In this document: one piece after another, positions 1 to 64,000 of the stretch
How the letters are laid out: every line of letters starts with the position of its first letter
Position numbering within the stretch: position 1 is the first letter of the stretch
IMG/VR virus record: IMGVR_UViG_3300027793_000005
Origin: an uncultured virus (IMG/VR IMGVR_UViG_3300027793_000005)
Taxonomy: Duplodnaviria; Heunggongvirae; Uroviricota; Caudoviricetes
DNA length: 64,000 bases
Reading direction: 5' to 3' (one strand)
Position numbers and translations under genes: made by a program
The notes under the pieces: model-generated
What the model was told of the DNA's origin: nothing
Seen by the model: the letters and a program-made list of their open reading frames with translations, nothing else
Databases searched by the model: none

Positions 1-869
1 GACTGCCATTCGCCCGGCAAGCGAATCTGCAACGGCCCGCTCGTTACCTTTAGGCTACTCGGAGCGGTCTTCGACGTGTCGGGGCTTATAGGCGTGACGG
101 CATCGCCGTCAAGCGCGATACCGTCCATCCGGCAAAGGCGCAGCGGTGGAGTAAGGGTGGCCTCGCCGTCCATCGGCAAGAACATCAATTTGACCGCGAG
201 CGTAACGCCCGAACCACTGCCGTTCATGATGGCGTACAGCGCCCCGCCAATCGTGCGGTCGGTGCCAACATCGGTCGAGCGGCAGACGTAGGTAGCGTTC
301 GTGGCGGTGTTCGTGACCACCGCTGAAACAATCATCGAGTGTGGAAGACCAAACGCTTCTTGAACGAGCGCGATGCCCTCACCTGCCCGCAGGATGATGG
401 GTTCGACATTCACGCTCTCACCGCCGCGCCAGACATCCGCGTAGTGCGCCTTCTGATGCGTGACCATCGACCCGCCATAGGTGCGACTGCCCAAGCCTGT
501 CGCCGTCTGCGTCGAAAAGTTCGGCGTGTCGTTGATGCGTCGGAACAACGCCGTCGTTGTCACACTGTTCGGGTTGTTGGCCACCGTGACCTGCGAAGGC
601 AGAGCGGCATCTGCCGTGTCCATCCTGATCGGCGTCACCGTATCGCCGCCTGTCACCGCGCTCACACGATACAAGCCGAACAGGCCAGAGCGCCCCGTTG
701 CAGTCGCACCTGACGAGAACCCAGACGACGGCGCAGCGGGCGACACGCGCAGCGACACCACCTCGAAATACGCTCTAGCGTCCGTTGCCGTGTTCTGGAT
801 GGCGAGCAGCGCGTCCTCAAGCGGACGCACGTCCACCGCATTCATCCGCAGGTAGTACGTTTCAGGCAT
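1..869 (-). CDS. Virion/tail-associated protein, truncated at left edge; paralogous to 1054-1575
   Basis: Not in ORF track. ATG at 869 (MPETYYLRMNAVDVRP...) is open to position 1. It shares TGGDTVTPIRMDT / NVEPIILRAGEG with SGGTAVTPVKHDT / NVEPVTCRATQG of 1054-1575. Confidence 0.7.
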   Translation of the reverse strand, partial: MPETYYLRMNAVDVRPLEDALLAIQNTATDARAYFEVVSLRVSPAAPSSGFSSGATATGRSGLFGLYRVSAVTGGDTVTPIRMDTADAALPSQVTVANNPNSVTTTALFRRINDTPNFSTQTATGLGSRTYGGSMVTHQKAHYADVWRGGESVNVEPIILRAGEGIALVQEAFGLPHSMIVSAVVTNTATNATYVCRSTDVGTDRTIGGALYAIMNGSGSGVTLAVKLMFLPMDGEATLTPPLRLCRMDGIALDGDAVTPISPDTSKTAPSSLKVTSGPLQIRLPGEWQ

Positions 870-1050
870 CGGGCGGAATCTCCATCACGACCTCGAAACG
901 GACATATCGACCTTGAACCTTGCAAGAGGGACAGGTGATTGGCGGCGAGTAGCCGCCAACCCCGCCGTTCAAATCTTGCTGAACACGGTCTGCCAACTCC
1001 TGCTCCACCACCCACTCATGGCCGCAGGATTTGTGGCGCAAAGAAGGCAT
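862..1050 (-). CDS. Small zinc-ribbon protein
   Basis: HxxC...CPSC motif; coupled to neighbours in the late operon. Confidence 0.55.
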   Translation of the reverse strand: MPSLRHKSCGHEWVVEQELADRVQQDLNGGVGGYSPPITCPSCKVQGRYVRFEVVMEIPPDA

Positions 1051-1053
1051 GTA

Positions 1054-1575
1054 TTACGAAGCCGAATCAGTGAACTCGATTTCGAGGTCGGCAGTGCCGA
1101 CCGCACTGGAGCCGCTGTGGAACAACTGAAGACCCTGCGTGGCGCGGCAGGTCACAGGCTCCACATTGGTGTCGCCGTATCCGGCGTTCCAGATTTCAGC
1201 GAACGGGACCAGAGTCAGCCAGTTCGCCTGAGTGGTACCACCGACGATGGGTTCTTCGTTGACGAACAAGAACCGGCGGAAGATATCCGAGCCGGTCGTG
1301 GTCTGGTTGGTGCCGCAGGTCGTGTTCGCATTGAGGGCGCTGCTGTCGGTGTCATGCTTGACCGGGGTCACCGCCGTGCCACCAGATGCCGCCGTGATGC
1401 GCCGCACCTGCGCAGTCGTCAGCACACCCGTCACCGCCGCCGTGCCGTTGTTGAACCAGTAGCACCGATACACGCGGATGATGCGCGTTGAGCCGGTGCC
1501 GTTGAACACGTTGAGCATATCTTTGCTCGACGCGTAGGCGATAGCGCCGCCAGTTGCTCTCCAAGTCGCAGCCAT
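1054..1575 (-). CDS. Putative virion structural (beta-rich, T/G-rich) protein
   Basis: Composition, position in tail region, tight spacing. Confidence 0.6.
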   Translation of the reverse strand: MAATWRATGGAIAYASSKDMLNVFNGTGSTRIIRVYRCYWFNNGTAAVTGVLTTAQVRRITAASGGTAVTPVKHDTDSSALNANTTCGTNQTTTGSDIFRRFLFVNEEPIVGGTTQANWLTLVPFAEIWNAGYGDTNVEPVTCRATQGLQLFHSGSSAVGTADLEIEFTDSAS

Positions 1576-1578
1576 TTG

Positions 1579-1878
1579 TCAGACTCCTATGATTACTTTG
1601 CCGGAGCCTTGTGTGGCCCGGAACACTTCGATGTCGCCGCTGCCGTCCATCTGCGGCCCCGCAGCCCATTGCCTCACCCGACCCTCGTTGAGGGCCTTCA
1701 CGCTTGCGTCAAGGTCATCCCGCGTATCGCCGGGATTGAGTCCCAGACGACGAGCGGCCTGAACCTTGAGCATAAAGTCTACGCATCTCTTGACCATCCA
1801 CTCAGGGATGGGCGACTCCACGCGGAGCAGCCACGAACCAAGAGTCGGACGCCATTCCATCGCGGGCTGACGCATCAC
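1579..1878 (-). CDS. Hypothetical protein
   Basis: Start overlaps the upstream stop (ATGA-type coupling). Confidence 0.55.
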   Translation of the reverse strand: MMRQPAMEWRPTLGSWLLRVESPIPEWMVKRCVDFMLKVQAARRLGLNPGDTRDDLDASVKALNEGRVRQWAAGPQMDGSGDIEVFRATQGSGKVIIGV

Positions 1879-2324
1879 GCAATCCTGATGATGGCGTTCG
1901 ACGCATCCGCAGTCGGGAACTGGATGGTGAAGTTGCCACCCGAAGACGACTTGTCACTACCGAAGGCCAGCACAGCAACCGCACGGTTCGACTGGGTGCT
2001 GTTGTAGATCAGCGCACCGTTCGCCGTGATGGTCGAGGTGGACCACGTCGTGTCGTTGAAGTCGAGGAACGCCGTCGTGCCCGAAGAGGTCGGGGCAATC
2101 GTGGTCAGCGTGTTGCCGCCAGCGGTGTATCCACCGCCAGTCGCCACTTCGTTGGTGGTGCTGTAGGTCGTGGTGGATGCATCGAGATTGGCCGACGAGG
2201 TGTATAGGGCGATCTTGAACGTATCGGGGGTCGTAGCGCCACGGGTGACCGTAGTGCCGAATGCATGGATAGCGTTCAGGATCTCGACCTTGAAAGAGGT
2301 CGCCATTGCTTGGGTGATAGGCAT
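1875..2324 (-). CDS. Virion structural protein (MxITQAMxTSFKxE family, tail-associated)
   Basis: FKIALYTSSA and GGGYTAGG...DF.D..W motifs typical of phage tail structural proteins. Confidence 0.7.
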   Translation of the reverse strand: MPITQAMATSFKVEILNAIHAFGTTVTRGATTPDTFKIALYTSSANLDASTTTYSTTNEVATGGGYTAGGNTLTTIAPTSSGTTAFLDFNDTTWSTSTITANGALIYNSTQSNRAVAVLAFGSDKSSSGGNFTIQFPTADASNAIIRIA

Positions 2325-2605
2325 CAGAGTTCTCCGAGGATGTCCGCGATGTTGTGGTGTCCAGAGGCGCGGAGTTTGGCGGTGATGGTCATCCGCTCGT
2401 TGTCCTGCGCTTCCTTCAGGTAGTGAACGAGTACAGTGCGAAGTTGGTCCTTGAACGCACGGGCCTGCTCAAGGAGAAGGGGGTGGCTTCGTTCACCCAC
2501 ATAGATGATTTTGTCGAGGGCGCGTTCCGCGATCTCTTCGGGCGTGAAGCCTCGATCGACCGTGGTAAAGACCTTGACCGTTCCGATCTCGCCTAATCCG
2601 TTCAT
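2324..2605 (-). CDS. Conserved phage hypothetical protein
   Basis: Coupled ORF; RGFTPEEIAERALDKII motif. Confidence 0.65.
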   Translation of the reverse strand: MNGLGEIGTVKVFTTVDRGFTPEEIAERALDKIIYVGERSHPLLLEQARAFKDQLRTVLVHYLKEAQDNERMTITAKLRASGHHNIADILGEL

Positions 2606-3240
2606 GTGACAGGTACTCTGGCCTGACCGTTGCGGTAAGCATCCTGACGTTCAAGCCCGTCGCCAAGGCGCTTCAGTTGACCAAGGGCTTCCTGATACTT
2701 GGCTTCGTAATTGGCCATCATGTCAGCCTCGCCCTTGAGGTAAGTGTAGGCTTCGCGAAGAGAGCCATACAGGAGAACAGTGTCGAAATTGTCACCGACC
2801 CACGACGTACCAGCGGTCACGATGGACTCAGGGTAATAGTAGTAGTGCAGTTCGGTCTGGTAGTTCGCGCTCGGGGTCGGCCCCACAATCATCGTGTACG
2901 GTGAGAAAATACCGTAGTACTGCGGCTTGCTGTTCGGGGACACCGTGGGGTACGCAGCGCGGATGAAGTTCACGTCCTTCGGCAGGAGGAACTCGTATGC
3001 GTTGGTCACCGGGTCGATGACCGCGATCGAGAACGTGGCGAGCCAGTCGGTCGGGAGGCTCATGTACGGAGTCCCGCTCGTCATGGTGCCCGTCACGTTC
3101 TTGCGAAGCGCGGGGATCTGGACGGTGTTGTAGATGCGCTGTTCCGCAGCCTTCACAAAGACAGGGATATTCGCCACGAACGACGACTCAGTCGATTCGC
3201 AGTAGTCCTGAATGGCCTGTGAAAGTTGCGTGTAGTTCAT
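2602..3240 (-). CDS. Head-tail adaptor / tail tubular protein
   Basis: MNYTQL..AIQDY, FV..AEQRI, LP.DWL, P.P...Y, LLYGSL.EAY pattern of podovirus adaptors. Confidence 0.7.
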   Translation of the reverse strand: MNYTQLSQAIQDYCESTESSFVANIPVFVKAAEQRIYNTVQIPALRKNVTGTMTSGTPYMSLPTDWLATFSIAVIDPVTNAYEFLLPKDVNFIRAAYPTVSPNSKPQYYGIFSPYTMIVGPTPSANYQTELHYYYYPESIVTAGTSWVGDNFDTVLLYGSLREAYTYLKGEADMMANYEAKYQEALGQLKRLGDGLERQDAYRNGQARVPVT

Positions 3241-3243
3241 GAC

Positions 3244-3429
3244 TTACCAGCCGTGCTTGAACTGCACCTTGGGGCTGAGGTTGATCTGCGAGGTGTACTG
3301 CTTGCCCTTCGTCGCAGCGCCGCCGCCACGCATCGTGGAGCGCGTGATGCCCTCATTCACACCCTTCGCCGGGTAGCCGTTCTCGCCCGTAGGCTCAGAG
3401 TTCTTCTTGATCTTGCCCGAGTCCTTCAT
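3244..3429 (-). CDS. Small basic protein (MRGGGAATKG motif)
   Basis: Likely start is ATG 3429, directly after the upstream stop at 3431. Confidence 0.6.
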   Translation of the reverse strand: MKDSGKIKKNSEPTGENGYPAKGVNEGITRSTMRGGGAATKGKQYTSQINLSPKVQFKHGW

Positions 3430-3430
3430 G

Positions 3431-3601
3431 TCAGCCCCTCCCACGGGTCGGGCTACGCTGGTTCATGACCTTAGCCATGTTGCGCCCGTACATCTTCCGG
3501 TTATCCGAGGTCGGGCCACCCGCCTTCATACCCTTCACCCGGTTCGGGCCGTGGGCCTTGCTGGCGGGAAGAGCCGCATGTTTCTTGAGAGACATCGCCA
3601 T
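3431..3601 (-). CDS. Small basic protein, 56 aa (MAMSLKKH...MKAGGPT...YGRNMAKVMNQ)
   Basis: Below ORF-track cutoff; AGGAG RBS upstream of ATG 3601; fills the gap between neighbours. Confidence 0.65.
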   Translation of the reverse strand: MAMSLKKHAALPASKAHGPNRVKGMKAGGPTSDNRKMYGRNMAKVMNQRSPTRGRG

Positions 3602-3611
3602 TTTAATACTC

Positions 3612-3989
3612 CTAGGTCGTAACGACCGTCACGGTTCCAACATAGCCCTTCGGGGCCAGACTGTTCGGGGTCAGACCGTTGTCGATGCCGCTGGCACCGC
3701 CTACCGGGTTCCACCCCCACTCGATCATTCTACTACCACCCGCACCGTCATTGCCGGGCGCGTAGTAACTCGTATCCGGGCGCGGGTTCCGGATCGCCTG
3801 CGGGTCATCGACCGGGTAGAGGCCGAGTGACAACTGCGGATGATCCGGGTCCCAGCACGACTGACAGACCAAGATGTTCACGTTCTTGGTCTTGATGACG
3901 AGGCCCTTCAACTGTTTTAGTTTGTAGCGAAAACCACACCGATCGCACTCCGCGATGGCGTTCTTGCCGCTTGCAAACCTGTTCGACAT
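3612..3989 (-). CDS. Conserved zinc-finger protein (CDRCG...CxxC...DPQA..NPRPD)
   Basis: Cys motif and coupled start. Confidence 0.7.
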   Translation of the reverse strand: MSNRFASGKNAIAECDRCGFRYKLKQLKGLVIKTKNVNILVCQSCWDPDHPQLSLGLYPVDDPQAIRNPRPDTSYYAPGNDGAGGSRMIEWGWNPVGGASGIDNGLTPNSLAPKGYVGTVTVVTT

Positions 3990-4705
3990 CAGTAGAAACT
4001 CTGCCTCGGTACGAACCGCACGGGGGCCTTTTCCCGGTCCTCACCAGCCGCCAAGTCCCAAGCCTCGTCGTACTGGGCCTTGAGCGCCATCATCCGGGCA
4101 TCCGCGCCGGGGATCTTCATGGACAGCATGTAGGCGAGTCCGGCGATCATGCAGGGCAGGAACCGGAAGGGGATGTCCTGCCCGTTGCTCCCGTTACCGA
4201 CGTCGAACATCCGACGCAACCGCGTGTAGACGAGGGTATAGGTCGTACCGTTGTCGGGTTTCGGCCACACGACGAACTGAGGGTAGACCGGGTTGCCCGT
4301 CGAGTCCGTAGCCCCTGTACGTCGATCGATCCAGATCTGGATCGGCCTGCCCGTCGCGTTCTTGTTTGGAATGGCGAGGTAGGTGCTGGAAGAGATACGG
4401 CTGATGTTGATGTCGATCTGGTTCGTGCCTGACCCCGTACGGACGACGTGGTCAAGAAGATCAACCGTGTCCACGGGTAGGTCGTAGGTACCCGTGTTGT
4501 AGGTCAGGGCATGAGTGCCCTGCTCCAGTGTCCACAGGTTTACGCCACGGTTCGCCCAGTCCATGAGGAGCAGGTTCAGACTCCGCTTGGCAGTCCGGAA
4601 GTCGTAGCCCGTCCGAAGTTCAGCACCACAACGCTCAAACGCCTCTTCGATGATGGCGTTCAGGTCGAGGTTGAAGTCGGTCGAGGCTGTCGTTTCGTAG
4701 GTCAC
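3989..4705 (-). CDS. Virion structural protein, head-tail connector / tail tubular A-like
   Basis: IIEEAFERCG, A.RSLNLL..DWANRG.NLW, P.K...GRP.Q, WP.PD motifs. Confidence 0.7.
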   Translation of the reverse strand: MTYETTASTDFNLDLNAIIEEAFERCGAELRTGYDFRTAKRSLNLLLMDWANRGVNLWTLEQGTHALTYNTGTYDLPVDTVDLLDHVVRTGSGTNQIDINISRISSSTYLAIPNKNATGRPIQIWIDRRTGATDSTGNPVYPQFVVWPKPDNGTTYTLVYTRLRRMFDVGNGSNGQDIPFRFLPCMIAGLAYMLSMKIPGADARMMALKAQYDEAWDLAAGEDREKAPVRFVPRQSFY

Positions 4706-4711
4706 GATTTC

Positions 4712-4960
4712 TTACTCTTTGCCCGCTTGGCGGAAGCGGCGCGTTTTATCAGCAATGCCCTTGGGTTGTTGCACAAATTGCTTGCCTTGCGCCTTGCCTT
4801 TACGCTTGGCGGCGGAGGTTCGGGCATACTCGGCAGAGGAAAGGCTCTTGATAGCAGCCTCTGGAAGATACCTCTCACCCGTGTCAGAAGAGCGCTTACC
4901 ACTTTTCGTTCTCCACTTCTGCTGAGTCCACGCCTTGAGCGATTTCTGGGGCGTTTTCAA
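4712..4960 (-). CDS. DUF5872-like C-terminal half (QKSL..WT.QKWRTKSG...RYLP)
   Basis: Probable TTG start at 4960 overlapping upstream TGA; motif recognition. Confidence 0.6.
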   Translation of the reverse strand: MKTPQKSLKAWTQQKWRTKSGKRSSDTGERYLPEAAIKSLSSAEYARTSAAKRKGKAQGKQFVQQPKGIADKTRRFRQAGKE

Positions 4961-5253
4961 TCGCGGTACCCGCCACCCTTGGTCTTGTACTGCTTCGCCA
5001 GCAACTGTGCCTTGCGAGCGGACCACTGTCCTGCCTTCGTACCCTGCACGGCACGGGACTTGATCGACTTGAACAGGTTCTCACGCATACCGGGCTTCGT
5101 GTAGTTCCCGGCCTCGTTGACCTTGCTCTCGCCGCCCTTGCTGAACGTCTTGATCGGCTTGCCAGTACCGATCACGGGCTGGGAGTCACCACGCCGTTTG
5201 GCACGGGGGATTTTGCCCGGCGCGATGACTCCCATACCACGTGAAGGTTTCAT
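4957..5253 (-). CDS. DUF5872-like N-terminal half (NYTKP...GQWSARKAQLLAKQYK..GGGY)
   Basis: Motif recognition. Confidence 0.6.
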   Translation of the reverse strand: MKPSRGMGVIAPGKIPRAKRRGDSQPVIGTGKPIKTFSKGGESKVNEAGNYTKPGMRENLFKSIKSRAVQGTKAGQWSARKAQLLAKQYKTKGGGYRD

Positions 5254-5726
5254 CAGACGAACTTGCCCTTGGTCTTGCCACGCATCTCGCAGCCACCGCC
5301 ACGGACGGAGCCACCTTTGGCGTACTTCTTGACGGAGCCGCCAGAGGATTTACGAGACACCACAGTCTCGGTCCGCTCTACCATATCGCGCCCCTTTTTC
5401 GGAGTATATGTGCCAAGCGCTCTACCCATACCTTTGTATGGCGGAGACCTATCTTCTGGGTGGATCAAGTACTTCGAGTTATTCTCTTCGTCGTGGCCGA
5501 TAATAGGCTCTCTAAACGCCCTGCCGCTTCCACGATAGGGTCCTTTCTTGCCCGCCACAACAGCATTATTACGGATCCTGACGATCTCTTCGTAAGGTAT
5601 GCCAAGTTGCTTAAGAAGATGGGCCTCTTTCGGGTCACGCGGGTCAAAGGCCTTGTAGCCTCTGGCCGCTGCCTCTTCGTCGCTCATCTCCCTCTTGGAT
5701 GTCGGACGCTCAGGCACAGCGCCCAC
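5253..5726 (-). CDS. Basic protein with C-terminal YAKGGSVRGGGC..RGKTKG motif
   Basis: ORF in operon; start uncertain (GTG 5717 possible). Confidence 0.6.
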   Translation of the reverse strand: MGAVPERPTSKREMSDEEAAARGYKAFDPRDPKEAHLLKQLGIPYEEIVRIRNNAVVAGKKGPYRGSGRAFREPIIGHDEENNSKYLIHPEDRSPPYKGMGRALGTYTPKKGRDMVERTETVVSRKSSGGSVKKYAKGGSVRGGGCEMRGKTKGKFV

Positions 5727-5871
5727 CGCCTGCCATCTTGATCATCTTGCCACGGGTCTTACCCTTGGCCTCGCAGCCGCCGCCACGGACAGCACCGCCC
5801 GAGGCCATCTTCACGACCTTGGCTTTGGTCTTACCCTTGTGGGTCACACCATCAGCGCCTTTCTTATACAT
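5710..5871 (-). CDS. Small basic protein (MASGGAVRGGGC.AKGKTRG)
   Basis: ATG 5871 with AGGAG RBS; C-terminus paralogous to 5253-5726. Confidence 0.65.
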   Translation of the reverse strand: MYKKGADGVTHKGKTKAKVVKMASGGAVRGGGCEAKGKTRGKMIKMAGGGRCA

Positions 5872-6058
5872 CGTTGGATCTCCTGAATTTCTTGATAATA
5901 GATTGAACGGTATCGGTCTCGTAGATGCGAATGCCAGTCCACAAAATAGTGAAGAGCGCAGCGACTGAGGGAAGCATATCGAACAACGCTCCAAGCATCG
6001 TGAAAACGGAAATCGCATCAAGTCCGGCTTTTAAGACTTCGCCTGTTTCGTGCTTCAT
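5864..6058 (-). CDS. Small membrane protein (holin-like)
   Basis: Hydrophobic segments ending LWT.IRIYET.TVQ; ATG 6058 follows the upstream stop. Confidence 0.55.
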   Translation of the reverse strand: MKHETGEVLKAGLDAISVFTMLGALFDMLPSVAALFTILWTGIRIYETDTVQSIIKKFRRSNDV

Positions 6059-6059
6059 G

Positions 6060-6314
6060 TCAGCAGTTCCAAGCACGGAGCGACTTGTTGATCCGGCTGT
6101 TGGGGTCCTTTGCCGTCTTGGCGCTCGTTAGTTTACTCTTCATGCCTTTCATCCGGGCACAGAATGAGTCACGGCGAGAGCCACCTTCAGGCTGCGGACG
6201 CTTCAAGCCGGGCTTGCCGGGGTTCGCCTTGTTGTAAGAAGCCCTGCCTTTGGCGTTCAAGCCTCCAGCAGGGTTCTTCCCTTCCTTCCTTTGCCAAGCA
6301 GGTGACTTAGCCAT
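6060..6314 (-). CDS. DUF6321-like basic protein (MAKSPAWQRKEGKNPAGGLNAKGRASY...SFCARM...SLRAWNC)
   Basis: Motif recognition; ATG 6314. Confidence 0.65.
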   Translation of the reverse strand: MAKSPAWQRKEGKNPAGGLNAKGRASYNKANPGKPGLKRPQPEGGSRRDSFCARMKGMKSKLTSAKTAKDPNSRINKSLRAWNC

Positions 6315-6591
6315 AGAAGATCGTGACCTTCGCGGAAGTCGGCAAAGTGACGTGGATGCTGTCGTAGAACAGGATCCCTTCGCCGGGGATGAGGTTGGAG
6401 AAAGGGTTGTTCGTGTTCGCAGGGACGTTGAACTGCATCCGAACCGGACCAGTCGCACCGCCATCACGGAACACGAAGTCACCCGCAGTACCGCCCGAGA
6501 GGCCCTGATAGCCCTTCAGACGGTACCGCCCAGTCACCAGCGTCCCCGTAGCCTCCGTATGGGCGGCTAAGACGTCTGTTTGCGTGGACAT
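6307..6591 (-). CDS. Small virion structural protein
   Basis: C-terminal IPGEGILF...T.FYG motif, downstream of capsid genes. Confidence 0.6.
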   Translation of the reverse strand: MSTQTDVLAAHTEATGTLVTGRYRLKGYQGLSGGTAGDFVFRDGGATGPVRMQFNVPANTNNPFSNLIPGEGILFYDSIHVTLPTSAKVTIFYG

Positions 6592-6606
6592 GTTAGTCCT
6601 CCGAGA

Positions 6607-7086
6607 TTAGACAGAAGCCGGGATCTGCGAACCGTCCGACGCCCGCTGCGCGTAGACAACCGTGATGATCGCACGGCCCACACCAGCCGCTGCACCAACC
6701 GCGTAACGCGACCAGAGCGGCGTATCAGCAGAAGTCGAGGTCTGCCACGCAAGTTGGGTCGTAGCAGTCGCCGTACCACGGAACCGACCGCCAGCCGTGG
6801 TGACCACAGCCGCCATCAACTGAGCACCGCCCGAAGCGTTGCCCACCGAGATGGTGGACGTGGACGAGCCACCCGGAACGACGACCTGATCGACCACGAT
6901 GTCGATGATCTGAGCGCCCTGCGGCAAGTTGCCGAACTGGACATCGACGTTGCCGACGCCAGCAGTCACGACGCCCGTGTCATAGGACTGGGAGAGGACG
7001 ACGACACCCGTATTGCGGCCAGCGGCCACGGTGCCATCTTTGACAGTGCCCGAGCGAAGCGGGCCAGAGAAAGTCGAGAAAGACAT
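6607..7086 (-). CDS. Capsid decoration / head fibre-like protein (MSFSTFSGP.RSG)
   Basis: ATG 7086 with AAGGAG RBS; beta-rich; follows MCP. Confidence 0.6.
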   Translation of the reverse strand: MSFSTFSGPLRSGTVKDGTVAAGRNTGVVVLSQSYDTGVVTAGVGNVDVQFGNLPQGAQIIDIVVDQVVVPGGSSTSTISVGNASGGAQLMAAVVTTAGGRFRGTATATTQLAWQTSTSADTPLWSRYAVGAAAGVGRAIITVVYAQRASDGSQIPASV

Positions 7087-7180
7087 AATAAGACTCCTTT
7101 TGCACAAGTTGCCGTACTGTCTGTGCAACGTCTCCTAGGCGAGTCAGTACGGCGGGGGTTTACCTAGATCTGAACGAAGG

Positions 7181-7351
7181 TCAAGCGGCCTTGCGCTTCG
7201 ACCACACCGACCACGCGGCGACAGCCAAGGTGGCGAGGGCACCCGAAACGGCGAGAACCGTCTCCGAGTCCACCACACCCTTGGCAACGAAGAACCCGCC
7301 CACCGAGGCAGCGAGAGCGCGGACGATGCCTGCAATCTGTTCACCAGTCAT
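7181..7351 (-). CDS. Small two-TM putative holin (Pam3-gp28-like), 56 aa
   Basis: MTGEQIAGIVRAL...AAWSVWSKRKAA; AGGAG RBS before ATG 7351. Confidence 0.6.
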   Translation of the reverse strand: MTGEQIAGIVRALAASVGGFFVAKGVVDSETVLAVSGALATLAVAAWSVWSKRKAA

Positions 7352-7370
7352 GTTGTACTCCTGTAAGAAC

Positions 7371-7404
7371 AAAAGAGGAAGAGGGGGCCGAAGCCCCCTC
7401 CCCC
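7371..7404 (-). terminator. Rho-independent terminator after major capsid gene
   Basis: Minus strand GGGGAGGGGGC-TTCG-GCCCCCTCTTCC then TCTTTT; cUUCGg loop. Confidence 0.85.
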
Positions 7405-7410
7405 GGATCA

Positions 7411-8319
7411 TCAGGCCGAACCCGGCGAAGCGAACATGCCGAGCGGATCGGACCATCCGAACGAGTAACGCTCGCGGCTCTTGTACCGCACGTTGCCCGT
7501 GTCGAAATCGCCGTCCATCGAGTTCGCCAGCGGCGTACGGACGAAGTGCTTCATGCCGTTCGGAACGTCGGTCGTGAGGAACCAAGCGTTCGTATCGGTC
7601 AGGAAGTGGTTCACCGTGTAGCCACCGGGGATCGAACCCATCGCCTTCAGCGCGTTGATGTCGTTGTCGGTCGTACCAACACGGAGTTCCGTGTCGAGCA
7701 GTCGCTTGGCGACGAACATCAAGGACGGCGGGACGATGAGTTTGCGGGGCTTCGCAGCGATGAGAAGCCCACGCTCGTCGGTCCAACCTGCGATCTGGAT
7801 GACCGCAGCCTCAAGCGAGGTCTCGTTGAGGTCAGCAGCCGTGAGGCGGTTGCTGTTGGTACCGCCGGAGGTGAGCGGATGCGCCGCCGAGAACAGCGGA
7901 ACGCCGTCACCGCCAGTCTGAAGGGCCGAAAAGCCGTAGTTCAGAACGGAAGCCGCCTTGACCTGCTTCGTGTACGCCATTGCACGGGCAAGAGCCTTGG
8001 TGTAGCGCTTGCTGAGCGAGTCGTACAGGTTGTCCTCAACAGCCTCTTCCGTGAGGGAGAAGCCGAGAGCGATCGTCTCATGGTTGTAGCGGGCAGTCCA
8101 AGCCTCCTGCGCATTGTCGTACGCAATCGCCTGACCTTCCTGCTTGACCGGAGCCGCCGAGAAGCCCGACAACTTGGTCTCTTCTTCAAAGGAACGCTCG
8201 GAGGTCTCAGTCTCGTAGATCTCCTTATGCTCCTCGCCGTACTGCTTGTACTCCAGACCGAACAGAGCGTTCAGACCGGGCAGCAGTTCCTTCAACAGTT
8301 GTGCGCGTGAAATAGCCAT
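7411..8319 (-). CDS. Major capsid protein
   Basis: MAISRAQLLKELLPGLNALFGLEY...DFDTGNVRYK.RERYSFGWSD is a characteristic MCP signature; strong codon bias; terminator follows. Confidence 0.9.
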   Translation of the reverse strand: MAISRAQLLKELLPGLNALFGLEYKQYGEEHKEIYETETSERSFEEETKLSGFSAAPVKQEGQAIAYDNAQEAWTARYNHETIALGFSLTEEAVEDNLYDSLSKRYTKALARAMAYTKQVKAASVLNYGFSALQTGGDGVPLFSAAHPLTSGGTNSNRLTAADLNETSLEAAVIQIAGWTDERGLLIAAKPRKLIVPPSLMFVAKRLLDTELRVGTTDNDINALKAMGSIPGGYTVNHFLTDTNAWFLTTDVPNGMKHFVRTPLANSMDGDFDTGNVRYKSRERYSFGWSDPLGMFASPGSA

Positions 8320-8332
8320 TTTCTACTGCTCC

Positions 8333-9184
8333 TTAAGCCGTGACGCTGCTGTAGTAGCCGTGGGTCAGGACGTTCATCTTGACCAGAATCTCCGGATACA
8401 CAGTGAAGAGGATGGTGGACGCCGCCGGGATCGCCGTGACACCGCCCGGAACCGCAACCGCCGCGTTGAGCGTGACCGAAGTCGCACCCGCCGAAGCGCC
8501 CGCAGTCACGAAGGACGAGGTCTCGATGATCTGGCCGTTCGACGCAAGGTACGACACGCTCGCACCAACCGGGATCGCAGCCGAGAGGCCCGAACCAGTC
8601 AGAGTGATCGCCGTGCCCGAGGACGAACCCGTACCCGTGGCAACCGAAGCGGTATCCTCAACCACACCGACGCAGCGAAGCGGCAGGATGGTCGAAACCG
8701 GGGTAGCAACCGGAGCGAGGACAGCGTTGGCCGAGTTGCCCGTGTTGAGGCTCGACGCAACAGCCGCGTTGTCGATAGCCGACAGGTTAGTGCCGACCAG
8801 CGCCTTCGCGCCCGAAGCGAGGACCGTCGTAGCCGAGCAGACAACCGCCTTGAACACCGTATCCGGATCATCCACGACGTAAGCAACCGCATCGCCAGCC
8901 TGCGTACCGCTGGGCCAGAACTGCGAGAACTGCTTCTGCTTGGTGATCGGATTGGTGTAGGAACAGCCGACGAACACGCCAGTGACAGCGTTGGAAGCGG
9001 TGGTCGCGCCGATCGCCGCACGGGTCACAAACCCGCGAGACAGGACGACGAAATCACCATTGAAGATGTTCGTGGCGAAGCCGTACTGGATGGGGTACAT
9101 CCGAGTACTGCCAGCGAACACCTGCCCGCCGATCAGATTGACCGGCTTAAGCCCGTAGGGGGCATCGACAGAGGGATAAGCCAT
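8333..9184 (-). CDS. Capsid-associated (decoration/minor capsid) protein
   Basis: APYGLKPV...IFNGD.V...GVFVGCSYT.P...DDPD..F motif immediately upstream of MCP. Confidence 0.7.
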   Translation of the reverse strand: MAYPSVDAPYGLKPVNLIGGQVFAGSTRMYPIQYGFATNIFNGDFVVLSRGFVTRAAIGATTASNAVTGVFVGCSYTNPITKQKQFSQFWPSGTQAGDAVAYVVDDPDTVFKAVVCSATTVLASGAKALVGTNLSAIDNAAVASSLNTGNSANAVLAPVATPVSTILPLRCVGVVEDTASVATGTGSSSGTAITLTGSGLSAAIPVGASVSYLASNGQIIETSSFVTAGASAGATSVTLNAAVAVPGGVTAIPAASTILFTVYPEILVKMNVLTHGYYSSVTA

Positions 9185-9206
9185 TAGGTACTCCTAAGAG
9201 GTGGAT

Positions 9207-9656
9207 TTATTTGCCTTTGCCGAACGACGTCGTAGAGCGGCGCTCGTTGAAGAGCGGCATTCTCGGGTCGTTCAACTTCATGAAACTGTTGTCCACGGAC
9301 TCGGTCTGAGATTTGGCCTGACGCTCGTAGTAAGCATCACGCTGCTTCATCAGTTCTTCGGGTGCCTTGCACAACAGCAAGCCGCCGATCTCGATGTTCC
9401 CCTTGAAGCGGGAATTCGGGTCGGACATATGCATCAACTCGGGATGATCTTCGGCCTTCACAGGCTCCCAACCTTCCCGCAACTTTGCAGACGTGTTCGA
9501 CGGGTCAGCAGTGCCCATCGAGGAGGTCCGGATGTATCGGAACACCCACCCCGGCTGCGGAGCAGGGTCCGGCAGGGTCTGAGGGGGCGTCCAAGTCTTC
9601 GTGCGCTGCGCGGTCTCTCGACTTTCGAGTTCACGGGCGAGTCTGTTATCAGCCAT
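9207..9656 (-). CDS. Conserved head-module protein (W.PP..LP.P...REGWEPV...GGLLLCK.P)
   Basis: Motif and synteny between scaffold and capsid genes. Confidence 0.7.
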   Translation of the reverse strand: MADNRLARELESRETAQRTKTWTPPQTLPDPAPQPGWVFRYIRTSSMGTADPSNTSAKLREGWEPVKAEDHPELMHMSDPNSRFKGNIEIGGLLLCKAPEELMKQRDAYYERQAKSQTESVDNSFMKLNDPRMPLFNERRSTTSFGKGK

Positions 9657-10611
9657 TGTTGTTCTCCAGTTTCATGACTTCACGGGCATACTGTTCATTG
9701 CTCAGGCCAAATCTCTTGGCGAGAGCGACTTGAGTAGGCGTCAAAGTGATCTTGCGAGGTGCCGTAGACCTCGTAACGGGAGCCACTACATTGGCTGGCT
9801 TTGTGCGAGAAGGCCTTTCAGCCCCACTCGTTTGAGTCTGCTCTTCCTCGAAAGTTTCGGGGAATCGCTTCCTCATCGTCGCGTTAACTCGGTCGTAGTA
9901 CTCGTCGCTACGCGGATCGACGCCGGACCGGACCAGTTTTTCGTGCAGTCCCAAGGCGAGAGCGGTCATCTCTTCGTCCACGCCGAACCACGGATTGTTC
10001 GCACGCCACGCTTCGGCTTTTGGGTCCGCAACGGGCTGCGCCGGGGGCGCTTGGTACTGTTGTGTATTTTCTACACTCCTTTCCTCTTCCTGTAAAGAGG
10101 GTCGGAAGTTTTCGTACTGCTTGATCTTCAACTTGGCGTCGGTCAGGGCTTCCTGCGCATCGGTGATCTTTTCAGAATCGCCGGAGTCATAAGCCTGCTT
10201 CAGGCGCTCCTTGGCGGCAGCGAGGTCGGTGTTAGCCGCCTTCGTCACCTCTTGGATGTACGCCTTCTCGCCATTCCCAAGTCGTTGTTTCAGTTGGCGA
10301 ATTTCCTGCTCACGCATCTGAGCGAACCGGAGGGCTTCCTCCTTCTCGCGGAATGCGGCTTCCTTGGCCCGGCGCTCGTCGTGCCAGACCTTCTTCATCT
10401 GCCCGAGACGCTTCTTGACCTTATCCGAGTACTCCTCAAGGTCGTCCTTGTCCAACTCCTCCACAACCTCCTTGGGCATGGGGGCGCGGCCACGGTCCTG
10501 TGGCGGGGTATCGTCCTCGATCTTGATCTCGAACTCAGGCTCCACCTTCTCAGCAGGTGCGTCAGCAGGCTGCTCGTCAGGGAACTTGAACTCTTCTGCT
10601 TCAGTGTTCAT
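9649..10611 (-). CDS. Capsid scaffolding protein
   Basis: Acidic N-terminus, long coiled coil, W...N.WFG, C-terminal LT..QV.LAKR.G...EQYA. Confidence 0.75.
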   Translation of the reverse strand: MNTEAEEFKFPDEQPADAPAEKVEPEFEIKIEDDTPPQDRGRAPMPKEVVEELDKDDLEEYSDKVKKRLGQMKKVWHDERRAKEAAFREKEEALRFAQMREQEIRQLKQRLGNGEKAYIQEVTKAANTDLAAAKERLKQAYDSGDSEKITDAQEALTDAKLKIKQYENFRPSLQEEERSVENTQQYQAPPAQPVADPKAEAWRANNPWFGVDEEMTALALGLHEKLVRSGVDPRSDEYYDRVNATMRKRFPETFEEEQTQTSGAERPSRTKPANVVAPVTRSTAPRKITLTPTQVALAKRFGLSNEQYAREVMKLENNNG

Positions 10612-10620
10612 CTCTGCTCC

Positions 10621-10998
10621 TTATGCGCGACGGATGCCACGGGGGTCATCGACCACCGCTTCCACCTTGTCGTCGGTGATGATGCGGAACTCACGTCCGT
10701 GAATGACCACGCGGGTACCTTGGTACGGGCGAGTGAGGACAAAATCCCCTACCTTGCACCATGCCCCAGTCGGGAAACGGCTTTCATCCTTGTAGCAGAG
10801 ATCACCCATTTTCAGGACGAAAAGAACGACCGTAGTCTGCTCCTCGACCCGCTTGGTGTCCTCAGCCTTGATGATGCCGCTCTCGTACTCCTCTTCCACG
10901 TGCGGGATTGCACAGAGGATATGGTAGCCCTTGGGGTCAGGCAGGAGTTTGGCCCTCGCGGCCTCTTCCTGCGTCTTCTCGATGTCGATATTACTCAT
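10621..10998 (-). CDS. groES: Co-chaperonin GroES-like protein
   Basis: LP.P.G..IL, SGII, V.K.GD.CY, WCKVGD.V....Y.G, RII.DD.V.AVV of Cpn10 fold. Confidence 0.8.
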   Translation of the reverse strand: MSNIDIEKTQEEAARAKLLPDPKGYHILCAIPHVEEEYESGIIKAEDTKRVEEQTTVVLFVLKMGDLCYKDESRFPTGAWCKVGDFVLTRPYQGTRVVIHGREFRIITDDKVEAVVDDPRGIRRA

Positions 10999-11185
10999 CT
11001 GCGGCCTCCAGCCGTTTTGCTAGGTCTTTGATGTAGTTCCTTGCGAGTTCAAGACCCTGTAACTTCCCGCAAAGACGTTTGTACTCGGCTTCGTCCGACT
11101 TGCCTTGGATCAGGTGCGCGACGACGATCGCGGTCTCCTCATCGAGTTTCGATACAAGGTAGTCAAGAGCGTTGTCGTGGTTCAT
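10991..11185 (-). CDS. Small conserved protein between portal and GroES
   Basis: EYKRLCG..QGL motif; coupled ORF. Confidence 0.65.
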   Translation of the reverse strand: MNHDNALDYLVSKLDEETAIVVAHLIQGKSDEAEYKRLCGKLQGLELARNYIKDLAKRLEAADE

Positions 11186-13731
11186 TCTTCACCTGCGCCT
11201 TTCGGCGGCTGTTGCACCCTCTGACGGGCGGATTCGCGCTGGATCTCGGCGGCTTCCTTCGCCTTACCGATCTCGACACCGAGGCGGACACCCTCGCGAC
11301 TCTGTTCAGCCTTGTGCTTCTGGATGTCCACGCCCATCTGCGCAGCCTGAAGTTGCTGCCGACCGGAGTTCTCAGCCCTACGAAGGTCGAGTTCATCAGC
11401 CTTGGCCGCTGCATCGAGCAAGTCCTTCTGCTGCTTGCGCTGCTGTTCAGCCTGCTTGATCTGCGCGTCGATCTGCATCTGCTGGGCCTTGGTCCGCGCC
11501 ACCAACTCCTTGATCTGGAGGTCCATCATCTGCATCTGGACGAGCGGGTCCTGTGCCTGCTGCTGAGCCTGCGCGGCCTGCGCTTCGGCCTGATCCTTCT
11601 GCAAGACACGCGCTGCGGCGGCGGCGACGAGCGGAGAGAGTTGCGCCTCGAACTCAGGCGGCAGGTCGTACTCCTCCTGATCATCCTGCGGCAGGGGCGG
11701 CAGAGCAGCGCCCAACTGCTTCTCGATCTCACGGCGGTACTGGAACGCCATATGCTCCATGATGTGCGCCTGCAACGAGGCCGTGATCTGCTGCGCCATC
11801 GGGTTCTGCCCGATCGTCTGGGCGATCTTCGGGTCCTGCGCGAGAGCCATGTGGACAGCGATGTGCGCCTCATGGTCTTGGTACATGAACGCCTTCACAG
11901 GCTTGCCCGTCATCACGTCCATGTTCTCGGTGATCGGATCACGCGGCTTGGCGTCATCCGGCAGCGGCACGATCTTGTCGGCGTTCTTGACCCCGAGGGT
12001 CTCGATCATCTGCCTGTGGAGATACGGCAGGTTGTAGATCTGCGGCGCGGTCGAGGAGAGTTGATGCACCGCTTGGTACTGCACGATCTTCTGCGACATC
12101 GTCGCCGCGTTCGGGTCCGACACCGGGATGACATCCACGTTGTCGTAGTCGGCCTTCTTGGCCTTCCGATCGCCCACTTCCGGCTCGTACGAATACTCAT
12201 CCGGGGTGTTGTCACGGATGATGCCCGCAAGCAGTTTGAACTCCTGCTTCATGGCGTAGTAGACACGCGCCTGCACGGCGGTCATCACCTTGAGGACGCG
12301 CTCCAGCACGGCGAGCGTAGTACCGACCGGGGCCTGCGCGGACATGTCCGAGATCTTGAGATCCGACACCGCAGCGAACCTGCGACCGTCCTCCACGATC
12401 TTGTCCATCAGCATCGAGAGGGTCTGGCTCGGCTCCTTGTACGGGAGCGGCAGGATGTTATCGCGGATCGACCCGCTCGGGACATCTACGTCCCTGAACT
12501 CTCCGGGGGAGACCGGGGTGTCATCGCCCTTGATACGCAGGCCGCGTGACTTGAGGCCACCCGGAAGATTGCTGAGAGTGCCTGCATCGACAAGTTGGCG
12601 AAGGATGGAAGTAGCGGCCTTGCTGTGTCCACCGATGAGATGGATGAGGCCGAAATAGTAGAAGCCGAAGCCGGGGATGTACCCGTAGTGGACGAAGTGC
12701 TGTCGCTTCTCCTTGAGTTCATCGTCTTCACGCCAGTTGCGCCGGATGGCGAGGATCGTGTTCGTGCCCTTGTCGATCGTCACCACGTACGGAAGGGCGA
12801 TCCCCGTCTCGTTGTTGTCCTTGTCCACATCCGGGTAACCCGGCAGGTCGAGGTTCACGTGCATCTCAAGAAGCAGGAACCGCTCGTCCATCGTCGCTGA
12901 GAAGCCTTGGTCCTGCGCCTTCTGCTTCTCCACCTCATCGAGGATCTTGACCGGATCGCCTAGGTCGATGTCCCGATAGAACCCGTTGTACTGGAGTTTG
13001 CGCAGTTCGTTCTTCGTCTTGCGCATCCGGTGCGTGACCCGGTCCGCCGCCTCAAGGCTCGACGCCCCATAGGGCACGACGATGTCCTCAGCCGGGATAT
13101 ACACCGCCGTCTGGCGGTTGAGCGAGGGGTCGAAGTAGACTTTCTTGAAGGCGTTGCCCGAGAGAGACAGCGAGAGGAGCAGGCGCTCATGCTCAGGCCG
13201 GTACTCCTTCATCTTCTCGGTCAACTGATAGTTCATGTCCTCCGCAACGCGGATCGCAGCGTCCTTCTTCTCCGGGGTCTCCTTGCCGATGATCTTGGCC
13301 TTGACCGGGCCTGCCGCCGGGAAGGTCTCCATGATGGTCTCGGACTGGAACTTGACCGCCGATTCCATCAGGAGGGGGTGGTTGACCCCGCATGCACGCG
13401 GCCACGGCTCGGTGCGCTCTTCGTACTTGATGCCGAGGATCTTGAGGCCATCCACGTAGGTGTCGAGCCACTCCTTGCGCGAAGCGATGTCTTGGTCGTA
13501 GAACCCGCCCAACTCGGTGGCGAGGCCCTGCAACTCACCCTCGCTCATGTACTCGGCAAGATTCGCATCGAAGTCCTCCGCCCGAGGCTCATCCTTCATC
13601 AACTCGATTATGGCCCCGTCGATGCCGATCGACACTGCCTCCGGGTCCTCGATCTGGATGTCGATGGCTGGCTCGGGAGACAGGGCGTCAAGCCCCATCG
13701 GCGCTTCGTAGAGACTCTTGTCGATGGCCAT
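11182..13731 (-). CDS. Portal protein with Q-rich coiled-coil C-terminal extension
   Basis: Follows TerL; SR.EW...Y..GL..LG, HP.L.E....FQ, G.AFKKVY.D, GFY..GLIH motifs; 849 aa. Confidence 0.88.
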   Translation of the reverse strand: MAIDKSLYEAPMGLDALSPEPAIDIQIEDPEAVSIGIDGAIIELMKDEPRAEDFDANLAEYMSEGELQGLATELGGFYDQDIASRKEWLDTYVDGLKILGIKYEERTEPWPRACGVNHPLLMESAVKFQSETIMETFPAAGPVKAKIIGKETPEKKDAAIRVAEDMNYQLTEKMKEYRPEHERLLLSLSLSGNAFKKVYFDPSLNRQTAVYIPAEDIVVPYGASSLEAADRVTHRMRKTKNELRKLQYNGFYRDIDLGDPVKILDEVEKQKAQDQGFSATMDERFLLLEMHVNLDLPGYPDVDKDNNETGIALPYVVTIDKGTNTILAIRRNWREDDELKEKRQHFVHYGYIPGFGFYYFGLIHLIGGHSKAATSILRQLVDAGTLSNLPGGLKSRGLRIKGDDTPVSPGEFRDVDVPSGSIRDNILPLPYKEPSQTLSMLMDKIVEDGRRFAAVSDLKISDMSAQAPVGTTLAVLERVLKVMTAVQARVYYAMKQEFKLLAGIIRDNTPDEYSYEPEVGDRKAKKADYDNVDVIPVSDPNAATMSQKIVQYQAVHQLSSTAPQIYNLPYLHRQMIETLGVKNADKIVPLPDDAKPRDPITENMDVMTGKPVKAFMYQDHEAHIAVHMALAQDPKIAQTIGQNPMAQQITASLQAHIMEHMAFQYRREIEKQLGAALPPLPQDDQEEYDLPPEFEAQLSPLVAAAAARVLQKDQAEAQAAQAQQQAQDPLVQMQMMDLQIKELVARTKAQQMQIDAQIKQAEQQRKQQKDLLDAAAKADELDLRRAENSGRQQLQAAQMGVDIQKHKAEQSREGVRLGVEIGKAKEAAEIQRESARQRVQQPPKGAGEE

Positions 13732-15242
13732 CAGTAGTAACCCTCACGTCTATGACTCTTGAACCATTTCACTGGCTCCGGCTCGTCGCTCGGCAATCGG
13801 ATGAACCCTCCTTGCCTGAACCGGATCAGGGCGAGGGTCGTCGCGTCAACCAAGTCGTCGTGGGTACCCGAGGGGAAATCGTTGCATTCCTCAACTACCT
13901 CCCAAGCCCAACGGCGATCCGGTGTCCAGACTATACCTGAGTGGAACAGATCTGACACAGCATTCACTCGGCTGATCTTGTCCTGTCCCTTGCCCGGCGT
14001 GAACTCAGCCACCGGGACGCCCATCCGGCGCATCTCCTGATAGAGCGCTGCACCGTTCGACTTCTTCTCGACCACGAAGGTGTCGGGTTGCCAATCCTTG
14101 TACTCCTCCAAGACCCGCTGTTTCAGTTCAGGGAACTCAAGGCGCTCCTTGATCGCGTTCAGGAGGATGATGTTGTAGTTCTTGGTCTCCTCGTTGAAGA
14201 ACACCCCCCAAGTCAGGAGGGCGTTGTAGTCCGAGCGGTTGGTCTTCTCTTGTGCAGCGTCGAGCGTCATTATGATGTGCTCGCACGGAGGGGGGTCCTC
14301 CTTCTCCCACACCCGCCACCACTCACGCTTGATGAGGGCACCCTCCTCAGAGGTCGGCTGCTGCATGTACTGGGCCTGCCAGTATCGCACGTCCATCGAG
14401 GCTTTCTTGGCGAGCAACTCATCGATGCCCCAGAACTCGGGCCAGAGCGGCTTCTCGTTGAGAATGGCCGGAAACTCGATGACCTCCCACTGATCAGCCC
14501 CGTCTTCACGGGTCATGTGGTCCACGATCTTGCCGGTGAGGTCGGATTTGCTCCAACGGGTCATCACGACGATGATCGAACCACCCGGCATCAGTCGCTG
14601 GACGGGTCCTGACTGGAACCACTCCCACGCTGGCTCAAATACGTCCGCACGTCCCTGTTTAGCGTCTTGCTCAGAGTGAGGATCATCAATAATAAAAAGG
14701 TCGGCACCGCGACCAGCAAGAGCGCCGCCGACGCCAATAGCAAAGTACTCTCCGTTAAAATTAGTACCCCAACGAGAAGCGCTTTTGGAGTCTGCTTGGA
14801 GTTCAACTTGCGGGAAAATGTCACGATAAGACTCCGAACCGACGAGGTTACGCACCCGGCGACCGAAGTTCACCGCAAGATCAGCGGTGTGGGACGCCAT
14901 GATGACCTTTTTATGCGGATTTTTGCCTAAAAACCACGCCGGAGCGAGGTACGAGATCATCTCGGACTTGCCATGACGCGGAGCGATGTTGACGATCACC
15001 CTTTTCTTGCGTCCGGCCTCGATATCTTCAAAGATTTTGCCCAATTTCCGGTGGTGCGGGCCTACTTTGTACCCCGGATAGACGTGCTGGATGAAGTCGA
15101 GGAAGGAATCCTTGCCCAGTTTCTGCGTGACCTGCGTCTGATACTGCTTCAGGAGGTCAGCGACACGTCGTTTGTCCTTCTCTGACATGGAAGGCAGCGC
15201 ATTTTTGAGCGTTTGGACCTTTTCAGGCGTCAGTTGCAACAC
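13731..15242 (-). CDS. terL: Terminase large subunit
   Basis: Walker A variant NIAPRHGKSE, GRGADLFIIDDPH, coupling motif VMTRW, RNase H nuclease with HDDLVDA; likely GTG start 15242 (track start 15278). Confidence 0.93.
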   Translation of the reverse strand: MLQLTPEKVQTLKNALPSMSEKDKRRVADLLKQYQTQVTQKLGKDSFLDFIQHVYPGYKVGPHHRKLGKIFEDIEAGRKKRVIVNIAPRHGKSEMISYLAPAWFLGKNPHKKVIMASHTADLAVNFGRRVRNLVGSESYRDIFPQVELQADSKSASRWGTNFNGEYFAIGVGGALAGRGADLFIIDDPHSEQDAKQGRADVFEPAWEWFQSGPVQRLMPGGSIIVVMTRWSKSDLTGKIVDHMTREDGADQWEVIEFPAILNEKPLWPEFWGIDELLAKKASMDVRYWQAQYMQQPTSEEGALIKREWWRVWEKEDPPPCEHIIMTLDAAQEKTNRSDYNALLTWGVFFNEETKNYNIILLNAIKERLEFPELKQRVLEEYKDWQPDTFVVEKKSNGAALYQEMRRMGVPVAEFTPGKGQDKISRVNAVSDLFHSGIVWTPDRRWAWEVVEECNDFPSGTHDDLVDATTLALIRFRQGGFIRLPSDEPEPVKWFKSHRREGYY

Positions 15243-15777
15243 TTTTCTCGCCCACGACCCTGTATTCGATGCCCTCAAGCACCGTCAGCAACTCCTTCTC
15301 GACCTCTTCGATCGGCTTGATCTGCACCGTCATCTCGGTACGCTTCTTGAAGGCGTCGATCCCGTCTACTTCACCAAGTTTCGCAAGTGCTGCGATGCGG
15401 GTCTTGCTGTTGTCAGCCTTCTCAGCCTCTTCAAAAAGCCTGTTGATGACGTAGAGTTTCAGTTGCGCAAGGTCATCCACGATCATGTGGTTGTACCGCG
15501 CAGCCATCCCAGCCAGCATGGCGATCGTTTCGTTCGGGTACTTGCTGTAGTCGATCCGCGTATGCGGGTCTTCAAGTTGGGCACGGGCCAGAGCCTTCGC
15601 CTGCTCCATGTCCTCCTCGTTCGCAAGCAGCGGAATCCCCGTCAGTTCGGAGACAAGCCGGATGGTCCTCGCCCTCATCTCAACTTCCGCTTCGGGAGTG
15701 AGGTCCGGCAAGGCATCTGCTGCGTTGGCAGGGAGCGGTACGTTCTCTTCTATCTCAGGTATCAACACATCGTGCAT
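15223..15777 (-). CDS. Putative terminase small subunit
   Basis: First gene of the late operon directly upstream of terL; helical; RI.AL..LG...GIDAF motif. Confidence 0.6.
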   Translation of the reverse strand: MHDVLIPEIEENVPLPANAADALPDLTPEAEVEMRARTIRLVSELTGIPLLANEEDMEQAKALARAQLEDPHTRIDYSKYPNETIAMLAGMAARYNHMIVDDLAQLKLYVINRLFEEAEKADNSKTRIAALAKLGEVDGIDAFKKRTEMTVQIKPIEEVEKELLTVLEGIEYRVVGEKSVATDA

Positions 15778-16071
15778 GGCGTAACGGGGCCAAGTTCCCT
15801 AGGTGCGCACACTATATATGAAGTGAAACGGCATGGAACCAAAAAAGCAATGGGGGGTGTTTCTATAGCAAGGGGGGTGGGGGTAGTCTGGTAAAACTTA
15901 ACACATGATGTAGGGAACTTGGGAAGAACGCGGTGGTTTGTGCAGATCCTAGTGTAGAGGTGAGACTGTGGGACTCCGATTTTGTTTCGGGGGGCTGGGT
16001 AGTGGTGGGGTCGCGTCTGGCGGCATCCGGCCTAGCCTAGCGTGCCGCGCTCGAGGTCGCGCCCCGTGTGG

Positions 16072-16087
16072 CGTATTAGGTAATACG
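16072..16087. promoter_or_regulatory. Palindromic box CGTATT-AGGT-AATACG upstream of promoter P1
   Basis: One of about 16 copies of the motif. Confidence 0.8.
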
Positions 16088-16125
16088 CTGTTGCGAAAAT
16101 ACATCGAAAAAAGTCTAGCGGATGC

Positions 16126-16153
16126 GGAACTAATCCCGCCCCGGCCTGTCCAA
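16126..16153 (+). promoter_or_regulatory. ECF/sigmaE-like promoter P1 (GGAAC-N17-GTCCAA)
   Basis: Matches RpoE-type -35/-10; duplicated at 17770-17797; lies ~45 nt before ATG 16200. Confidence 0.6.
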
Positions 16154-16199
16154 TCTACTGTAACCAACAACAACGCGCTACGGCGCACAGGAGATTACG

Positions 16200-16808
16200 A
16201 TGCTCGACTACGCTATCACCCTCGGCTATCTCAACGAGGTCGCCGCCGGTCAGTCCGGTGCGGCTATCGCCCGCGACGCGCTCCGCAAGGCCATTCCGGG
16301 CTACTTCCCGGACGCGCCGACGGTCGCCGCCATCAAGGCCACCACGGACTCGGAGGCGTGGCAGGACTTCGACGGCAAGGCTCGCCGCATCTTCGCGGTC
16401 GCGTGGACAACCGCGCCCCGCATGGTGAAGTTCGCCGCTGACGGCGAGGCCGAGTCCTACACGCCGACCGGTTCCGACCTCGACCTCTGGGTGGCGGACA
16501 AGGCGACCGCTAAGGCATACGACCCGCGCCAGACCGCCATCCGCAAGGCCATGCAAGCCTATGTCCGGGTGTCCGTGAAGCAGAACATCGCGGACTTCAT
16601 CCCGGAGGCCATCGATGCGGTCGAGGCGGATAAGGCTCCGGCCTTGCCTGACCCGGTTAAGGTTCTGGCGATGGTGGACGCCGCGCTCGTCATCCTGTCC
16701 GAGCATGACAACAAGGCCGCGCTGGCCTTGCTGAACGGGTTGGATGCTCTCGTCACGGTCTGCCGCAAGCCTCTTTCGGAGGGCAAGGCGCTGAAGGCGA
16801 AAGCCTAA
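16200..16808 (+). CDS. First early gene, Ala-rich hypothetical protein, monocistronic
   Basis: AGGAG RBS, strong codon bias, own promoter and terminator, palindromic boxes on both sides. Confidence 0.8.
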   Translation: MLDYAITLGYLNEVAAGQSGAAIARDALRKAIPGYFPDAPTVAAIKATTDSEAWQDFDGKARRIFAVAWTTAPRMVKFAADGEAESYTPTGSDLDLWVADKATAKAYDPRQTAIRKAMQAYVRVSVKQNIADFIPEAIDAVEADKAPALPDPVKVLAMVDAALVILSEHDNKAALALLNGLDALVTVCRKPLSEGKALKAKA

Positions 16809-16816
16809 CGGCCTAG

Positions 16817-16832
16817 CGTATTAGGTAATACG
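16817..16832. promoter_or_regulatory. Palindromic box CGTATT-AGGT-AATACG
   Basis: Identical 18-mer to 16071-16088. Confidence 0.8.
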
Positions 16833-16834
16833 CG

Positions 16835-16865
16835 ACCCCTGCTAGGGCAACCTAGCGGGGGTTTT
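16835..16865 (+). terminator. Rho-independent terminator
   Basis: ACCCCTGCTAGG-GCAA-CCTAGCGGGGGT followed by TTT. Confidence 0.85.
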
Positions 16866-16925
16866 GCCGTTCTCGCCCCCCCTCGCGGCTCGGCTCGGCT
16901 CTCCTGACCCTCCGGGTCAGTCGAG

Positions 16926-17001
16926 GCCAGTTCCTTGTCGGATGCCAGTTCTCTAGGCGATGCCAGTTCTACGAAGCCAGTTCTTAGTGCGAAGCCAGTT
17001 C
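16926..17001 (+). repeat. Five iteron-like GCCAGTTC repeats (spacing 18,18,14,18)
   Basis: Copies at 16926, 16944, 16962, 16976, 16994; a sixth at 17677. Confidence 0.85.
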
Positions 17002-17015
17002 CCGTTGGGCGAGCG

Positions 17016-17110
17016 TCGATCCTTAATCCCCCAAAACGATAACGTGACTTATAGAGAGTTTATCGAAGCCTTGTGAGTCTCAGCATCGATTCTTAATCCC
17101 CCAAAACGAT
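17016..17110 (+). repeat. Direct repeat TCGAT(C/T)CTTAATCCCCCAAAACGAT, two copies
   Basis: 17016-17040 and 17086-17110. Confidence 0.85.
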
Positions 17111-17648
17111 GGATAATGCCCGTTTGTTCCAGAAAATAGTGCCAGTTTGTTCCATTTGTTCCAAGCGAATTCTTTGGTTGGAACAAAATATGTCGTTGAT
17201 TTATATAGCAAAAGTGGCACTTTGTTCCATTTGTTCCAATGTTCCAAAAATAGGCTAGAGGGGAGGAAGGGCAAGGGGCGAGGAGCAGCATCATTCTGGG
17301 CCATCTTTAATGACGTATAAGCACTGGGTCACTTTCCCCGTTATACCCTATTTTCCACTATGCGTGGAACAAGCCCTTTTTTGACCCTCTACTACTACTA
17401 CTACTATAAAATAATATCAATATCTTCTTCTTCTTCTCTACAAAATCAACGACTTGCGAAACCACCCCTCCGCTCGACCACTCCCAATTTTGAAGAATAA
17501 GTTCCGTTACGATTTTGGAACACTTGGAACAAATGGAACAAACGAGCATTATCCTGTCAAAACTTGGAACAACCGTATTATCTAATACCGTCAGAATCTA
17601 TCTAGCCGTTGGAACACTTGGAACAAATGGAACAAACGGGCATTATCC
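17111..17648. repeat. Origin-like region: inverted arrays of TGGAACA repeats around an AT-rich core
   Basis: Perfect 21-bp inverted repeat 17111-17131/17628-17648; 40-bp direct repeat 17515-17554/17609-17648 (1 mismatch); (CTA)n and (CTT)n tracts. Confidence 0.75.
17444..17456 (+). promoter_or_regulatory. IHF consensus site AATCAA-CGAC-TTG
   Basis: Exact WATCAR-N4-TTR with upstream AT tract; near-inverted copy around 17189-17201. Confidence 0.6.
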
Positions 17649-17717
17649 CTTGCCCCCACCTCGATGCTACAACGATGCCAGTTCTATAACGCTGGCGGAT
17701 CTATAACGCTGCCCGAC

Positions 17718-17733
17718 CGTATTACCCAATACG
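17718..17733. promoter_or_regulatory. Palindromic box CGTATT-ACCC-AATACG upstream of promoter P2
   Basis: Similar spacing to promoter as at P1 (36 vs 38 nt). Confidence 0.8.
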
Positions 17734-17769
17734 CTGTTCGGGAATCACGACGATTTTCCACCGATTCAC

Positions 17770-17797
17770 GGAACCTTTCCCGGTCTGGCCTGTCTAA
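17770..17797 (+). promoter_or_regulatory. ECF/sigmaE-like promoter P2 (GGAAC-N17-GTCTAA)
   Basis: Duplicate of P1, including the TCCCG and GGCCTGTC segments. Confidence 0.6.
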
Positions 17798-17800
17798 CTA

Positions 17801-18404
17801 TGTAGGACGGACAGGAACGGATGGCGCAAGCCGAGCGTATTACCTAATACGCTGCCCGACCCGGAAGTCTCCGATGCCACAAGCCGAAAGCCGGTAGTGG
17901 ACGAAGGCGCGGTGGACAGAGCCGCGACGAGCCGATGGCAAGGTTCGGTGGCCTCATATCAAGAGGTCGAGAGCGCGATATCTCGGGGACGTACTCCCTC
18001 AACGCGACAGGGGCGGACTGTGACAAGTCGCCTAGTAGTCAGCGGCCTGTAAAACCTGTGACCTATCAATCCCATGTAGCGCGTATTACCTAATACGTTC
18101 TGGGTGGGGCGGGAGCAGGGGGGCAACTGCGGAACCCCGGTATGTGGATTGTAAAACCGGACGTAGACGCAGGGTACGGCAAGCGCGATGAACGGCTAGA
18201 TGGTCTGCCCCGCAGCCGATACGGGTGGGCAACATACACCCGGCAGCGTTAGGGACATGAGGCTACGTATTACGCAATACGCCAAGCCGTCCCGAGTATC
18301 TGCCTACAACTGCTGTGAAGCCGTCATCCGACGAGTGAGCAGCCTAGCGGTGATGGTGTGGTTAGTTAGATTCTTGAATGGTCTGACTACTGCGCCGTCA
18401 CCGC
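17801..18404 (+). ncRNA. Candidate large structured ncRNA or structured leader (~500-600 nt)
   Basis: No credible ORF. More than 12 consecutive hairpins; 5' TGTAGG-A-CGGA pairs with TCTG-CCTACA at 18299-18308; starts at predicted TSS of P2; long terminal hairpin 18347-18404. Confidence 0.55.
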
Positions 18405-18447
18405 GTGGGTGTTTATTCGCATCAACCAAACCAAGAGGTACTACATC

Positions 18448-18678
18448 ATGCGCAGCACCAAGCAGCCGAACCTGAACTTCGACATCTACATCAAGCACCC
18501 GCGAGGAACCGGGGTCATCCGCATCCCGTCCGAACTCCTCTGTCTCCCGCGCAGTCAGCACTACGCCTTCCTGCGTTCCCGGTTCAGCGACCCCCGCAAG
18601 GTCATGCGGCTCTACACGGTCGCCAAGCATCTCAACATCCTGAGCGGACTCGGCCAGATGCACCGCATCGAGGCGTGA
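18448..18678 (+). CDS. Early hypothetical protein
   Basis: ATG 18448 with AAGAGG RBS. Confidence 0.7.
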   Translation: MRSTKQPNLNFDIYIKHPRGTGVIRIPSELLCLPRSQHYAFLRSRFSDPRKVMRLYTVAKHLNILSGLGQMHRIEA

Positions 18679-18896
18679 GCGGCGTGGGTTCTATGTGGTG
18701 CGTGGCCTGTCAGTTGGAGCAGGTCGCCGCCAAGCGTGTCGAGGCGGGATACATAACCTGCCTACGCTGTGGCGAGGCCGATGCACGCAAGCGCAAGCAC
18801 ACGGTAGTCCCGATGCACAAGGGGAACTACATCGTGGTGACCGACAGGACACTACTAGCCCAGATAACGCGCCCCGGTCGGGGGAGCAACCACTAG
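18675..18896 (+). CDS. DksA/TraR-type C4 zinc-finger protein
   Basis: CVAC-x(7)-KR-x(6)-TCLRC; GTGA overlap start (alternative ATG 18693). Confidence 0.6.
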   Translation: MSGVGSMWCVACQLEQVAAKRVEAGYITCLRCGEADARKRKHTVVPMHKGNYIVVTDRTLLAQITRPGRGSNH

Positions 18897-18921
18897 CGTA
18901 TTAGCCAATACGGAGAGCGAC

Positions 18922-19332
18922 ATGAACGACGATGACAAGAAGCCGAAGATCAGCATGTTCGATGAGAAGGGGGGTGCGCGTCTTGGCGACCTCTTGAAGG
19001 GCAAGTACCGCCCGTCCCTCCGGGAGTTCATCCACCCCGAGACCATCGCGCTGACTTGGGTGGAGGGCGTGACCGTCTCGACGGTGAACCTCAACGACAT
19101 GGCGCGGGATGTGAACGGCGTGTCTTCCTTCCCGTACGAGACCTGCCTGTTCTACGAGGACACGGACAAGCCGAGCGAGGTCATCGGGCGTTACGCCACA
19201 CCCCTCATCGCCTTGAACGACCACATCTACACGGTCAACAGGATTTTGGACGAGGGGCGCAAGCGCCGCGCCGCGCTCAAGATCCAGATGCAGTACCGCC
19301 TCCAGAAGAAGCGCGAAGACGGTAACGAGTGA
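18922..19332 (+). CDS. Early hypothetical protein
   Basis: Palindrome 18897-18912 fused to GGAG RBS; STV...YET..F motif. Confidence 0.75.
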   Translation: MNDDDKKPKISMFDEKGGARLGDLLKGKYRPSLREFIHPETIALTWVEGVTVSTVNLNDMARDVNGVSSFPYETCLFYEDTDKPSEVIGRYATPLIALNDHIYTVNRILDEGRKRRAALKIQMQYRLQKKREDGNE

Positions 19333-19358
19333 GAGTATTAACCAATACGGAGAACGAC

Positions 19359-19607
19359 ATGGACACGAAAATCATACCGAACAGCACTTACACCATCGGG
19401 TACATCAGCGACACCATTGGCGATGCCGACGCGAGTTGGGACGAGGTGACCGTCCTCGCCACGCTCAACAACGACACGGCCAAGATGGACGCATTGGAGT
19501 TCTGGAAATTGGTGAATTACATGATCGGGTTCTATTCGAGCGCACTCAAGCGCGACGATATCCGCGCCTACCCCCGACAGGACACGCCGGACACCGTGGA
19601 GGTGTGA
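19359..19607 (+). CDS. Early hypothetical protein
   Basis: Palindrome 19334-19349 plus GGAG RBS point to ATG 19359. Confidence 0.7.
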   Translation: MDTKIIPNSTYTIGYISDTIGDADASWDEVTVLATLNNDTAKMDALEFWKLVNYMIGFYSSALKRDDIRAYPRQDTPDTVEV

Positions 19608-19608
19608 C

Positions 19609-19980
19609 ATGCCCGTACTGGACACGACCGAAGACACCATCGAGGTGTGGTGTCTCACGGAACGGTATGAGGAGTTGGAGGAAGCCCAACAGTCCGGGAT
19701 GATGCAGCCGGGTGAGGTCGAGGAGATGCTATCGCTGCTGAGCGTACTCGATAACATCAAGAGTAAGAGCGGCGATGTGAAATGGCGGGGCGATTGGTAT
19801 CCCGACCTGCTTGTGCGGGACTCGCACTACAAGAGTTACATACAAGAACTTCTGCATGACTGCGGCGACATGCCGACCCTGCCGACCTACATCGTCGTGG
19901 ACTGGGACGCGACCATAGCGAACTTGCAAGGCGACTGGACGTCCATCGACATCGACGGCGTGACTTATTGGTATCGCTGA
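19609..19980 (+). CDS. Acidic protein, ArdA-like antirestriction candidate
   Basis: Very acidic; C-terminal YI.VDWDA....L..DW...DG..Y resembles the ArdA C-terminal domain. Confidence 0.45.
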   Translation: MPVLDTTEDTIEVWCLTERYEELEEAQQSGMMQPGEVEEMLSLLSVLDNIKSKSGDVKWRGDWYPDLLVRDSHYKSYIQELLHDCGDMPTLPTYIVVDWDATIANLQGDWTSIDIDGVTYWYR

Positions 19981-20012
19981 ATCGTCAGCGTATTGACTAA
20001 TACGGAGGACAT

Positions 20013-20165
20013 ATGGAACGCAGACAGGTTCACCTGACCGAGCAGGAGACGGAGTTGCTGATGGACTTCATCGTGCATCACGTCAATCGCGGATACATGT
20101 GGGGGCTGGTACATGGTGCGCTCGCCGCGCTGACTGGCGCGTATGCCTACATCGTGTTTTTCTAA
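20013..20165 (+). CDS. 50-aa protein with C-terminal hydrophobic helix
   Basis: Not in track; palindrome 19989-20004 plus GGAGG RBS; MERRQVHLTEQETELL...YAYIVFF. Confidence 0.7.
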   Translation: MERRQVHLTEQETELLMDFIVHHVNRGYMWGLVHGALAALTGAYAYIVFF

Positions 20166-20177
20166 GGAGGTCTGAAC

Positions 20178-20588
20178 ATGGCTTACAAGAAGTACGCCCG
20201 TGAGTGCGACGAGTGCGGCAAGGGCATGAACGAGGGCTACTGCATAGACGGTGGCATGGCCTATTACTGCTCCGACGAGTGCTTGCACAAGGACATCACC
20301 CCCGACGAGTGGAAGGAGATGACCGACGACGAGGAGAGCGACTCGTACTGGACGACATGGGACGAAGACCCCGACGAGTACATGGTGGACGAGGCCGACC
20401 CCGCGCCGAACAAGTTGAGTGTGCCGATGGGGAGTGTGCCTGTTTGGGTAAACCGCGATTTCATCGAAGCGGTCAGGCTCGCATTCGCCAGAGAACTGCG
20501 TGACCGAAGTCTCGACCCCGACAAGTACGAGTTCGTCAACTGGACTGTGACCTGCGATGTGCAGATCAAAGAGGAGGACAAGACATGA
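20178..20588 (+). CDS. Acidic zinc-finger protein (CDECG...YCSDEC...YWT.W)
   Basis: AAGGAGG RBS, Cys motif. Confidence 0.75.
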   Translation: MAYKKYARECDECGKGMNEGYCIDGGMAYYCSDECLHKDITPDEWKEMTDDEESDSYWTTWDEDPDEYMVDEADPAPNKLSVPMGSVPVWVNRDFIEAVRLAFARELRDRSLDPDKYEFVNWTVTCDVQIKEEDKT

Positions 20589-20791
20589 GCGAAGAATTGT
20601 TGGATGCTTTGTACGAGGCGGCATATCGGCTGCTCTCTGCGTACCGGATGCTCGATGCAATCTGCAAAAACGATGAAGCAGACCCGCTAGGCGTAAGTGC
20701 CGACCGCATCAAGGCACGGGATAACGCATGGGACGCTTACATAGCGGCGAAAAAAATGTGGCACAAGCATGCGACGGAGGACAAGGTATGA
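20585..20791 (+). CDS. Hypothetical protein
   Basis: ATGA coupling, GGAGG RBS. Confidence 0.7.
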   Translation: MSEELLDALYEAAYRLLSAYRMLDAICKNDEADPLGVSADRIKARDNAWDAYIAAKKMWHKHATEDKV

Positions 20792-20991
20792 ACCCGAAAG
20801 AACCCTTCCACATCACCATCCGGTGGTACATCGCGGATGTGAAGCAAGTGCGCCCCGACCTGACCGATGACCAAGCACAAGCGGTGCTTCAGCGCATACA
20901 CCTCACCCACGATGCCAACGAGGGCGTGAATTGGGATGTCATCGAGTACACCGCACAAGATATGTATCCGAGACTGAGGTACAAGGCGTGA
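20788..20991 (+). CDS. Hypothetical protein (W...DV...RPDLTDDQA..VL......HDA..GVNWDVI)
   Basis: ATG 20788 coupled; recurrent phage motif. Confidence 0.7.
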   Translation: MNPKEPFHITIRWYIADVKQVRPDLTDDQAQAVLQRIHLTHDANEGVNWDVIEYTAQDMYPRLRYKA

Positions 20992-21272
20992 CCGTGAACT
21001 ACATGATCATCAAGCAAGAGGACTTCGACCCCGACAACCTGCCTGACGAGGGCTGTCTGAGTGAGGTCATCCTCGACTGGGACAGATACGGCAGGAATGA
21101 GGACGACGAATGGATAGCCAAGGGGGAGTGCAACTATTTCCTCTGGCGTAATACGGAAGTGCCGGACAAGTTCGTGCTGTGCGTGAATGTCTGGTACCAC
21201 CCGCCCCATGACGAGGATGACGATGACTATCCCTATGTGGTGCAGTATCTGGAAGTGGAGGTGCAATCGTGA
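20988..21272 (+). CDS. Acidic hypothetical protein
   Basis: GTGA coupling. Confidence 0.6.
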   Translation: MTVNYMIIKQEDFDPDNLPDEGCLSEVILDWDRYGRNEDDEWIAKGECNYFLWRNTEVPDKFVLCVNVWYHPPHDEDDDDYPYVVQYLEVEVQS

Positions 21273-21475
21273 ACGAGAAGACACGCGAGAGAGCCGATGT
21301 CGAATTGATATACAGCCTTGACGAGTTGTACGGATGCCCACTGGGGTTCGATGAGATTGTCATCGAGACCGTCCGGCAAAACCTTGAGGACATGGGCAAA
21401 GACCCGGACGACTACGAGTTGGGGCCGGTGCAAGTGCTATGCGTGGTGACACTTAAAGATAAGGGAAAGACATGA
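21269..21475 (+). CDS. Hypothetical protein
   Basis: GGAGG RBS, coupling. Confidence 0.65.
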   Translation: MNEKTRERADVELIYSLDELYGCPLGFDEIVIETVRQNLEDMGKDPDDYELGPVQVLCVVTLKDKGKT

Positions 21476-21681
21476 AGAAGATAGAGGACACGGTCGAGAG
21501 TCTCACGCGAGAACTTGAGATATCTGTGCGCCGACATGCCCAACTGTGGAACCAATACCGGGAGATCGAGTCCAAGATATACACGGAGAACGCATGGCAG
21601 AGACACGTGCGTAACCGACTGAACGTTTTGAATGGTAGACAACCCAACATCGTATTACCTAATACGGAGGATGAGCGATGA
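21472..21681 (+). CDS. Hypothetical coiled-coil protein
   Basis: Coupled ORF; 3' end contains palindrome 21651-21666. Confidence 0.6.
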   Translation: MKKIEDTVESLTRELEISVRRHAQLWNQYREIESKIYTENAWQRHVRNRLNVLNGRQPNIVLPNTEDER

Positions 21682-22610
21682 ACATCGAAGTGAACGAGAC
21701 GCAGACCGCTGACGAGTTGCTGACCAAGCCGAACCACATCGTATCGCTTGCATCGTCATGCGTGCTGGTGTCGATCGAGAGCCATGTGTGGAACGCCACC
21801 GTGCAAGATCGTGGCATCAGCGAGGAGGTCACGAACGCGAAGCAAGCCGACCGGGACGCTGGCAGGTTCATCAAGAACCTTCTCGCCAAGAACCCCGAAC
21901 ACAAGGCGGTGCTGAACTATCGACAGGCCATCTATAATTGGTCGCAGCGATGCACGTATGACTGGGCGGGATCGCAACGCCTACTGCCCGTCATCAACTT
22001 GGCTCGGTTCCACACGGAGTATCAGGAACACGTCAAGCGGTTCCATGAGTTGGTGGATGACTTCTTGGACAAGTACCCGTCCATCGTGTCCAACATGGCC
22101 TTCGTGCAGGGTGCGATGTTCGACCGGGCGCAGTACCCCGACGTGTCCGAGTTGCGCGGTAGGTTCTCCATCGACCTGATCCAGAGCGAGGTTCCGACCG
22201 GGGACTTCCGCTGTGCCATCGCGGTGGACTTGGCTGATGATATGGCGAAGCACTATCAGCGTCAGGCTAAGCGTCTGGTCGAGGACATCCTCAACAAGCA
22301 GACCACGCAGTTGGTCGAGATCATGCAGTCCATCTCGTACTGCTGTGAGACCGAGACCACCATCGACGAGAAGGGTGAGGTCAAAGTCCGGCGTCGGAAG
22401 TTGTACGACTCCACGTTGGAGCGTGCCCGTGAACTGTGCCAGACCTTCAAGGGGTTCAACCTGACGGCAGACCCGCGCCTTGAGGAAGCGCGTGTGAAGT
22501 TGGAGACGCTGCTTGGCGACCTGACCATCGAGCAACTGCGGAACTCCGATGCCAAGCGCATCGTGGTGAAAGAGAGCATCGATGACATCCTGAGCAAGTT
22601 CGGTATCTGA
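21678..22610 (+). CDS. DUF3150-like helical protein
   Basis: AGRF.K.LL, T..W.....RLLP, F...YP, YP...EL..RF motifs; upstream of MoxR/vWA pair. Confidence 0.6.
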   Translation: MNIEVNETQTADELLTKPNHIVSLASSCVLVSIESHVWNATVQDRGISEEVTNAKQADRDAGRFIKNLLAKNPEHKAVLNYRQAIYNWSQRCTYDWAGSQRLLPVINLARFHTEYQEHVKRFHELVDDFLDKYPSIVSNMAFVQGAMFDRAQYPDVSELRGRFSIDLIQSEVPTGDFRCAIAVDLADDMAKHYQRQAKRLVEDILNKQTTQLVEIMQSISYCCETETTIDEKGEVKVRRRKLYDSTLERARELCQTFKGFNLTADPRLEEARVKLETLLGDLTIEQLRNSDAKRIVVKESIDDILSKFGI

Positions 22611-22645
22611 CAGAAGCGTATTAACCAATACTGAGAGGTAGTGAT

Positions 22646-23722
22646 ATGGCTATTCAGATCAATGACCCTGTCGAGTTGAGCGACGTCCCCAACCTGATCA
22701 TGACGGTCGGGCGTGAGGTGACTGTCGTGCTGAAGGGTGAGCCGGGTATCGGCAAGTCGAGCGTGTTGAAGGAGTTGGAGCGGCTGTATGGCGACAAGTA
22801 CGACTACGTATACGTGGACTGTCCGGTGATGGACTTGTCCGACATCGTGATGCGTATCCCGAACCACGGCAGCAAGACTCTGGAGGCGTACGTCTCCTCG
22901 CTGTTCAAGTTCGACAGCCCGAAGCCGAAGATCGTCATGCTCGATGAGTTCATGAAGACGAACAAACTGCTTCAGACTTTGTTCACTCGGCTGATGCTGG
23001 AGCGTACCGTAGGCGATGCGGCGCTGCCGCCCGGCTCTATCGTGTTCGCCACGTCCAACCATTCGTCGGACGGGGTGGGCGATGCGATGCTCGCCCATGC
23101 TGGCAACCGCGTGATGATCATCAACGTGGACAAGCCCCGGCATGTGAAGTGGAACCTGTGGGCATCGCAGCATGGCATCTCAGCCAAGATCCGCGCATGG
23201 GTCGCCATGAACCCCCGGTGTCTCGCGTCCTACCTCGACGGTGGGCAGGATGACAACGAGTTGATCTTCAATCCGGCACGTCGTGGGGTGCTGTCTGTTG
23301 TCACGCCCCGATCGCTTGCGAAGGTGAACGTGGTGGTCGAGAACCACGACAAGTTGGGCCGTGCTGTGGCTAAGGCGGCTCTGGCTGGTACCTGTGGCGC
23401 AGCGTTCGCCAATTCGTTCGATGCGTTCCTGACCCTCGACAAGGCGTTGACCCCGGTCAAGAACATCATCGCTGACCCGGAGGGAGTGCTAGTGCCGGAG
23501 AACCCGGCGGCTCTGTTCCTCACCATGTTCAATGCGGTCGATGTCATCGAGACTCAGGATGATCTGAGCAACTTCATGAAGTTCGTCAACCGCATCCGGT
23601 CTGAGGAAGTGCAGGAGTGCTTCTTCACGATGTCGTTGCAGGGCCGCATCAGCCGCCTTGCCAGTCGGAACGATGCCATCAAGCAGTGGGGCATGAAGAA
23701 CCTTGAACTCATGATGCCGTAA
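22646..23722 (+). CDS. MoxR-like AAA+ ATPase
   Basis: Walker A GEPGIGKS, Walker B MLDEF, sensor ATSN, TPRS. Confidence 0.85.
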   Translation: MAIQINDPVELSDVPNLIMTVGREVTVVLKGEPGIGKSSVLKELERLYGDKYDYVYVDCPVMDLSDIVMRIPNHGSKTLEAYVSSLFKFDSPKPKIVMLDEFMKTNKLLQTLFTRLMLERTVGDAALPPGSIVFATSNHSSDGVGDAMLAHAGNRVMIINVDKPRHVKWNLWASQHGISAKIRAWVAMNPRCLASYLDGGQDDNELIFNPARRGVLSVVTPRSLAKVNVVVENHDKLGRAVAKAALAGTCGAAFANSFDAFLTLDKALTPVKNIIADPEGVLVPENPAALFLTMFNAVDVIETQDDLSNFMKFVNRIRSEEVQECFFTMSLQGRISRLASRNDAIKQWGMKNLELMMP

Positions 23723-23736
23723 GGAGTCATACCAAC

Positions 23737-24933
23737 ATGAACGCAGTACTTAAACAGGCGAGCATGGAGGTGCGTCTGAAGAAGGCGCACATCCGGTTGA
23801 TCAAGCACCCCGAGACCTGCCTGTACGGTGGGGTCATCCTGATGGGCGAGACGAGCGTGGTCGATGACCCGGCGGCTTGCCCGACCGCATACACGGACGG
23901 ATACAACAAGCGATACGGGCGAGCGTTCCTTGAGCGGCTGACCGATGCCGAGGTAGCAGGTCTGGTCTTGCATGAGAACCTGCACGTCATGATGAAACAT
24001 ATCCCGCGACACCGGGATTTGATGAAGGAGAACGGCAGGCTTGCGAACATGGCGATGGACTACGCCGTGAACGACATCATCCAAGATCTGCATCTCAGTC
24101 ATCCGGCGTTGGTCAAGTTGGGGGATGGGTGGCTGTACGACCCGATGTTCAAGGGCTGGTCTGTCCGGCGTATTTACGAATACTTGAAGCAGGAGCAGGA
24201 GGGTGGCGGTGGTGGTGGTGGCGGCGGGCGTGGCGATGCGCTTGACGAACATGATGGCAGCAGCCACGACGAGATGACCGAGGCTCAGCAAGAGCAGGCC
24301 AAGCGCGATGTCGATGATGCCATCCATCAAGGCGGCATCCTCGCTGGCAAGTTCGGTGCCAAGATCCCGCGTCAAGTCAAGGACATGATGGCTCCTCCGG
24401 TGGACTGGCGCGAGGCTCTACGTGAGTTCTGGGGTGCATATGCACGGGGCGCGGACGAGTTGACGTGGCGCAGGTTCAACAAGCACCGGGTGGCCGACGA
24501 TCATTTCTTGCCATCACTCATCAACGAGACTGTCGGTGAGGTGGTACTGCCGATCGATACGTCTGGCTCCATCAGCAACGATGACATCGGACGTGTGGCT
24601 GCTTGTATCCAAGAACTGTGCGACATCGTGACCCCTGAGCGCATCCGTGTGCTGTGGTGGGATACGCACGTGCATGGTGAGCAGGTGTTCGAGGGTGACT
24701 ATACGAACCTGAAGAACCTGCTCAAGCCGATGGGCGGTGGCGGCACTCGCGTGGGCTGTGTCAGCGAGTACATCATCGAGAGAGACATCAAGGCCGACTG
24801 CATGATCGTGTTCACGGACGGCTACGTCGAGGGCAACATCAACTGGAAGACCAACGTGCCGACGCTGTGGTTGGTCAAGGGCAACAGACACTTTACGCCG
24901 CCTTCGGGCAGCGTGATCAACGTGGAGGATTGA
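23737..24933 (+). CDS. Metallopeptidase (DUF2201-like) plus vWA domain protein
   Basis: TAYTDG, HENLH (HExxH), N.A.D..VN; MIDAS DTSGSI, GGGGT, FTDG. Confidence 0.85.
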   Translation: MNAVLKQASMEVRLKKAHIRLIKHPETCLYGGVILMGETSVVDDPAACPTAYTDGYNKRYGRAFLERLTDAEVAGLVLHENLHVMMKHIPRHRDLMKENGRLANMAMDYAVNDIIQDLHLSHPALVKLGDGWLYDPMFKGWSVRRIYEYLKQEQEGGGGGGGGGRGDALDEHDGSSHDEMTEAQQEQAKRDVDDAIHQGGILAGKFGAKIPRQVKDMMAPPVDWREALREFWGAYARGADELTWRRFNKHRVADDHFLPSLINETVGEVVLPIDTSGSISNDDIGRVAACIQELCDIVTPERIRVLWWDTHVHGEQVFEGDYTNLKNLLKPMGGGGTRVGCVSEYIIERDIKADCMIVFTDGYVEGNINWKTNVPTLWLVKGNRHFTPPSGSVINVED

Positions 24934-24936
24934 GTT

Positions 24937-25107
24937 ATGAGCGACAAGAAGCGAGTCATCATCACCATCAGAGGTGGCATCCCCGAGATCATCGAGGCAC
25001 CGGACGGTGTCGATGTCGAGATACGGGACTATGACACCGAGTGGTATCCCAAGGACGAGTTGGAAGAAGACGAAGACGGCGACAAGTATTTTCCGAGGAG
25101 TGGTTGA
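24937..25107 (+). CDS. 56-aa acidic protein (V.I.IRGG......P.GVDVEIRDYD)
   Basis: Not in track; GGAGG RBS. Confidence 0.65.
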   Translation: MSDKKRVIITIRGGIPEIIEAPDGVDVEIRDYDTEWYPKDELEEDEDGDKYFPRSG

Positions 25108-25109
25108 GT

Positions 25110-25283
25110 ATGAAGACCTACGAAGTGACCATCCGTGCGACCGTTATCAAGACGCTGAAGGTCGAGGCCAAGGACGCAGACACTGCGAACATCATAGCGC
25201 GTGAGGAGTTCTCCGTACTGAACACGGGGGACGATGAAGACTACGACGAGGAAACTTTGGATATTCAGGAGGTGAAGCCGTGA
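25110..25283 (+). CDS. DpnD/PcfM-like small protein (MKTYEV.I......VEA.D...A)
   Basis: Motif; ATG 25110 with AGGAG RBS. Confidence 0.55.
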   Translation: MKTYEVTIRATVIKTLKVEAKDADTANIIAREEFSVLNTGDDEDYDEETLDIQEVKP

Positions 25284-25513
25284 GCAACACCAAGTACATC
25301 ACTCGCACCAAGGCCGAGGAGTTGACCCGTGGGTACATCAACTGCATGAACTTCATCTACTGGGAGATCGTGAACAACAAGGGCGATATGGAGTTAGTTC
25401 TCAAGCCCGGAAGGTGGATTGTCATGAAGCACTACCTCGCACGACCTGTCTTTCTCAAGGTCGAGAAGGACATGACCCTGACCGAATACTATGTGAAGGA
25501 GGACGAAACATGA
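25280..25513 (+). CDS. Hypothetical protein
   Basis: Starts in GGAGGTGAAGCCGTGA linker. Confidence 0.65.
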   Translation: MSNTKYITRTKAEELTRGYINCMNFIYWEIVNNKGDMELVLKPGRWIVMKHYLARPVFLKVEKDMTLTEYYVKEDET

Positions 25514-25701
25514 GCGAGAAAAAATGTATCGCTTGCGGCGAAAGTTCTACGCAACTTATCGACTTTGGATTTGGGGGGTTGATGCTATGCCAAGCGTGTG
25601 ATGACCACGGCAAGCAGATGGAAAACTTTATCAAGGATGGCATTGAGTTGAAATACTCCGATGGCACCAAAGAGATAATCAAAGAGGAGATCAAGTCATG
25701 A
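25510..25701 (+). CDS. Small zinc-finger protein (CIACG...CQAC)
   Basis: ATG 25510 coupled, RBS. Confidence 0.65.
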   Translation: MSEKKCIACGESSTQLIDFGFGGLMLCQACDDHGKQMENFIKDGIELKYSDGTKEIIKEEIKS

Positions 25702-26135
25702 CCAACAAGACCTATACGAGCGTCATCGACACCGAAGTCTATGACAACGGGATGGACTACCTTGACGTGAACATCTACGTCACCTGCCCTGACGGCAGCG
25801 AGTGGCGCAAGACTCTCAGCCTGAACAAGAGGAGTGGGGCGTTGGATGGCTCAGTCATCTGCTATTCCGAGGGCAAAGATTATTCCTTTGAGGAAGCAAC
25901 GGAGAACCCGTCTACTCTCGTATCCCTCATATTCAACGAACGGTTTGACGAAGCCGCCACCCTGCTCAAGGAAGCGTACAGACGACAGACCAGCGTGAAA
26001 GACCACGCCGAGGAGATGTTGAAGACATTGAAGTCAGCCGTCTGGATGCTTGAGCGCGATTTCATCGATCCGCAGAAGTTGACGGTGATTGAAAAATGTC
26101 ATGCCACCATCAACAAGGTCGAGGGGAGGAAGTGA
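25698..26135 (+). CDS. Hypothetical protein
   Basis: Coupled ORF with RBS. Confidence 0.65.
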   Translation: MTNKTYTSVIDTEVYDNGMDYLDVNIYVTCPDGSEWRKTLSLNKRSGALDGSVICYSEGKDYSFEEATENPSTLVSLIFNERFDEAATLLKEAYRRQTSVKDHAEEMLKTLKSAVWMLERDFIDPQKLTVIEKCHATINKVEGRK

Positions 26136-26302
26136 TGAACAAGGATTACATACCGGGATACACGGACTACACCATCACGTTCACGATGCATGCTGGTGGT
26201 CTCTCCAAGGAGTTGGTCGAACTTGACCTGCTCGAATATTTGGAAGAGTGCGTCAAGAACAAAGATGTATCAGCGTTCAAATTCATAGAGGATGAGAAGT
26301 GA
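26132..26302 (+). CDS. Hypothetical protein
   Basis: GTGATG start overlapping the upstream stop. Confidence 0.55.
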   Translation: MMNKDYIPGYTDYTITFTMHAGGLSKELVELDLLEYLEECVKNKDVSAFKFIEDEK

Positions 26303-26303
26303 C

Positions 26304-26501
26304 ATGAAGACCCTATGCCTTCCACCACGCACCAAGTTCTACGGATGGGACTACAACACCGACAAGCAACTGCGGATGACGGGCAAGGAGTGGCATGTGT
26401 ACGCCAAGCGCGGGGAGTTCAAGACGGAGCATGGCTCCGACTCCGCATGGGGCGGCAGGGTCGAGGTGTGGCTCGACGGTACGGATCAACACAAACGCTA
26501 A
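26304..26501 (+). CDS. Hypothetical protein
   Basis: ATG 26304 right after the upstream stop. Confidence 0.55.
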   Translation: MKTLCLPPRTKFYGWDYNTDKQLRMTGKEWHVYAKRGEFKTEHGSDSAWGGRVEVWLDGTDQHKR

Positions 26502-26512
26502 GAGGTATAGAT

Positions 26513-27496
26513 ATGCGCAAGTCAAAGACTGCTTTCAATATCGAAGAGATGTTCCTTGAGGGTCAGCACACCCCGGAGACCATGCGAGAGTTCGCATCTT
26601 CGCAACTGTTCCCCATCGCAGCGGCTATCTACAGCGCATGCAACAAGCAGACCCGGATCGGTAAGATCACGAAAGACTTTCGTAGAGTTCATCGCGCTAA
26701 CATCCTGACGGTGAACGGGTTCATGGTAGCGGTTATCACCTACGACGGCGACGAATTTGAAGTGTGTCACCCCATACGCAGCACTGAAGACGCGATCGGG
26801 GCTTGCTGGATCAAGTCCAAGAGTTCTGGTTACATCCGTAACAAACTGCTTAAAGATACAGAGCATCCCGCGTATCGGATCCGTGAAACGGTTAAAGAAG
26901 CAGACCACAGTGTTTCTAGTGCAGTGCGGTATACGCTTGACCAGTCAATAGACAGGATTATGGGGGCCGGGGTGTCTCGACGTCCCGAGATCGAACTGTC
27001 CAAACCTGTCACGGCGTTCCTGTCGGACGTAGTGATGGGTAAAGCCTCCATGTCTGAAATGTCATGCGATATGAGAACCGAATTTGAGGACAGATACGCG
27101 GCGTATACCCACATGACCGCCAAGTTCGACGAGGCTGTTGATCGGGTCAAGGACATGTTTGGCAACGGCAAATGGGCATATATCCCGGACATCAACGGTG
27201 GCGTGGTACTAGGCGGACTCAGTTCTGAGGGTGCGGTAAAAGCCCTCGATCTTTATAAGCGTGGCTCCGCGCTGCCGTGGTATCACACCCACAATCTTGC
27301 GACGTTTGACATCGCACCCAAGTGGTACCCGTCTCATGAGGCTATCCCCGAAGAGTACCGTTGTGAAGTTGACTACGCTCTGCTGATGCTAAAAGCACAC
27401 AGGAACTCGGATGCGCTTTTCCCTTCCGTCTTCCATGAGATCTGGGCAGACATCGGGGCCAGTATGGATAACTCGACGCTGCTCCTGCCGAGGTGA
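26513..27496 (+). CDS. Hypothetical protein, 327 aa
   Basis: AAGAGG RBS before ATG 26513. Confidence 0.7.
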   Translation: MRKSKTAFNIEEMFLEGQHTPETMREFASSQLFPIAAAIYSACNKQTRIGKITKDFRRVHRANILTVNGFMVAVITYDGDEFEVCHPIRSTEDAIGACWIKSKSSGYIRNKLLKDTEHPAYRIRETVKEADHSVSSAVRYTLDQSIDRIMGAGVSRRPEIELSKPVTAFLSDVVMGKASMSEMSCDMRTEFEDRYAAYTHMTAKFDEAVDRVKDMFGNGKWAYIPDINGGVVLGGLSSEGAVKALDLYKRGSALPWYHTHNLATFDIAPKWYPSHEAIPEEYRCEVDYALLMLKAHRNSDALFPSVFHEIWADIGASMDNSTLLLPR

Positions 27497-27499
27497 GTC

Positions 27500-27844
27500 G
27501 TGAATGTCTATGCGTATATACAAGACGGGAATCTCCGCGTAGGTCTTCGGAGCGAACCCAGCCCATCACAAGGATTACAAGGCACGATAGTCCGTATCTT
27601 CCCGCTCGACAACCTGCCGGATTGTCTGAGACTACAACTTGCGATGGTGCATGCGTTTGACTGGGAACCGATACTTGAGGTGATGAAAGACTGGAGGAAT
27701 ACCGTAGTCAATAAGAATGTATGCCCGATCTGGTACCCCAAGGAGTGCAAGCACATCGGGTGGATGTTGTCCAAGACCGAATACATCTTGATATTGCCTG
27801 ATGAAGCGGTCGATAAGTTGCTTAAGGAGCCACCTTATGATTAA
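27500..27844 (+). CDS. Hypothetical protein
   Basis: GAGG RBS; LP..L..QLAM motif. Confidence 0.6.
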   Translation: MNVYAYIQDGNLRVGLRSEPSPSQGLQGTIVRIFPLDNLPDCLRLQLAMVHAFDWEPILEVMKDWRNTVVNKNVCPIWYPKECKHIGWMLSKTEYILILPDEAVDKLLKEPPYD

Positions 27845-27885
27845 GTACAGCGTATTAAATAATACGCTGCGCTACATGAGGGAAC

Positions 27886-28167
27886 ATGACTCCAGAGAGC
27901 AAGGTCAAAGCGAAGGTGAAGAAGATACTGCTTGATCTCGGCGCGTACTATTCGATGCCAGTGACCGGGGGCTACGGCAACAGCGGCGTCCCTGATTACT
28001 TGGTTTGTCACAACGGGAGATTCTATGGTATAGAGTGCAAGGCAAACGGTGGTAAGCCCACCGCGCTTCAGTTGAAGCACCTCGATGACATCCGCAAGGC
28101 GGGTGGAGTCGCATTAGTGATCGATGAAACAAACGTAGAGACCCTACGCAAGGAGTTGGAAAAATGA
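27886..28167 (+). CDS. VRR-NUC domain nuclease
   Basis: TPE.KVK, GVPD, F.GIECKA, PT.LQ, GG.A.V; preceded by palindrome 27851-27866. Confidence 0.88.
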   Translation: MTPESKVKAKVKKILLDLGAYYSMPVTGGYGNSGVPDYLVCHNGRFYGIECKANGGKPTALQLKHLDDIRKAGGVALVIDETNVETLRKELEK

Positions 28168-28649
28168 AGACGAAGAAAGAGAAGATCCTCGCTGCTCTGG
28201 CTGCTGGTCAGGACGCTGCGACGGTGGCCAAGAAGTTCGGCGTGTCGAAGTCGTACGTGTACGTCACGCGGTGGAAGGCCAACAAGAAGAAGCCCGCCAA
28301 GAAGAAGGCGGGGAAGAAGGAGAACCGCATCGAGTGGAAGCCGTTAGAGACGAAGTTGGAATCCATCCGTGAGAGCGGTGAGATGTTCAAGTGGGTGGAC
28401 CTCCCGGCAGAGGCTGAGATTCCCCAGACCGACAAGAAGATCGACCCCGTCAACAGCCCGCCACACTACACGGCAGGGGGCATCGAGACCATCGACTTCA
28501 TCGAAGCCAAGGACCTCAACTATCGTCTTGGCAATGTGGTGAAGTACCTCAGCCGTGCCGGGAAGAAGGTGGACGGTGACCCCATCACCGACCTTGAGAA
28601 GGCCAAGTGGTATCTCGACCGTGAGATCGCTACACGGAAGGGTGCGTGA
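28164..28649 (+). CDS. HTH plus DUF3310 (SaV-like) protein
   Basis: N-terminal VAKKFGVSKSYVY HTH; DPVN.P.HY..GGIETIDFI...GNVVKY..RAG.K...DL.KA.WYL. Confidence 0.85.
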   Translation: MKTKKEKILAALAAGQDAATVAKKFGVSKSYVYVTRWKANKKKPAKKKAGKKENRIEWKPLETKLESIRESGEMFKWVDLPAEAEIPQTDKKIDPVNSPPHYTAGGIETIDFIEAKDLNYRLGNVVKYLSRAGKKVDGDPITDLEKAKWYLDREIATRKGA

Positions 28650-28771
28650 TGTTCCGGGCCATCAGGTGGTGGTGGCTCACACGAAAGGCCGATGCTAAAC
28701 GGGAGTGGGGGCGTGTCCCCCCTCCCAACTGGGCCTGTTCACGCAAGAGGACAGGTGGGGACTATTGGTAA
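28649..28771 (+). CDS. 40-aa Trp-rich peptide
   Basis: TGATG coupling; fills the gap to the next RBS. Confidence 0.5.
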   Translation: MFRAIRWWWLTRKADAKREWGRVPPPNWACSRKRTGGDYW

Positions 28772-28783
28772 GGAGGATTCACT

Positions 28784-29023
28784 GTGGAAAGACCGAGCGA
28801 ATACACCCTCGACCGCAAGAACCGGGAGATCAAGGAACTGCGGCGCGATAACTATGACCTGCGTGATGCGATCTGTCGTAAGGACATGGAACTGCGGGAA
28901 ATGAAGCACCGGCTGGAAGAAGCAGATAGCACCACGATTTTCTTGGGGATCGCGTTTGCCGTGACCCTCATCGCGTTCATCATCCTTGCGCTACACGCAC
29001 TGACCATTTCAAGGGGGGCATGA
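28784..29023 (+). CDS. Coiled-coil protein with C-terminal TM helix
   Basis: AAGGAGG RBS. Confidence 0.65.
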   Translation: MERPSEYTLDRKNREIKELRRDNYDLRDAICRKDMELREMKHRLEEADSTTIFLGIAFAVTLIAFIILALHALTISRGA

Positions 29024-29024
29024 C

Positions 29025-29237
29025 ATGACCACGCAATATCAACCTGACCTGTTCGATGACGAGTGGGACAAGATGGCGCATACTCCGACAGAGTACCGCG
29101 CCGAGATCCGGCAACTGCGTGAGCGGTGCTACAAGTACGCCAAAGAGTCGGAGGAACTGCGTGAGGTTGTGAAGAACCTCCGCGCTGACTTGGATGCCCT
29201 GAGCAGTGAGATGGAGCGCATGGAGAGACAACGATGA
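29025..29237 (+). CDS. Coiled-coil hypothetical protein
   Basis: Coupled ORF. Confidence 0.65.
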   Translation: MTTQYQPDLFDDEWDKMAHTPTEYRAEIRQLRERCYKYAKESEELREVVKNLRADLDALSSEMERMERQR

Positions 29238-29446
29238 GCAACATCAACGACGGCAGTTCGCTGTCTCCGGTTACGCACTACCATGTCGCCGTGCAAGGCA
29301 TCCCCCTGCGCGACTGGTTCGCGGGGCAGGCGTTGGCGGGGTTGATATCGGTTGACGGTTTAGACGCTGAAACGGCTTCTTGGCAGGCTTACCAATACGC
29401 CGACGCCATGCTGCGGTCGCGTGACAAGCGGGAGTTGAAGCCGTGA
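29234..29446 (+). CDS. Phage small protein (G..LRDWFAGQALAG...AY..ADAML family)
   Basis: Recurrent phage motif. Confidence 0.75.
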   Translation: MSNINDGSSLSPVTHYHVAVQGIPLRDWFAGQALAGLISVDGLDAETASWQAYQYADAMLRSRDKRELKP

Positions 29447-29670
29447 TTGCCGCATTCAGGAAGTGGAGAGCCGAACGCGCCGAAAGGCGTAAGGAGAAGT
29501 TGCACATCGCAGGCTACGACTGGGCTGCGGGGGCGTTGCTTCGCGGTACCGCAGAGTATGAGTTGACCTCGTACACGGACAACCCGTTCGACCGCAATGA
29601 GTTTGATTACGGAGCGCAGGAAGCGATGCGCGACTTTGCCATGCTTCGGGCGCGGGAGGTGAAGCCGTGA
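29443..29670 (+). CDS. Cassette gene, hypothetical (GYDWAAG.LL...FD.G)
   Basis: Bounded by linker repeats. Confidence 0.65.
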   Translation: MIAAFRKWRAERAERRKEKLHIAGYDWAAGALLRGTAEYELTSYTDNPFDRNEFDYGAQEAMRDFAMLRAREVKP

Positions 29671-29912
29671 GCAAACAACCTGACGCACTTGGGTACGCAG
29701 TCTGCTTGGATGCACGGGGATTTGCAGCGGAAGCCGCCGAACTGCGCCGCCTTCATGCGGTGAACGCGGAACTGTTGGAGAGGTTGAAGGTGGTTGCTTG
29801 GACGCTAAACCTTGTGCATCCCTACGGCGTACCCGAGTTTCTGCATGAGGGAAGCGCATTTAGGAAAAGCATCATTGCCGCCATCGAAAAGGCAGAGGAG
29901 GTGAAGCCGTGA
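29667..29912 (+). CDS. Cassette gene (QP.AL...AAAELRRLH family)
   Basis: Paralog of 30067-30294. Confidence 0.7.
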   Translation: MSKQPDALGYAVCLDARGFAAEAAELRRLHAVNAELLERLKVVAWTLNLVHPYGVPEFLHEGSAFRKSIIAAIEKAEEVKP

Positions 29913-30070
29913 CAGAAGAAGAACTCAAGTTTGTATGGCGGCAGGTGGGTTTTGCGGTGGCGTATGCGCTGCTCCCCATTGGTTTCGTTATTCTTGCTGT
30001 GCTTTTCCCGTGGCTGTTTTTGCTTGAGAGAGTGAATATCGCGCTTAAGGCGCGGGAGGTGAAGCCGTGA
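29909..30070 (+). CDS. Cassette gene, 53-aa membrane protein
   Basis: Not in track; runs linker to linker (MTEEELKF...AREVKP). Confidence 0.65.
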   Translation: MTEEELKFVWRQVGFAVAYALLPIGFVILAVLFPWLFLLERVNIALKAREVKP

Positions 30071-30294
30071 GCGAACAACCCGAAGCCCTGCGGCTGGCGC
30101 ATTTGCTGACGGTGTTGAGCGATTCCGTTTTTGCTGCCGAAGCCGCCGCCGAACTGCGCCGCCTGCACAGCGTGAACGCGGATCTGTTGGAGGCGTTGCG
30201 TTTGTTTGCCGGTGACAATGTGACGCATACCGAAGGCGAACGCATGGAAGCCGCCCGCGCCGCCATCGCCCGTGCAGAGGAGGTGAGGCCGTGA
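30067..30294 (+). CDS. Cassette gene (QP.AL...AAAELRRLH family)
   Basis: Paralog of 29667-29912. Confidence 0.7.
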   Translation: MSEQPEALRLAHLLTVLSDSVFAAEAAAELRRLHSVNADLLEALRLFAGDNVTHTEGERMEAARAAIARAEEVRP

Positions 30295-30368
30295 GCGCAC
30301 TCGAACGGATGCTAGCGTGGGTCTGGCGCAGGTTTATGGCGTGGGGATCAAAGGAGGTGGAGCCGTGA
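30291..30368 (+). CDS. Cassette mini-gene, 25 aa (MSALERMLAWVWRRFMAWGSKEVEP)
   Basis: In frame from linker to linker. Confidence 0.5.
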   Translation: MSALERMLAWVWRRFMAWGSKEVEP

Positions 30369-30724
30369 GCGACCGTGAATTGCTTGAACTCGCAGCGAAG
30401 GCGGCGGGGATTCTGCCGCTACCCGACGGCAAGGAATTGGATGCTGCACCCGATGGTGGCCTGATGATTTGCGGCGGGGGCGAGGTTAAATATTGGAACC
30501 CCCTCACCGACGACGGCGATGCGCTGCGGTTGGCGGTGAAGTGCGAAATGAGCCTTGACCTGTTTGATGACCTTATCCGCGTCGGGTACACGCTGCCAGA
30601 TGAAAGCCTGCGCCCTGCCGACCGCACCGCTGATGTTGTCGAATCGCCAAAGGCAGACCCCTGCGCCGCCACCCGCCGCGCCATCGTCCGCGCTGCTGCC
30701 GAGATCGGGAGGAACATGCCATGA
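30365..30724 (+). CDS. Phage protein (DRELLELAAKAAG...WNPL.DDGDALRLAV...ATRRAIVRAAAEIG family)
   Basis: Recurrent phage motif; GTG 30365 in linker. Confidence 0.75.
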   Translation: MSDRELLELAAKAAGILPLPDGKELDAAPDGGLMICGGGEVKYWNPLTDDGDALRLAVKCEMSLDLFDDLIRVGYTLPDESLRPADRTADVVESPKADPCAATRRAIVRAAAEIGRNMP

Positions 30725-30900
30725 GCCGTTGGATTTGGTGGCATCTCATGAACTGGCTTGGCTACCGCCGAGTGTTGTATCTGCCGAGTGTCAGAGGGCT
30801 ACCGTTGGCCGACTTTTATAAGTGGGAATACGCGCCAAGCCTTGCAAAGCGCGACTACACCGAACGCAATTTTCCATTTGAGATGTTCTGGGGGAAATGA
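30721..30900 (+). CDS. 59-aa aromatic-rich protein
   Basis: Not in track; ATGA coupling, GGAGG RBS. Confidence 0.55.
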   Translation: MSRWIWWHLMNWLGYRRVLYLPSVRGLPLADFYKWEYAPSLAKRDYTERNFPFEMFWGK

Positions 30901-30901
30901 C

Positions 30902-31204
30902 ATGACCGACCACATCACCCTGCCCCGCGCTGTGGGCGAAGAAATGCGGGATGCGCTGACTTGCGGAAAGTCTGGTCGCCATTGGTGCCCGCACTGCGAT
31001 GATTATGTGGACAACTTCCGAGACGCCCTCGACGCCGCGCTCGCGGAGCCGGAGCCGGAGAGCAAGACCCCCGCATGGTGGATGGATGGACTGACAGTAA
31101 CCCTGATGCGCGAGGGCGTGAACAAGCACCGCGCTAGAGAGATTGCCATCGGGTATTGGGAAGCGTATTGCCAGATACCGGGGAACGAAGAGGACAAGAC
31201 ATGA
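30902..31204 (+). CDS. Cassette gene (MTD.ITLPR family) with CPHC
   Basis: Shares N-terminus and ALAEP segment with 31201-31494. Confidence 0.65.
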   Translation: MTDHITLPRAVGEEMRDALTCGKSGRHWCPHCDDYVDNFRDALDAALAEPEPESKTPAWWMDGLTVTLMREGVNKHRAREIAIGYWEAYCQIPGNEEDKT

Positions 31205-31494
31205 CCGACACAATCACCCTGCCCCGCACTGCTGCCGAGAAGTTGGTGAAACTTGTGGCGCTGCCTGAGAACATAGATAAATTTTGGAAAGACAACGATT
31301 ATGCCGCCCTCGCCGCTCTTGCTGCCCTAGTTACCGCGCTCGCGGAGCCGGACGCCAAGCGGGAGCCTGCGACGGATGAGCAGGTGCATAAATGGTATTG
31401 GGATAACAATTTGTGGGGGCTGCGGCACGCTGAATTTCGTTACGGTTGGCGCGCCGCCGAGCGGTTCCACGGGATCAGAAAGGAGGACACATGA
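31201..31494 (+). CDS. Cassette gene (MTD.ITLPR family)
   Basis: EDKT linker start. Confidence 0.65.
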   Translation: MTDTITLPRTAAEKLVKLVALPENIDKFWKDNDYAALAALAALVTALAEPDAKREPATDEQVHKWYWDNNLWGLRHAEFRYGWRAAERFHGIRKEDT

Positions 31495-31721
31495 CACGCG
31501 AGGAAATTTTACCTTGTCCAATGTGTGGATCATCTGCGCGTTTAGATGCTACTGGTACTATTGAGTGCTACGGCAAAGACTGGCAGACACTTTTCATCGA
31601 ATGCACTAAAGATAAAGACGAGCATTGTGGAATGGAACTATCTCTGAATGCTGATTTCTGGAACCTGCTTAACGCACAAGACCAGTTGATTAAATGTTGG
31701 AATGGAGTGCATAGGAAATGA
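31491..31721 (+). CDS. Lar-like (restriction alleviation) zinc-ribbon protein
   Basis: LPCPMCG..A...I.C......CG...I..WN pattern of the Lar family. Confidence 0.55.
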   Translation: MTREEILPCPMCGSSARLDATGTIECYGKDWQTLFIECTKDKDEHCGMELSLNADFWNLLNAQDQLIKCWNGVHRK

Positions 31722-31942
31722 CACGCGAGGACATTATCAGAATTTACAATCAAGTTTCGGACGAATTGTGTGGCGGTAAGGAATGGGCTTGGACTGGCGT
31801 TGAAGAGCCGTTGCAACGCTTCGCCGCCCTCGTCGCAGCAATGCGGGACGCCCGAGCCTGTCGCATCGTGTATGGATTGTGCGCGTCGGATAACGAAGCG
31901 CAGCGGATTGTGGATGCGATCAAAAAGGAGGACAAGACATGA
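31718..31942 (+). CDS. Cassette gene (MTREDI...RFAALVA family)
   Basis: Paralog of next gene. Confidence 0.65.
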   Translation: MTREDIIRIYNQVSDELCGGKEWAWTGVEEPLQRFAALVAAMRDARACRIVYGLCASDNEAQRIVDAIKKEDKT

Positions 31943-32238
31943 CACGCGAGGACATCATGCACATGGCGAGGGAGGCGGGAGTACGGATGGACTACACATT
32001 CGACTCCGGCACGACACGCTGGATTTTGCATCCGTCGCTGATACGCTTCGCCGCCCTTGTCGCAGAGGCCGAGCGAGCAGCCGAGCGGGAGGCGTGTAAA
32101 CAAATCGCAAAAGAGCAGGCCGCGCAGTACAAAGTGGGCGGCGCATTGCAGATGGTGATGGAGAAGTATTCTGCTCAGGCCGCTGCGTCTGCTTGCGGGC
32201 ACATCGCGCATCTTATTGAGCAGAGGGGGAGCAAGTGA
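31939..32238 (+). CDS. Cassette gene (MTREDI..MAREAG...RFAALVA..EREAC family)
   Basis: Recurrent phage motif. Confidence 0.7.
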   Translation: MTREDIMHMAREAGVRMDYTFDSGTTRWILHPSLIRFAALVAEAERAAEREACKQIAKEQAAQYKVGGALQMVMEKYSAQAAASACGHIAHLIEQRGSK

Positions 32239-32435
32239 CATGCCTACACCGCTTCTTCCTGCGGGACTTCGCGGCTAATTCCGAGCGCATCAGTGCAGAG
32301 ATTGGCGACGACTGGCGCGTGACTTGCGGGCATTGTGGTCAGGCGATTGCAGGAAGTTGGGTCGGTAAGAAAGAGCCTGTCGTACTGCGATGGTCGCAGG
32401 GAATGACTTGGTTCGGTGAGTTGGAGGTATCATGA
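32235..32435 (+). CDS. Small zinc-binding protein
   Basis: CLH...CGHCG; coupled. Confidence 0.55.
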   Translation: MTCLHRFFLRDFAANSERISAEIGDDWRVTCGHCGQAIAGSWVGKKEPVVLRWSQGMTWFGELEVS

Positions 32436-32602
32436 TCGACAGTACATCGCTGCATATATTCAGCGTCGTCTGGGATCTGATCGTCGTAGCGTGTACAGTC
32501 CTATGCATCTCGCTCTTCGTGGTCTGGCTCTACCGGGACAAAGAGCCGCCGCCGATCCCGAAGCGCAAGAAGAAATTCAACGACCCGTTGGAGGAGGAGT
32601 AA
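32432..32602 (+). CDS. 56-aa single-TM protein
   Basis: Not in track; ATGA coupling, GGAGG RBS. Confidence 0.55.
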   Translation: MIDSTSLHIFSVVWDLIVVACTVLCISLFVVWLYRDKEPPPIPKRKKKFNDPLEEE

Positions 32603-32604
32603 AC

Positions 32605-32844
32605 ATGAAAATTTCTGAAGAGACCGAGAGGTACCTCCGCAGAAAACAGTGGAGCATGGGCAACGGACAATGCGAAGAGTGCTGCGGACTGAGACCGGAC
32701 AAGGAATGGCACTACTGGAATCCGGTCACCAAAGAAGTCCGATACGAATACGACCAGATGGGGCACGACAAGAAGTGCAGGTTCGCAAAACTGATGAAAG
32801 AACTTGGGATTGACGTTGTGTACGCTGAGAGAAAAAGAACATGA
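32605..32844 (+). CDS. Zinc-binding protein (EWS-like QWS...CEEC...GH...C)
   Basis: GGAGGAG RBS before ATG 32605. Confidence 0.6.
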   Translation: MKISEETERYLRRKQWSMGNGQCEECCGLRPDKEWHYWNPVTKEVRYEYDQMGHDKKCRFAKLMKELGIDVVYAERKRT

Positions 32845-33095
32845 CCCACGACGAAGAACCGCTTGATCCGAACACGCTGTACGCTGATGGGTTTGAGAAA
32901 GCCCTGATCGGTCTTGGGTGGCAACACACCAAACTGATCGCCGTGTACGACTACAACAAGTGCGTGGAGATACTCATCCATGATCAAGAGATGACGCACG
33001 AAGAGGCCATCGAGTGGATGGAGTACAACGTGGTAGGCTCGTATGTCGGTGAGTACACACCGATCTTCTTGATCGGGGATGGTGATGGGTACTGA
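32841..33095 (+). CDS. Conserved phage protein (ADGF..A.IG...AVYD...EEA.EW..YN..G.Y.GE.TP.F)
   Basis: Recurrent motif. Confidence 0.75.
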   Translation: MTHDEEPLDPNTLYADGFEKALIGLGWQHTKLIAVYDYNKCVEILIHDQEMTHEEAIEWMEYNVVGSYVGEYTPIFLIGDGDGY

Positions 33096-33276
33096 AGAAG
33101 ACATCCTTGACTTGATCCGTGCGTTGCCGGGTGAGGTCAACAACACCGGGACCACGACCGAGTTCAAGTTCTTGACCGTTGGCAGCGTCCTCTGGGCATG
33201 CCATGATGAGATCAAGCGCCTACGTGCAGAAAACCAGAGGTTGAAGAGTGAAACCAAAACCAGAAAAAAGATGTAA
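33085..33276 (+). CDS. Hypothetical protein
   Basis: Overlapping coupled ORF ending EIKRLRAEN. Confidence 0.5.
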   Translation: MGTEEDILDLIRALPGEVNNTGTTTEFKFLTVGSVLWACHDEIKRLRAENQRLKSETKTRKKM

Positions 33277-33439
33277 GGAATGCAAGCGGCTGTTCGCCAA
33301 GCCCGAGGCGTTCCGTGTCCACAAACTGATAAGCGGACGTTGCCGCAACGAAGATGAGTTGAAAGCCGCTGGATACGCCCTGACCACAAAGGGGTGGCTC
33401 CACGGCATGGGTAAAAGTGTCAACAACAAAGGAGACTGA
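33248..33439 (+). CDS. Small C2H-C zinc-finger protein
   Basis: CKEC...F.....F..H......C. Confidence 0.6.
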   Translation: MKPKPEKRCKECKRLFAKPEAFRVHKLISGRCRNEDELKAAGYALTTKGWLHGMGKSVNNKGD

Positions 33440-33441
33440 AG

Positions 33442-33675
33442 ATGAGCAATCTGACTTATGACCAGCACTGTGAGAGAGACAACATTGTTCTTTCCACCAT
33501 TCAAAACATTGTGTGGGCAGTGACACACGCCAAGGGTAAAATGGACTTTCATGACAAAGTGTCTTTTAACTACCGCGTGTCGCACCTCTCCGACGAGGCC
33601 CGCCGTCAGGTGACGGAGGAAGTGCGGCAGGTGCTGCTGCTTCTGGAGGAGATGAACAAGAAGCGGGTGATGTGA
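33442..33675 (+). CDS. Hypothetical protein
   Basis: AGGAG RBS. Confidence 0.6.
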   Translation: MSNLTYDQHCERDNIVLSTIQNIVWAVTHAKGKMDFHDKVSFNYRVSHLSDEARRQVTEEVRQVLLLLEEMNKKRVM

Positions 33676-33679
33676 TCCG

Positions 33680-33711
33680 CAGGGGGCGGGACTGCCACCG
33701 CCCCTGTCTTT
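33680..33711 (+). terminator. Possible terminator hairpin
   Basis: CAGGGGGCGG/CCGCCCCTG stem followed by TCTTT. Confidence 0.55.
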
Positions 33712-33728
33712 CAAGAGGAGGTAGAGTG

Positions 33729-33983
33729 ATGTCATATCTGCGCGATGCCGCTGAAGCGGCGCTGAAGTTGTTGCACCCCGATCTGCAAGAGGCCCAAGCG
33801 CTTCGGGCAGCGATCACAATGGACCACTACACGTGTCCACGCCCGCCAGTCCGTAAGCCCCTGACCGACGAAGAACTCATTGCCATCGATAGGGGGATCA
33901 ATCCCCTCCTTCCTGTTGGCGTAGGCAAGTGGCGCTTCGCAAGGGAGATCGAGAAGGCACATGGTATTGGGGTGGAAGAATGA
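33729..33983 (+). CDS. Hypothetical protein (KPLTDEE...FAR.IE.AHGI family)
   Basis: GAGGAGG RBS. Confidence 0.65.
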   Translation: MSYLRDAAEAALKLLHPDLQEAQALRAAITMDHYTCPRPPVRKPLTDEELIAIDRGINPLLPVGVGKWRFAREIEKAHGIGVEE

Positions 33984-35833
33984 GTTTTATCACACTTGAT
34001 TTCGAGACGTACTATGCCAACGACCTTGGGTTCCGCACCCAGACCAACGAGGAGTACCTGAACGACCCGCGCTTTGAGGTCATCGGTGTCGGCATCAAGG
34101 TCGATGACGGTCCGACCAAGTGGGTCACCGAAGACATCGCTGACGAACTCGCCATGATCGACTGGGGCAACTCTGCCCTGCTTTGTCACAACATGATGTT
34201 CGACGGCGCGATACTCGCGTGGAAGTATGGCATTGTACCGGCGATGTACTTCGATACCCTGTGCATGGCCCGTGCCATACACGGCGTGGATGCAGGTGGG
34301 TCACTCGCGGCTCTCGCTGAGCGGCACAATTTGGGCAAGAAGGGCACCGAGGTGGTCGATGCGTTGGGCAAGCGCAAGCAGGACTTCACCCCGGAGGAAC
34401 TCGCAGCCTACGGGCGGTACTGCGTCAACGACGTCGAACTCACCTTCAAGTTGTTCAATGTCCTGCTGTCGGACTACTTCCCGCAAGACGAACTTGACTT
34501 GATCGACATGACGCTGCGGATGTACACCCAGCCCGTACTCCACGTGGACGACGCCCTCTTGGTCGATCGACTTCAGGAGGTCCGCGATGAGAAGCAGCGG
34601 CTCTTGTCTGGCCTGATGGAAGCGATGGAAGTCACAACCGTCGAGGAGGTCCGGGCATGTCTGGCAAGCAACCCGCAGTTTGCTGCCGAACTTGAGAAGC
34701 ATGGTGTCACCCCGCCCAAGAAGATCAGTCTCACGACGGGCAAGGAGACCTTCGCCCTCGCCAAGAACGACGAGGGGTTCATCGCTCTCCAAGAACATGA
34801 AGATCCCATCGTGCAGCAACTGTGCGCGGTGAGGCTCGGCACCAAGTCCACCATCGAGGAGTCGCGCATCGAGCGGTTCATCGACATTGGGGCGCGGAAC
34901 AAGGGGCTGCTGCCCATCCCCCTCAAGTACTACGGGGCGCACACCGGACGGTGGTCGGGGCAGGATGCTGTCAACTTCCAGAACCTGCCGAGCCGGGACA
35001 AGAAGAAGAAGGCTCTGAAGAACGCCATCTTGGCTCCGTTGGGGCACTACGTCATCAACTGTGATAGCAGCCAGATCGAGGCCCGTGTGCTGGCTTGGCT
35101 CGCCGGACAGGACGATGTCACGGCGCAGTTCCGTGCAAATCAGGATGTGTACTCCATATTTGCAAGCAAGGTCTACGGGCGCGAGATCACCAAGGACAAC
35201 TCGGCTGAACGGTTCGTAGGGAAAACTTGTATTTTGGGATTGGGGTACGGTACGGGCGCTGCCAAGTTGCGTCACACGCTTGCTACCGCCAAGCCCATCA
35301 ACGTCTATCTCCCCGAGGACGAGTGCAAGCGCATCGTGAATCTGTATCGGCAGGAGAACCACAAGATCACGGAACTCTGGCAGGAGTGCGACCGGGCGCT
35401 ACAAGACATGATGTCGTGGCCTACCGGAAAGGGCATCTACTATCTGGGTGTACAGAAAGTTGTACAAGTCACACCTCATGGTCTACGCCTGCCGAACGGC
35501 CTCTACATCCGGTACAAGAACCTGCGGATGTCGGATGGCAAGGTGATCTACGATTCGCGCAAGGGCGTCCAGTCCATCTGGGGCGGGGCTGTCGTGGAGA
35601 ACGTGGTGCAGGCACTCGCCCGGATCATCGTGGGGCAGCAGATGCTGGCCATGCGCAGGTGGTACCGCCCGGTGCTGACCGTCCATGACGCGGCTGTCGT
35701 GGTCGTTGAGGAGTCTCAGTTGCCGGAGGCTCTTGCGTTCATCGTCGGGACCATGTCTACTCCTCCCAGTTGGGCAGCGGGCCTCCCCGTCGCCTGCGAG
35801 GCCAAGTACGGCAGGTCATACGGAGACTGTTGA
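33980..35833 (+). CDS. polA: DNA polymerase family A with 3'-5' exonuclease
   Basis: ExoI LDFETY, ExoII HN..FD, ExoIII YC..DV; HTGRWSG, NFQNLP, motif A DSSQIEAR, motif B R..GK..ILG.GYG, motif C VHD. Confidence 0.93.
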   Translation: MSFITLDFETYYANDLGFRTQTNEEYLNDPRFEVIGVGIKVDDGPTKWVTEDIADELAMIDWGNSALLCHNMMFDGAILAWKYGIVPAMYFDTLCMARAIHGVDAGGSLAALAERHNLGKKGTEVVDALGKRKQDFTPEELAAYGRYCVNDVELTFKLFNVLLSDYFPQDELDLIDMTLRMYTQPVLHVDDALLVDRLQEVRDEKQRLLSGLMEAMEVTTVEEVRACLASNPQFAAELEKHGVTPPKKISLTTGKETFALAKNDEGFIALQEHEDPIVQQLCAVRLGTKSTIEESRIERFIDIGARNKGLLPIPLKYYGAHTGRWSGQDAVNFQNLPSRDKKKKALKNAILAPLGHYVINCDSSQIEARVLAWLAGQDDVTAQFRANQDVYSIFASKVYGREITKDNSAERFVGKTCILGLGYGTGAAKLRHTLATAKPINVYLPEDECKRIVNLYRQENHKITELWQECDRALQDMMSWPTGKGIYYLGVQKVVQVTPHGLRLPNGLYIRYKNLRMSDGKVIYDSRKGVQSIWGGAVVENVVQALARIIVGQQMLAMRRWYRPVLTVHDAAVVVVEESQLPEALAFIVGTMSTPPSWAAGLPVACEAKYGRSYGDC

Positions 35834-36486
35834 TGTTCACGTGGTCATTTAGCAGCCTGAAGGATTTCGTCAACTGCCCTAAGCAGTACTACCACACTAA
35901 GGTGGCGAAGGACTTCACCAAGAAAGTCACTCAGCAGATGCTGTATGGGACAGAAGTTCACAAGGCATGCGAAGACTATGTACGCGACGGTACGCCGCTT
36001 CTCAAGAACTACGAGCGATTCAAGTCTCAACTTGACGCGCTGCTATCGATCCCCGGAACTCGCTACTGTGAACACCAGATGGCCCTGACGGCAGAGGGGG
36101 TACCGTGCGCGTTCGATTCCGATACTAGGCACGTGCGAGGTATCGTTGATTTGCTGATCGTTGACGGGGCCGATGCCTACATCGTGGACTATAAGACAGG
36201 CAGTAACCGCTACCCCGACCCCAAGCAGTTGAAGTTGATGGCCATCATGACGTTCGCGCACTTCCCGGAAGTCCAGAACATCAAGGCTGGACTTCTGTTC
36301 GTGATGCACAACACGTTCATTCCTGAAGAGTACAAAAGAGAAGACGCCAACAAACTATGGGGACACTTCGCGGTGGATCTGAAGCGGCTTGAAATCGCAT
36401 ATGATAGTAACGTATGGACTGCAAAGGCCGGACCATTGTGCGGTTGGTGCCCAGTCAGTAGTTGCAATTTTTACAAGGAGAGATGA
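35833..36486 (+). CDS. PD-(D/E)XK (Cas4/RecB-like) exonuclease
   Basis: WSFS....F..CP, GT.VH, RGIVD, DYKTG, QL.L, C.WCP...C. Confidence 0.88.
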   Translation: MFTWSFSSLKDFVNCPKQYYHTKVAKDFTKKVTQQMLYGTEVHKACEDYVRDGTPLLKNYERFKSQLDALLSIPGTRYCEHQMALTAEGVPCAFDSDTRHVRGIVDLLIVDGADAYIVDYKTGSNRYPDPKQLKLMAIMTFAHFPEVQNIKAGLLFVMHNTFIPEEYKREDANKLWGHFAVDLKRLEIAYDSNVWTAKAGPLCGWCPVSSCNFYKER

Positions 36487-36487
36487 G

Positions 36488-36742
36488 ATGCCTTACGTGA
36501 ACAAGGCTAGACCCTACAAGAAAGAGTACAAGCAGCAGGTTGAGCGTGGTGAACACGAAAACCGCATGGAGCGTCAACGCGCCCGACGTAGTTACGACGC
36601 CAAGGGCATCAACCGCAAGGGCAAGGACATCGCCCATGTCAAGGCGCTGTCCAAAGGCGGCAGCAACGGTGACGGCACCCGGCTTGAACCTCCATCAAAG
36701 AACCGATCGTTCCGTCGCAAGTCGAATGGAGCGATGAAGTGA
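36488..36742 (+). CDS. Small HNH-type endonuclease-like protein
   Basis: R.YKKEY...GKDIAH...LSKGGSN...NRSF. Confidence 0.7.
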   Translation: MPYVNKARPYKKEYKQQVERGEHENRMERQRARRSYDAKGINRKGKDIAHVKALSKGGSNGDGTRLEPPSKNRSFRRKSNGAMK

Positions 36743-36877
36743 ATCCGCACAAGGCATGAGTGTGCAAGGATAAGAAGGGCTACCATCCTCCTGCCCTTCT
36801 CGCGTTGGCATGACGCGTAACCGTGCCTGTCAAGATCGGCCCGCCCCCTACCTCGTTGGGCAGAGTCTTGACCGACT

Positions 36878-36899
36878 GGCCCCCGTAAGGGGCTTTCTT
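36878..36899 (+). terminator. Terminator-like hairpin
   Basis: GCCCC-CGTAA-GGGGC then TTTCTT. Confidence 0.55.
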
Positions 36900-36916
36900 A
36901 ACCTAGTAGGTGCAGT

Positions 36917-38512
36917 ATGAACATAGTCGATGACTTGGCGGTGAAGTTCACCGCGTCCAATTCTTTCGCTTCAGAGATCACGGCACGGCTGGAGCGTAGC
37001 GAAGTACTGGCCGATAACGCAGACAGCAAAGAACTGCTGGTGTGTTGGGACCACGACGAGATGAAAACGCTCGTCGGTTATCTGGATGAATACATGCCGA
37101 GCCAGAATCTCCCGAAAGTGCCTTCTCCCATGCAGCGGGATTACAAGTGGCCGGGACTCTACACCCCGTTTGAACATCAGCGAGAGACCGCATACTTCTT
37201 GAGTCTCCGCCAGAGGGCGTTCTGCTTCAACGAGGCAGGGACAGGCAAGACGTCGGCAGCGATCTGGGCTGCGGACTACCTGATGAACATCGGTATCATC
37301 AGGAAGGTTCTGGTCATCTGCCCGCTTTCCATCATGTACTCCGCATGGCAGGCTGATATATTCAAGACCACCATGCACCGAACGTGCGGTATCGCACATG
37401 GCTCAGCCGAAAAGCGCAAGAAGATACTGAACGAGGGGTACGACTTCACGATCATTAACTATGACGGAATACCTAGTGTGATCGATCAACTGTACAAGAG
37501 GTTTGATCTGATCATCATCGATGAGGCTAACGCATATAAAAACCCAAGTACCAAGCGCTGGAAGACTCTGGCCAAGTTGATCGAACCCACCACGTGGCTT
37601 TGGATGATGACGGGCACCCCCGCTGCACAGTCTCCAGTCGATGCGTTCGGCTTAGCCAAATTGGTATCCCCTATGAGGGTGCCGAAGTACTCCACGGCTT
37701 GGCGCGATCGGATCATGGTACAGGTCAGCAAGTTCAAGTGGACGCCGAAGCATGACGCTGTGGATCAAGTGTTCCGTGCGCTACAACCTGCGATACGGTA
37801 CACGAAGAAGGAATGCCTCGATCTACCAGACATCATCTACCAGACCCGTGACGTGCCGCTGACTCCGCAGGCTAAGAAGTACTACAACGAACTAAAAAAG
37901 CAACTGCTCATAGAAGCAGCGGGCGAACAAGTTTCGGCTGTGAACGCAGCGGCATCACTCAATAAACTGTTGCAGATATCTGCGGGCGCTGTGTACACCG
38001 ACAAGCACAACGTAGTGCAGTTCGACATATCGCCGCGCCTCGCCGCACTGAAGGAAGCACTTGAAGAGACCACCAACAAAGTGGTAGTATTCGTCCCCTT
38101 CCTACACGCGATCGACGTGGTCAGGGAGTACCTGACTCAGCACGGCATCACGAACGAAGCGATCAAAGGAGACGTCCCCGCAAGACAACGCTCCGACATC
38201 ATCGGGCGATTCCAGACTAGCACCGATCCTAGAGTGTTGGTCATACAGCCCCAGTCAGCGGCGCACGGCATCACTCTCACGGCTGCGGACACGGTAGTGT
38301 TCTGGTCTCCAGTAATGTCAGTGGATACGTATTTGCAATGTATCGCACGCATCGAAAGAGTGGGCCAAGTGAACAAGATGTCTGTAGTGCATCTGCGAGG
38401 GTCAGAAGTCGAGAAGAAGATGTATTCCATGCTGCAAGGCAAGGTAGATCATCACCAAAAATTGGTGGACTTGTACAAACAGGAGTTGGAGGATAGTGAT
38501 GAATACGAATAA
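36917..38512 (+). CDS. SNF2/SF2 helicase
   Basis: PF.HQ, GTGKT, VICP, IIDE, MTGTP, G.TLT.A, Q...RI.R.GQ. Confidence 0.9.
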   Translation: MNIVDDLAVKFTASNSFASEITARLERSEVLADNADSKELLVCWDHDEMKTLVGYLDEYMPSQNLPKVPSPMQRDYKWPGLYTPFEHQRETAYFLSLRQRAFCFNEAGTGKTSAAIWAADYLMNIGIIRKVLVICPLSIMYSAWQADIFKTTMHRTCGIAHGSAEKRKKILNEGYDFTIINYDGIPSVIDQLYKRFDLIIIDEANAYKNPSTKRWKTLAKLIEPTTWLWMMTGTPAAQSPVDAFGLAKLVSPMRVPKYSTAWRDRIMVQVSKFKWTPKHDAVDQVFRALQPAIRYTKKECLDLPDIIYQTRDVPLTPQAKKYYNELKKQLLIEAAGEQVSAVNAAASLNKLLQISAGAVYTDKHNVVQFDISPRLAALKEALEETTNKVVVFVPFLHAIDVVREYLTQHGITNEAIKGDVPARQRSDIIGRFQTSTDPRVLVIQPQSAAHGITLTAADTVVFWSPVMSVDTYLQCIARIERVGQVNKMSVVHLRGSEVEKKMYSMLQGKVDHHQKLVDLYKQELEDSDEYE

Positions 38513-38900
38513 TACCGACGAACTGGTCGAAGCGTATTTAGTAATACGCTCACGGCGCGAGAATCTGCTACGCGAATACGAACTGGCAGACAGCGCTTTG
38601 AAAGAAGACATGGCGAAGTTGGAAACGCGTATGCTCGAAATGTGCAACGCCGTGAATGCTGATAGTATCAAGACGCAGCACGGCACAGTCATGCGCAAGT
38701 TGAACGAGCGTTTCTTCTGCCAAGATTGGGAAAATTTCTACAAGTTTGTCTTGGGTAACGAAGCCCCGCACCTGTTGGAGCGGCGTATCCACCAAGGCAA
38801 CTTTAAAGAATTCATGAAAGAACACGAAAACGATGGGCTTCCGCCCGGAGTGAACGTGATGCGTGAATACGGTGTTTCAGTACGTAAATCCAGTAAGTGA
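38496..38900 (+). CDS. Conserved replication-module protein
   Basis: SIKT..GT, DW..FY.FV, LLERRI.Q, PPG.N motifs; contains palindrome 38533-38548. Confidence 0.7.
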   Translation: MMNTNNTDELVEAYLVIRSRRENLLREYELADSALKEDMAKLETRMLEMCNAVNADSIKTQHGTVMRKLNERFFCQDWENFYKFVLGNEAPHLLERRIHQGNFKEFMKEHENDGLPPGVNVMREYGVSVRKSSK

Positions 38901-38906
38901 GGACTT

Positions 38907-39746
38907 ATGAGCAACGATATCATTGCTAATTTGAAGAATGAACTCGCCCAGATCTCGGGCGGTGTTGACGACGATACCCGCGCTGTTGCCGGTGGTGGAA
39001 GCGCTACCAAGCGTATCTCCATCAAGGGCGGTGTGTTCCGCAAGATGTCCGGTGGTAAGGAGATCGGGTCGATCGAAGACCGGCACATGAACGTCATCTT
39101 CGTCAAGATGGCACACACTGCCAGTCGCACCTACTACACCGGTGCGTACAAGGAAGGTGAGAAACTCGCCCCGGTATGTTGGTCTAGCGACGGCAAGGTG
39201 CCGGATGCTGAGGTCAAGTCCCCCGTCGCCTCCCGCTGCGAGGAGTGCCCCATGTCGGTCAAGGGGTCGCACTCTACTGGCACCGGGTCTGCATGCCGCC
39301 TGTCGTGGCGTACGGCTGTAGTGCTTCCGAACAACCCGGAAGGCGACGTCATGCAGTTGGTCCTCCCGGCTACTTCGTGCTTCGGGAAGGAAGAGGCTGG
39401 CAAGTTCCCGTTCCGTCCGTACATCCAGATGTTGGCGAACAACAACATCTCTGCGGGTCGGGTCATCACCAAGATGCAATTCGACACCAAGTCGCCCGTG
39501 CCGAAGTTGCTGTTCTCGCCTGTCGGAGTGGTACCCGAGGCTGATGTAGCGACCGTGCAGGAGCAGAAGAACAGCAAGGCAGCGGAGAACGCTGTCAAGT
39601 TGACGGTGTTTCAGCAGGACGAGGGTGAGGGCGTGACAGAAGTCGCCGCCCCTGCCGAGCCGGTCGTTCGGGAGACCAAGAAGCAGGACGCTGCCCCTGC
39701 CGCCGATGTCAGCGATGTCATCAAGAAGTGGTCGAAGAAGGGTTAA
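38907..39746 (+). CDS. Putative ssDNA-binding protein
   Basis: RISIKGG.FR, CWS.DG..P, C..CP, AC, LP.TS, acidic tail ending in W; located between helicase and primase. Confidence 0.6.
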   Translation: MSNDIIANLKNELAQISGGVDDDTRAVAGGGSATKRISIKGGVFRKMSGGKEIGSIEDRHMNVIFVKMAHTASRTYYTGAYKEGEKLAPVCWSSDGKVPDAEVKSPVASRCEECPMSVKGSHSTGTGSACRLSWRTAVVLPNNPEGDVMQLVLPATSCFGKEEAGKFPFRPYIQMLANNNISAGRVITKMQFDTKSPVPKLLFSPVGVVPEADVATVQEQKNSKAAENAVKLTVFQQDEGEGVTEVAAPAEPVVRETKKQDAAPAADVSDVIKKWSKKG

Positions 39747-39749
39747 GCC

Positions 39750-40058
39750 GTGCCGCGTACGTACGGCGACAGATTGCTGATAGGACTTCAGCAGGCTGAC
39801 GGCTCGCTGTTGGGAGTGCGGCTTGGGCGCTTGTGTGTCGAGGCCAATCTCCCCGCTTCCTACGTATCCAAGGCCCTTGGTGTTGGTCGTACTACGATCC
39901 ACTTATGGTTCCGAGGACAGCCCATGCGGGAGAGCAAGCATAAAACTGTAGAGTCTTTCATGTACCTTGTAGAGCAGGGCATGCAGAACGGACTGCTCCC
40001 TGCGAAGAATGTCAAAGAGGCTAAGACATTCTTGGAGGGCATGATCGGGAACAGTTGA
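39750..40058 (+). CDS. Cro/XRE-like HTH protein
   Basis: VSKALGVGRTTIHLWF.G helix-turn-helix. Confidence 0.7.
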   Translation: MPRTYGDRLLIGLQQADGSLLGVRLGRLCVEANLPASYVSKALGVGRTTIHLWFRGQPMRESKHKTVESFMYLVEQGMQNGLLPAKNVKEAKTFLEGMIGNS

Positions 40059-40081
40059 TGGTCTGACGGTCACAAAAGTTT

Positions 40082-40111
40082 GCGGGGTGGCCGCTGCCCC
40101 GCGTTTTCTTT
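40082..40111 (+). terminator. Rho-independent terminator
   Basis: GCGGGGTGGC/GCTGCCCCGC then GTTTTCTTT. Confidence 0.7.
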
Positions 40112-40126
40112 CAGTAGGGCATATCC

Positions 40127-42943
40127 ATGCGAAAACAATTTTACGAGAATGTACTACCTTCGCAGGGCGTGTATTGTGCGGTGGGCATCGAGCGTGATGG
40201 GCGTACACACCATCATTTTGCCGACACGCTAAGCGACCTTGAACAGAACATCACAGACATCCAGCAGAGCGGGCAGAACGTGTTCGTCGCTCTAAGTACA
40301 TTCGATGGCTACAGCCGTAGGGCTGACAACGCGCTTTACTGCCGTTCATTCTTCATCGATATGGACGTGGGAGCAGGCAACCCCAAGAAGTATGAGAGCA
40401 AGGAAGCGGCGCTTGCAGACCTGCGGGCGTTCGTGGAGCAGAACGACCTCCCCCCACCCGTACTGGTGGACTCTGGTGGTGGGGTGCATGCTTACTGGCC
40501 GTTTGACCGCGATGTACCGATCTCAGAGTGGAAGCCGTACGCGGACAAGTTCAAGCAACTGTGCATCGACCACATAAAGATCGACCCGGTGGTCACCGCC
40601 GATGCAGCGCGTATCATGCGCTGCCCGGACACCCTGAATCTGAAGACCGATCCGCCGAACCCTGCGGTGTTGCTCACAGACGAGTTCCATCAGTACGATT
40701 TCGATGTCTTCAAAGCGTTCTTGGGAGAAGTCGAGTACTCGATCGGGTCTATTCTTGACCTCATCCCGAAAGGTCTTGACGAAGACACACTCAAGATCGC
40801 CAAGTTGGACAATTTTGAGACTACGTTCCAAGACATCGCTGAGAAGAGCCTTGAAGGACAGGGCTGCAACCAGATCAAGAACGCGATCGTAAATGCCCAG
40901 ACTCTGTCTGAGCCGGTATGGCATTCTGCATTGTCGATCGCTCGACACTGTACGGACTGGGAGACGTCTATCCATCTCCTGTCTGAGGACTACGCTGGAT
41001 ACAACCGTGAAGCCACCATAAGGAAGGCTAATGAAACTTTTGGCAAGCCGCATAGTTGCGCGACTTTTGAACAGAGAAACCCCGGTGGGTGTGATGGATG
41101 CCCGCTCAAAGGACGTATCACCAACCCCCTTGCCATTGGACGACGATTCGTCGCCGCCCCCTCCGAGGAGATTAGTGAAGAGGACGCAGTTCGGATCGCG
41201 TCGAATCCCGAAGAAGTTCCAACTTTCCCAAAAGCCGTCTACCCCTTCGTCCGAGGGCGCAACGGGGGCATCTACTACGTCCCGCCAGCGGAAATAGGCG
41301 ACGACGGGGAAAAGACCGCTTCTGAGCCGATACTCATATCGCAGAATGAGTTCTATCCGGTCAAGCGCATGTACGGCGAGTCGGATGGCGAGATCCTTCT
41401 TGTTCGCGTGAAACTGCCGCATGAGGTCCGAGAGAAGTACATCTCTACTGGTGACGCGCAGTCCGTTGACAGCATGAAAGAGATCATCGGCAAGGCGGGG
41501 GTCGCCCCGCCTAGTCAAACCTTGTGGCCTAAACTGGTGGAATACATGACTAAATGGCTTCATTACCTACAGAGCCAGAACGCCGCAGACAAGATCTGCC
41601 ACCAGATGGGGTGGACGGACGACAACACCTTCCTCATCGGTGAGAACGAGATCATCGGCGTGGACAATTCGCGCAAGGCAGCATCTAGTCCCCTGATACG
41701 CAGCGTGTCTAGGCTCATGACGCCGAAGGGTGACTACCAAGTCTGGAAGGACTGCGTGAACCAACTGAACCATCCCGAGTTGGAGATGCAGGCGTTTGGC
41801 TTGTTCGTGTCGTTCGGCTCACCCCTTATGCGCTACACGTCCACGAACGGCATGACGTTCTGTTTCACCGGGCCATCAGGCGCAGCCAAGTCTGGATCGC
41901 TCTACGCCGGGCTGTCCGTATGGGGCGCACCGAAGCCGCTCAGCGTGTATGACTCGACCGACAACGCCTTCAACAGCCGCGCCATGTCCCTCAAGAACAT
42001 CCTCATGGGCATGGACGAGGTGCAGGAGAAGCCGCCTGAGCAGATATCGAAACTGATCCACCTCATCTCTCAAGGCAAGGGCAAGATGCGCATGCAGAGT
42101 TCCGTCAACGCGGAGCGTGAGCAGCAGGAGATCGCGTCCATGCTCTGCCTGATGTCATCTAATGTCTCTCTATATGACATGATCTTCGTCAAGAAGGCCA
42201 ACGCAAGTGGCGAGATCATGCGCTTGTTGGAGTACGTCCTGATGCAGCCCCCCTCGCTCACGATGGAGATGGGCAAGCGGATCTTCGACCCCCTGCACGC
42301 CAACCACGGCCACGCAGGGCCGGACTTCATAGGCAGGGTCATCGCCCTCGGGGACACTGAGATCAGGGCGCGTATCGCCAAGTGGAGCAAGCGGGTGACT
42401 GCTACCAAGTTGGGAAGCAACGCTGCGTTCCGGTTCTACGAGACTGCGTTTAGTGCCATCTTCGCAGGGGCCGAGATCGCCAATGAGTTCGGCATCATCA
42501 GTTTCGATGTCGATCGGATCTTCGACCGGGTCATTCTGGAGACCATCAAGGTACGGGACAACACTCAGAAGAACCGCGTCACGGACTATGAAGGCCTCAT
42601 AGGCGAGTTCCTGAACGACCACTGGCGCAGGGGTACCCTGATATTCGATGAAGGCAGGCTCGTCAATGAGCCGACCGGGGAACTTGTAGCCCGTGTGGAG
42701 ATCGGCAATTCGACCCAGTACATCGCCAAGAGCAAGTTCAAGCAGTTCCTGACGAGCAAGAGCGTCGGCACAGGAGAGTTTGAGCGGGCCTTGGAGCGTT
42801 CTTCAGTCAGCCTTGAGTCGAAGAAGATGCGGCTCTCTACCGGATGGAAGGCGGGTATGACCACGCCTCCTATCCACGTCTACGCATTTCAGTACGAAGT
42901 CCCTAAAGAGTTGCTAGATGACAACAAGACTGATGGAGCCTGA
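40127..42943 (+). CDS. Primase-helicase (AEP/RepB-like primase, Cys cluster, DUF927 helicase)
   Basis: FIDMD, SGGGVHAYW, D.ARIMR.P.T.N, C...C..CP, QMGW, Walker A GPSGAAKS, Walker B MDE. Confidence 0.85.
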   Translation: MRKQFYENVLPSQGVYCAVGIERDGRTHHHFADTLSDLEQNITDIQQSGQNVFVALSTFDGYSRRADNALYCRSFFIDMDVGAGNPKKYESKEAALADLRAFVEQNDLPPPVLVDSGGGVHAYWPFDRDVPISEWKPYADKFKQLCIDHIKIDPVVTADAARIMRCPDTLNLKTDPPNPAVLLTDEFHQYDFDVFKAFLGEVEYSIGSILDLIPKGLDEDTLKIAKLDNFETTFQDIAEKSLEGQGCNQIKNAIVNAQTLSEPVWHSALSIARHCTDWETSIHLLSEDYAGYNREATIRKANETFGKPHSCATFEQRNPGGCDGCPLKGRITNPLAIGRRFVAAPSEEISEEDAVRIASNPEEVPTFPKAVYPFVRGRNGGIYYVPPAEIGDDGEKTASEPILISQNEFYPVKRMYGESDGEILLVRVKLPHEVREKYISTGDAQSVDSMKEIIGKAGVAPPSQTLWPKLVEYMTKWLHYLQSQNAADKICHQMGWTDDNTFLIGENEIIGVDNSRKAASSPLIRSVSRLMTPKGDYQVWKDCVNQLNHPELEMQAFGLFVSFGSPLMRYTSTNGMTFCFTGPSGAAKSGSLYAGLSVWGAPKPLSVYDSTDNAFNSRAMSLKNILMGMDEVQEKPPEQISKLIHLISQGKGKMRMQSSVNAEREQQEIASMLCLMSSNVSLYDMIFVKKANASGEIMRLLEYVLMQPPSLTMEMGKRIFDPLHANHGHAGPDFIGRVIALGDTEIRARIAKWSKRVTATKLGSNAAFRFYETAFSAIFAGAEIANEFGIISFDVDRIFDRVILETIKVRDNTQKNRVTDYEGLIGEFLNDHWRRGTLIFDEGRLVNEPTGELVARVEIGNSTQYIAKSKFKQFLTSKSVGTGEFERALERSSVSLESKKMRLSTGWKAGMTTPPIHVYAFQYEVPKELLDDNKTDGA

Positions 42944-43121
42944 GTGGGTCTTCCCCTTTGAGGGGATGGACGTTGGGGACAGTTTCTTCGTCCCCACACT
43001 CAAGATCGCTGAGATGCTTTACGCGGTTGACTGTCGTGCAAAAGTATCTCAGATCAAAGTCAAAGCCTATGCCTCGGCCAAGGAAGGCCACATAGGCGTA
43101 CGGGTCTGGCGCATCCGCTGA
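42933..43121 (+). CDS. Small conserved protein (FPF..M.VGDSFFVP...GVRVWR)
   Basis: Motif; last gene of the plus-strand arm. Confidence 0.7.
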   Translation: MEPEWVFPFEGMDVGDSFFVPTLKIAEMLYAVDCRAKVSQIKVKAYASAKEGHIGVRVWRIR

Positions 43122-46100
43122 TCACTCTTCGTCATCTTCGATTTTGTAGTCAGCCTCCAGCGCACGACGGGACCTCTCGGGCACGTTGATGCCATAAATC
43201 GAGTTGCGGGTGTTGTTCCGCCGTCTGGTGAACGACTCTTGCATGTCTTGACTGCTGATGACGTTACGGGTCTTTCGGACAAACTCGTTCTGGTTGAACT
43301 TTCTGATGGCTTCAACTGCCTCTCTCGTACCCTCCCTATCCCCGTTGATACGTGCCAGATAGAGCCTGTCGAGGAGCGCGGTCTTGCGCTTGGTGAGATT
43401 GTTCATGCGACCGGCAAGCGCCCCTGCCGACTCGGAGCGCCGCGCCACTTCGACCGGGGTGAACCCCAATGTCTGCATGAAGAGTTCATACTTGTTGAAG
43501 TCATCGAAGATCAACTCACCGCTTCGGCTCTTAGCACCGTCCACGGTGAAGCGGTACGCTTTAAGACCGTTGCGGATAGCCGCAGGAGTCGCCGCTTCCA
43601 GTGCCCGGTCAACATGTCCTTCGTCGAGGTCTTTTGCCGCACGAAAGAACCCCATACCAGCAGCGTAAGCAGGCCCAAAGATCTGCTCTGCCGCAAACAA
43701 TACCGGACCTACTTCCTCTAGACGCTTGTCGTCGTCCCTCCAAAGCAGCCCGTTGAACCCGGTACGGGACGCCAAATCTGCCATAAAAAGTTCATTGATC
43801 ACGCCCTTATGAGCCAAAGCCCCGACAGACTGTCGTACGACTTCATTCGACTTCAACGGGTCATCGTCGTCACCAAACATGTCGGACAAGACGTCAGCAA
43901 GCAACGTAGCCGCGCTGTAAAACGGCATACCATGCAGCCCGGCGAACACGAACGACATAGCCGAGATGCCGATGAGTTGCTTGGCAGCGAGTTTCTTCAC
44001 TTCGGGAGTCTCTCCCCTGACTGCCTCTCGCAACAACTTGGACAGCAGGTAGATCTGTGTCTGAGCGAAGTTCTTGAAGGTGAACGCGACCTTGAAGAAC
44101 CCTGTCTGGAACACACGCGGCGAGGTCTCAGTCAAGACCGTACCATGAGACATCGTCACAAGTTCTATCGCGTCTGAGATCGCTTTGTCTACGTTTCCTC
44201 CGTTCTTCTTCATCTCCAGATTGAACGCAGCGATCAGCGTCACTTCCCTATTGAACCGTTCTGAGTTCTGGAACACCCATCCGAGGATCTGTTCCGTCTT
44301 GGCCATCAGGCCGACATAATCCCCCATCCCATAGTTCTTCTTCCTGCCTTCCACAAGGTCGTACCCGGTCGAGCGCCGGATAGCACTCTGCCTCACAGCA
44401 GCCTTGTACAGCCGACCCAGCGGCGAATTGGGCGGCAATCCAATACCGAAACTGAAATCCGCCGGGAACTTCTTGACCCCGCCCGGAATGTTGTCGTTGT
44501 CGAAACCGCCCTTGAAGTACTGCTTGGTGGCGTCAGTCATCGCTGCGCTTGCTGCGTTCGCACCGTATCGCCCGACCAGCATCGGGTACACGACCATAGG
44601 CAACTGGGTCGTATTGATCACGGCAGTCGAGATGTTGCCTATGATGTACCAGTAGTAACTGAAAGACGACAGCGCGTTGACAAGCGTACCGTTACCGGGA
44701 TCGCGCAGGTACTCGATCTGCTTCTCAAGGTTGTTGATAAGGATCGGCACTGAACGGTTTTTGCTAGCGCCTGAACCAGCGTAGACTTTTGCTTCTTGCT
44801 TGACCTCATCGAACGCCTTGTCGATTTCCGGCACGTACTCCAGACTCGTAAGTTGGTTCGCCATACGGCTGGCGACAGTCGCGTACACGTTCATCAAGTC
44901 AGACTCGTAGCCCTTATAGCCGTCACGCTTGCGGTACAACTGCCGCACAGACGAAGCCGGGATCTGATCAAGGTACATCTCATACAGCGCCCGCTTGACT
45001 GCTTCAGGGGCGTTGCGGCTCTTGAGGTCATCAAGCACACGGTTGAAGAACGTGCCCGGCCCGTTGTTCTGGAAGAAGTCCTCGACGCGGGCGAACATCT
45101 GCTCGCTACCGCGCATCGCCCCATTGGCTACCGCTTCCTTCCAAGCGAGTTCACGCTCGTAGTTGGACTTGAACGACTGCACCACAGTCTCGTTGTTGGC
45201 GTCCTGATACCGAAGCCAGTAATCCCCCTCACGGTAGAGCGGCAGGTAGACCCGCAGGCGCTTCTTCGCCATCTCACGCTGCAAGCGGTTGGCCTCACGC
45301 GGGGACAAGTTTTTGGAGATGAGCGTCAAGTATTCATCGGCCATCCCCTTGTAACTCGCCAGCATCTCCCAGTACATCTTCTGGAGATCAGTAGGCAGGC
45401 GGTTGAACCGCTGAGTCAAGGGGTGACTAGCGAACTTCTGGTTGTTGAACTCGACCTGCAAGCGCGTCGATTCATGGGCGATCTCGTAGAAATCATCTTT
45501 GTGCTTGATGTGCTTCTTGATGACGTCGTTCCACTTGCGGATGTTGCGATCGAGGCCCTCCTTCCTGTCCTTCAAGGCGCTGGCACGGACGTTCAGCACG
45601 TTGAGCAGGCCCTTCAGGGTGGGCAGTTCCTTGGCGAACATCTGCACGTGCTGGGGGAGCGAGGTGAACATGTACAACGCCGACCGCATGGCGTCCGTGA
45701 TACGGGTCGAGTCCAACGCAGCGCGTACAGCGATATAGGTCTTGTTGTTGAACCTAGGCTGACTGTTGATGGCAGCGCCGACGTTGTTGAGCGCCGCACG
45801 GCCCGCACGGCGAGACTGCCTTATGTCATTGGCTTTGGGGCTGAACTTGCCGCTGTTACCGATGGCAGACTTGACCTGATTAGGCTCATAGACAGCGAGG
45901 TTTTTAGCCTCGACGCGATCCCCTAATTGGGGTGAAAACATGCTTTCCAGCACATAAAAGCCGTCATGGCCGATCTTTTTGATCGCCTTTTGCACTGTCG
46001 GGTTCTCGATAGTGCGCCAATCCCCGTCTTTAATAGCCGAAACCATCTCGTCCCAGTTAAGAAAGTCTCCGGTGGCCCTGACATTCCCCCCTGATTTGTC

Positions 46101-49100
46101 AAACTCTTCAGCAAGAGCGGCCTCAAGTGCTGCAATATGCTGCTGATTTTCGTAGTCAAACGGGTTCTTGGCGTTGACGTACACCGCGTAAATAGGGCCT
46201 ACGTCGTAATCGTACTCATCAACCGTAAAGCGGTCAGCAAAATACGGATCAGGTGACAAGAAAATAGCCTTTGCACGCCCACCGGGCCGGAACACCGAAA
46301 ACACTTTCGGGGAGCCGTGATACATGATGATGGGGCGACCCTCTTCGTCCACCACCTTGGACCCACTGAACCAATCCCAGAAGTTCTTCAACCCTTCGAT
46401 GCTCGGGAAAATAGGACGCGGACCCTTGAACCCCATAGCCTCCTTGATCATGGAAGCCGCCATAGTATCGTTAGGCGTGCCTAGTCCATCGAGGAAGTCC
46501 TTGACCGCCTGTGAAGGCAGGAACTCGGGGCGTTTGCCCGTGAGGTAGGCTGCAATCCGCTTCAGTTTGGCAGCGAGAGTTGAGAAGAACTTCTCTACGA
46601 CAGACAGCGGCTTCTCGCTGGTCGTCATCCACTTGGCTACGTTGTCCGCGAACCACTCCGCAAACGACTTGAAGTACTCTTGGTCTTTCTCGCTAAGCAC
46701 CATGTCTTCGGACAGGTCCGACAAATCGGCTTCCGCCGTTGCCCATGCACGTACTTTGCGGATCAACTTGGCGGTGGTCTCACCCTCGTTCTCGGAAAGC
46801 CATGCCAGATAGTCATTGAAGATGGCGTTCCGCGTCTTCTCGTCCGCGTTGCTGAGCGCTTCGTATTCGACGATATGCCCAAGTTCATGCCCGATGTTTT
46901 CGAGCAAAACATTTATTTCCGTGTTTGAATCCACGAACAAGGCGTAGCCCTGCCCGTTAGGAAGGGGCATAACAGCGCCAAACGTATTCGGGCTTGTCGC
47001 GTCCGTCACCAGCCCTTCGACACTGAATCCGTCATACAAGCCGTACTTGTCTGCGGTAGCGGTCAACGCCTCCGGGGTGGCCAACTCGACTTTGTCAAGC
47101 ACGATGATGTTGGTGTTCCCAAGCCCGATCTGACTGACGATGGACTTGATGAACCCGTCAACACGGGGACTAAAGCGCGGGCTGACGACCACCTTGCTTT
47201 TACCAAACGGTCCTTTACGCCCACGCGGAGTCCCCCTCGCGGCGAGACGTTTGGCAACACGATCGGCCACCTCTTTCTTCTGCTCCGTCGTCGGAGCGCT
47301 AGGACGGCGTTGGGCTTGAGGAGCATTTCTGTCGCGCTCAGTTTTTCTCGGCAAGCCCGGAACATCAGGTGCAGGCGAGGCCTCTACTTTTTGCGTAACG
47401 CTCGCTTCAGGTGCGGTGTACTTGACCGTCATCTGCGGGGGCGGGATGAACTTATCGAGCGCACCCACCTCGTCCGGAACCACGCCTACGCGGGCACCCC
47501 CACTGTAATTCGGTACGATGTAATTGTTCCAGTTATCGACGCCGACGTTGATGCAGCCATATGAGACCTTGTTGTCCGTCGCGTCAGCAGAAGCCAGCCG
47601 CTCAAGACGGCGCTCCTTGATGTCCCCTGTATATACCTGATGGATCGCCATCGAACCTCGGTTGCCCTGCGCGTCTTGAAAAAACAGTGCAAGCCCGAAG
47701 TTCTTCTCTGGCCTTAGTACAGCGGTGTAGTCACCAGCGGGAGTGATCTTCTCGTTGTCGAGAGTCTGATCGATCTCCTGCCCGGTCATCTGCTGGCCTA
47801 TCGGGTGCGACAGCACATCCCCCGCAGCCTTGCCGTATAGCGCGGGGAAGAACTTGATCAACTCCCCGTCCGCTTTGAAGAGGAAGATCTGCCCCGTAGG
47901 CTTGTCTGCGATGATGAACGGAATACCCTTGTTGTCCAACATGAACCGCTCATACGTAGCGCGGGCAGCGGGGGACATGGCCTCTGCCGCTTCAGCCGGG
48001 GGGGCGGGTTTGTCGGCCTCAACCGTAGTCACCGTGGACTTCGTAGTCACGAACGTGGGCTTCGCGTTCAAGTTCATGAACGCGGAGTTGTTGAACACCG
48101 CACCCGTCGAGAGCAGTCCAACTATGATCGCACGGACGATGCCACGCAGGCGGGCACGAACAGACGTGATGCCTTGGTTGACACCCTTGATGACTTCTTC
48201 AAGGAAACCTTTCTTGGCAGCGTCGTTGTACGAGTCCTGCCCGAACTCCTTGGCGATAACACCTTTTTGGGTCTCGCTAAGCCGATCGTGGACGAGGCTC
48301 TGCTCGGACTCAGATAGGGTCTGGGTCGGGGCTTCTTGGGCAGGCTCGACAGCGGTGGGTGCTTCCGTCAGTGCAGGCTCGCCGCGTCCTTCTCGTTCAG
48401 CAGCCCGTTCAGCAGCAGGTGCAGTACCCCCCACTCCTCCGACTGAAGGTTCCGCAGCACCGAGTCCTTCGGCGGCATCTCGCTGTACAGACAGATCAGG
48501 GCTTCCTGCAACTGCTCCAGAGACAACTTGCTCAGCACTGGTTGATACGGGTTCACTTGTAGTCTCCGTGGTGGGAGTGGTGGGTGTCGCAGCAGGCGTC
48601 TCCGGGGCTTTGCGAGTGAACACCACGGACCCGTCAGGATTGTCGGTGCGCGTGAACTCCTGCTGGAGAACCCTGCGAATCAGCCAACGCAGCCCCTTAA
48701 TGTCTCTCTTCGGGTTCTTGAAAGTGATGCTCTCGACAGCCCTCGGGGCGAAGATGTCGCTGCGGTACTCGACTCCGCCGATGACGCCAGTCCCCGGTTT
48801 CGGGTTGAGTTCGCCGCTCACGGAGTTGGGGCGGAACCGAACCATCACGCCCTTGTTGTTACCCTGCCCGATCGCCAAGTCGGGGTCATCGGTGACGAAC
48901 CCGCCGATATGTGAGAACTGTTTGTCCGAGATGAGCAGGTCGAGCAAGTTGTCCGCAGAGGTCTCGCGGAACAGCGGCTTGCCCTCCGCGATCACGTTTG
49001 GGATTATGACCGTGGGGCCAAAAGGGATTCTCTGGATCGAGTCAACGCGTGGGAACATCTCCTCTACTTTCGCCCCAGCGGGCGCAGGGACCATCTCCGG

Positions 49101-50945
49101 GGGCTTAGGTTCGGCAACTTTTTCTTCCGCTAGAGCAGTCTCTACCGCAACCTCTTGCTCGGCCTCGACCGTCTCCGTTGCCTTCGGCGCGAGCAATTTG
49201 AATCTGTCACCTGCCTTGCCATAACGCTCAACGATGCCTTCGTCCACGAAGCCACGCATGACAGCAGCGGCCTTGGGCTGGTTCAGCCCGGTAGCCTCAG
49301 AGATCGCCTTGATGGTCGGCCTGACCTTGATGGCTTCAAGCGCCAAAGCACGTACGTCCGGCGTGGGAGCAGGAGCCGGGGCAGGAGCAGCGGGTTCCTC
49401 ACTCAACAACTCCTGCTGAACCGGGCGGTCAGCAAACGGCTTGACGGGGGCCGGGGCGGGAGCCGGAGCGGGAGTAGTTGAAGTTGCAACTGAAGGTGTA
49501 GTTGCAACCTGAATGTTCGGGGCCGGAGCAGGGGGAGCAGGGGGAGCCGGAGCCACCGTGACTTCCCCGTTCATGCGCTGCATGAAGTTCTTGTGAAAGA
49601 CGTCAAGCCGCGTAGTCAGGTTGTCGTAAGTCCGCGACAGATCAGCAGAGAAAGCCTCTACAGACACGTTCCGCGCCGCCGCTTGAGCCGCAAGTTCCTC
49701 CGGGCTGAACAGAAGCGATGCCAGTTGTTCTTGTACCTGCTCCATCTGATCAATCTCTTCATAGACTTGATCATCTGTCAGGTTCATAGGCTCTTTGCGC
49801 AGAGCCTCCGGAGCATCTTCAGCCACAATTCTCGGCGGAGCATTGAGTAAGTCCTGTGCGGACTCGATCGGCTTGGGAGGCGGTGGGGGCGTAGACGCTT
49901 CTTCGGTCTCGCGCTGCTCAAGATCGCCCGGATCCAGCGGGACGGATTCCGGTCTAGCAGGCCCCATAGCGCCAAGCCCACCACCCAAGATCGCACCGGC
50001 AGCGCCTTCAAGAGTGGCCGCGCCCGCCACTCCACGGAACGTGGGGACGTCAAACCCCTCACGCTGCAAGGCGACGTTTTCGGCAAACTGTTCTTGACCT
50101 GCCTGAAGCGCCTCGGGACCGGCTTCCTTAGCCGCGCTCATCGCTGTACGCCGGATCAATCCTTGCTGAGCAGCCTCTTCCGCTGCCTTCCCCGCCGCTG
50201 CACGGCCTAGAATCCTGTTGGCCACAGCCTTTTCAAGCCCCGTCCCGGCTGCGAGGATGCCAAGCCCAGAGCCTGCCAGTATCAGATCGAGGTTCTTGCC
50301 ACCGTACTCTTGCGCCTGCTGAGCGGTGCGTTCAGCCTGTTCTTCCGTAGCGCCAGTCTCAAGCAGCGTCTGCTTGGTGGCGTCATAAATAGAACTCTTG
50401 ATGGTTCCCGCACCAGTCAACGCACCGATAGTCGGCACTGCTACAAGACGCAGCACTCCACCAGCCAGACCGCCGATGATGGTAGGCACCGCCGTGCCCG
50501 CTGCCTGCGAAAGAGTATCAAGCGGAGCAGTAGCAAGCGCTTTAAGGCCTCCAACGACCTGTGCGCCGATACCTTTATCTTCCGCATCTTTCATGATGCG
50601 GGCGACTTCAGCCTGATCTTGCTTGGACTGGGCGCTCAGTAGCCCCTGCAAATAGTCTTCAACGCTACGAATATTCTGAGAGACAGGATTATCCGCACCG
50701 AACGCATCGGTGATAAAGCGGACACCCTGCGCAATACCTGTACCAAACTTGACCGGAACATCGGCTACGCTGCGGAAAACAGACTGTTCTTCAGGGGTAG
50801 GCTCCGGCGCAAACCCGATCTTCCCGGCAAAATCATCGAAAGGGATATCACTGTAGTACGCACGATGCAGCCCCTCCGCAAGTTGTTGATCGGTCAGATC
50901 TTGATACTGCGGATACTGTTTGCGGATTTCAGCGATAGTAGGCAC
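43122..50945 (-). CDS. Giant polyvalent virion ejection protein (wHTH, ART-like, L,D-transpeptidase-like, zincin, ART-PolyVal, PLxRFG-like)
   Basis: 2607 aa; last gene of virion module; motifs AIH...SYGCINV, HELGH, WF.GSKVVD..G.P...YHGS, YLPLYREGDY. Confidence 0.8.
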   Translation of the reverse strand: MPTIAEIRKQYPQYQDLTDQQLAEGLHRAYYSDIPFDDFAGKIGFAPEPTPEEQSVFRSVADVPVKFGTGIAQGVRFITDAFGADNPVSQNIRSVEDYLQGLLSAQSKQDQAEVARIMKDAEDKGIGAQVVGGLKALATAPLDTLSQAAGTAVPTIIGGLAGGVLRLVAVPTIGALTGAGTIKSSIYDATKQTLLETGATEEQAERTAQQAQEYGGKNLDLILAGSGLGILAAGTGLEKAVANRILGRAAAGKAAEEAAQQGLIRRTAMSAAKEAGPEALQAGQEQFAENVALQREGFDVPTFRGVAGAATLEGAAGAILGGGLGAMGPARPESVPLDPGDLEQRETEEASTPPPPPKPIESAQDLLNAPPRIVAEDAPEALRKEPMNLTDDQVYEEIDQMEQVQEQLASLLFSPEELAAQAAARNVSVEAFSADLSRTYDNLTTRLDVFHKNFMQRMNGEVTVAPAPPAPPAPAPNIQVATTPSVATSTTPAPAPAPAPVKPFADRPVQQELLSEEPAAPAPAPAPTPDVRALALEAIKVRPTIKAISEATGLNQPKAAAVMRGFVDEGIVERYGKAGDRFKLLAPKATETVEAEQEVAVETALAEEKVAEPKPPEMVPAPAGAKVEEMFPRVDSIQRIPFGPTVIIPNVIAEGKPLFRETSADNLLDLLISDKQFSHIGGFVTDDPDLAIGQGNNKGVMVRFRPNSVSGELNPKPGTGVIGGVEYRSDIFAPRAVESITFKNPKRDIKGLRWLIRRVLQQEFTRTDNPDGSVVFTRKAPETPAATPTTPTTETTSEPVSTSAEQVVSGAVAGSPDLSVQRDAAEGLGAAEPSVGGVGGTAPAAERAAEREGRGEPALTEAPTAVEPAQEAPTQTLSESEQSLVHDRLSETQKGVIAKEFGQDSYNDAAKKGFLEEVIKGVNQGITSVRARLRGIVRAIIVGLLSTGAVFNNSAFMNLNAKPTFVTTKSTVTTVEADKPAPPAEAAEAMSPAARATYERFMLDNKGIPFIIADKPTGQIFLFKADGELIKFFPALYGKAAGDVLSHPIGQQMTGQEIDQTLDNEKITPAGDYTAVLRPEKNFGLALFFQDAQGNRGSMAIHQVYTGDIKERRLERLASADATDNKVSYGCINVGVDNWNNYIVPNYSGGARVGVVPDEVGALDKFIPPPQMTVKYTAPEASVTQKVEASPAPDVPGLPRKTERDRNAPQAQRRPSAPTTEQKKEVADRVAKRLAARGTPRGRKGPFGKSKVVVSPRFSPRVDGFIKSIVSQIGLGNTNIIVLDKVELATPEALTATADKYGLYDGFSVEGLVTDATSPNTFGAVMPLPNGQGYALFVDSNTEINVLLENIGHELGHIVEYEALSNADEKTRNAIFNDYLAWLSENEGETTAKLIRKVRAWATAEADLSDLSEDMVLSEKDQEYFKSFAEWFADNVAKWMTTSEKPLSVVEKFFSTLAAKLKRIAAYLTGKRPEFLPSQAVKDFLDGLGTPNDTMAASMIKEAMGFKGPRPIFPSIEGLKNFWDWFSGSKVVDEEGRPIIMYHGSPKVFSVFRPGGRAKAIFLSPDPYFADRFTVDEYDYDVGPIYAVYVNAKNPFDYENQQHIAALEAALAEEFDKSGGNVRATGDFLNWDEMVSAIKDGDWRTIENPTVQKAIKKIGHDGFYVLESMFSPQLGDRVEAKNLAVYEPNQVKSAIGNSGKFSPKANDIRQSRRAGRAALNNVGAAINSQPRFNNKTYIAVRAALDSTRITDAMRSALYMFTSLPQHVQMFAKELPTLKGLLNVLNVRASALKDRKEGLDRNIRKWNDVIKKHIKHKDDFYEIAHESTRLQVEFNNQKFASHPLTQRFNRLPTDLQKMYWEMLASYKGMADEYLTLISKNLSPREANRLQREMAKKRLRVYLPLYREGDYWLRYQDANNETVVQSFKSNYERELAWKEAVANGAMRGSEQMFARVEDFFQNNGPGTFFNRVLDDLKSRNAPEAVKRALYEMYLDQIPASSVRQLYRKRDGYKGYESDLMNVYATVASRMANQLTSLEYVPEIDKAFDEVKQEAKVYAGSGASKNRSVPILINNLEKQIEYLRDPGNGTLVNALSSFSYYWYIIGNISTAVINTTQLPMVVYPMLVGRYGANAASAAMTDATKQYFKGGFDNDNIPGGVKKFPADFSFGIGLPPNSPLGRLYKAAVRQSAIRRSTGYDLVEGRKKNYGMGDYVGLMAKTEQILGWVFQNSERFNREVTLIAAFNLEMKKNGGNVDKAISDAIELVTMSHGTVLTETSPRVFQTGFFKVAFTFKNFAQTQIYLLSKLLREAVRGETPEVKKLAAKQLIGISAMSFVFAGLHGMPFYSAATLLADVLSDMFGDDDDPLKSNEVVRQSVGALAHKGVINELFMADLASRTGFNGLLWRDDDKRLEEVGPVLFAAEQIFGPAYAAGMGFFRAAKDLDEGHVDRALEAATPAAIRNGLKAYRFTVDGAKSRSGELIFDDFNKYELFMQTLGFTPVEVARRSESAGALAGRMNNLTKRKTALLDRLYLARINGDREGTREAVEAIRKFNQNEFVRKTRNVISSQDMQESFTRRRNNTRNSIYGINVPERSRRALEADYKIEDDEE

Positions 50946-50951
50946 GGGGTA

Positions 50952-52565
50952 TTACCGAATACCGAGCGGATCAGTCAAAGACGTGGTAGCAGTAACGGGC
51001 GCTCCGCCTGCTCTGGTCAATTGGTCGCGCTCACGTTCAACACCAGCGAGTTCTCTACGGGCATCGTCATATGCTGCTTTTTCTGTTGGACTAAGATCAA
51101 ACCCCCGAAGGCTGTTTATATACTCAGTCAAGGAATCAGCCCTGTTTTTCAACACAGCAAGCCTGTTCTTCACCTCGGTCTCAGGAGTGATCGCGCCCGG
51201 CGTGGGCTTCATGCCTGCTAGGTCGGCACGGGAGGCTGCACCGATTTCGGCAGCACGGATAGTGGCCCCAGCACTTCTACGCGAGTTCTCTACGGTGGCA
51301 GCAATCTGCGCGTAGTCCACCTTCAACTTGTCTTCATGTTGCTGACGCTGAAGCATCTCAGTACGCGCCTGCTGGGCGATCTGCATAGCGCTCTTGAAAT
51401 CGCCTTCCTTCTCAAGTTCTTCTGCCTCGCGCAGTTTAAGCATGGACTCCTTAAGCCCACGACGGTTGGCATCCATCTCTTTCTGGATACCGCGAAGCGC
51501 CTGAGTGCCAGACATAGCACCCTCAGCCAACGCGCCCAAGAAAGTAGCACCCGGACGTGACGCGGCAGCGGCCATCTTGAACCCCGCCTCAGCAAACGCC
51601 ATCATGCGGTCGCGCCCAAACTGTTCAGTCAGTTTGTTGTTCTCGTCAGACAAGAACTGCCGCATCTCCTGCCGCGCAGCCCCAAGCCCTTCACGCTTAC
51701 GAAACGCCTGAATCCGATCGTACTCACGGCTTTCCATGTCCTCGCGGGTCGGCTCGGCCGCAGCCTTTGTTGCAGGAGGAGTAGAAGCCATGCGGGTGCT
51801 GGTAGCAGTCTCGCGGCGAGGAACAAAAGCGCCGTCCCCCTGTTCCACAGGAGAAGCAGAAACTGCGGGGCTTTCCTGTGCTCGCTCAGTGGCAAGCCGA
51901 TCATCTTGTGCCTTTTCAAGCGGATTCTGCGGTCCGCGTTTAAGAGCAGTTGTAGAGAACGGACTAGTGCTTTCAGGCGCAGGACTAAGCGCGGAAGCAG
52001 GAGCCACGCCACGGGATTTCAGTACTTGCAACGACCTATATGCCTGCTTATAAGCGGGTTCAAATTGCTTCAAAACCTGCTGCTTCTGCTCAGAAGAAAG
52101 CGAACCAAAGTTAGGCATCTGCTTGCGCACGAAAGATATGATGTCGGTCGTATCAGTCATGAAGTCCGGCACTTTGGCCCGCAAGTCGTCGTTGAATTCG
52201 TAGGAGACCGTACCACCGCCGTCAAACGCCACGATGCCGCCGCCTGCGAACTGAGCCTGCTCCATAGCCGGAGCGGGCATGCCACCAAGCCCCTGCTGCA
52301 TCGCCATCTGCTGCTGACGCTGCTGAGCCTCAGCCATGTTCAACTGATCACGGATGGTGGGCGGGGTCTGCGGAGCCTGCACGGGCTGCTGCTTCAGACG
52401 CTGGAATTGGTTCATCATGGCGTATAGGTCCGCCATAGGAGCCACGCCCTGCGTAGCCATGCTCTTGACATACGCAATCGCCTGATCCGGCGGCATACCC
52501 TTCGACATCGCCTGCTGGAGCGAAGCCATCATGGCCCGCCCGGTACCGCTGACTGGACCGATCAT
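50952..52565 (-). CDS. Internal virion / ejection protein
   Basis: Q-rich N-terminus, FAGGGIVAF motif, coiled coils, position. Confidence 0.7.
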   Translation of the reverse strand: MIGPVSGTGRAMMASLQQAMSKGMPPDQAIAYVKSMATQGVAPMADLYAMMNQFQRLKQQPVQAPQTPPTIRDQLNMAEAQQRQQQMAMQQGLGGMPAPAMEQAQFAGGGIVAFDGGGTVSYEFNDDLRAKVPDFMTDTTDIISFVRKQMPNFGSLSSEQKQQVLKQFEPAYKQAYRSLQVLKSRGVAPASALSPAPESTSPFSTTALKRGPQNPLEKAQDDRLATERAQESPAVSASPVEQGDGAFVPRRETATSTRMASTPPATKAAAEPTREDMESREYDRIQAFRKREGLGAARQEMRQFLSDENNKLTEQFGRDRMMAFAEAGFKMAAAASRPGATFLGALAEGAMSGTQALRGIQKEMDANRRGLKESMLKLREAEELEKEGDFKSAMQIAQQARTEMLQRQQHEDKLKVDYAQIAATVENSRRSAGATIRAAEIGAASRADLAGMKPTPGAITPETEVKNRLAVLKNRADSLTEYINSLRGFDLSPTEKAAYDDARRELAGVERERDQLTRAGGAPVTATTSLTDPLGIR

Positions 52566-53890
52566 CGCCCACCTCCGCCGCCAAGGCCACCGAAGAGACT
52601 ACCAAGCCCCAATCCTACACCTGCGATCTGTCCAAACAAACTCCCCGGCTGCTGATAGAGCGTCTGGGTCTGGTTGCCTGCCGGGATGCCCCGCAGGATG
52701 CCCATGCCGAACTCGGCCTGCTTGTACGGGAACTGCTGGGCGTTGATGAAGTCCTGCAACTGCTGATTAAGCAACTGCTGTTCCATCGCCTGCATCTGGC
52801 CACCCGCACCCATCTGAGCCTGATTGATCCCGAGGCCCTGCTGGTGCTGCATCTGCCCCAACTGACCCAACTGGCCGGACGCCGCCAACTGCTGCTGGAG
52901 ACCCTGAAGGCCAAGCCCTGCCCCGAACTGCCGGGACTGCTCACCCAACTGTGCCCCTGCAAGGCCGTACTGCGCTCTCTGGGCGGCGTTCTGGAGGCCG
53001 AACTGATTGGCTTGAGCAAGTTGCCCGAGCCGCTGCTGCTGCGCCTGAAGTTGCGCCGCTTGGTTCAACTGCCCCGACTGCATGCCGAGGTTGGCACCCA
53101 ACTGCTGCTGGTTGAGCAGGGCCTGAAGGTTAGTCTGCCCCGTTTGCATCCCGGCCTGCTGATTGGCCAACTGCGCCTGCATCTGAGCCGCACGATCAGC
53201 CCCGAATTGCTGCGTGGCCTGTTGGTATGCCTGCTGAAGCCCGGTCGATTCGATGTCCGCTAGACGGTCAGACAGACTACGCTGTGCCTCAGACTGCATG
53301 AGAGCGTGGCGGGTGCCGCCCAACGCGCCATACTTGGACGCCGTTGACCCCATGCCGGGAAGTTGCCGCATGAAGTCCCGGACAGCACCCTTCTTCTGCG
53401 ACTCGATCACGCCGCTCATGTACGGCGACATGTACTCCTGCATGGCACCAAGACCGAACCGCTCAGCCCCGACCCGCTCAGGGCCACCCATCTGGAACCG
53501 CTCAAGCGACGGAGCGCCGACCCGCTCGAAATCGACCTGCCCCTCACGGAAACTCGGGTCTTGGTAGAACTGCTGGTTCCCCATAGGGGAGTACTGCCCG
53601 AGTTCGCCCGCCCGCCGTCCAGCCAGCCCCGCAAGACCCGAAGCCTCACCGATCTGGGGAGCGACCTGCATCCCGGCGACACCTTCCATCGCCTGCTTCT
53701 GGAGCGGGTTGAACCCAGCAACGGTCTGACCGCCGTAGCGCTGGTAGCCTTCACCGATGAGGCCCGGCACCCACTGGCCCGTGTCCGGGTCCATGTTGCC
53801 AAAGACGTTACCCAGCAAGTACTGGGCATACGGCTCCGCGTACTTCGGGATGCTGGAAGTGATCTGTGTCTGTTCAGTAGGAGATGCCAT
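52562..53890 (-). CDS. Internal virion / DNA pilot-like protein (Gln/Gly-rich)
   Basis: Y.G..VAGF.P.Q, YMSPY...V, GA.GG.R, C-terminal glycine-zipper hydrophobic tail. Confidence 0.72.
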   Translation of the reverse strand: MASPTEQTQITSSIPKYAEPYAQYLLGNVFGNMDPDTGQWVPGLIGEGYQRYGGQTVAGFNPLQKQAMEGVAGMQVAPQIGEASGLAGLAGRRAGELGQYSPMGNQQFYQDPSFREGQVDFERVGAPSLERFQMGGPERVGAERFGLGAMQEYMSPYMSGVIESQKKGAVRDFMRQLPGMGSTASKYGALGGTRHALMQSEAQRSLSDRLADIESTGLQQAYQQATQQFGADRAAQMQAQLANQQAGMQTGQTNLQALLNQQQLGANLGMQSGQLNQAAQLQAQQQRLGQLAQANQFGLQNAAQRAQYGLAGAQLGEQSRQFGAGLGLQGLQQQLAASGQLGQLGQMQHQQGLGINQAQMGAGGQMQAMEQQLLNQQLQDFINAQQFPYKQAEFGMGILRGIPAGNQTQTLYQQPGSLFGQIAGVGLGLGSLFGGLGGGGGR

Positions 53891-53899
53891 GTGTGTTCC

Positions 53900-56800
53900 T
53901 CAGACGGGCAGGAAGCGATCGGCTTTGACAGCGGGGGCCTGCTTGGTCCGTCCCGTCCGTGCCTGCCGTACCTTGTTCATCATGTCGTAGAGTTTCTGCG
54001 CCCCGGCTTTGGTCGAGCCGTTGCCAAGATGCGATACCACGTCAGCCGGGATGACGAACTCGCCATCAGCCAACGCAGCCCGTTGTACGCCCTTGCCGCG
54101 AATCACGGCAGGGATATTATCGGACATCCCGTCACCGGGACCGTTCAGCAACTTGCCACCAGCCGCGTACTCGCCGGGCATACCACCCCCTGCGAAGCCG
54201 AAGTTGTAGTCCTCACCGATAGCCCCGCCACCTGCAAAGGCATACTGCGGCTCATCGCTCAACTCCGAGAAGGGAGACATGAACTCCATTTCTCTACGAC
54301 GCGGGATGTAAGGCTGCTCTTCTTCGACGGGGACAGGACGTCCGTAGACCGGGAAGTCTTCCTCGACGGGAGGGATGTACGGAGTCGTGTCATAGACCGG
54401 ACTCGGCGGAGCGTAGGGTGACTCATAGACCATCGGCGGGGTATAAGCCGGGGGCGCGTAGACCGGAGCCTCTTCAACCTGCGGCCTTGGGATGTAGACC
54501 GGCTCTTCCTCGACGGGAGCGGGCGGAGCAAAAATAGCCGGAGGCGTACCCACCTTCGACTGCGCAGGGGGCATCGGAGCGGTAGGCTCTTCCTCGATGA
54601 TACGAGGGCTATACGGAGTAGGAACAGGCGCAAGTTCGCGGGGTTCGCTGAACGGGGTCGGCGGGGGGCCAGCAGTCTGCTGTAGTTGTGCCGCACGATG
54701 CGCCGCACCCGGACTCTCACCAATCCCAAAACTGTTTATACGGTTTCCGCCAGAGGTCAACTCCGGGGCTGAAACAATCTGATTATAAAAACTGTACTTT
54801 CCTAACTCAGCGGGCGTACCTGCATAGACAGGCCGCTCGCTCACGATCTTGTATTTATTGTCGCCCTTGACCTGCGCGTTGCTGATCGGCTGTCCATACA
54901 TGAAGTTGTGGACTAGATCGGTCATCATGTAATCGACAACAGCCTGTGTTTTAGGATCTTGTGTACCAGATCCCATAGAGTTAAGCCACGGCTGTACAAC
55001 ATCGTTATAAATGGTATTCGCATCAGCGGTCTTGTCTACTTTACCGCTCTTGACTGCGTCGTTAATGACCCGCGTCATGTCATACATGAAGTCTTCGTTA
55101 CCAGTGCGTCCATATTTTTCTTGGCCGGGAAAATTGAACTTGTCAGTACGGAACAGATTTATAAATCCACGACTCAACACACTTGGATCGCTTGTTCCAA
55201 AATAAGTTGCATTATTTTGAGCGGCTTGATCAACTCCCTTCCAATAACTTTTAAGGTCATTTGCCCCCATCTCTTCAGTGTTGACCAACGAAGCACCGAT
55301 GGCAGCGATAGCGGCAGCAGTGAGCATTCCCGCAGGGCCACCAAGCGCCCCAATGCCAAACAGTTTGCCAGCAGATGCAGCCGTCATCGCTGCATTGAAC
55401 GCGGCACGACCTTCCTTGCCCTGTTCGATGGCTTTTCCGGTCTCATACGCACCAAGTACTGTACCGACACCGGGAAGAATCTTGTTCTGCATCAGGCTGC
55501 CAAGTCCAGCCTGCGTGCCAGTATTGATGCTTGGAATCGCAGTCAGATCAGCGACTGAATTTACGCTGCCAGACAAATTACCAAGTCCAGCCACGTCATC
55601 TGCTATGGAGAAGCCGTCAACAAGTACTCTACCTGCGCGAGGTATAAGCGAGGATACGCCCGCTCCAGCGGAAGCCGCAGAGGCAAGATTGGTAGCGTTA
55701 GAAGAAGGCGGCTTGTAGTCAGGCCGGGACTCCGGAGCGTAGGGGTCATTCGGCAGTTCCTCGATCGACACACTCGGTGTCGGCAAAGACGTCGGGTCAA
55801 ATGAAGGGATCGACGCAAGCCCCGCCGTGATAAGCGGATCTTTGATGCCCGGCGTAGTCGGTTCGACTTCAGTAAGTCTCCTCTGCCCAGTAACCTCAAC
55901 TTCTTGCAGATCTTCCGGCCCCGTAGTGAACTTGTCTTTCAGGTATCCAAAGCCCTTGCCGATACCTTTGTCGATCAGATAGTTCGTAGCAATCGCACCA
56001 GCAAGGTCAGCAACACCCCCGCCACCGCCACCGACATCCCCGCCACCGCCGCCCGGAGCCACGTACGGAGTGAACGGTACTTTGAAGCGGCCAAGCCCGC
56101 CTGAAGCGGCGTCTCCCATGCCGGGACCCGGCACAGGGTTCTTGGCGCGAGCATTGAGTTCTTCGATGTACTGGCGGGTCGCCAACACGTTGGGGTCAAC
56201 GTACTGCTGCGCAGCGAACGGACTCTTGGGCGCAGAGACACCAACCTCGCCGCCTTCAGCGAACTTCTCTTCTCCGGTGAACGGGTTGATACGGGCACCA
56301 AACCCCCCAAAGACTTCCTGACCACGTGGCGCATTGGGTGAGTAACTCGTCTGCATCACATCAGCCAGCGGGTAACGTTCGTTGGTATGCGGGTAAGCCT
56401 CTCGCGAGTACGGCAGGGCAGGGCGCTGATTGATGACACCCCCGCCTGCGTAACCACGCCACGGCTTCACACCTTGCGGAGTGCGTTGGACCCACCTGCC
56501 GGGCAAGTAGTAGGGTTGATCACGGCTTGATCCATACTGCGGATTGCGCTGGCCGCGAATGTAGTAGAGACCGCTGCCCTCCTCTCCGCCCATCGGGAAC
56601 GGCTTCGCTTCCTCAGCGAGAGGCATCATGGCCCCGGCGAACGTCGCGTACTGACTCGCCTTTTGCAGGAGCGGACTCTCGAACCCGCCACCCATCGCGT
56701 TCATGAATGCGGGCATGCCTTCCTTCGTGGTGAAAAGGTTCTTCGCGCCCTGCCAGAGGGACGGGGTAGACGAAGTAGGAAGTGCAGGGGCCGGGGTCAC

Positions 56801-57397
56801 TGTTCGCGGGATCGGCAGGCTGAGATCCTTGGTCTTGGAGACCATGTCATCGAACATCGAACCCGAGTCAGACGTCTTGCTGCTGTAGAACGGGATGGCT
56901 GACCCTTCCTGAGCGAACCGCGTATCCGCAGTGGCAGGCGCAGTACCGACGACACTGGTCGGAGCCTCTGGCGTGCCCCCTCCGGCGACCGATGCTGCCC
57001 TCAACCCAGAAGCGATGTTGGCACCGCTGTACGCGCCAAGGCCCGCCTGCAAACCCTTCTTGAGGTCACCTTCGATGAGTCCGGTCGCACCGCCGACAAG
57101 CAACGCGCTGCCCAGAGCCTCGCTACCAAATCCGATCGTCTTGGCGAAGTTACCAAGACCGGGAACAGACGGAATGACCGCGCCGAGGATATGGGGCAGG
57201 ACCTTCTTGAGGAACGACGCCTCGTACAAACCCGTTTTCGGATTGATGGTCAGGCTACCGCCGTGAGCCATCGCAAGACCCTGAAGGCCCTGCACCTCGC
57301 CGGGGGTCATGTGTACAAGGACAGAATCGCCGTTCCGACCACGGGAGGCCAGAAGCGAGGCGAGTCCAGATTCGGGGGCGTTGTTGTACATGTTCAA
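53900..57397 (-). CDS. Internal virion / ejection protein with glycine zippers
   Basis: GR.GDS.LVHM...EV, INP.TG..EA; C-terminal GPGDG.SD.IPA...LADGEFV.PADVVS.LGNGS..AGA. Confidence 0.75.
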   Translation of the reverse strand: MNMYNNAPESGLASLLASRGRNGDSVLVHMTPGEVQGLQGLAMAHGGSLTINPKTGLYEASFLKKVLPHILGAVIPSVPGLGNFAKTIGFGSEALGSALLVGGATGLIEGDLKKGLQAGLGAYSGANIASGLRAASVAGGGTPEAPTSVVGTAPATADTRFAQEGSAIPFYSSKTSDSGSMFDDMVSKTKDLSLPIPRTVTPAPALPTSSTPSLWQGAKNLFTTKEGMPAFMNAMGGGFESPLLQKASQYATFAGAMMPLAEEAKPFPMGGEEGSGLYYIRGQRNPQYGSSRDQPYYLPGRWVQRTPQGVKPWRGYAGGGVINQRPALPYSREAYPHTNERYPLADVMQTSYSPNAPRGQEVFGGFGARINPFTGEEKFAEGGEVGVSAPKSPFAAQQYVDPNVLATRQYIEELNARAKNPVPGPGMGDAASGGLGRFKVPFTPYVAPGGGGGDVGGGGGGVADLAGAIATNYLIDKGIGKGFGYLKDKFTTGPEDLQEVEVTGQRRLTEVEPTTPGIKDPLITAGLASIPSFDPTSLPTPSVSIEELPNDPYAPESRPDYKPPSSNATNLASAASAGAGVSSLIPRAGRVLVDGFSIADDVAGLGNLSGSVNSVADLTAIPSINTGTQAGLGSLMQNKILPGVGTVLGAYETGKAIEQGKEGRAAFNAAMTAASAGKLFGIGALGGPAGMLTAAAIAAIGASLVNTEEMGANDLKSYWKGVDQAAQNNATYFGTSDPSVLSRGFINLFRTDKFNFPGQEKYGRTGNEDFMYDMTRVINDAVKSGKVDKTADANTIYNDVVQPWLNSMGSGTQDPKTQAVVDYMMTDLVHNFMYGQPISNAQVKGDNKYKIVSERPVYAGTPAELGKYSFYNQIVSAPELTSGGNRINSFGIGESPGAAHRAAQLQQTAGPPPTPFSEPRELAPVPTPYSPRIIEEEPTAPMPPAQSKVGTPPAIFAPPAPVEEEPVYIPRPQVEEAPVYAPPAYTPPMVYESPYAPPSPVYDTTPYIPPVEEDFPVYGRPVPVEEEQPYIPRRREMEFMSPFSELSDEPQYAFAGGGAIGEDYNFGFAGGGMPGEYAAGGKLLNGPGDGMSDNIPAVIRGKGVQRAALADGEFVIPADVVSHLGNGSTKAGAQKLYDMMNKVRQARTGRTKQAPAVKADRFLPV

Positions 57398-57406
57398 CCC
57401 ATCATA

Positions 57407-58006
57407 CTAAAGGTTTATGGCCGATATCCAAGCGACCGTCACGATGACGGAGGGGATCTCGGGTACGTTTCCGCTGGCTGCTTCAGACAAAAGCACCATC
57501 GCCGTATCGGATGACTGCCAAGCGATCTCGAAATAGTCGTTCTCTGCCAGAGTCACCATCCAGTTCCACGCTGCGACTTTCTCGTCGTTCGGGCCAGATA
57601 TGACCATTTTGGTAGCCGAATGCGCCAGATCTTGCCCATTGATGCGGAGCCAGATGAAGGTTGTTGCGCTGCCGCCACCCGTCTTGTCCAACTGGGCGGA
57701 GAAGGCGATGTTGTACACCCCGGTCTGGGTGACGTACACCCGAGAGACATCCTTCTTCACGCCATAGATCGTCGCCCCAGCCGTGTTGTAGACGCTGTTG
57801 AAGGACATCAAGTTGACGGCGCTTGCGACCGGGTTGGTCTGAGTCGTGGTGTCGTAGAACGAGCCGTAGGGGACAGGCGCGTTGATCTTGTTCGTGACCG
57901 TGTTGAAGAAGAGTCGCAGGATGTTGGAGAACTGCTCCTGATAGCGCGGCTCGTACTGCGAGGGAGCAGAGGGCAGGTTCGGCGGTACGACGTTCAGGGA
58001 CGGCAT
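57407..58006 (-). CDS. Tail-associated protein with C1q/TNF-like beta domain
   Basis: PNLP.AP..Y, LRL.FN coil, then YGSF.D, G.YNI.FS.QL, P.IPSVI.TV. Confidence 0.65.
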   Translation of the reverse strand: MPSLNVVPPNLPSAPSQYEPRYQEQFSNILRLFFNTVTNKINAPVPYGSFYDTTTQTNPVASAVNLMSFNSVYNTAGATIYGVKKDVSRVYVTQTGVYNIAFSAQLDKTGGGSATTFIWLRINGQDLAHSATKMVISGPNDEKVAAWNWMVTLAENDYFEIAWQSSDTAMVLLSEAASGNVPEIPSVIVTVAWISAINL

Positions 58007-60297
58007 CAGCGTCTCCCGTCAGGGCGCACATCGAGGCGCATCATGCCCAACTGCCACGCCACCCCAAGGTCGGTCGAGTCGATCCGGAAGGCCATCTGAC
58101 GCCCCCTCACCCGCGTGTAGACCTGCCCGGTGTACTGCTGGATCGGCACCGTGGAGGTGCGCGTGACGGTGGGCTGATCGGCGCTGGAGTAGTTGACACC
58201 CGAGTTTTGGCGCGGACGCACGGTCATCGTGACACTCGGGGTGCCTGCCACGGAACCGGTAAACGTCAGGTCAGGCAGCATTCTCCAGACATATCCGAAA
58301 TTGTGTCCGTCTTGGATGTCGAAGTCCGAAGTCTCGACGTACGCAGCGATCGGTACAGGAGTAGGGAGCGATTGGTCATCCGTGCCCACTTCGTGGAGCA
58401 TGGCCTGATTCGGCACCGTATAGGTGACAGCCGTGTAGATGGTGTGGGACGCCGCAGTCGTGCCTTCTGCGCCTCGCGTACATCCGGTGAGGGTATTGCC
58501 CGACTTGCCCGTGTAGGTGATCTTCTCAGACTCGATCAGCACCGTGCCTGCATCAGGATAGGTCGAAGCATCGATGAGCGCGATGGACGCAATCGAGGAA
58601 TTGACGTCCGTGGTCAGGAACGAGTTCTGGACGCTGAACGCGGCGATCGGATTGTTGCGCTGTGAATGCTCAGACCACGCGGTCCGGTTGATGGTGCCGT
58701 AGTACCAGATCCGCTCAAGGTAGTTGTAGATGACGTAGCGGTCGTTCGTCGTGCTGTTGGCAGAGGGGTAGAACCACCAGACTTCGTTGAAGCCCTCATT
58801 GGCACCCGCGACGACCTGCTCGATCTGGTCGTAGTTGATGTCGCTGAAGACATACTGACGCAGGGTGCAGGGGAGAGTCTCAACGCGGCCCGAGTAGACG
58901 AAGAACTTGTCCCGCCCCATCCAGTAGACGACGTTGTTGACCGTGATGACAGAGTCCTGCGAGGCCACCGACACGTCTTGGTCAAGCAGGGTAAAACTCC
59001 AGACGAACGGAGCGCCGACGTACTGCATCGAGAAGAGCGCCGTGTCCGACCAGACAAGGATCTCCTGACGGGTGTGCAACGCCGTGACAAGGTAAGAGCC
59101 GTGCGAGAGTTTCTGCTCGCCCGACTGGTTCGTGACTTCCGGCACCCACTCAAACCCGTTCGCTTGGTCCGACCACCGCACAAGAAGCGGCTCAAATGAA
59201 GTGTTGAACGAAGTCGGGTCATACGGCGTCGAGCCGATGGCGATCACGAAGTCGTTCGTGGGCGAGTTGATGATCATGTTGACTTCGTTCGGGACGTGCC
59301 GCCCAGCGTAACTGAACGAGACATCCGCTCCCGTGCCCGAGGCCGTCGTAGCCACCGAGATCGGTACCGAAGTGCTGCCGTCCCACGCTGTCGTGACATA
59401 CGCCCCCGCCGGGATGCCAGTACCCGACACAACGGCTCCGGTAGTGATGCCAAGCGTGTCGGCCACGGTGATCGTGGTAGCGCCCGAGGAGAAGTTGGCG
59501 GTCGTAGAGACCTTGGTGATGGTGTTGGCCTTCTCTTCAAGCGTGGTCGCTCTGGGCCAAGTCGAGACGTTCGTCGTCCAGTAGTAGATCTCACCACTGC
59601 GCTCAGCGAACATCAGATCATCAGCGTAGTTGAACATCGACCAGAGTCGCATCGGGACGCCGGAACCCGTCGCGGAACCCCACCCGCCTGCGCCCCACGG
59701 AGGAGCGCCCCAGCCGACCGTGCTGGTGTAGATCGCGTTGCCCGCGTCGATGTCGAAGGTCGCAACGGCAGATGAGCCGCCGCCCGTGGTGGTCGCATTG
59801 GCAGCGGTCGGAGAGTAGATGACGATCGAATTGGCGTTCGGGGTTGCCTGCACCTCGTACTCGCCATTCAAGGTCAAGCCAGCAACAGCAGTCGCGCCCG
59901 AGAAGGTCACGTAGGTGCCGATCGTCGTGTTGTGCCCGGTCACCGTGACGGTGACAGCCTTGCTCCCGTTGGTCGTGGCGAAAGGAGCAGCGCCGAGTGA
60001 GATCGTGCTGCCAAGCGGGGTGATGTCATGGTACTCACCGCCCAGTTCGACGTAGACCTTCTGGTTGGTACCGAGACCAAGAAGGTTCTGGTTGACCGAG
60101 GTGATCCAGTTCCAGATGTTACGGCAGATACCCTTGAAGGTACTGTTGTTGGAGTTGATACTCTGCCAGCCACCGATCTTCTCAGGGAAGCCCGAACGGA
60201 AGCGCACCTTGTCGGTGGCGTAGTAGCCACCTTCGTTGGCGTAGGTCGTGGACTCGCGGTTTACGCCGGGTCGCAACTCAAGTTTTTGGAGGGGCAT
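58006..60297 (-). CDS. Tail tubular B / nozzle (P22 gp10-like stabilisation) protein
   Basis: MPL.KL...PGVNRE, D.VRFR.G.PEKIGGW, RWSDQ, F.EVWWFYPS, C-terminal G..R.D..PDGRR. Confidence 0.8.
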   Translation of the reverse strand: MPLQKLELRPGVNRESTTYANEGGYYATDKVRFRSGFPEKIGGWQSINSNNSTFKGICRNIWNWITSVNQNLLGLGTNQKVYVELGGEYHDITPLGSTISLGAAPFATTNGSKAVTVTVTGHNTTIGTYVTFSGATAVAGLTLNGEYEVQATPNANSIVIYSPTAANATTTGGGSSAVATFDIDAGNAIYTSTVGWGAPPWGAGGWGSATGSGVPMRLWSMFNYADDLMFAERSGEIYYWTTNVSTWPRATTLEEKANTITKVSTTANFSSGATTITVADTLGITTGAVVSGTGIPAGAYVTTAWDGSTSVPISVATTASGTGADVSFSYAGRHVPNEVNMIINSPTNDFVIAIGSTPYDPTSFNTSFEPLLVRWSDQANGFEWVPEVTNQSGEQKLSHGSYLVTALHTRQEILVWSDTALFSMQYVGAPFVWSFTLLDQDVSVASQDSVITVNNVVYWMGRDKFFVYSGRVETLPCTLRQYVFSDINYDQIEQVVAGANEGFNEVWWFYPSANSTTNDRYVIYNYLERIWYYGTINRTAWSEHSQRNNPIAAFSVQNSFLTTDVNSSIASIALIDASTYPDAGTVLIESEKITYTGKSGNTLTGCTRGAEGTTAASHTIYTAVTYTVPNQAMLHEVGTDDQSLPTPVPIAAYVETSDFDIQDGHNFGYVWRMLPDLTFTGSVAGTPSVTMTVRPRQNSGVNYSSADQPTVTRTSTVPIQQYTGQVYTRVRGRQMAFRIDSTDLGVAWQLGMMRLDVRPDGRR

Positions 60298-60661
60298 CCG
60301 TCACTCTCCGCCATTCGGGCTTGCCGATTCCACGCGAGAAGTGCGGGGTGTCCACCAACTTGACCCCGTTGCCGCCCCATGAGTTCAAGGGATTCAGAGA
60401 TTCCCAGTACCGTCCAAGTGGGGCGAGGACGGCCTTATCGTAGCACAACTTGCCATCCTTGAAGAAGTTCAAGTCGATGGCCCTGCGGCTCAGGTGCAGC
60501 GAGTTCATGGTCTTGCTGCGACCAGCCTTGACATGGATCTGCTGCTGTTCTGCGGTACGGAACAGTTCACCGCCCGTGACCACGAAGCCGAGTTCGATCG
60601 CCTTCTGGATGAGTTTGCAGGCGTCGGACAGGAAGTCAGCCTGCTCCTGAACGTTGCTCAC
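60278..60661 (-). CDS. Endolysin, M15 family L-Ala-D-Glu peptidase
   Basis: E..RT..QQ, S.H....AID, WGG, D.PHF zinc ligands. Confidence 0.85.
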   Translation of the reverse strand: MSNVQEQADFLSDACKLIQKAIELGFVVTGGELFRTAEQQQIHVKAGRSKTMNSLHLSRRAIDLNFFKDGKLCYDKAVLAPLGRYWESLNPLNSWGGNGVKLVDTPHFSRGIGKPEWRRVTDAPPKT

Positions 60662-61206
60662 TTCAGCACCCCCTTCAGCATGTCATCCTTGGCCTTGCTG
60701 CCAGCCGAGGAGCCGAAGTAGTACGAGATGACCTGCGTGGCGACCGTGGACAGCACACCGAGGACGTAGATGAGGATGTCCTTGCGCGACGGGTCCACCG
60801 GGGCGTTGTCGAACATGACCACGCCGAACAGGAAGAAGGTCATGCCAAGAAGGGTCAGCGCGAGAACGGGGGTCACAATCTTGTTGAGCAAAGGTGCTTT
60901 GTCAGAGGTGGAGATTTGTACCTCTCGTTCCCGCGCTGAATCTGTGTCCTTGAGCCGAAGTTCAAATTCGGCAAGGTCGAGTTTGTTCTCTTCGATGCGA
61001 AGCCGCAGCAGTTCCTCCTCATGCTCCATCTCGGCAGTCTTGAGACGGATGATGTCATCAGCCGACATGTCGGGCTTGAGTTCGACTCCCAACTTCTCCT
61101 CAACCGCCTTCTTGCCCTTAGCGAGGACAGCGTTGGCGACGAGGGTGAGACCGTTCGCAAGGAGCGGCTTCAGGATAGGTGCAAGTGCTGCGGGGATGCC
61201 CATCAC
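60658..61206 (-). CDS. Holin (D..SAR.RE, two C-terminal TMs, YYFGSS)
   Basis: Motif and adjacency to endolysin. Confidence 0.7.
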   Translation of the reverse strand: MMGIPAALAPILKPLLANGLTLVANAVLAKGKKAVEEKLGVELKPDMSADDIIRLKTAEMEHEEELLRLRIEENKLDLAEFELRLKDTDSAREREVQISTSDKAPLLNKIVTPVLALTLLGMTFFLFGVVMFDNAPVDPSRKDILIYVLGVLSTVATQVISYYFGSSAGSKAKDDMLKGVLK

Positions 61207-61364
61207 TCAGCCTCCTTGTCCTTCTTCAGTTCGACCACCTGCGGCTCTGCCTGAGCGCGGATGTTCATAAGCAGGGGGTAGAGTCCTGCCTTCGTCGGCA
61301 TTTCACCGAGAATCGAAACGATGGCGTTGACTTCATCGAGGGTCAGTTTGAGGGTGAGTTCCAT
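61203..61364 (-). CDS. 53-aa tail-fibre-associated small protein
   Basis: Not in track; AAGGAG RBS; MELTLKLTLDEVNAI...QAEPQ. Confidence 0.65.
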   Translation of the reverse strand: MELTLKLTLDEVNAIVSILGEMPTKAGLYPLLMNIRAQAEPQVVELKKDKEAE

Positions 61365-61373
61365 GTGCGCTCC

Positions 61374-63077
61374 TTATGCGTTGGCGATGGTGGTGACGGT
61401 GCCGCTGCTGCCGCGATACTTGAGCGCGCCCGCCTCGACATACAGGACGCCGCCGCCGGTCGGGTTGCCGGTCGGCACCGTCACAGCGTTGCCGATGCCA
61501 ATCACGCGCACCGATGAGGCACCGAACGAGGTCGTCCCGATGCCGAGGTTGCCGCTGCTGTCGAGCGTGGCCCGCAAGGCACCACCAGTCCAGAACTGCA
61601 TCGGAGTGGCGGAAGCGTTGTAAAGCACCGCAGCGTAAGCGGTGGAGCCGGGGAAAAACGCGCCGCCCGTACTTGATTCGGTGCCGACATAGAAATCGCC
61701 GCCCGTGCTTGTAAGACGGACAAACCGAGACGATGTGCTAGCGGTGTTGATTGCGTTAGCGTTGAAGCCGATGCCGTTAAACGCCGCGTCTCCGTTTACC
61801 GTAAGTTTCTCCGTAGGCGAACTCGTCCCGATGCCGACATTGCCGCCGTTGGGCTGCAAAGCAAAGTCGTAGTAGGTCTGGCTTGCAGAGTTACGAACCT
61901 GCAAGTAGCCAAGCACGGAACTACCAGAGCCAATTTCAACGCAGCCTGCGCCCGCAGTAGTGTTTGTGATAAGAAACGCGCCGCTAGGCGTTGTATCGCC
62001 CGGAGTCTGCGATGCCTTGTTCGTATGCAGTCGCGTTCCCGGCGAACTCGTCCCGATGCCGAGGTTGCCGCTGTCGTTGAGCCGCATAACCTCCGCAGTT
62101 GCCACGCGCCAGACATAGGACGGAGTGCCGCTTGACGATGTGACATCCCATCCCCACAGCCCCGCCGAGTCGTCGAGGAACATCGACCCGCGACGGTTGT
62201 TCGCGCCGTCGTTGACGTAGAGCGAATAGCCGATGACGGCGTTGTTGCTGTCGGACTGAAGATAAACGCCTTTGTTCAGCGAGGGCGTGGTGCTAAGAGT
62301 TCCGCCGATGCCGAGGTTGCCGGAGGTGTCGAGGCGCATCCTCTCTACGGTGTTCAGCGAAAATGTCATGCCTCCGGTAGTGTTGCCAGCGTCAAAACCT
62401 GATGTCGTTGCATCAGTTCGCAGCGCAATCTCAACACCACTTGAGGAATTTCGCAGCCTAGCCCCAATGCCATTTACTGCATGGAACACATCAAGCCTGT
62501 TCACAGGCGCAGCCGTACCGATACCAAAGTTGCCCGCCGAACTGAGCCGCATGCGCTCGCTGCCGCCGACGCCCCAAGCGAGGGTGTCCGCTCCGGGGCT
62601 GTGCATGAATATGCCAGCAGGGGTGCTGGTGATTCCAGAGATGTTGATGGAACCGACGCTGAGAGCGGAGAAGTGAGAGATTGCCGTAACGACATCGGTG
62701 CCGTTGCAGACGAGGCTCATCTTGGCAGCGGCGGGGACAGACACGCCAGTCTGACCCGAGACCTTGACGGTCACCGCTCCGGTCGAGTTGTTGAAGATGA
62801 AGTAGAGTTTCTTGTTGGCAGGGACGACGAGTTCAGTGTTCCCGCCACCGCCAGTCCCGGTCAACTCGATGTACATGTTCCGGGCAACGCCCGTGGCACC
62901 GTTCGGGATGGTGATGGTCGTGGCAGTACCCGTCGAGACCGCTTGGGTCACATAGCCCGAGATGGCCTGCTCGATCAGGGTACCGAGGTTGTTGTTCGTG
63001 GTGTTGCCCCAAGAGCCAGCCTGATCGTTGTTGCCGATCAGTTCCAGAGCAAGGTTGGTGCTGTAAGTAGATGCCAT
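61374..63077 (-). CDS. Tail fibre protein
   Basis: MASTYS..L.LEL...G.WG.TTN.N anchor; repeated ERMR.D.SGN.GIGT units. Confidence 0.85.
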   Translation of the reverse strand: MASTYSTNLALELIGNNDQAGSWGNTTNNNLGTLIEQAISGYVTQAVSTGTATTITIPNGATGVARNMYIELTGTGGGGNTELVVPANKKLYFIFNNSTGAVTVKVSGQTGVSVPAAAKMSLVCNGTDVVTAISHFSALSVGSINISGITSTPAGIFMHSPGADTLAWGVGGSERMRLSSAGNFGIGTAAPVNRLDVFHAVNGIGARLRNSSSGVEIALRTDATTSGFDAGNTTGGMTFSLNTVERMRLDTSGNLGIGGTLSTTPSLNKGVYLQSDSNNAVIGYSLYVNDGANNRRGSMFLDDSAGLWGWDVTSSSGTPSYVWRVATAEVMRLNDSGNLGIGTSSPGTRLHTNKASQTPGDTTPSGAFLITNTTAGAGCVEIGSGSSVLGYLQVRNSASQTYYDFALQPNGGNVGIGTSSPTEKLTVNGDAAFNGIGFNANAINTASTSSRFVRLTSTGGDFYVGTESSTGGAFFPGSTAYAAVLYNASATPMQFWTGGALRATLDSSGNLGIGTTSFGASSVRVIGIGNAVTVPTGNPTGGGVLYVEAGALKYRGSSGTVTTIANA

Positions 63078-63088
63078 AGTGTGTTACC

Positions 63089-63940
63089 TCAAGTAACGAT
63101 ATCAGTCCAGTTCGCACTCTGAGAAGTTGAGACAGGGTTCCAGTTCGGGGTCTGTGCAGTACCTACGGCGGTCCAGTTCGGGGTCTGTGCAGTACCTACA
63201 GCGGTCCAGTTCGGGGTCTGTGCAGTACCTACAGCGGTCCAGTTCGGGGTCTGTGCGGTGTCGATTATACCCCAGACGTTGGCCAAATTTACCACACCGA
63301 GGGCAGATACCCCATTCAGCAGGACGGTCACATCCGAATAGTACGAAACCGTACCGATCGCCCCCGTGGCAGACACCCCGGTGACCGAGACATCTATGCC
63401 AATCGCGACCGTTTCGTCGCCAAGGGCAGTGGTACCAACCACCCCCGTAACCGGGACATTGGCCACTCCGATGACCGCGACCGTGCCGATCGATCCCGTG
63501 GCAGACACTCCGGTCGGGGTGACCGTGGTCTGGGTGATGACCGTCTCGTTGCCGAGGGCCGTCGTGCCAACCACCCCGGTGACGTTGACCGTGGCACTGA
63601 TGGAGACCGTCTCGTCTCCAAGGGCTGTAGTACCCACCACCCCGGTGACCGGGATGACAGCGTTGGTCAGGACAGTTACAGACCCCAGCAGGCCACTTGC
63701 CGCAACCCCGGAGACGAAGATGATGACATCGCCGCCTGTCTGGACGGTGACGGATCCAAGGGTCGTCGTGCCGACCACCCCGGTGACGGGGAAGACCATG
63801 TCCGTGAGGACAGTCTCGCTCCCGAGGATGGCTGACGCAGAGAGTCCTGTGACCGAGACAGTGACCGTCCCGGCCTGTATGTCGAATGCCGAAGTTGAGA
63901 ACGCCGACGTCGAAAACGCCGACGTCGAGAAAGAACTCAC
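63089..63940 (-). CDS. Repetitive virion fibre/tail protein (VTGV...LG.VTV repeats)
   Basis: FSTSA x3 N-terminus, ~26-aa repeats, C-terminal QTPNW repeats. Confidence 0.75.
   Translation of the reverse strand: MSSFSTSAFSTSAFSTSAFDIQAGTVTVSVTGLSASAILGSETVLTDMVFPVTGVVGTTTLGSVTVQTGGDVIIFVSGVAASGLLGSVTVLTNAVIPVTGVVGTTALGDETVSISATVNVTGVVGTTALGNETVITQTTVTPTGVSATGSIGTVAVIGVANVPVTGVVGTTALGDETVAIGIDVSVTGVSATGAIGTVSYYSDVTVLLNGVSALGVVNLANVWGIIDTAQTPNWTAVGTAQTPNWTAVGTAQTPNWTAVGTAQTPNWNPVSTSQSANWTDIVT
63140..63256. repeat. 33-bp tandem repeat, ~3.5 copies (TAQTPNWTAVG)
   Basis: Units start at 63140, 63173, 63206, 63239. Confidence 0.9.
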
Positions 63941-64000
63941 GGCGTTCCGCGCCAGAGGTCTCCAGACGCGCCGCTACCGTAGACGGTAGCCGAGTTCATC
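63937..64000 (-). CDS. C-terminus of an upstream tail gene (...MNSATVYGSGASGDLWRGTP), truncated at right edge
   Basis: TGA overlaps the GTG start at 63940. Confidence 0.55.
   Translation of the reverse strand, partial: MNSATVYGSGASGDLWRGTP

Follow-up and report, generated by a model that had tools for sequence, protein, structure and literature searches.

Organization of the early region

The window analyzed here is a 64,000-nucleotide stretch of a 72-kb contig from an uncultured freshwater phage (IMG/VR record IMGVR_UViG_3300027793_000005), which appears to be a podophage. Leftward from 15777 lie the terminase, portal, and head genes; the early and replication genes occupy 16200 to about 43000 in the rightward direction. 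A 2,607-aa virion protein carries polyvalent-protein domains. The DNA polymerase is 30%–36% identical to those of its cultured, distant kin (RHph_TM3_14A, KPP25, and Rollin). A Megablast comparison with 50,697 phage records yielded a single 45-bp match, and the large RNA described below, the terminase small subunit (terS), and gene 21678 had no match among these records, indicating that there is no cultured close relative. Gene 21678 also had no match in a search of the genome collection. An alignment search of that collection with terS returned at least five contigs of 4–55 kb in MAGs, which among the matches listed belong to Fluviibacter, Rhodocyclaceae, Terrimicrobiaceae (two), and one other. 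Integrase and resolvase domains (PF00589 and PF00239) were found in none of four related records (three being at least 90% complete), nor does any of the 94 ORFs of the window (all but about 8 kb of the contig) match an integrase, so there is no obvious lysogeny for a repressor to maintain.

A 16-bp palindrome, CGTATT-N4-AATACG (the box), has 11 exact copies in the window and none in 100 dinucleotide shuffles. Four more copies (17574, 19334, 22617, and 24169) have one outer mismatch and one (50948) has two. All 16 coordinates listed in the original prediction are correct, 12 of the copies lie inside 16072–22632 as it had said, and the enrichment over Markov expectation that it had named as a check is borne out (14-bp core: 16 seen versus an order-5 mean of 0.07 and a maximum of 1, n = 100). 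The features of the region follow, with the strand where one is assigned.

16072..16087: box upstream of P1 and, if P1 is correctly placed, not included in the rightward transcript; counterpart in relatives of several box types
16126..16153, + strand: P1, RpoE-like promoter GGAAC-N16-GTCCAA, predicted from the consensus
16200..16808, + strand: first early gene, encoding the 202-aa gp16200, which probably binds the box as a dimer; candidate recognition helix 109–129
16817..16832: box, 8 nt past the gp16200 stop codon and ahead of a terminator-like hairpin
16836..16866, + strand: GC-rich hairpin and short T run, probable first-gene terminator, read by eye and not recovered by a search
16920..17690: origin-like region, TTGGAACA-type repeats inverted around an AT-rich center; contains box 17574; putative function
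17574..17589: box with one outer mismatch, within the origin-like region
17718..17733: box upstream of P2
17770..17797, + strand: P2, RpoE-like promoter GGAAC-N16-GTCTAA, a consensus match
17836..17851: box, ~30 nt 3' of the predicted P2 start
17860..18425, + strand: large structured non-coding RNA without Rfam match; boxes 18082 and 18266 at variable hairpin tips
18082..18097: box within the RNA gene
18266..18281: box within the RNA gene; CGTATC or TCCTGAC on the same hairpin in other lineages
18897..18912: box ahead of the ribosome-binding site (RBS) of ORF 18922
19334..19349: box with one outer mismatch, ahead of the next ORF's RBS
19989..20004: box ahead of the RBS of ORF 20013
21548..21575, + strand: P3, RpoE-like promoter, a consensus match
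21651..21666: box downstream of P3 and ahead of the RBS of conserved gene 21678; most box types keep this position
22617..22632: box with one outer mismatch, ahead of the RBS of an AAA ATPase gene
24169..24184: doubtful box match, in a CDS, atypical spacer
27851..27866: box ahead of the RBS of nuclease-like gene 27886
38533..38548: box match probably outside the system, in a CDS, AYLxIR codons
50948..50963: two-mismatch variant probably outside the system, not conserved

Only a spacer of 4 is seen in the window (spacers 0–11 scanned), and among exact contexts 132 have spacer 4, five have spacer 5, and one has spacer 1. The context set holds 165 distinct sequences (132 exact and 33 one-mismatch), a few of them chance matches in phages with other boxes. 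The R..Y symmetry originally described for the spacer holds in 13 of the 16 copies and fails in 24169, 38533, and 50948. Of the 16 copies counted originally, about 13 are genuine. Copy 38533 covers the AYLxIR codons and persists in a phage with its own box, CGTATC (seen in L064 and L313, which are one contig), and 50948 has a counterpart in neither of the two CGTATT-type records (G009 and G010) covering the 5' part of the giant gene. Membership of 24169 is doubtful; among the relatives listed it is kept only in the closest. The credible system is thus some 13 copies, all within 16072–27866. Spacers are biased on the sense strand, with A at position 7 in 142 of 164 contexts and A at 8 in 103 versus T at 9 in 32; both orientations are found before RBSs, and descent with direct-repeat copying may be a sufficient cause of the bias.

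Three + strand elements of the form GGAAC-N16-GTC(C/T)AA, at 16126, 17770, and 21548 in the window (P1, P2, and P3), are kept in relatives. For their −10 part the comparison is with the general RpoE consensus. Their −35 part matches the GGAACTT of Escherichia coli RpoE given in PMC8103513. The first gene forms a separate unit (box, P1, gene, box, hairpin), followed by the origin-like repeats with one box, a box, P2, a box, and the non-coding block with two boxes, and downstream boxes precede five early gene starts and gene 27886. Boxes lie 46–61 bp past the P2 −10 and 69–92 bp past the P3 −10. Lineages whose promoters are of the sigma70 type show the same arrangement at the 21678 homologue, with the box between promoter and RBS (by eye). 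The five Shine-Dalgarno (SD) junctions originally reported (18897, 19334, 19989, 21651, and 22617) read as written, but relatives do not conserve fusion to the RBS: the SD is overlapped in 16 of 37 RBS-adjacent CGTATT contexts, and other box types mostly lie 1–22 nt from it. Overlap is mainly a trait of the CGTATT box, the last G of which starts GGAG.

Covariation of the box with the first early gene

A scan for the box plus GGAG found 43 loci, of which 34 (several from one contig) have proteins in common with the window; relatives were also sampled by terS (586 matches, 80 kept). Positional conservation, which the original prediction had named as a check, takes the form of a palindrome held at the same positions with its sequence changed. 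Boxes at shared positions include CGTATC, GCCATT, GCCACT, CGTGTT, CGTGTC, CCTAAC, TCCTGAC, GTTACA, TTCCAC, TCCATC, TCTGAC, and others, giving 22 types over 49 non-redundant loci (55 loci collapsed at 90%; labels read by eye from consensus prints). Where the region is fully spanned, the loci from the box scan have 9–12 boxes each, and the genes between boxes vary among relatives. None of five records that are 85%–100% complete has the CGTATT box, and a different, clear palindrome is present in four of the five. One locus (L211) has a palindrome only with 4-bp arms, and no palindrome of at least three copies was found in the short-flank loci L322, L323, L334, L394, and L419. This switching, the probable binder at 16200–16808, and the structured RNA had all been missed in the earlier reading.

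Identity of the first gene predicts a shared box with an AUC of 0.981, versus 0.871 for terS (49 loci with 22 box labels, making 1,176 non-independent locus pairs), and eight other early genes give 0.59–0.95, each on its own locus set. When terS identity is 80% or more (98 pairs), the first genes are at least 48% identical in 42 of 46 same-box pairs and at most 41% identical in 49 of 52 different-box pairs. For instance, L012 and L146 have terS 93% identical, first genes 29% identical, and different boxes, and L146 (GCCATT) and L158 (CGTATC) have terS 96% identical and first genes 20% identical. A nearest-neighbor test does not separate the two genes (30/33 for the first gene versus 29/33 for terS), one outlier (L145) has CGTATC like L155–L161 at about 23%–26% first-gene identity, and the fast-evolving gene 26315 also tracks the box (AUC 0.948). 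Taken with the models below, we consider it probable that gp16200 binds the box as a dimer.

The gp16200 model (pLDDT 92) is mainly α-helical, with a helical N-terminal domain containing a small hairpin, a long helix (109–129), a linker, and two C-terminal helices. The model of a TTCCAC-type first gene (pLDDT 89) has the same element order, and one Atlas cluster is among the top matches of both. Profile comparison joins the two large first-gene groups only at E = 0.074, on helix 109–129, and 29 of 58 first genes join one profile; it is likely that the gp16200 and TTCCAC-type groups are one family. The homodimer model of gp16200 scores 0.87 and its best control 0.00, on a scale whose mark is passed by 20 of 30 solved pairs and one of 23 single chains; contact agreement between runs is at least 96%, with pLDDT of at least 89. 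Residues 109–124 lie outside the listed interface, and helix 109–129 has five Lys/Arg and no Asp/Glu.

The protein gp16200 matches no known family; a Pfam profile search gave no HTH family match for it, and weak Cro matches (best E = 0.005) occur in 11 of 46 members. None of the family or fold matches marks gp16200 as DNA-binding. In fold searches with two models, the best matches have Z = 6.0 (rmsd 3.2, 90 aligned; TetR-type chain 2oer) and Z = 5.8 (rmsd 2.1, 52 aligned); neither model had a viral fold match at E = 0.001, the N-terminal domain of the second being barely covered. The absence of a clear match does not make the fold new. A profile search of 1.84 billion representatives found 23 matches, all lacking annotation, and the second first-gene group has 709 homologues, with a Pfam domain in none of 120 among the matches listed.

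Residue 123 is the sole column that sets box base 2 (Arg with G, Asp with C), and base 6 is set by residue 128 (Gln with T, Arg or Asp with C) and by residue 54 but by no other column, in a screen of 147 gap-free columns, 24 alignable sequences, and eight box types in which the positions were chosen after seeing the data. All four combinations of Arg/Asp at 123 with Gln/Arg at 128 occur, and a box type met after the code idea had been noted, CGTGAC, fits. Arg–G, Asp–C, and Gln–A pairings match the usual side-chain to base contacts. Bases 1, 3, 4, and 5 have no determining column and, since residue 54 splits base 6 equally well, the base-6 half of the code may reflect phylogeny.

Other candidates for the binder fare less well. 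The HTH protein at 39750, the HTH-DUF3310 protein at 28164, and a winged HTH in the giant ejected protein had been proposed, and gene 26315 may be added because it tracks the box. Weak HTH matches do exist for 39750 and 28164, and the giant protein has a weak Pfam match to a winged HTH (E = 0.06). The comparison suggested earlier, of motif with the 39750 recognition helix, finds that helix identical in CGTATT phages (L058, L060, and L073) and a GCCATT phage (L065), so that it is unchanged across two box types; the 28164 helix varies among phages with the same box (AUC 0.59); and between CGTATT and CGTATC phages gene 26315 shares 49% identity, more than the 38% median of its same-box comparisons. 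Another phage protein is a very improbable binder, the comparison covering 39750, 28164, and gene 26315. A host regulator is scarcely credible. LexA, NtcA, and GntR motifs offered the comparison, and the box might be a site of that kind; however, phages that agree in promoter type and have terS 90%–96% identical differ in box (CGTATT, GCCATT, or CGTATC), and 22 box labels occur within one phage group. Such switching at kept positions argues strongly against a host protein as reader.

The structured RNA and the nature of the site

The RNA at 17860–18425 (roughly 560 nt) has a folding z-score of −4.0 and is kept in 28 distinct sequences. RNAalifold finds compensatory change in 37 of its 78 pairs. 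Covariation extends to 17 of the 25 pairs of the 5' domain, where 98.2% of cells are paired; none of 500 shuffles reaches this level and slid controls have at most three pairs, the structure having been drawn from the sequences on which it was scored. The window stretch has no match in Rfam 15 at E up to 1, and four relatives gave four sub-threshold matches, to miRNA or sRNA models. The RNA is present with five box types and missing in other relatives. One variable hairpin carries CGTATT, CGTATC, or TCCTGAC by lineage, and the RNA of a TCCTGAC phage (L283) contains a decayed CGTATT relic. Four freshwater metatranscriptome runs (contigs only, with DNA a possible source) give scattered cover; in three of them contigs start at 17780–17815 and end at 18206–18226, a weak hint of a transcript. 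Possible roles for the RNA are early-operon leader and gp16200 partner.

In the available sections of PMC10690425, an IMG/VR screen for structured RNAs reports no candidate longer than 151 nt. Five short motifs taken from our RNA do not occur in six of its supplementary files, and pieces may be among files 1, 2, and 4. GOLLD, ROOL, and OLE, as described in the available part of PMC12286853, likewise extend over several hundred nucleotides with many covarying helices. Unlike them, the phage RNA heads an early operon and carries operator palindromes, and unlike these RNAs, introns, and RNase P it has no covariance-model match in Rfam.

The original prediction favored a dimeric DNA-binding protein over an RNA hairpin, and the mutation pattern and the box upstream of P1 support that choice, as far as sequence comparison goes. 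The commonest one-mismatch changes are mirror images (G16T 14 and C1A 5 of 33), a G.U pair is kept in one of 33 one-mismatch contexts, and neighboring RNA helices covary, unlike the box arms. Mirror-image changes, few G.U pairs, and a first box upstream of P1 together favor duplex DNA. The box might also, or instead, be an RNA hairpin through which gp16200 controls translation at RBSs, with the large RNA as decoy or scaffold, for which CsrA and CsrB are the model. Each lineage's own box at the same RNA hairpin tip in CGTATT, CGTATC, and TCCTGAC phages, the sense-strand spacer bias, and the many boxes adjoining an RBS speak for it. We nevertheless consider it unlikely: besides the points just given, there is no compensatory change inside a lineage, spacers before RBSs are oriented both ways, the RNA of GCCATT phages lacks inner boxes, and other phages have boxes but no RNA.

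Proposed early repression and its wider setting

Read as a double-stranded DNA operator, the box would be bound by a gp16200 dimer. Because the first gene has its own host-type promoter and terminator, gp16200 should be made first. Each subunit probably places helix 109–129 in one half-site, where R123 would read G2 and Q128 the A paired with T6. Bound dimers would damp initiation or elongation of the early operon and the large RNA; blocking is the most likely effect because boxes lie shortly 3' of P2 and P3 and at successive gene starts. Both the phage's own genome and that of a co-infecting same-box phage would be blocked, and selection to escape this would explain why box and protein switch jointly in close relatives. 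If gp16200 binds the box, repression is the probable outcome; for the whole reading from sequence, a phage-encoded, multi-operator repression of early transcription by gp16200, the balance tips modestly in favor. Exclusion of kin phages by same-box silencing is speculative.

Boxes also lie upstream of P1 and P2, usual places for an activator, and spacers are strand-biased; both points count against this reading. The same protein and sites might instead activate P1 and P2, or might organize or protect the first-entering DNA and the origin-like region. This is a minor but serious possibility, suggested by a box that most relatives have 5' of P1, on the far side of an A-tract, the box within the origin-like repeats, and the lack of an integrase in the four related records. 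However, the box center lies 35–47 bp 5' of the P1 −35 across relatives with no single helical phase, the first box of TCCTGAC phages is between the first-gene promoter and the RBS, and most boxes are 3' of promoters. It could also be supposed that boxes are mainly recombination points for box-RBS-gene or box-RNA cassettes, similar to T4-type PeSLs and needing no binder. Gene content between boxes does differ among relatives, two boxes enclose the RNA in L145 and it is missing after the matching box in L159, and L013 has a box and its 5' flank duplicated into the RNA. Palindromic symmetry, near-invariant arms around a free spacer, and covariation with one protein are left unexplained, which makes this account highly unlikely; cassette recombination is probably a side effect.

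By analogy, repression through the box would work like the phiC31 c/CIR system and the Cluster A stoperators, and the stoperator likeness drawn in the original prediction is supported in that sense. The phiC31 repressor c, annotated as "repressor of lytic genes," binds the CIRs, eight copies of TACTCACGTGAGTA in 21.5 kb. These too are numerous palindromic intergenic early sites, some at terminator-like hairpins. As a lead only, the two named Atlas clusters closest to two divergent first genes include Phage_Repressor_c (0.77 and 0.80); hhalign of phiC31 c (one sequence) with the first-gene family gives a probability of 0.1%–0.2%. In contrast to the box phages, in which none was found, phiC31 has an integrase; gp16200 has 202 aa and its site switches among close relatives. 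According to the available sections of PMC6550527, Cluster A phages have 20–30 stoperators, mostly away from promoters, that block elongation, and repressor distance correlates with site distance, a covariation of site and (here candidate) protein that the box shares. Stoperators are asymmetric, oriented 13-mers across temperate genomes (PMC6550527), whereas boxes are palindromes confined to the early region with only the spacer strand-biased, a binder without HTH family match, and no integrase found.

The Cluster O phages described in the available part of PMC4351075 likewise have palindromic multi-copy sites, no integrase or stable lysogens, and a predicted dimeric binder. Their 17-bp dyads number over 30 genome-wide, a third of them in CDSs, versus 13 credible copies in 16072–27866 here, where covariation also supplies a candidate binder. 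T4-type PeSLs are likewise repeated among small variable early genes and tied to cassette shuffling; in the available sections of PMC2839356 a PeSL is a promoter plus terminator stem-loop, whereas the box is neither and the three RpoE-like promoters are separate from it. The Rhizobium phage RHph_TM3_14A (MN988472.1; DNA polymerase 36% identical) has a palindrome of its own, GTTACC-N6-GGTAAC, in 35 copies at one mismatch or fewer in 50 kb, two of which flank an early 242-aa gene with no detectable homology to gp16200; these sites are genome-wide and in CDSs, unlike the box. KPP25 and Rollin (50 kb each) have no palindrome above three copies. With homology to c undetected, sites palindromic, and no integrase found, the box system is not a member of the phiC31, Cluster A, Cluster O, or PeSL kinds, and no description of the box, gp16200, or the RNA was found in the literature covered, which takes in few subscription papers.

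To our knowledge, multi-copy phage palindromes usually have no known binder. The Cluster O repeats are one such example, no binder being named in the available part of PMC4351075. Here covariation names a candidate binder and two residues, so that the proposal is testable with a 202-residue protein and a 16-bp duplex. A bolder picture, which we regard as rather unlikely, is that a widespread group of integrase-free freshwater phages employs a new family of small dimers that read DNA by a simple residue-to-base code open to rewriting, and that this serves as an identity lock, in which the first gene silences genomes with the same palindrome, more than 20 specificities are mutually blind, and the large RNA, with the lineage's own palindrome in its hairpins, is decoy or partner. 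The large covarying RNA is worth structural study in its own right. If true, the operator reading would add a new DNA-binding family with more than 20 natural orthogonal protein-site pairs and would bear on how at least ten sites change jointly with their reader, and it would mean that immunity-like diversification occurs in phages without an integrase.

Modular first genes and early promoters

The first gene of the early region (gp16200 in the window) encodes a candidate binding protein for the palindromic box, and in the related phages L145, L146 and L139 the N-terminal domain and C-terminal helices of its counterparts assort independently; that of L145 joins a CGTATC-type head to a CGTATT-type tail. 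By their sequence, the early promoters resemble those recognised by a stress sigma factor of the RpoE type:

16126-16153, 17770-17797 and 21548-21575, + strand, RpoE-like early promoters

More distant relatives (L185, L192 and L196) have sigma70-type promoters at the equivalent place, indicating that promoter class switches too. Contigs from three of four freshwater metatranscriptome runs stop exactly at 15794, just upstream of the terminase small subunit start, which may mark where a late transcript begins or where the genome ends.

Origin-like block and structured RNA

16920-17690, origin-like block with inverted TTGGAACA-type repeats around an AT-rich centre
17860-18425, + strand, large structured RNA with strong covariation

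Also present in the block are GCCAGTTC repeats and one direct repeat of 29 bp; relatives have a similar block. In some relatives, the origin-like region holds boxes whose spacer is 5 nt long, each near a normal box (L012, position 5790; L007, position 1307). The RNA has no match in Rfam and is patchy among relatives, present in some and absent from others.

Other genes of the window

21678-24933, + strand, conserved trio: 310-aa protein, AAA ATPase, DUF2201 metallopeptidase-vWA
43122-50945, - strand, 2607-aa virion protein (ART-PolyVal, LPD39, weak YkuD match)
10621-10998, - strand, GroES-like co-chaperonin gene within the head operon

Most relatives carry a box ahead of the trio's first two genes, the 310-aa protein (without known family) and the ATPase. 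Open frames for the virion protein span 1610-2142 aa in relatives, versus 2607 aa here.

A palindrome in a cultured phage

Rhizobium phage RHph_TM3_14A carries 35 copies of GTTACC-N6-GGTAAC, distributed genome-wide (positions 1-50000 covered). Because its mismatches include several G.T-type changes and GAGG often falls within the right arm, this palindrome may act in RNA; as the phage is cultured, it can be tested.

What the first reader, a model, noticed from the sequence alone, without database searches (positions are those of the whole stretch)
17801..18404. Candidate ~500-600-nt ornate phage ncRNA transcribed from a sigmaE-like promoter and carrying three copies of the genome's palindromic box
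Seen: ~640 nt between promoter P2 and the first real RBS/ATG (18448) lack a credible ORF in an otherwise gap-free genome. The predicted 5' end TGTAGG-A-CGGA (17801-17811) pairs with TCTG-CCTACA (18299-18308), closing a 500-nt domain. Inside are back-to-back hairpins: GGC-GCAA-GCC 17823-32; 17834-53; 17908-26; 17931-49; 17950-68; 17968-85; 17986-98; 18012-32; 18071-104; 18115-30; 18137-60; 18193-218; 18222-42; 18252-93. A long G-U-rich hairpin follows at 18347-18404, and TGTAAAACC recurs (18048, 18150). The boxes at 17836, 18082 and 18266 fall at stem tips. Established: some phages carry large ornate RNAs (GOLLD, ROOL) or cis antiterminator RNAs (HK022 put). Inference: this is an unrecognised large ncRNA or a processive antitermination leader for the 25-kb early operon, possibly one system with the box and promoter.
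Basis: partly seen in the sequence, partly recalled or inferred. Interest (0 to 1): 0.85.

Follow-up and report, generated by a model that had tools for sequence, protein, structure and literature searches.

The report
New large structured phage RNA
The stretch encodes a real, previously undescribed, roughly 620-base folded non-coding RNA at the start of the early genes of an uncultured freshwater phage; its job is unknown, but its hairpin tips carry the same short palindrome that sits in front of the phage's early genes.

Summary
Window 17801-18420 (+) is a structured non-coding RNA. I aligned 37 distinct homologues (497-682 nt). 39 of 73 predicted pairs keep pairing through double changes, against 22.6±2.2 in shuffles and 4-9 in slid controls; 98.7% of cells pair. 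A pseudoknot-like three-helix unit also covaries. Only the + strand folds better than shuffles: z -4.75 versus -0.53, and -5.45 and -5.06 in two homologues. Indels break every reading frame. All 37 copies sit directly behind a promoter consensus, ECF-like in 33 and sigma-70 in 4. Contigs from four metatranscriptome studies cover the region. Rfam gives no match. The RNA is an accessory insert: 3 of 24 close relatives have it, and one relative keeps the promoter and 3' hairpin without the core. Each lineage's own palindromic box sits at the RNA's hairpin tips and directly before the Shine-Dalgarno sites of early genes. Function is inferred: a scaffold or titrator for a box-recognising factor, about 0.3.

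The parts
17770..17797 (+). Promoter consensus of ECF/sigmaE type: GGAACC, 17 nt, GTCTAA. It ends 4 nt before the modelled RNA start.
   Evidence: Pattern match. The same motif sits at the same distance in 33 of 37 homologues; the other 4 have TTGACT-N17-TATAAT there. Promoter activity was not tested.
17801..18420 (+). The structured non-coding RNA, about 620 nt. The ends are inferred from the promoter and from the last conserved pairs; they were not mapped.
   Evidence: 37 homologues were aligned. 39 of 73 pairs have double changes and 98.7% of cells pair. z is -4.75 on the + strand only. RNA-library contigs cover 17780-18349.
17823..17832 (+). Small hairpin GGC-GCAA-GCC with a GNRA loop.
   Evidence: GGY-GNRA-GCC occurs in 26 of 37 homologues. 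The loop varies among GCAA, GCGA and GUAA. The stem shows no double changes.
17834..17853 (+). Box-1 hairpin (box at 17836-17851). This is the one box position present in all 37 homologues.
   Evidence: Helix 2 has 5 of 5 pairs with double changes, because the box type differs between lineages. The lineage's own palindrome lies at offset 35-59 in every homologue.
17877..17900 (+). Helix H3: 17877-86 pairs with 17892-900, with a conserved AAAGC loop.
   Evidence: 5 of 8 pairs have double changes and 100% of cells pair. Coordinates.
17908..17926 (+). Helix H4, with a conserved loop UGGACAGAG.
   Evidence: 3 of 6 pairs have double changes and 100% of cells pair.
17928..17947 (+). Helix H5, loop GAUGGCAA.
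   Evidence: 5 of 6 pairs have double changes. One pair shows 4 pair types.
17950..17968 (+). Helix H6, with a conserved loop containing UAUCAAG.
   Evidence: 3 of 5 pairs have double changes and 99.5% of cells pair.
17969..18006 (+). Pseudoknot-like unit of three helices: HA 17969-71/17982-84, PK 17974-77/18003-06 and Hb 17985-89/17995-99.
   Evidence: 7 of 12 pairs have double changes and 97.9% of cells pair; 0 of 500 shuffles are as high; slid controls give 0-2 pairs. One PK pair shows CG 19, GC 11, UA 5 and AU 2.
18010..18211 (+). Long-range helices H7 (18010-14/18207-11) and H8 (18019-21/18200-02). They enclose the invariant GACAAGUCG, GUAAAA, the box-2 hairpin (box 18082-18097) and an optional G-rich central domain.
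   Evidence: H7 has 4 of 5 and H8 has 3 of 3 pairs with double changes. The enclosed distance is 183-208 nt in 15 homologues and 100-138 nt in 22.
18223..18241 (+). Helix H9: GGGUG-GGCAACAUA-CACCC.
   Evidence: 3 of 5 pairs have double changes and 100% of cells pair.
18242..18304 (+). Invariant helix H10 (GGCAG 18242-46 / CUGCC 18300-04). It encloses H11 (18253-55/18290-92) and the box-3 hairpin (box 18266-18281).
   Evidence: H10 never varies, so it is uninformative. H11 has 2 of 3 pairs with double changes. Box 3 is replaced by a hairpin with no perfect palindrome in part of the homologues.
18333..18418 (+). 3' element H12: a long G-U-rich hairpin (18344-55/18396-407 and inward). It is extended by GAGUGAGCA (18333-41) pairing with the U-rich UGUUUAUU (18410-18).
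   Evidence: 18 pairs, 6 with double changes, 99.1% of cells paired. The simple scan scored it terminator-like. It is kept in relative L051, which lacks the RNA core.
17718..17733 (+). Box copy 37 nt upstream of the -35 element.
   Evidence: A box at offset -75 to -131 from the RNA start is present in most homologues.
18897..22632 (+). Span holding five box copies that abut Shine-Dalgarno sequences of early genes: 18897-912, 19334-49, 19989-20004, 21651-66 and 22617-32. Each is followed directly by GAGA, GAGG or GAGAGG and then a start codon 8-13 nt after the box.
   Evidence: Sequence contexts printed. The same box-then-SD layout is seen with the other three box types in relatives.
18448..18896 (+). 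First downstream genes: a 76-aa ORF (18448-18678) and a conserved 63-aa CxxC...CxxC protein (18705-18896).
   Evidence: The CxxC gene follows the RNA in 25 of 25 loci with at least 600 nt downstream, but it also occurs in RNA-less relatives.

Best explanation
Window 17801-18420 (+) encodes a new family of large structured non-coding RNA, 497-682 nt across its members.

Shown:
- It has at least 15 helices kept by compensatory change, including a pseudoknot-like unit.
- It has long invariant unpaired stretches and a domain that some members lack.
- It lies directly behind a promoter consensus and in front of the early operon of a freshwater phage related to the HTVC023P-type podophages.
- It is an accessory insert that most close relatives lack.
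- It is present in RNA libraries.

Inferred: it is made as the first ~620 nt of the early transcript and is bounded or stabilised by the long 3' hairpin.

Most likely mechanism (inferred, about 0.3): the folded core displays one to four copies of the lineage's own box hairpin at helix tips. The same hairpin sits directly 5' of the Shine-Dalgarno site of early cistrons. The RNA therefore binds the same box-recognising factor and scaffolds or titrates it, tuning translation or stability of early messages. This is the logic of the CsrB/RsmZ sponges.

The confidence given is for the whole statement including the mechanism. That it is a genuine structured RNA of a family not in Rfam: about 0.95.
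For: Structure:
- RNAalifold on 37 distinct homologues gives 73 pairs, 39 with double changes.
- On those pairs 98.7% of cells pair, against 88.2% in shuffles. 39 pairs have double changes against 22.6±2.2 (0 of 500 shuffles as high). Slid controls give 4-9 such pairs and 34-47% pairing.
- The added pseudoknot unit has 7 of 12 pairs with double changes (0 of 500).

Strand:
- z is -4.75 on the + strand and -0.53 on the - strand.
- Homologues give -5.45 and -5.06. A coding control gives +0.78.

Not coding:
- Open frames differ in strand, frame and place between homologues.
- Indel runs against the window have length 1 mod 3 in 111 of 118 cases (5' core) and 109 of 149 (3' core).

Transcription:
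- A promoter consensus precedes 37 of 37 copies: 33 ECF-like and 4 perfect sigma-70. Two promoter types thus sit at one place.
- Contigs from 4 metatranscriptome runs of 4 studies, with no differences from the window, cover 17780-18349. Three contigs start at 17812-17815.

Link to the box:
- Four box types occur: CGTATTA, CGTATCA, GCCATTA/GCCACTA and TCCTGAC.
- Each type is found both in the RNA and before downstream SD sites in its own lineage. All three RNA positions changed in concert in L198.
- In the window, 5 boxes abut an SD.
- The central dinucleotide of 132 distinct box sites is strongly strand-biased: AC 40 against GT 2, CC 34 against GG 2, AG 26 against CT 6. Position 7/10 is A/C 17 times against G/T 2 times. 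This fits a reading on the transcribed strand better than a symmetric DNA site.
Against: No box-binding protein was identified.
- The conserved CxxC protein next to the RNA does not track box type. L143 (GCCATTA) and L188 (CGTATTA) carry near-identical versions.
- No RNA-binding family was found among the early proteins scanned.

The large conserved core is far more than a sponge needs.

The box count in the RNA varies from one to four positions. Position 3 carries no perfect palindrome in several homologues. An extra box sits in a new helix tip in L097. The boxes may therefore be passengers that are tolerated only at hairpin tips.

Box sites are not independent samples, because related phages share positions. 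The strand bias is therefore overstated.

Within a lineage the box arms do not covary (773 of 792 cells in pairs 1-6 are Watson-Crick with a fixed sequence). That fits a DNA operator as well as an RNA hairpin.

The ends of the RNA are not mapped. One RNA-library contig starts at 17780, upstream of the predicted start. The libraries may contain DNA, and the contigs give neither strand nor level.

The homologues were collected with exact motifs, so the invariance of those motifs is partly by construction.
Confidence: 0.35

Rival explanations
1. It is an ornate trans-acting RNA whose function lies in the folded core, and the boxes are passengers. The RNA would act as an RNA-only particle or bind a host target in early infection, for example in host take-over or anti-defence. 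The palindromic boxes would be dispersed repeats that can only persist at helix tips.
For: - The RNA has a large invariant core with conserved unpaired stretches, GNRA loops and a pseudoknot.
- It is an accessory, present-or-absent module. 3 of 24 TerL relatives with enough upstream DNA have it; 3 of 22 do by covariance model. L051 keeps the promoter and 3' hairpin without the core.
- It sits behind the first early promoter.
- The number and placement of boxes vary, and L097 has a new insertion.
Against: - Position 1 carries the lineage's own box in 37 of 37 homologues, across four box types. Gene conversion among repeats could also produce this.
- No target or partner is known.
- Nothing was tested about multimerisation.
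Confidence: 0.27
2. It is a cis-acting leader of the early operon. It would be a processive antiterminator, an attenuator or a sensor that decides whether transcription passes the 3' hairpin and U-rich tract into the early genes.
For: - It lies between the only visible promoter and the first gene in every homologue.
- The 3' element looks like a hairpin followed by a U-rich tract.
- The invariant UCUGCC can pair either with GGCAG (H10) or with the conserved 5' CGGA. Those four pairs hold in 100, 100, 89 and 100% of cells, with one-sided changes only. This would allow alternative folds.
Against: - Close relatives with the same promoter, 3' hairpin and early genes lack the core.
- Terminator-like sites in 18400-38300 are not enriched (20 against 15.4±3.7), and none on the + strand is strong.
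- At about 500 nt the core is far larger than the known cis antiterminator RNAs (recalled: HK022 put, about 70 nt).
- No riboswitch or leader family matched.
Confidence: 0.2
3. It is an RNA tied to replication. Like ColE1 RNA II (recalled), it would be a structured transcript that primes or opens the neighbouring origin.
For: - The 1 kb upstream holds iteron-like arrays (GCCAGTTC repeats, and inverted arrays of TGGAACA) around an AT-rich centre.
- Cumulative GC skew reaches its minimum at 17001-18000.
- The phage encodes a family A DNA polymerase.
Against: - GC skew follows gene direction here, so it does not locate an origin on its own.
- Transcription runs away from the repeats.
- Relatives keep the repeats without the RNA.
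- Nothing indicates an RNA-DNA hybrid site.
Confidence: 0.05
4. There is no functional RNA. The conservation would reflect DNA-level sites (operators for a box-binding repressor, promoter elements) or a small protein gene.
For: - Perfect 7-2-7 palindromes with fixed arms look like operators for a protein dimer.
- One box lies upstream of the promoter.
Against: - Double changes that preserve pairing occur in 46 pairs outside any box logic.
- Conserved G-U pairs and a folding advantage exist on one strand only.
- Indels break every reading frame.
- No ORF is conserved.
Confidence: 0.03

Closest known systems
ROOL and GOLLD (large ornate ncRNAs found in phages and prophages)
   Same: - Size class of several hundred nt, with many covarying helices and function unknown.
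- Carried by phages and patchily distributed.
   Different: - No match to either Rfam model or to any other family.
- This RNA sits in the leader of an early operon of a lytic-looking freshwater phage, and it carries the genome's own dispersed palindrome at helix tips.
- The multimeric assemblies reported for GOLLD and ROOL (bioRxiv 10.1101/2024.12.08.627333; I saw only the search listing and the start of the abstract) were not tested here.
CsrB/RsmZ-type sponge RNAs (recalled)
   Same: A non-coding RNA carries several copies of a short hairpin motif that also occurs at the Shine-Dalgarno region of target messages.
   Different: - No binding protein was identified.
- Here the motif is a lineage-specific 16-18-nt palindrome next to the SD, not a GGA loop overlapping it.
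- The RNA has a large conserved core that a sponge does not need.
HK022 put RNAs and other cis-acting processive antiterminators such as EAR (recalled)
   Same: A structured RNA lies directly downstream of an early promoter and in front of a long operon.
   Different: - It is roughly eight times larger than put.
- Relatives run the same operon without it.
- Terminator-like sites downstream are not enriched.
- I do not know whether put has an Rfam model.
Intercistronic hairpins of phage early operons: T7 RNase III sites and T4-type PeSL cassettes (recalled)
   Same: The box, not the RNA core, resembles these. It is a repeated stem-loop placed between early cistrons.
   Different: - The box stem is only 6-8 bp, which is short for RNase III.
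- The box abuts the SD, is a perfect palindrome with a lineage-specific sequence, and also occurs inside a structured RNA.
Candidate structured RNAs mined from IMG/VR (Fremin et al. 2023, PMC10690425)
   Same: The data source and the covariation approach are the same. Single hairpins of this RNA could be among those candidates.
   Different: - Those candidates average 67 nt (passages read).
- A search of 6 held supplement files for two core motifs found nothing, but 3 files could not be searched. Prior listing of fragments therefore cannot be excluded.

Membership tests
Any Rfam 15 family (including GOLLD, ROOL, HEARO, OLE, raiA, group I/II introns, RNase P, tmRNA, 6S, riboswitches, leaders) | Score at or above the family's gathering threshold | tested here: not met
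   There are 0 matches in the 64-kb window at gathering thresholds. In E-value mode over 16700-18700 the best match is 18 bits against a threshold of 49, and all E-values are 2.5 or higher. ARAGORN finds no tRNA or tmRNA.
Structured non-coding RNA (general) | Base pairs kept through compensatory changes, beyond controls | tested here: met
   39 of 73 pairs, against 22.6±2.2 in shuffles (0 of 500) and 4-9 when slid. A further 7 of 12 pairs in the pseudoknot unit.
Structured non-coding RNA (general) | No protein-coding constraint | tested here: met
   No frame is conserved. Indel runs are mostly 1 mod 3: 111 of 118 and 109 of 149.
Structured non-coding RNA (general) | Transcribed, with defined ends | tested here: inconclusive
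   Contigs of 4 RNA libraries cover 17780-18349. Contigs give no strand, ends or level, and DNA carry-over is possible.
ECF/sigmaE-type promoter | -35 GGAAC and -10 TCTAA-like element separated by 16-17 nt (consensus recalled) | tested here: met
   GGAAC-N17-[GC]TCTAA is present in 33 of 37 homologues at a fixed distance from the RNA. This is a sequence match only; which sigma factor reads it was not tested.
Processive antitermination RNA (put-like) | Terminators downstream that must be read through; element needed for operon expression | tested here: not met
   Terminator-like sites number 20 against 15.4±3.7 expected. Relatives have the operon without the core. Action on RNA polymerase cannot be tested with these tools.
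Intrinsic terminator (3' element) | GC-rich hairpin directly followed by a U tract | tested here: inconclusive
   The hairpin is strongly supported. However, 6 nt (GUGGGU) separate it from UGUUUAUU, and that tract is itself predicted to pair with GAGUGAGCA. The simple scan lists it.
Csr/Rsm-like sponge | The same motif occurs in several copies in the RNA and at target SD regions | tested here: met
   for four lineage-specific box types.
Csr/Rsm-like sponge | A protein that binds the motif | tested here: inconclusive
   None was recognised among the 62 window proteins scanned in Pfam, 29 of which were also scanned in PHROGs. One weak, sub-threshold Com-like zinc ribbon lies at 33248-33439 (20 bits against a cut-off of 22.9). 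Binding cannot be tested here.

The most novel reading that the evidence does not exclude
The RNA and the box form one post-transcriptional system of a kind not yet described in phages. Every early cistron would be tagged by a lineage-specific palindromic hairpin abutting its ribosome-binding site. A dedicated ~600-nt ornate RNA, made first and in excess, would present the same tags on a rigid folded core. It would thereby capture the tag reader. Alternatively, because any two copies of a perfect palindrome are complementary to each other, it would pair with the tags directly or join RNA copies into multimers. The result would be a timer or hub for early gene expression.
Probability: 0.15. Interest if true: 0.9.

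Novelty: new variant of a known kind. Interest (0 to 1): 0.75.

Why it matters
Well-supported bacterial or phage RNA classes above about 400 nt with unknown function are few, and each has opened new biochemistry. This one has unusually clean comparative support: 37 distinct sequences and about 46 covarying pairs. It comes from abundant uncultured freshwater phages and is seen in environmental RNA libraries.

It has two handles that ROOL and GOLLD lack, as far as I know:
- a defined place at the head of an early operon;
- a lineage-specific hairpin shared with the translation start regions of early genes.

Both give direct experiments: box swaps, pull-downs and reporter fusions. The natural presence-or-absence variants among close relatives provide ready comparisons.

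Tried and rejected
- **Deposited phages, blastn.** Against 50,697 records the 1.65-kb region gave no match. The two cores gave only chance-level matches inside coding genes, E 0.7 or higher.
- **Deposited relatives, covariance model.** The model of the 5' core (R1) gave at best 11.4 bits over HTVC023P, HTVC027P, 023Pt_psg01, DSL-LC04 and MinM2.
- **Prokaryotic genomes.** A motif scan of 185,579 genomes found 0.
- **Independent motif scan of IMG/VR.** A second motif found the same 33 contigs and no new sequence. An earlier version of that pattern had one base too many and found nothing.
- **First downstream protein as bait.** It found no relatives.
- **202-aa upstream gene (16200-16808) as a partner.**
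  - Homologues occur in 6 of 8 RNA-bearing loci with enough flank, and in none of the RNA-less loci by tblastn.
  - L051 has an unrelated-looking 180-aa gene at the same position. By eye it has a similar C-terminus, which I did not test further.
  - The association is therefore not established.
- **CxxC protein as the box reader.** Rejected, because it does not track box type.
Rejected as a conserved feature.
- **Relative depth in the metatranscriptome contigs.** Not usable. The parts without cover (18350-18555 in most runs) carry no meaning.
- **Earlier notes of this scan.** Nothing was held by place or by sequence.
- **Literature.**
  - Searches found no description of this RNA.
  - The HTVC023P-type genome paper PMC9599517 has no occurrence of intergenic, noncoding, non-coding, promoter, sigma or RNA polymerase.
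  - One search failed on a malformed term.
Full report
**What the window is**

The window is a phage genome.
- Capsid, portal-side genes and the large terminase (13731-15278) lie on the - strand.
- A 25-kb block of early and replication genes lies on the + strand from 18448. It includes a family A DNA polymerase, an SNF2 helicase and a DUF927 primase-helicase.
- A second - strand block includes a 2607-aa polyvalent protein.
- The nearest deposited phages by terminase are the HTVC023P-type pelagiphages and a few lake phages, at about 50% identity.
- The finding lies in the 1.64-kb gap between the two divergent blocks.

**The observation**

- The box CGTATTANNTAATACG occurs 14 times in the window, against 0.03 expected, all between 16072 and 38548. 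Three copies lie in the candidate RNA.
- GGAAC-N17-GTCTAA lies at 17770-17797.
- As RNA, 17801-18404 folds to -255.1 kcal/mol against -227.3±5.9 for shuffles (z -4.75, 0 of 20 as good).
- The reverse complement gives z -0.53. A coding stretch of equal length gives z +0.78.

**Relatives**

No deposited phage has anything similar by blastn. Public viral and metagenome contigs do.
- Homologues were found through the box, through two core motifs and through a nearly identical record.
- An nhmmer profile found full-length copies in 88 loci, which collapse to 37 distinct sequences of 497-682 nt.
- Nucleotide similarity starts at the -35 element and stops at about 18353-18367. The gene that follows is not conserved at the DNA level except in the closest relative.
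- An independent motif from another helix retrieved the same 33 IMG/VR contigs and nothing new.
- A scan of 185,579 prokaryotic genomes found none.
- Because the collection used exact motifs, more distant members would have been missed. The invariance of those motifs is partly by construction.

**It is a structured RNA**

- On the 37-sequence alignment, RNAalifold predicts 73 pairs, 39 of them with double changes.
- Counted against controls, 98.7% of cells pair. 39 pairs have double changes against 22.6±2.2 in shuffles (0 of 500), and 4-9 when partners are slid by 1-3 columns.
- By reading the alignment I added three helices that the program had missed: HA, PK and Hb. They form a pseudoknot-like unit. 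7 of 12 pairs have double changes, 97.9% of cells pair, and 0 of 500 shuffles are as high.
- Two divergent homologues fold with z -5.45 and -5.06.
- It is not coding. Open frames differ in strand, frame and place. Indel runs relative to the window are 1 mod 3 in 111 of 118 cases (5' core) and 109 of 149 (3' core).

**Architecture**

- A GNRA hairpin lies at 17823-32.
- The box-1 hairpin lies at 17834-53.
- Four tandem hairpins H3-H6 span 17877-17968 and have conserved loops.
- The pseudoknot unit spans 17969-18006.
- Long-range helices (18010-21 with 18200-11) close a variable domain. It holds the invariant GACAAGUCG, GUAAAA, box 2 and an optional G-rich insert. The long form occurs in 15 of 37 homologues and the short form in 22.
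- H9 spans 18223-41.
- The invariant helix GGCAG/CUGCC (18242-46 with 18300-04) encloses H11 and box 3.
- A long 3' hairpin (18344-18407) is extended by GAGUGAGCA pairing with UGUUUAUU (18333-41 with 18410-18).
It also clashes with GGCAG/CUGCC.
- The four pairs CGGA/UCUG within it do hold (100, 100, 89 and 100% of cells). An alternative fold therefore remains possible.

**Transcription**

- All 37 copies have a promoter consensus directly upstream.
  - 33 have GGAAC-N17-[GC]TCTAA, ending 2-4 nt before the aligned start.
  - 4 have TTGACT-N17-TATAAT at the same place.
  - Two unrelated promoter types in front of one conserved element argue that the element is what is transcribed.
- Four freshwater metatranscriptome runs from four studies hold contigs with no differences from the window. 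They cover 17812-18226, 17780-18206, 17815-18190, 17815-18081 with 18056-18225, and 18199-18349.
- Contigs cannot give strand, ends or level, and RNA libraries can hold DNA. This shows presence only.
- Three contigs starting at 17812-17815 are a weak hint of a 5' end nearby. The one starting at 17780 speaks against a single sharp start.

**It is an accessory insert**

- The terminase has at least 598 relatives in IMG/VR.
- Among the 80 loci kept, 24 have at least 3.3 kb upstream. Only 3 of them (L044, L027, L023) have the RNA by nhmmer.
- A covariance model of the 5' core found it in the same 3 of 22 loci searched. The rest scored 12.8 bits or less, and not at the expected place.
- Synteny is otherwise kept.
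- L051 shows the junction. It has the same ECF-like promoter, a 5' start with ACGGA, then directly the 3' hairpin with a U-rich tail, and then the same downstream leader and genes. The roughly 500-nt core is missing.
- The five deposited relatives have no credible match.

**The box**

- In the window, five boxes inside the early operon are followed at once by GAGA, GAGG or GAGAGG, with a start codon 8-13 nt after the box.
- Other boxes lie 37 nt upstream of the -35 element, after the stop codon of the 202-aa gene in front of a terminator-like hairpin, and upstream of that gene.
- Across relatives there are four box types: CGTATTA, CGTATCA, GCCATTA/GCCACTA (2-nt centre) and TCCTGAC (3-nt centre).
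- Each lineage has its own type both in the RNA and in front of downstream SD sites.
  - The RNA carries one to four box positions, always including position 1.
  - In L198 all three RNA positions carry the CGTATCA form.
- Within the main type the arms are fixed in sequence: 773 of 792 cells in pairs 1-6 are Watson-Crick.
- The centre is strongly strand-biased. AC, CC and AG occur 100 times against 10 for their complements. Position 7/10 is A/C 17 times against G/T 2 times.
- A symmetric DNA site should not care about strand, so this leans towards a reading on the transcript. The sites are not independent, however, because related phages share positions.

**How it most likely works**

Shown: the RNA is structured, sits behind a promoter, is accessory, and shares a lineage-specific hairpin with early translation start regions.

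Inferred: it is made as the head of the early transcript and is bounded or stabilised by the 3' hairpin.

My best guess, at about 0.3, is that the folded core displays box hairpins to the factor that reads the same hairpins next to early SD sites. It would thereby scaffold or titrate that factor.

Points against this reading:
- No reader protein was found.
- The neighbouring CxxC protein does not track box type.
- The core is far larger than a sponge needs.
- Box number varies between homologues.

Rivals:
- The core has its own trans function and the boxes are passengers at tolerant tips (0.27).
- It is a cis-acting leader (0.2). This is weakened by the RNA-less relatives and by the lack of enriched terminators (20 against 15.4±3.7).
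- It has a role at the neighbouring repeat-rich, AT-rich region as a replication RNA (0.05).
- There is no RNA function at all (0.03).

**Comparison with what is known**

- Rfam 15 gives nothing at gathering thresholds, and nothing below E 2.5 in the permissive mode.
- The closest kind is the large ornate phage-borne RNAs ROOL and GOLLD. They share size, ornateness, patchy carriage and unknown function, but there is no sequence or model similarity.
- The box-sharing logic resembles Csr/Rsm sponges (recalled).
- The position resembles HK022 put (recalled), but size and dispensability differ.

Literature:
- Searches found no description of this RNA.
- The HTVC023P-type genome paper does not mention intergenic or non-coding features (term search only).
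- The IMG/VR structured-RNA survey reports candidates averaging 67 nt (passages read).
- Two core motifs were not found in the 6 supplement files that could be searched. Three files could not be searched, so fragments may have been listed there.

**Verdict**

This is a genuine, well-supported new family of large structured phage RNA. Its function is open, and it has an unusual, testable tie to a genome-wide hairpin tag.

Noticed in passing
window 16900-17660: Repeat-rich region upstream of the RNA. It holds GCCAGTTC-containing repeats (16922-17001), a 29-nt repeat pair (17012-40 and 17082-110), and inverted arrays of TGGAACA repeats (17111-17251 against 17512-17648). The arrays flank an AT-rich centre near 17390-17440. 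The same repeats are present in the RNA-less relative L051. This could be an origin or a divergent control region.
   Followed up: partly
window 17535-17561 and 16127-16155: Further ECF-like promoter motifs. GGAAC-N16-GTCAAA lies inside the right-hand repeat array. GGAACTAATCCCG...GTCCAA lies in front of the 202-aa gene. The phage seems to use an ECF-type promoter for its first genes, while four relatives use a perfect sigma-70 consensus at the same spot. No sigma factor or RNA polymerase gene was recognised among the proteins scanned.
   Followed up: partly
window 16072-16866: A 202-aa gene of no known family (16200-16808) is flanked by two boxes whose centre is GG, the opposite orientation to most others. 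By eye it is followed by a terminator-like hairpin, 16836-16861 plus TTTT. Homologues accompany the RNA in 6 of 8 loci with enough flank.
   Followed up: partly
window 18705-18896: A 63-aa protein with two CxxC pairs is conserved as the first or second early gene. It is found in 25 of 25 RNA-bearing loci and in 4 of 17 RNA-less relatives checked (L010, L019, L051, L080). It has no Pfam or PHROG match.
   Followed up: partly
window 33248-33439: A 63-aa ORF has a weak, sub-threshold match to the Mu Com zinc ribbon (E 4.7e-4, 20 bits against a cut-off of 22.9). As recalled, Com binds an RNA hairpin next to a ribosome-binding site, which makes this a lead for the box reader.
   Followed up: no
L097:550-738 (- strand) and L168:1364-2018 (- strand): L097 has an extra box hairpin inserted in the loop of helix HA. 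In the alignment, L168 has extra box-like sequence at position 3. These variants suggest that the palindrome can spread to new helix tips.
   Followed up: partly
window 43122-50945 (- strand): A 2607-aa protein carries an ART-PolyVal ADP-ribosyltransferase domain and an LPD39 domain. It is a large polyvalent protein.
   Followed up: no
window 22646-24933: A gene pair: an AAA_5-type ATPase followed by a DUF2201 protein (putative metallopeptidase plus VWA-like domain). PHROGs labels the second gene as an HNH endonuclease.
   Followed up: no
window 18400-38300: Sigma-70-like promoter matches are fewer than in shuffles (4 against 9.5±2.8). This fits one long early transcription unit.
   Followed up: no
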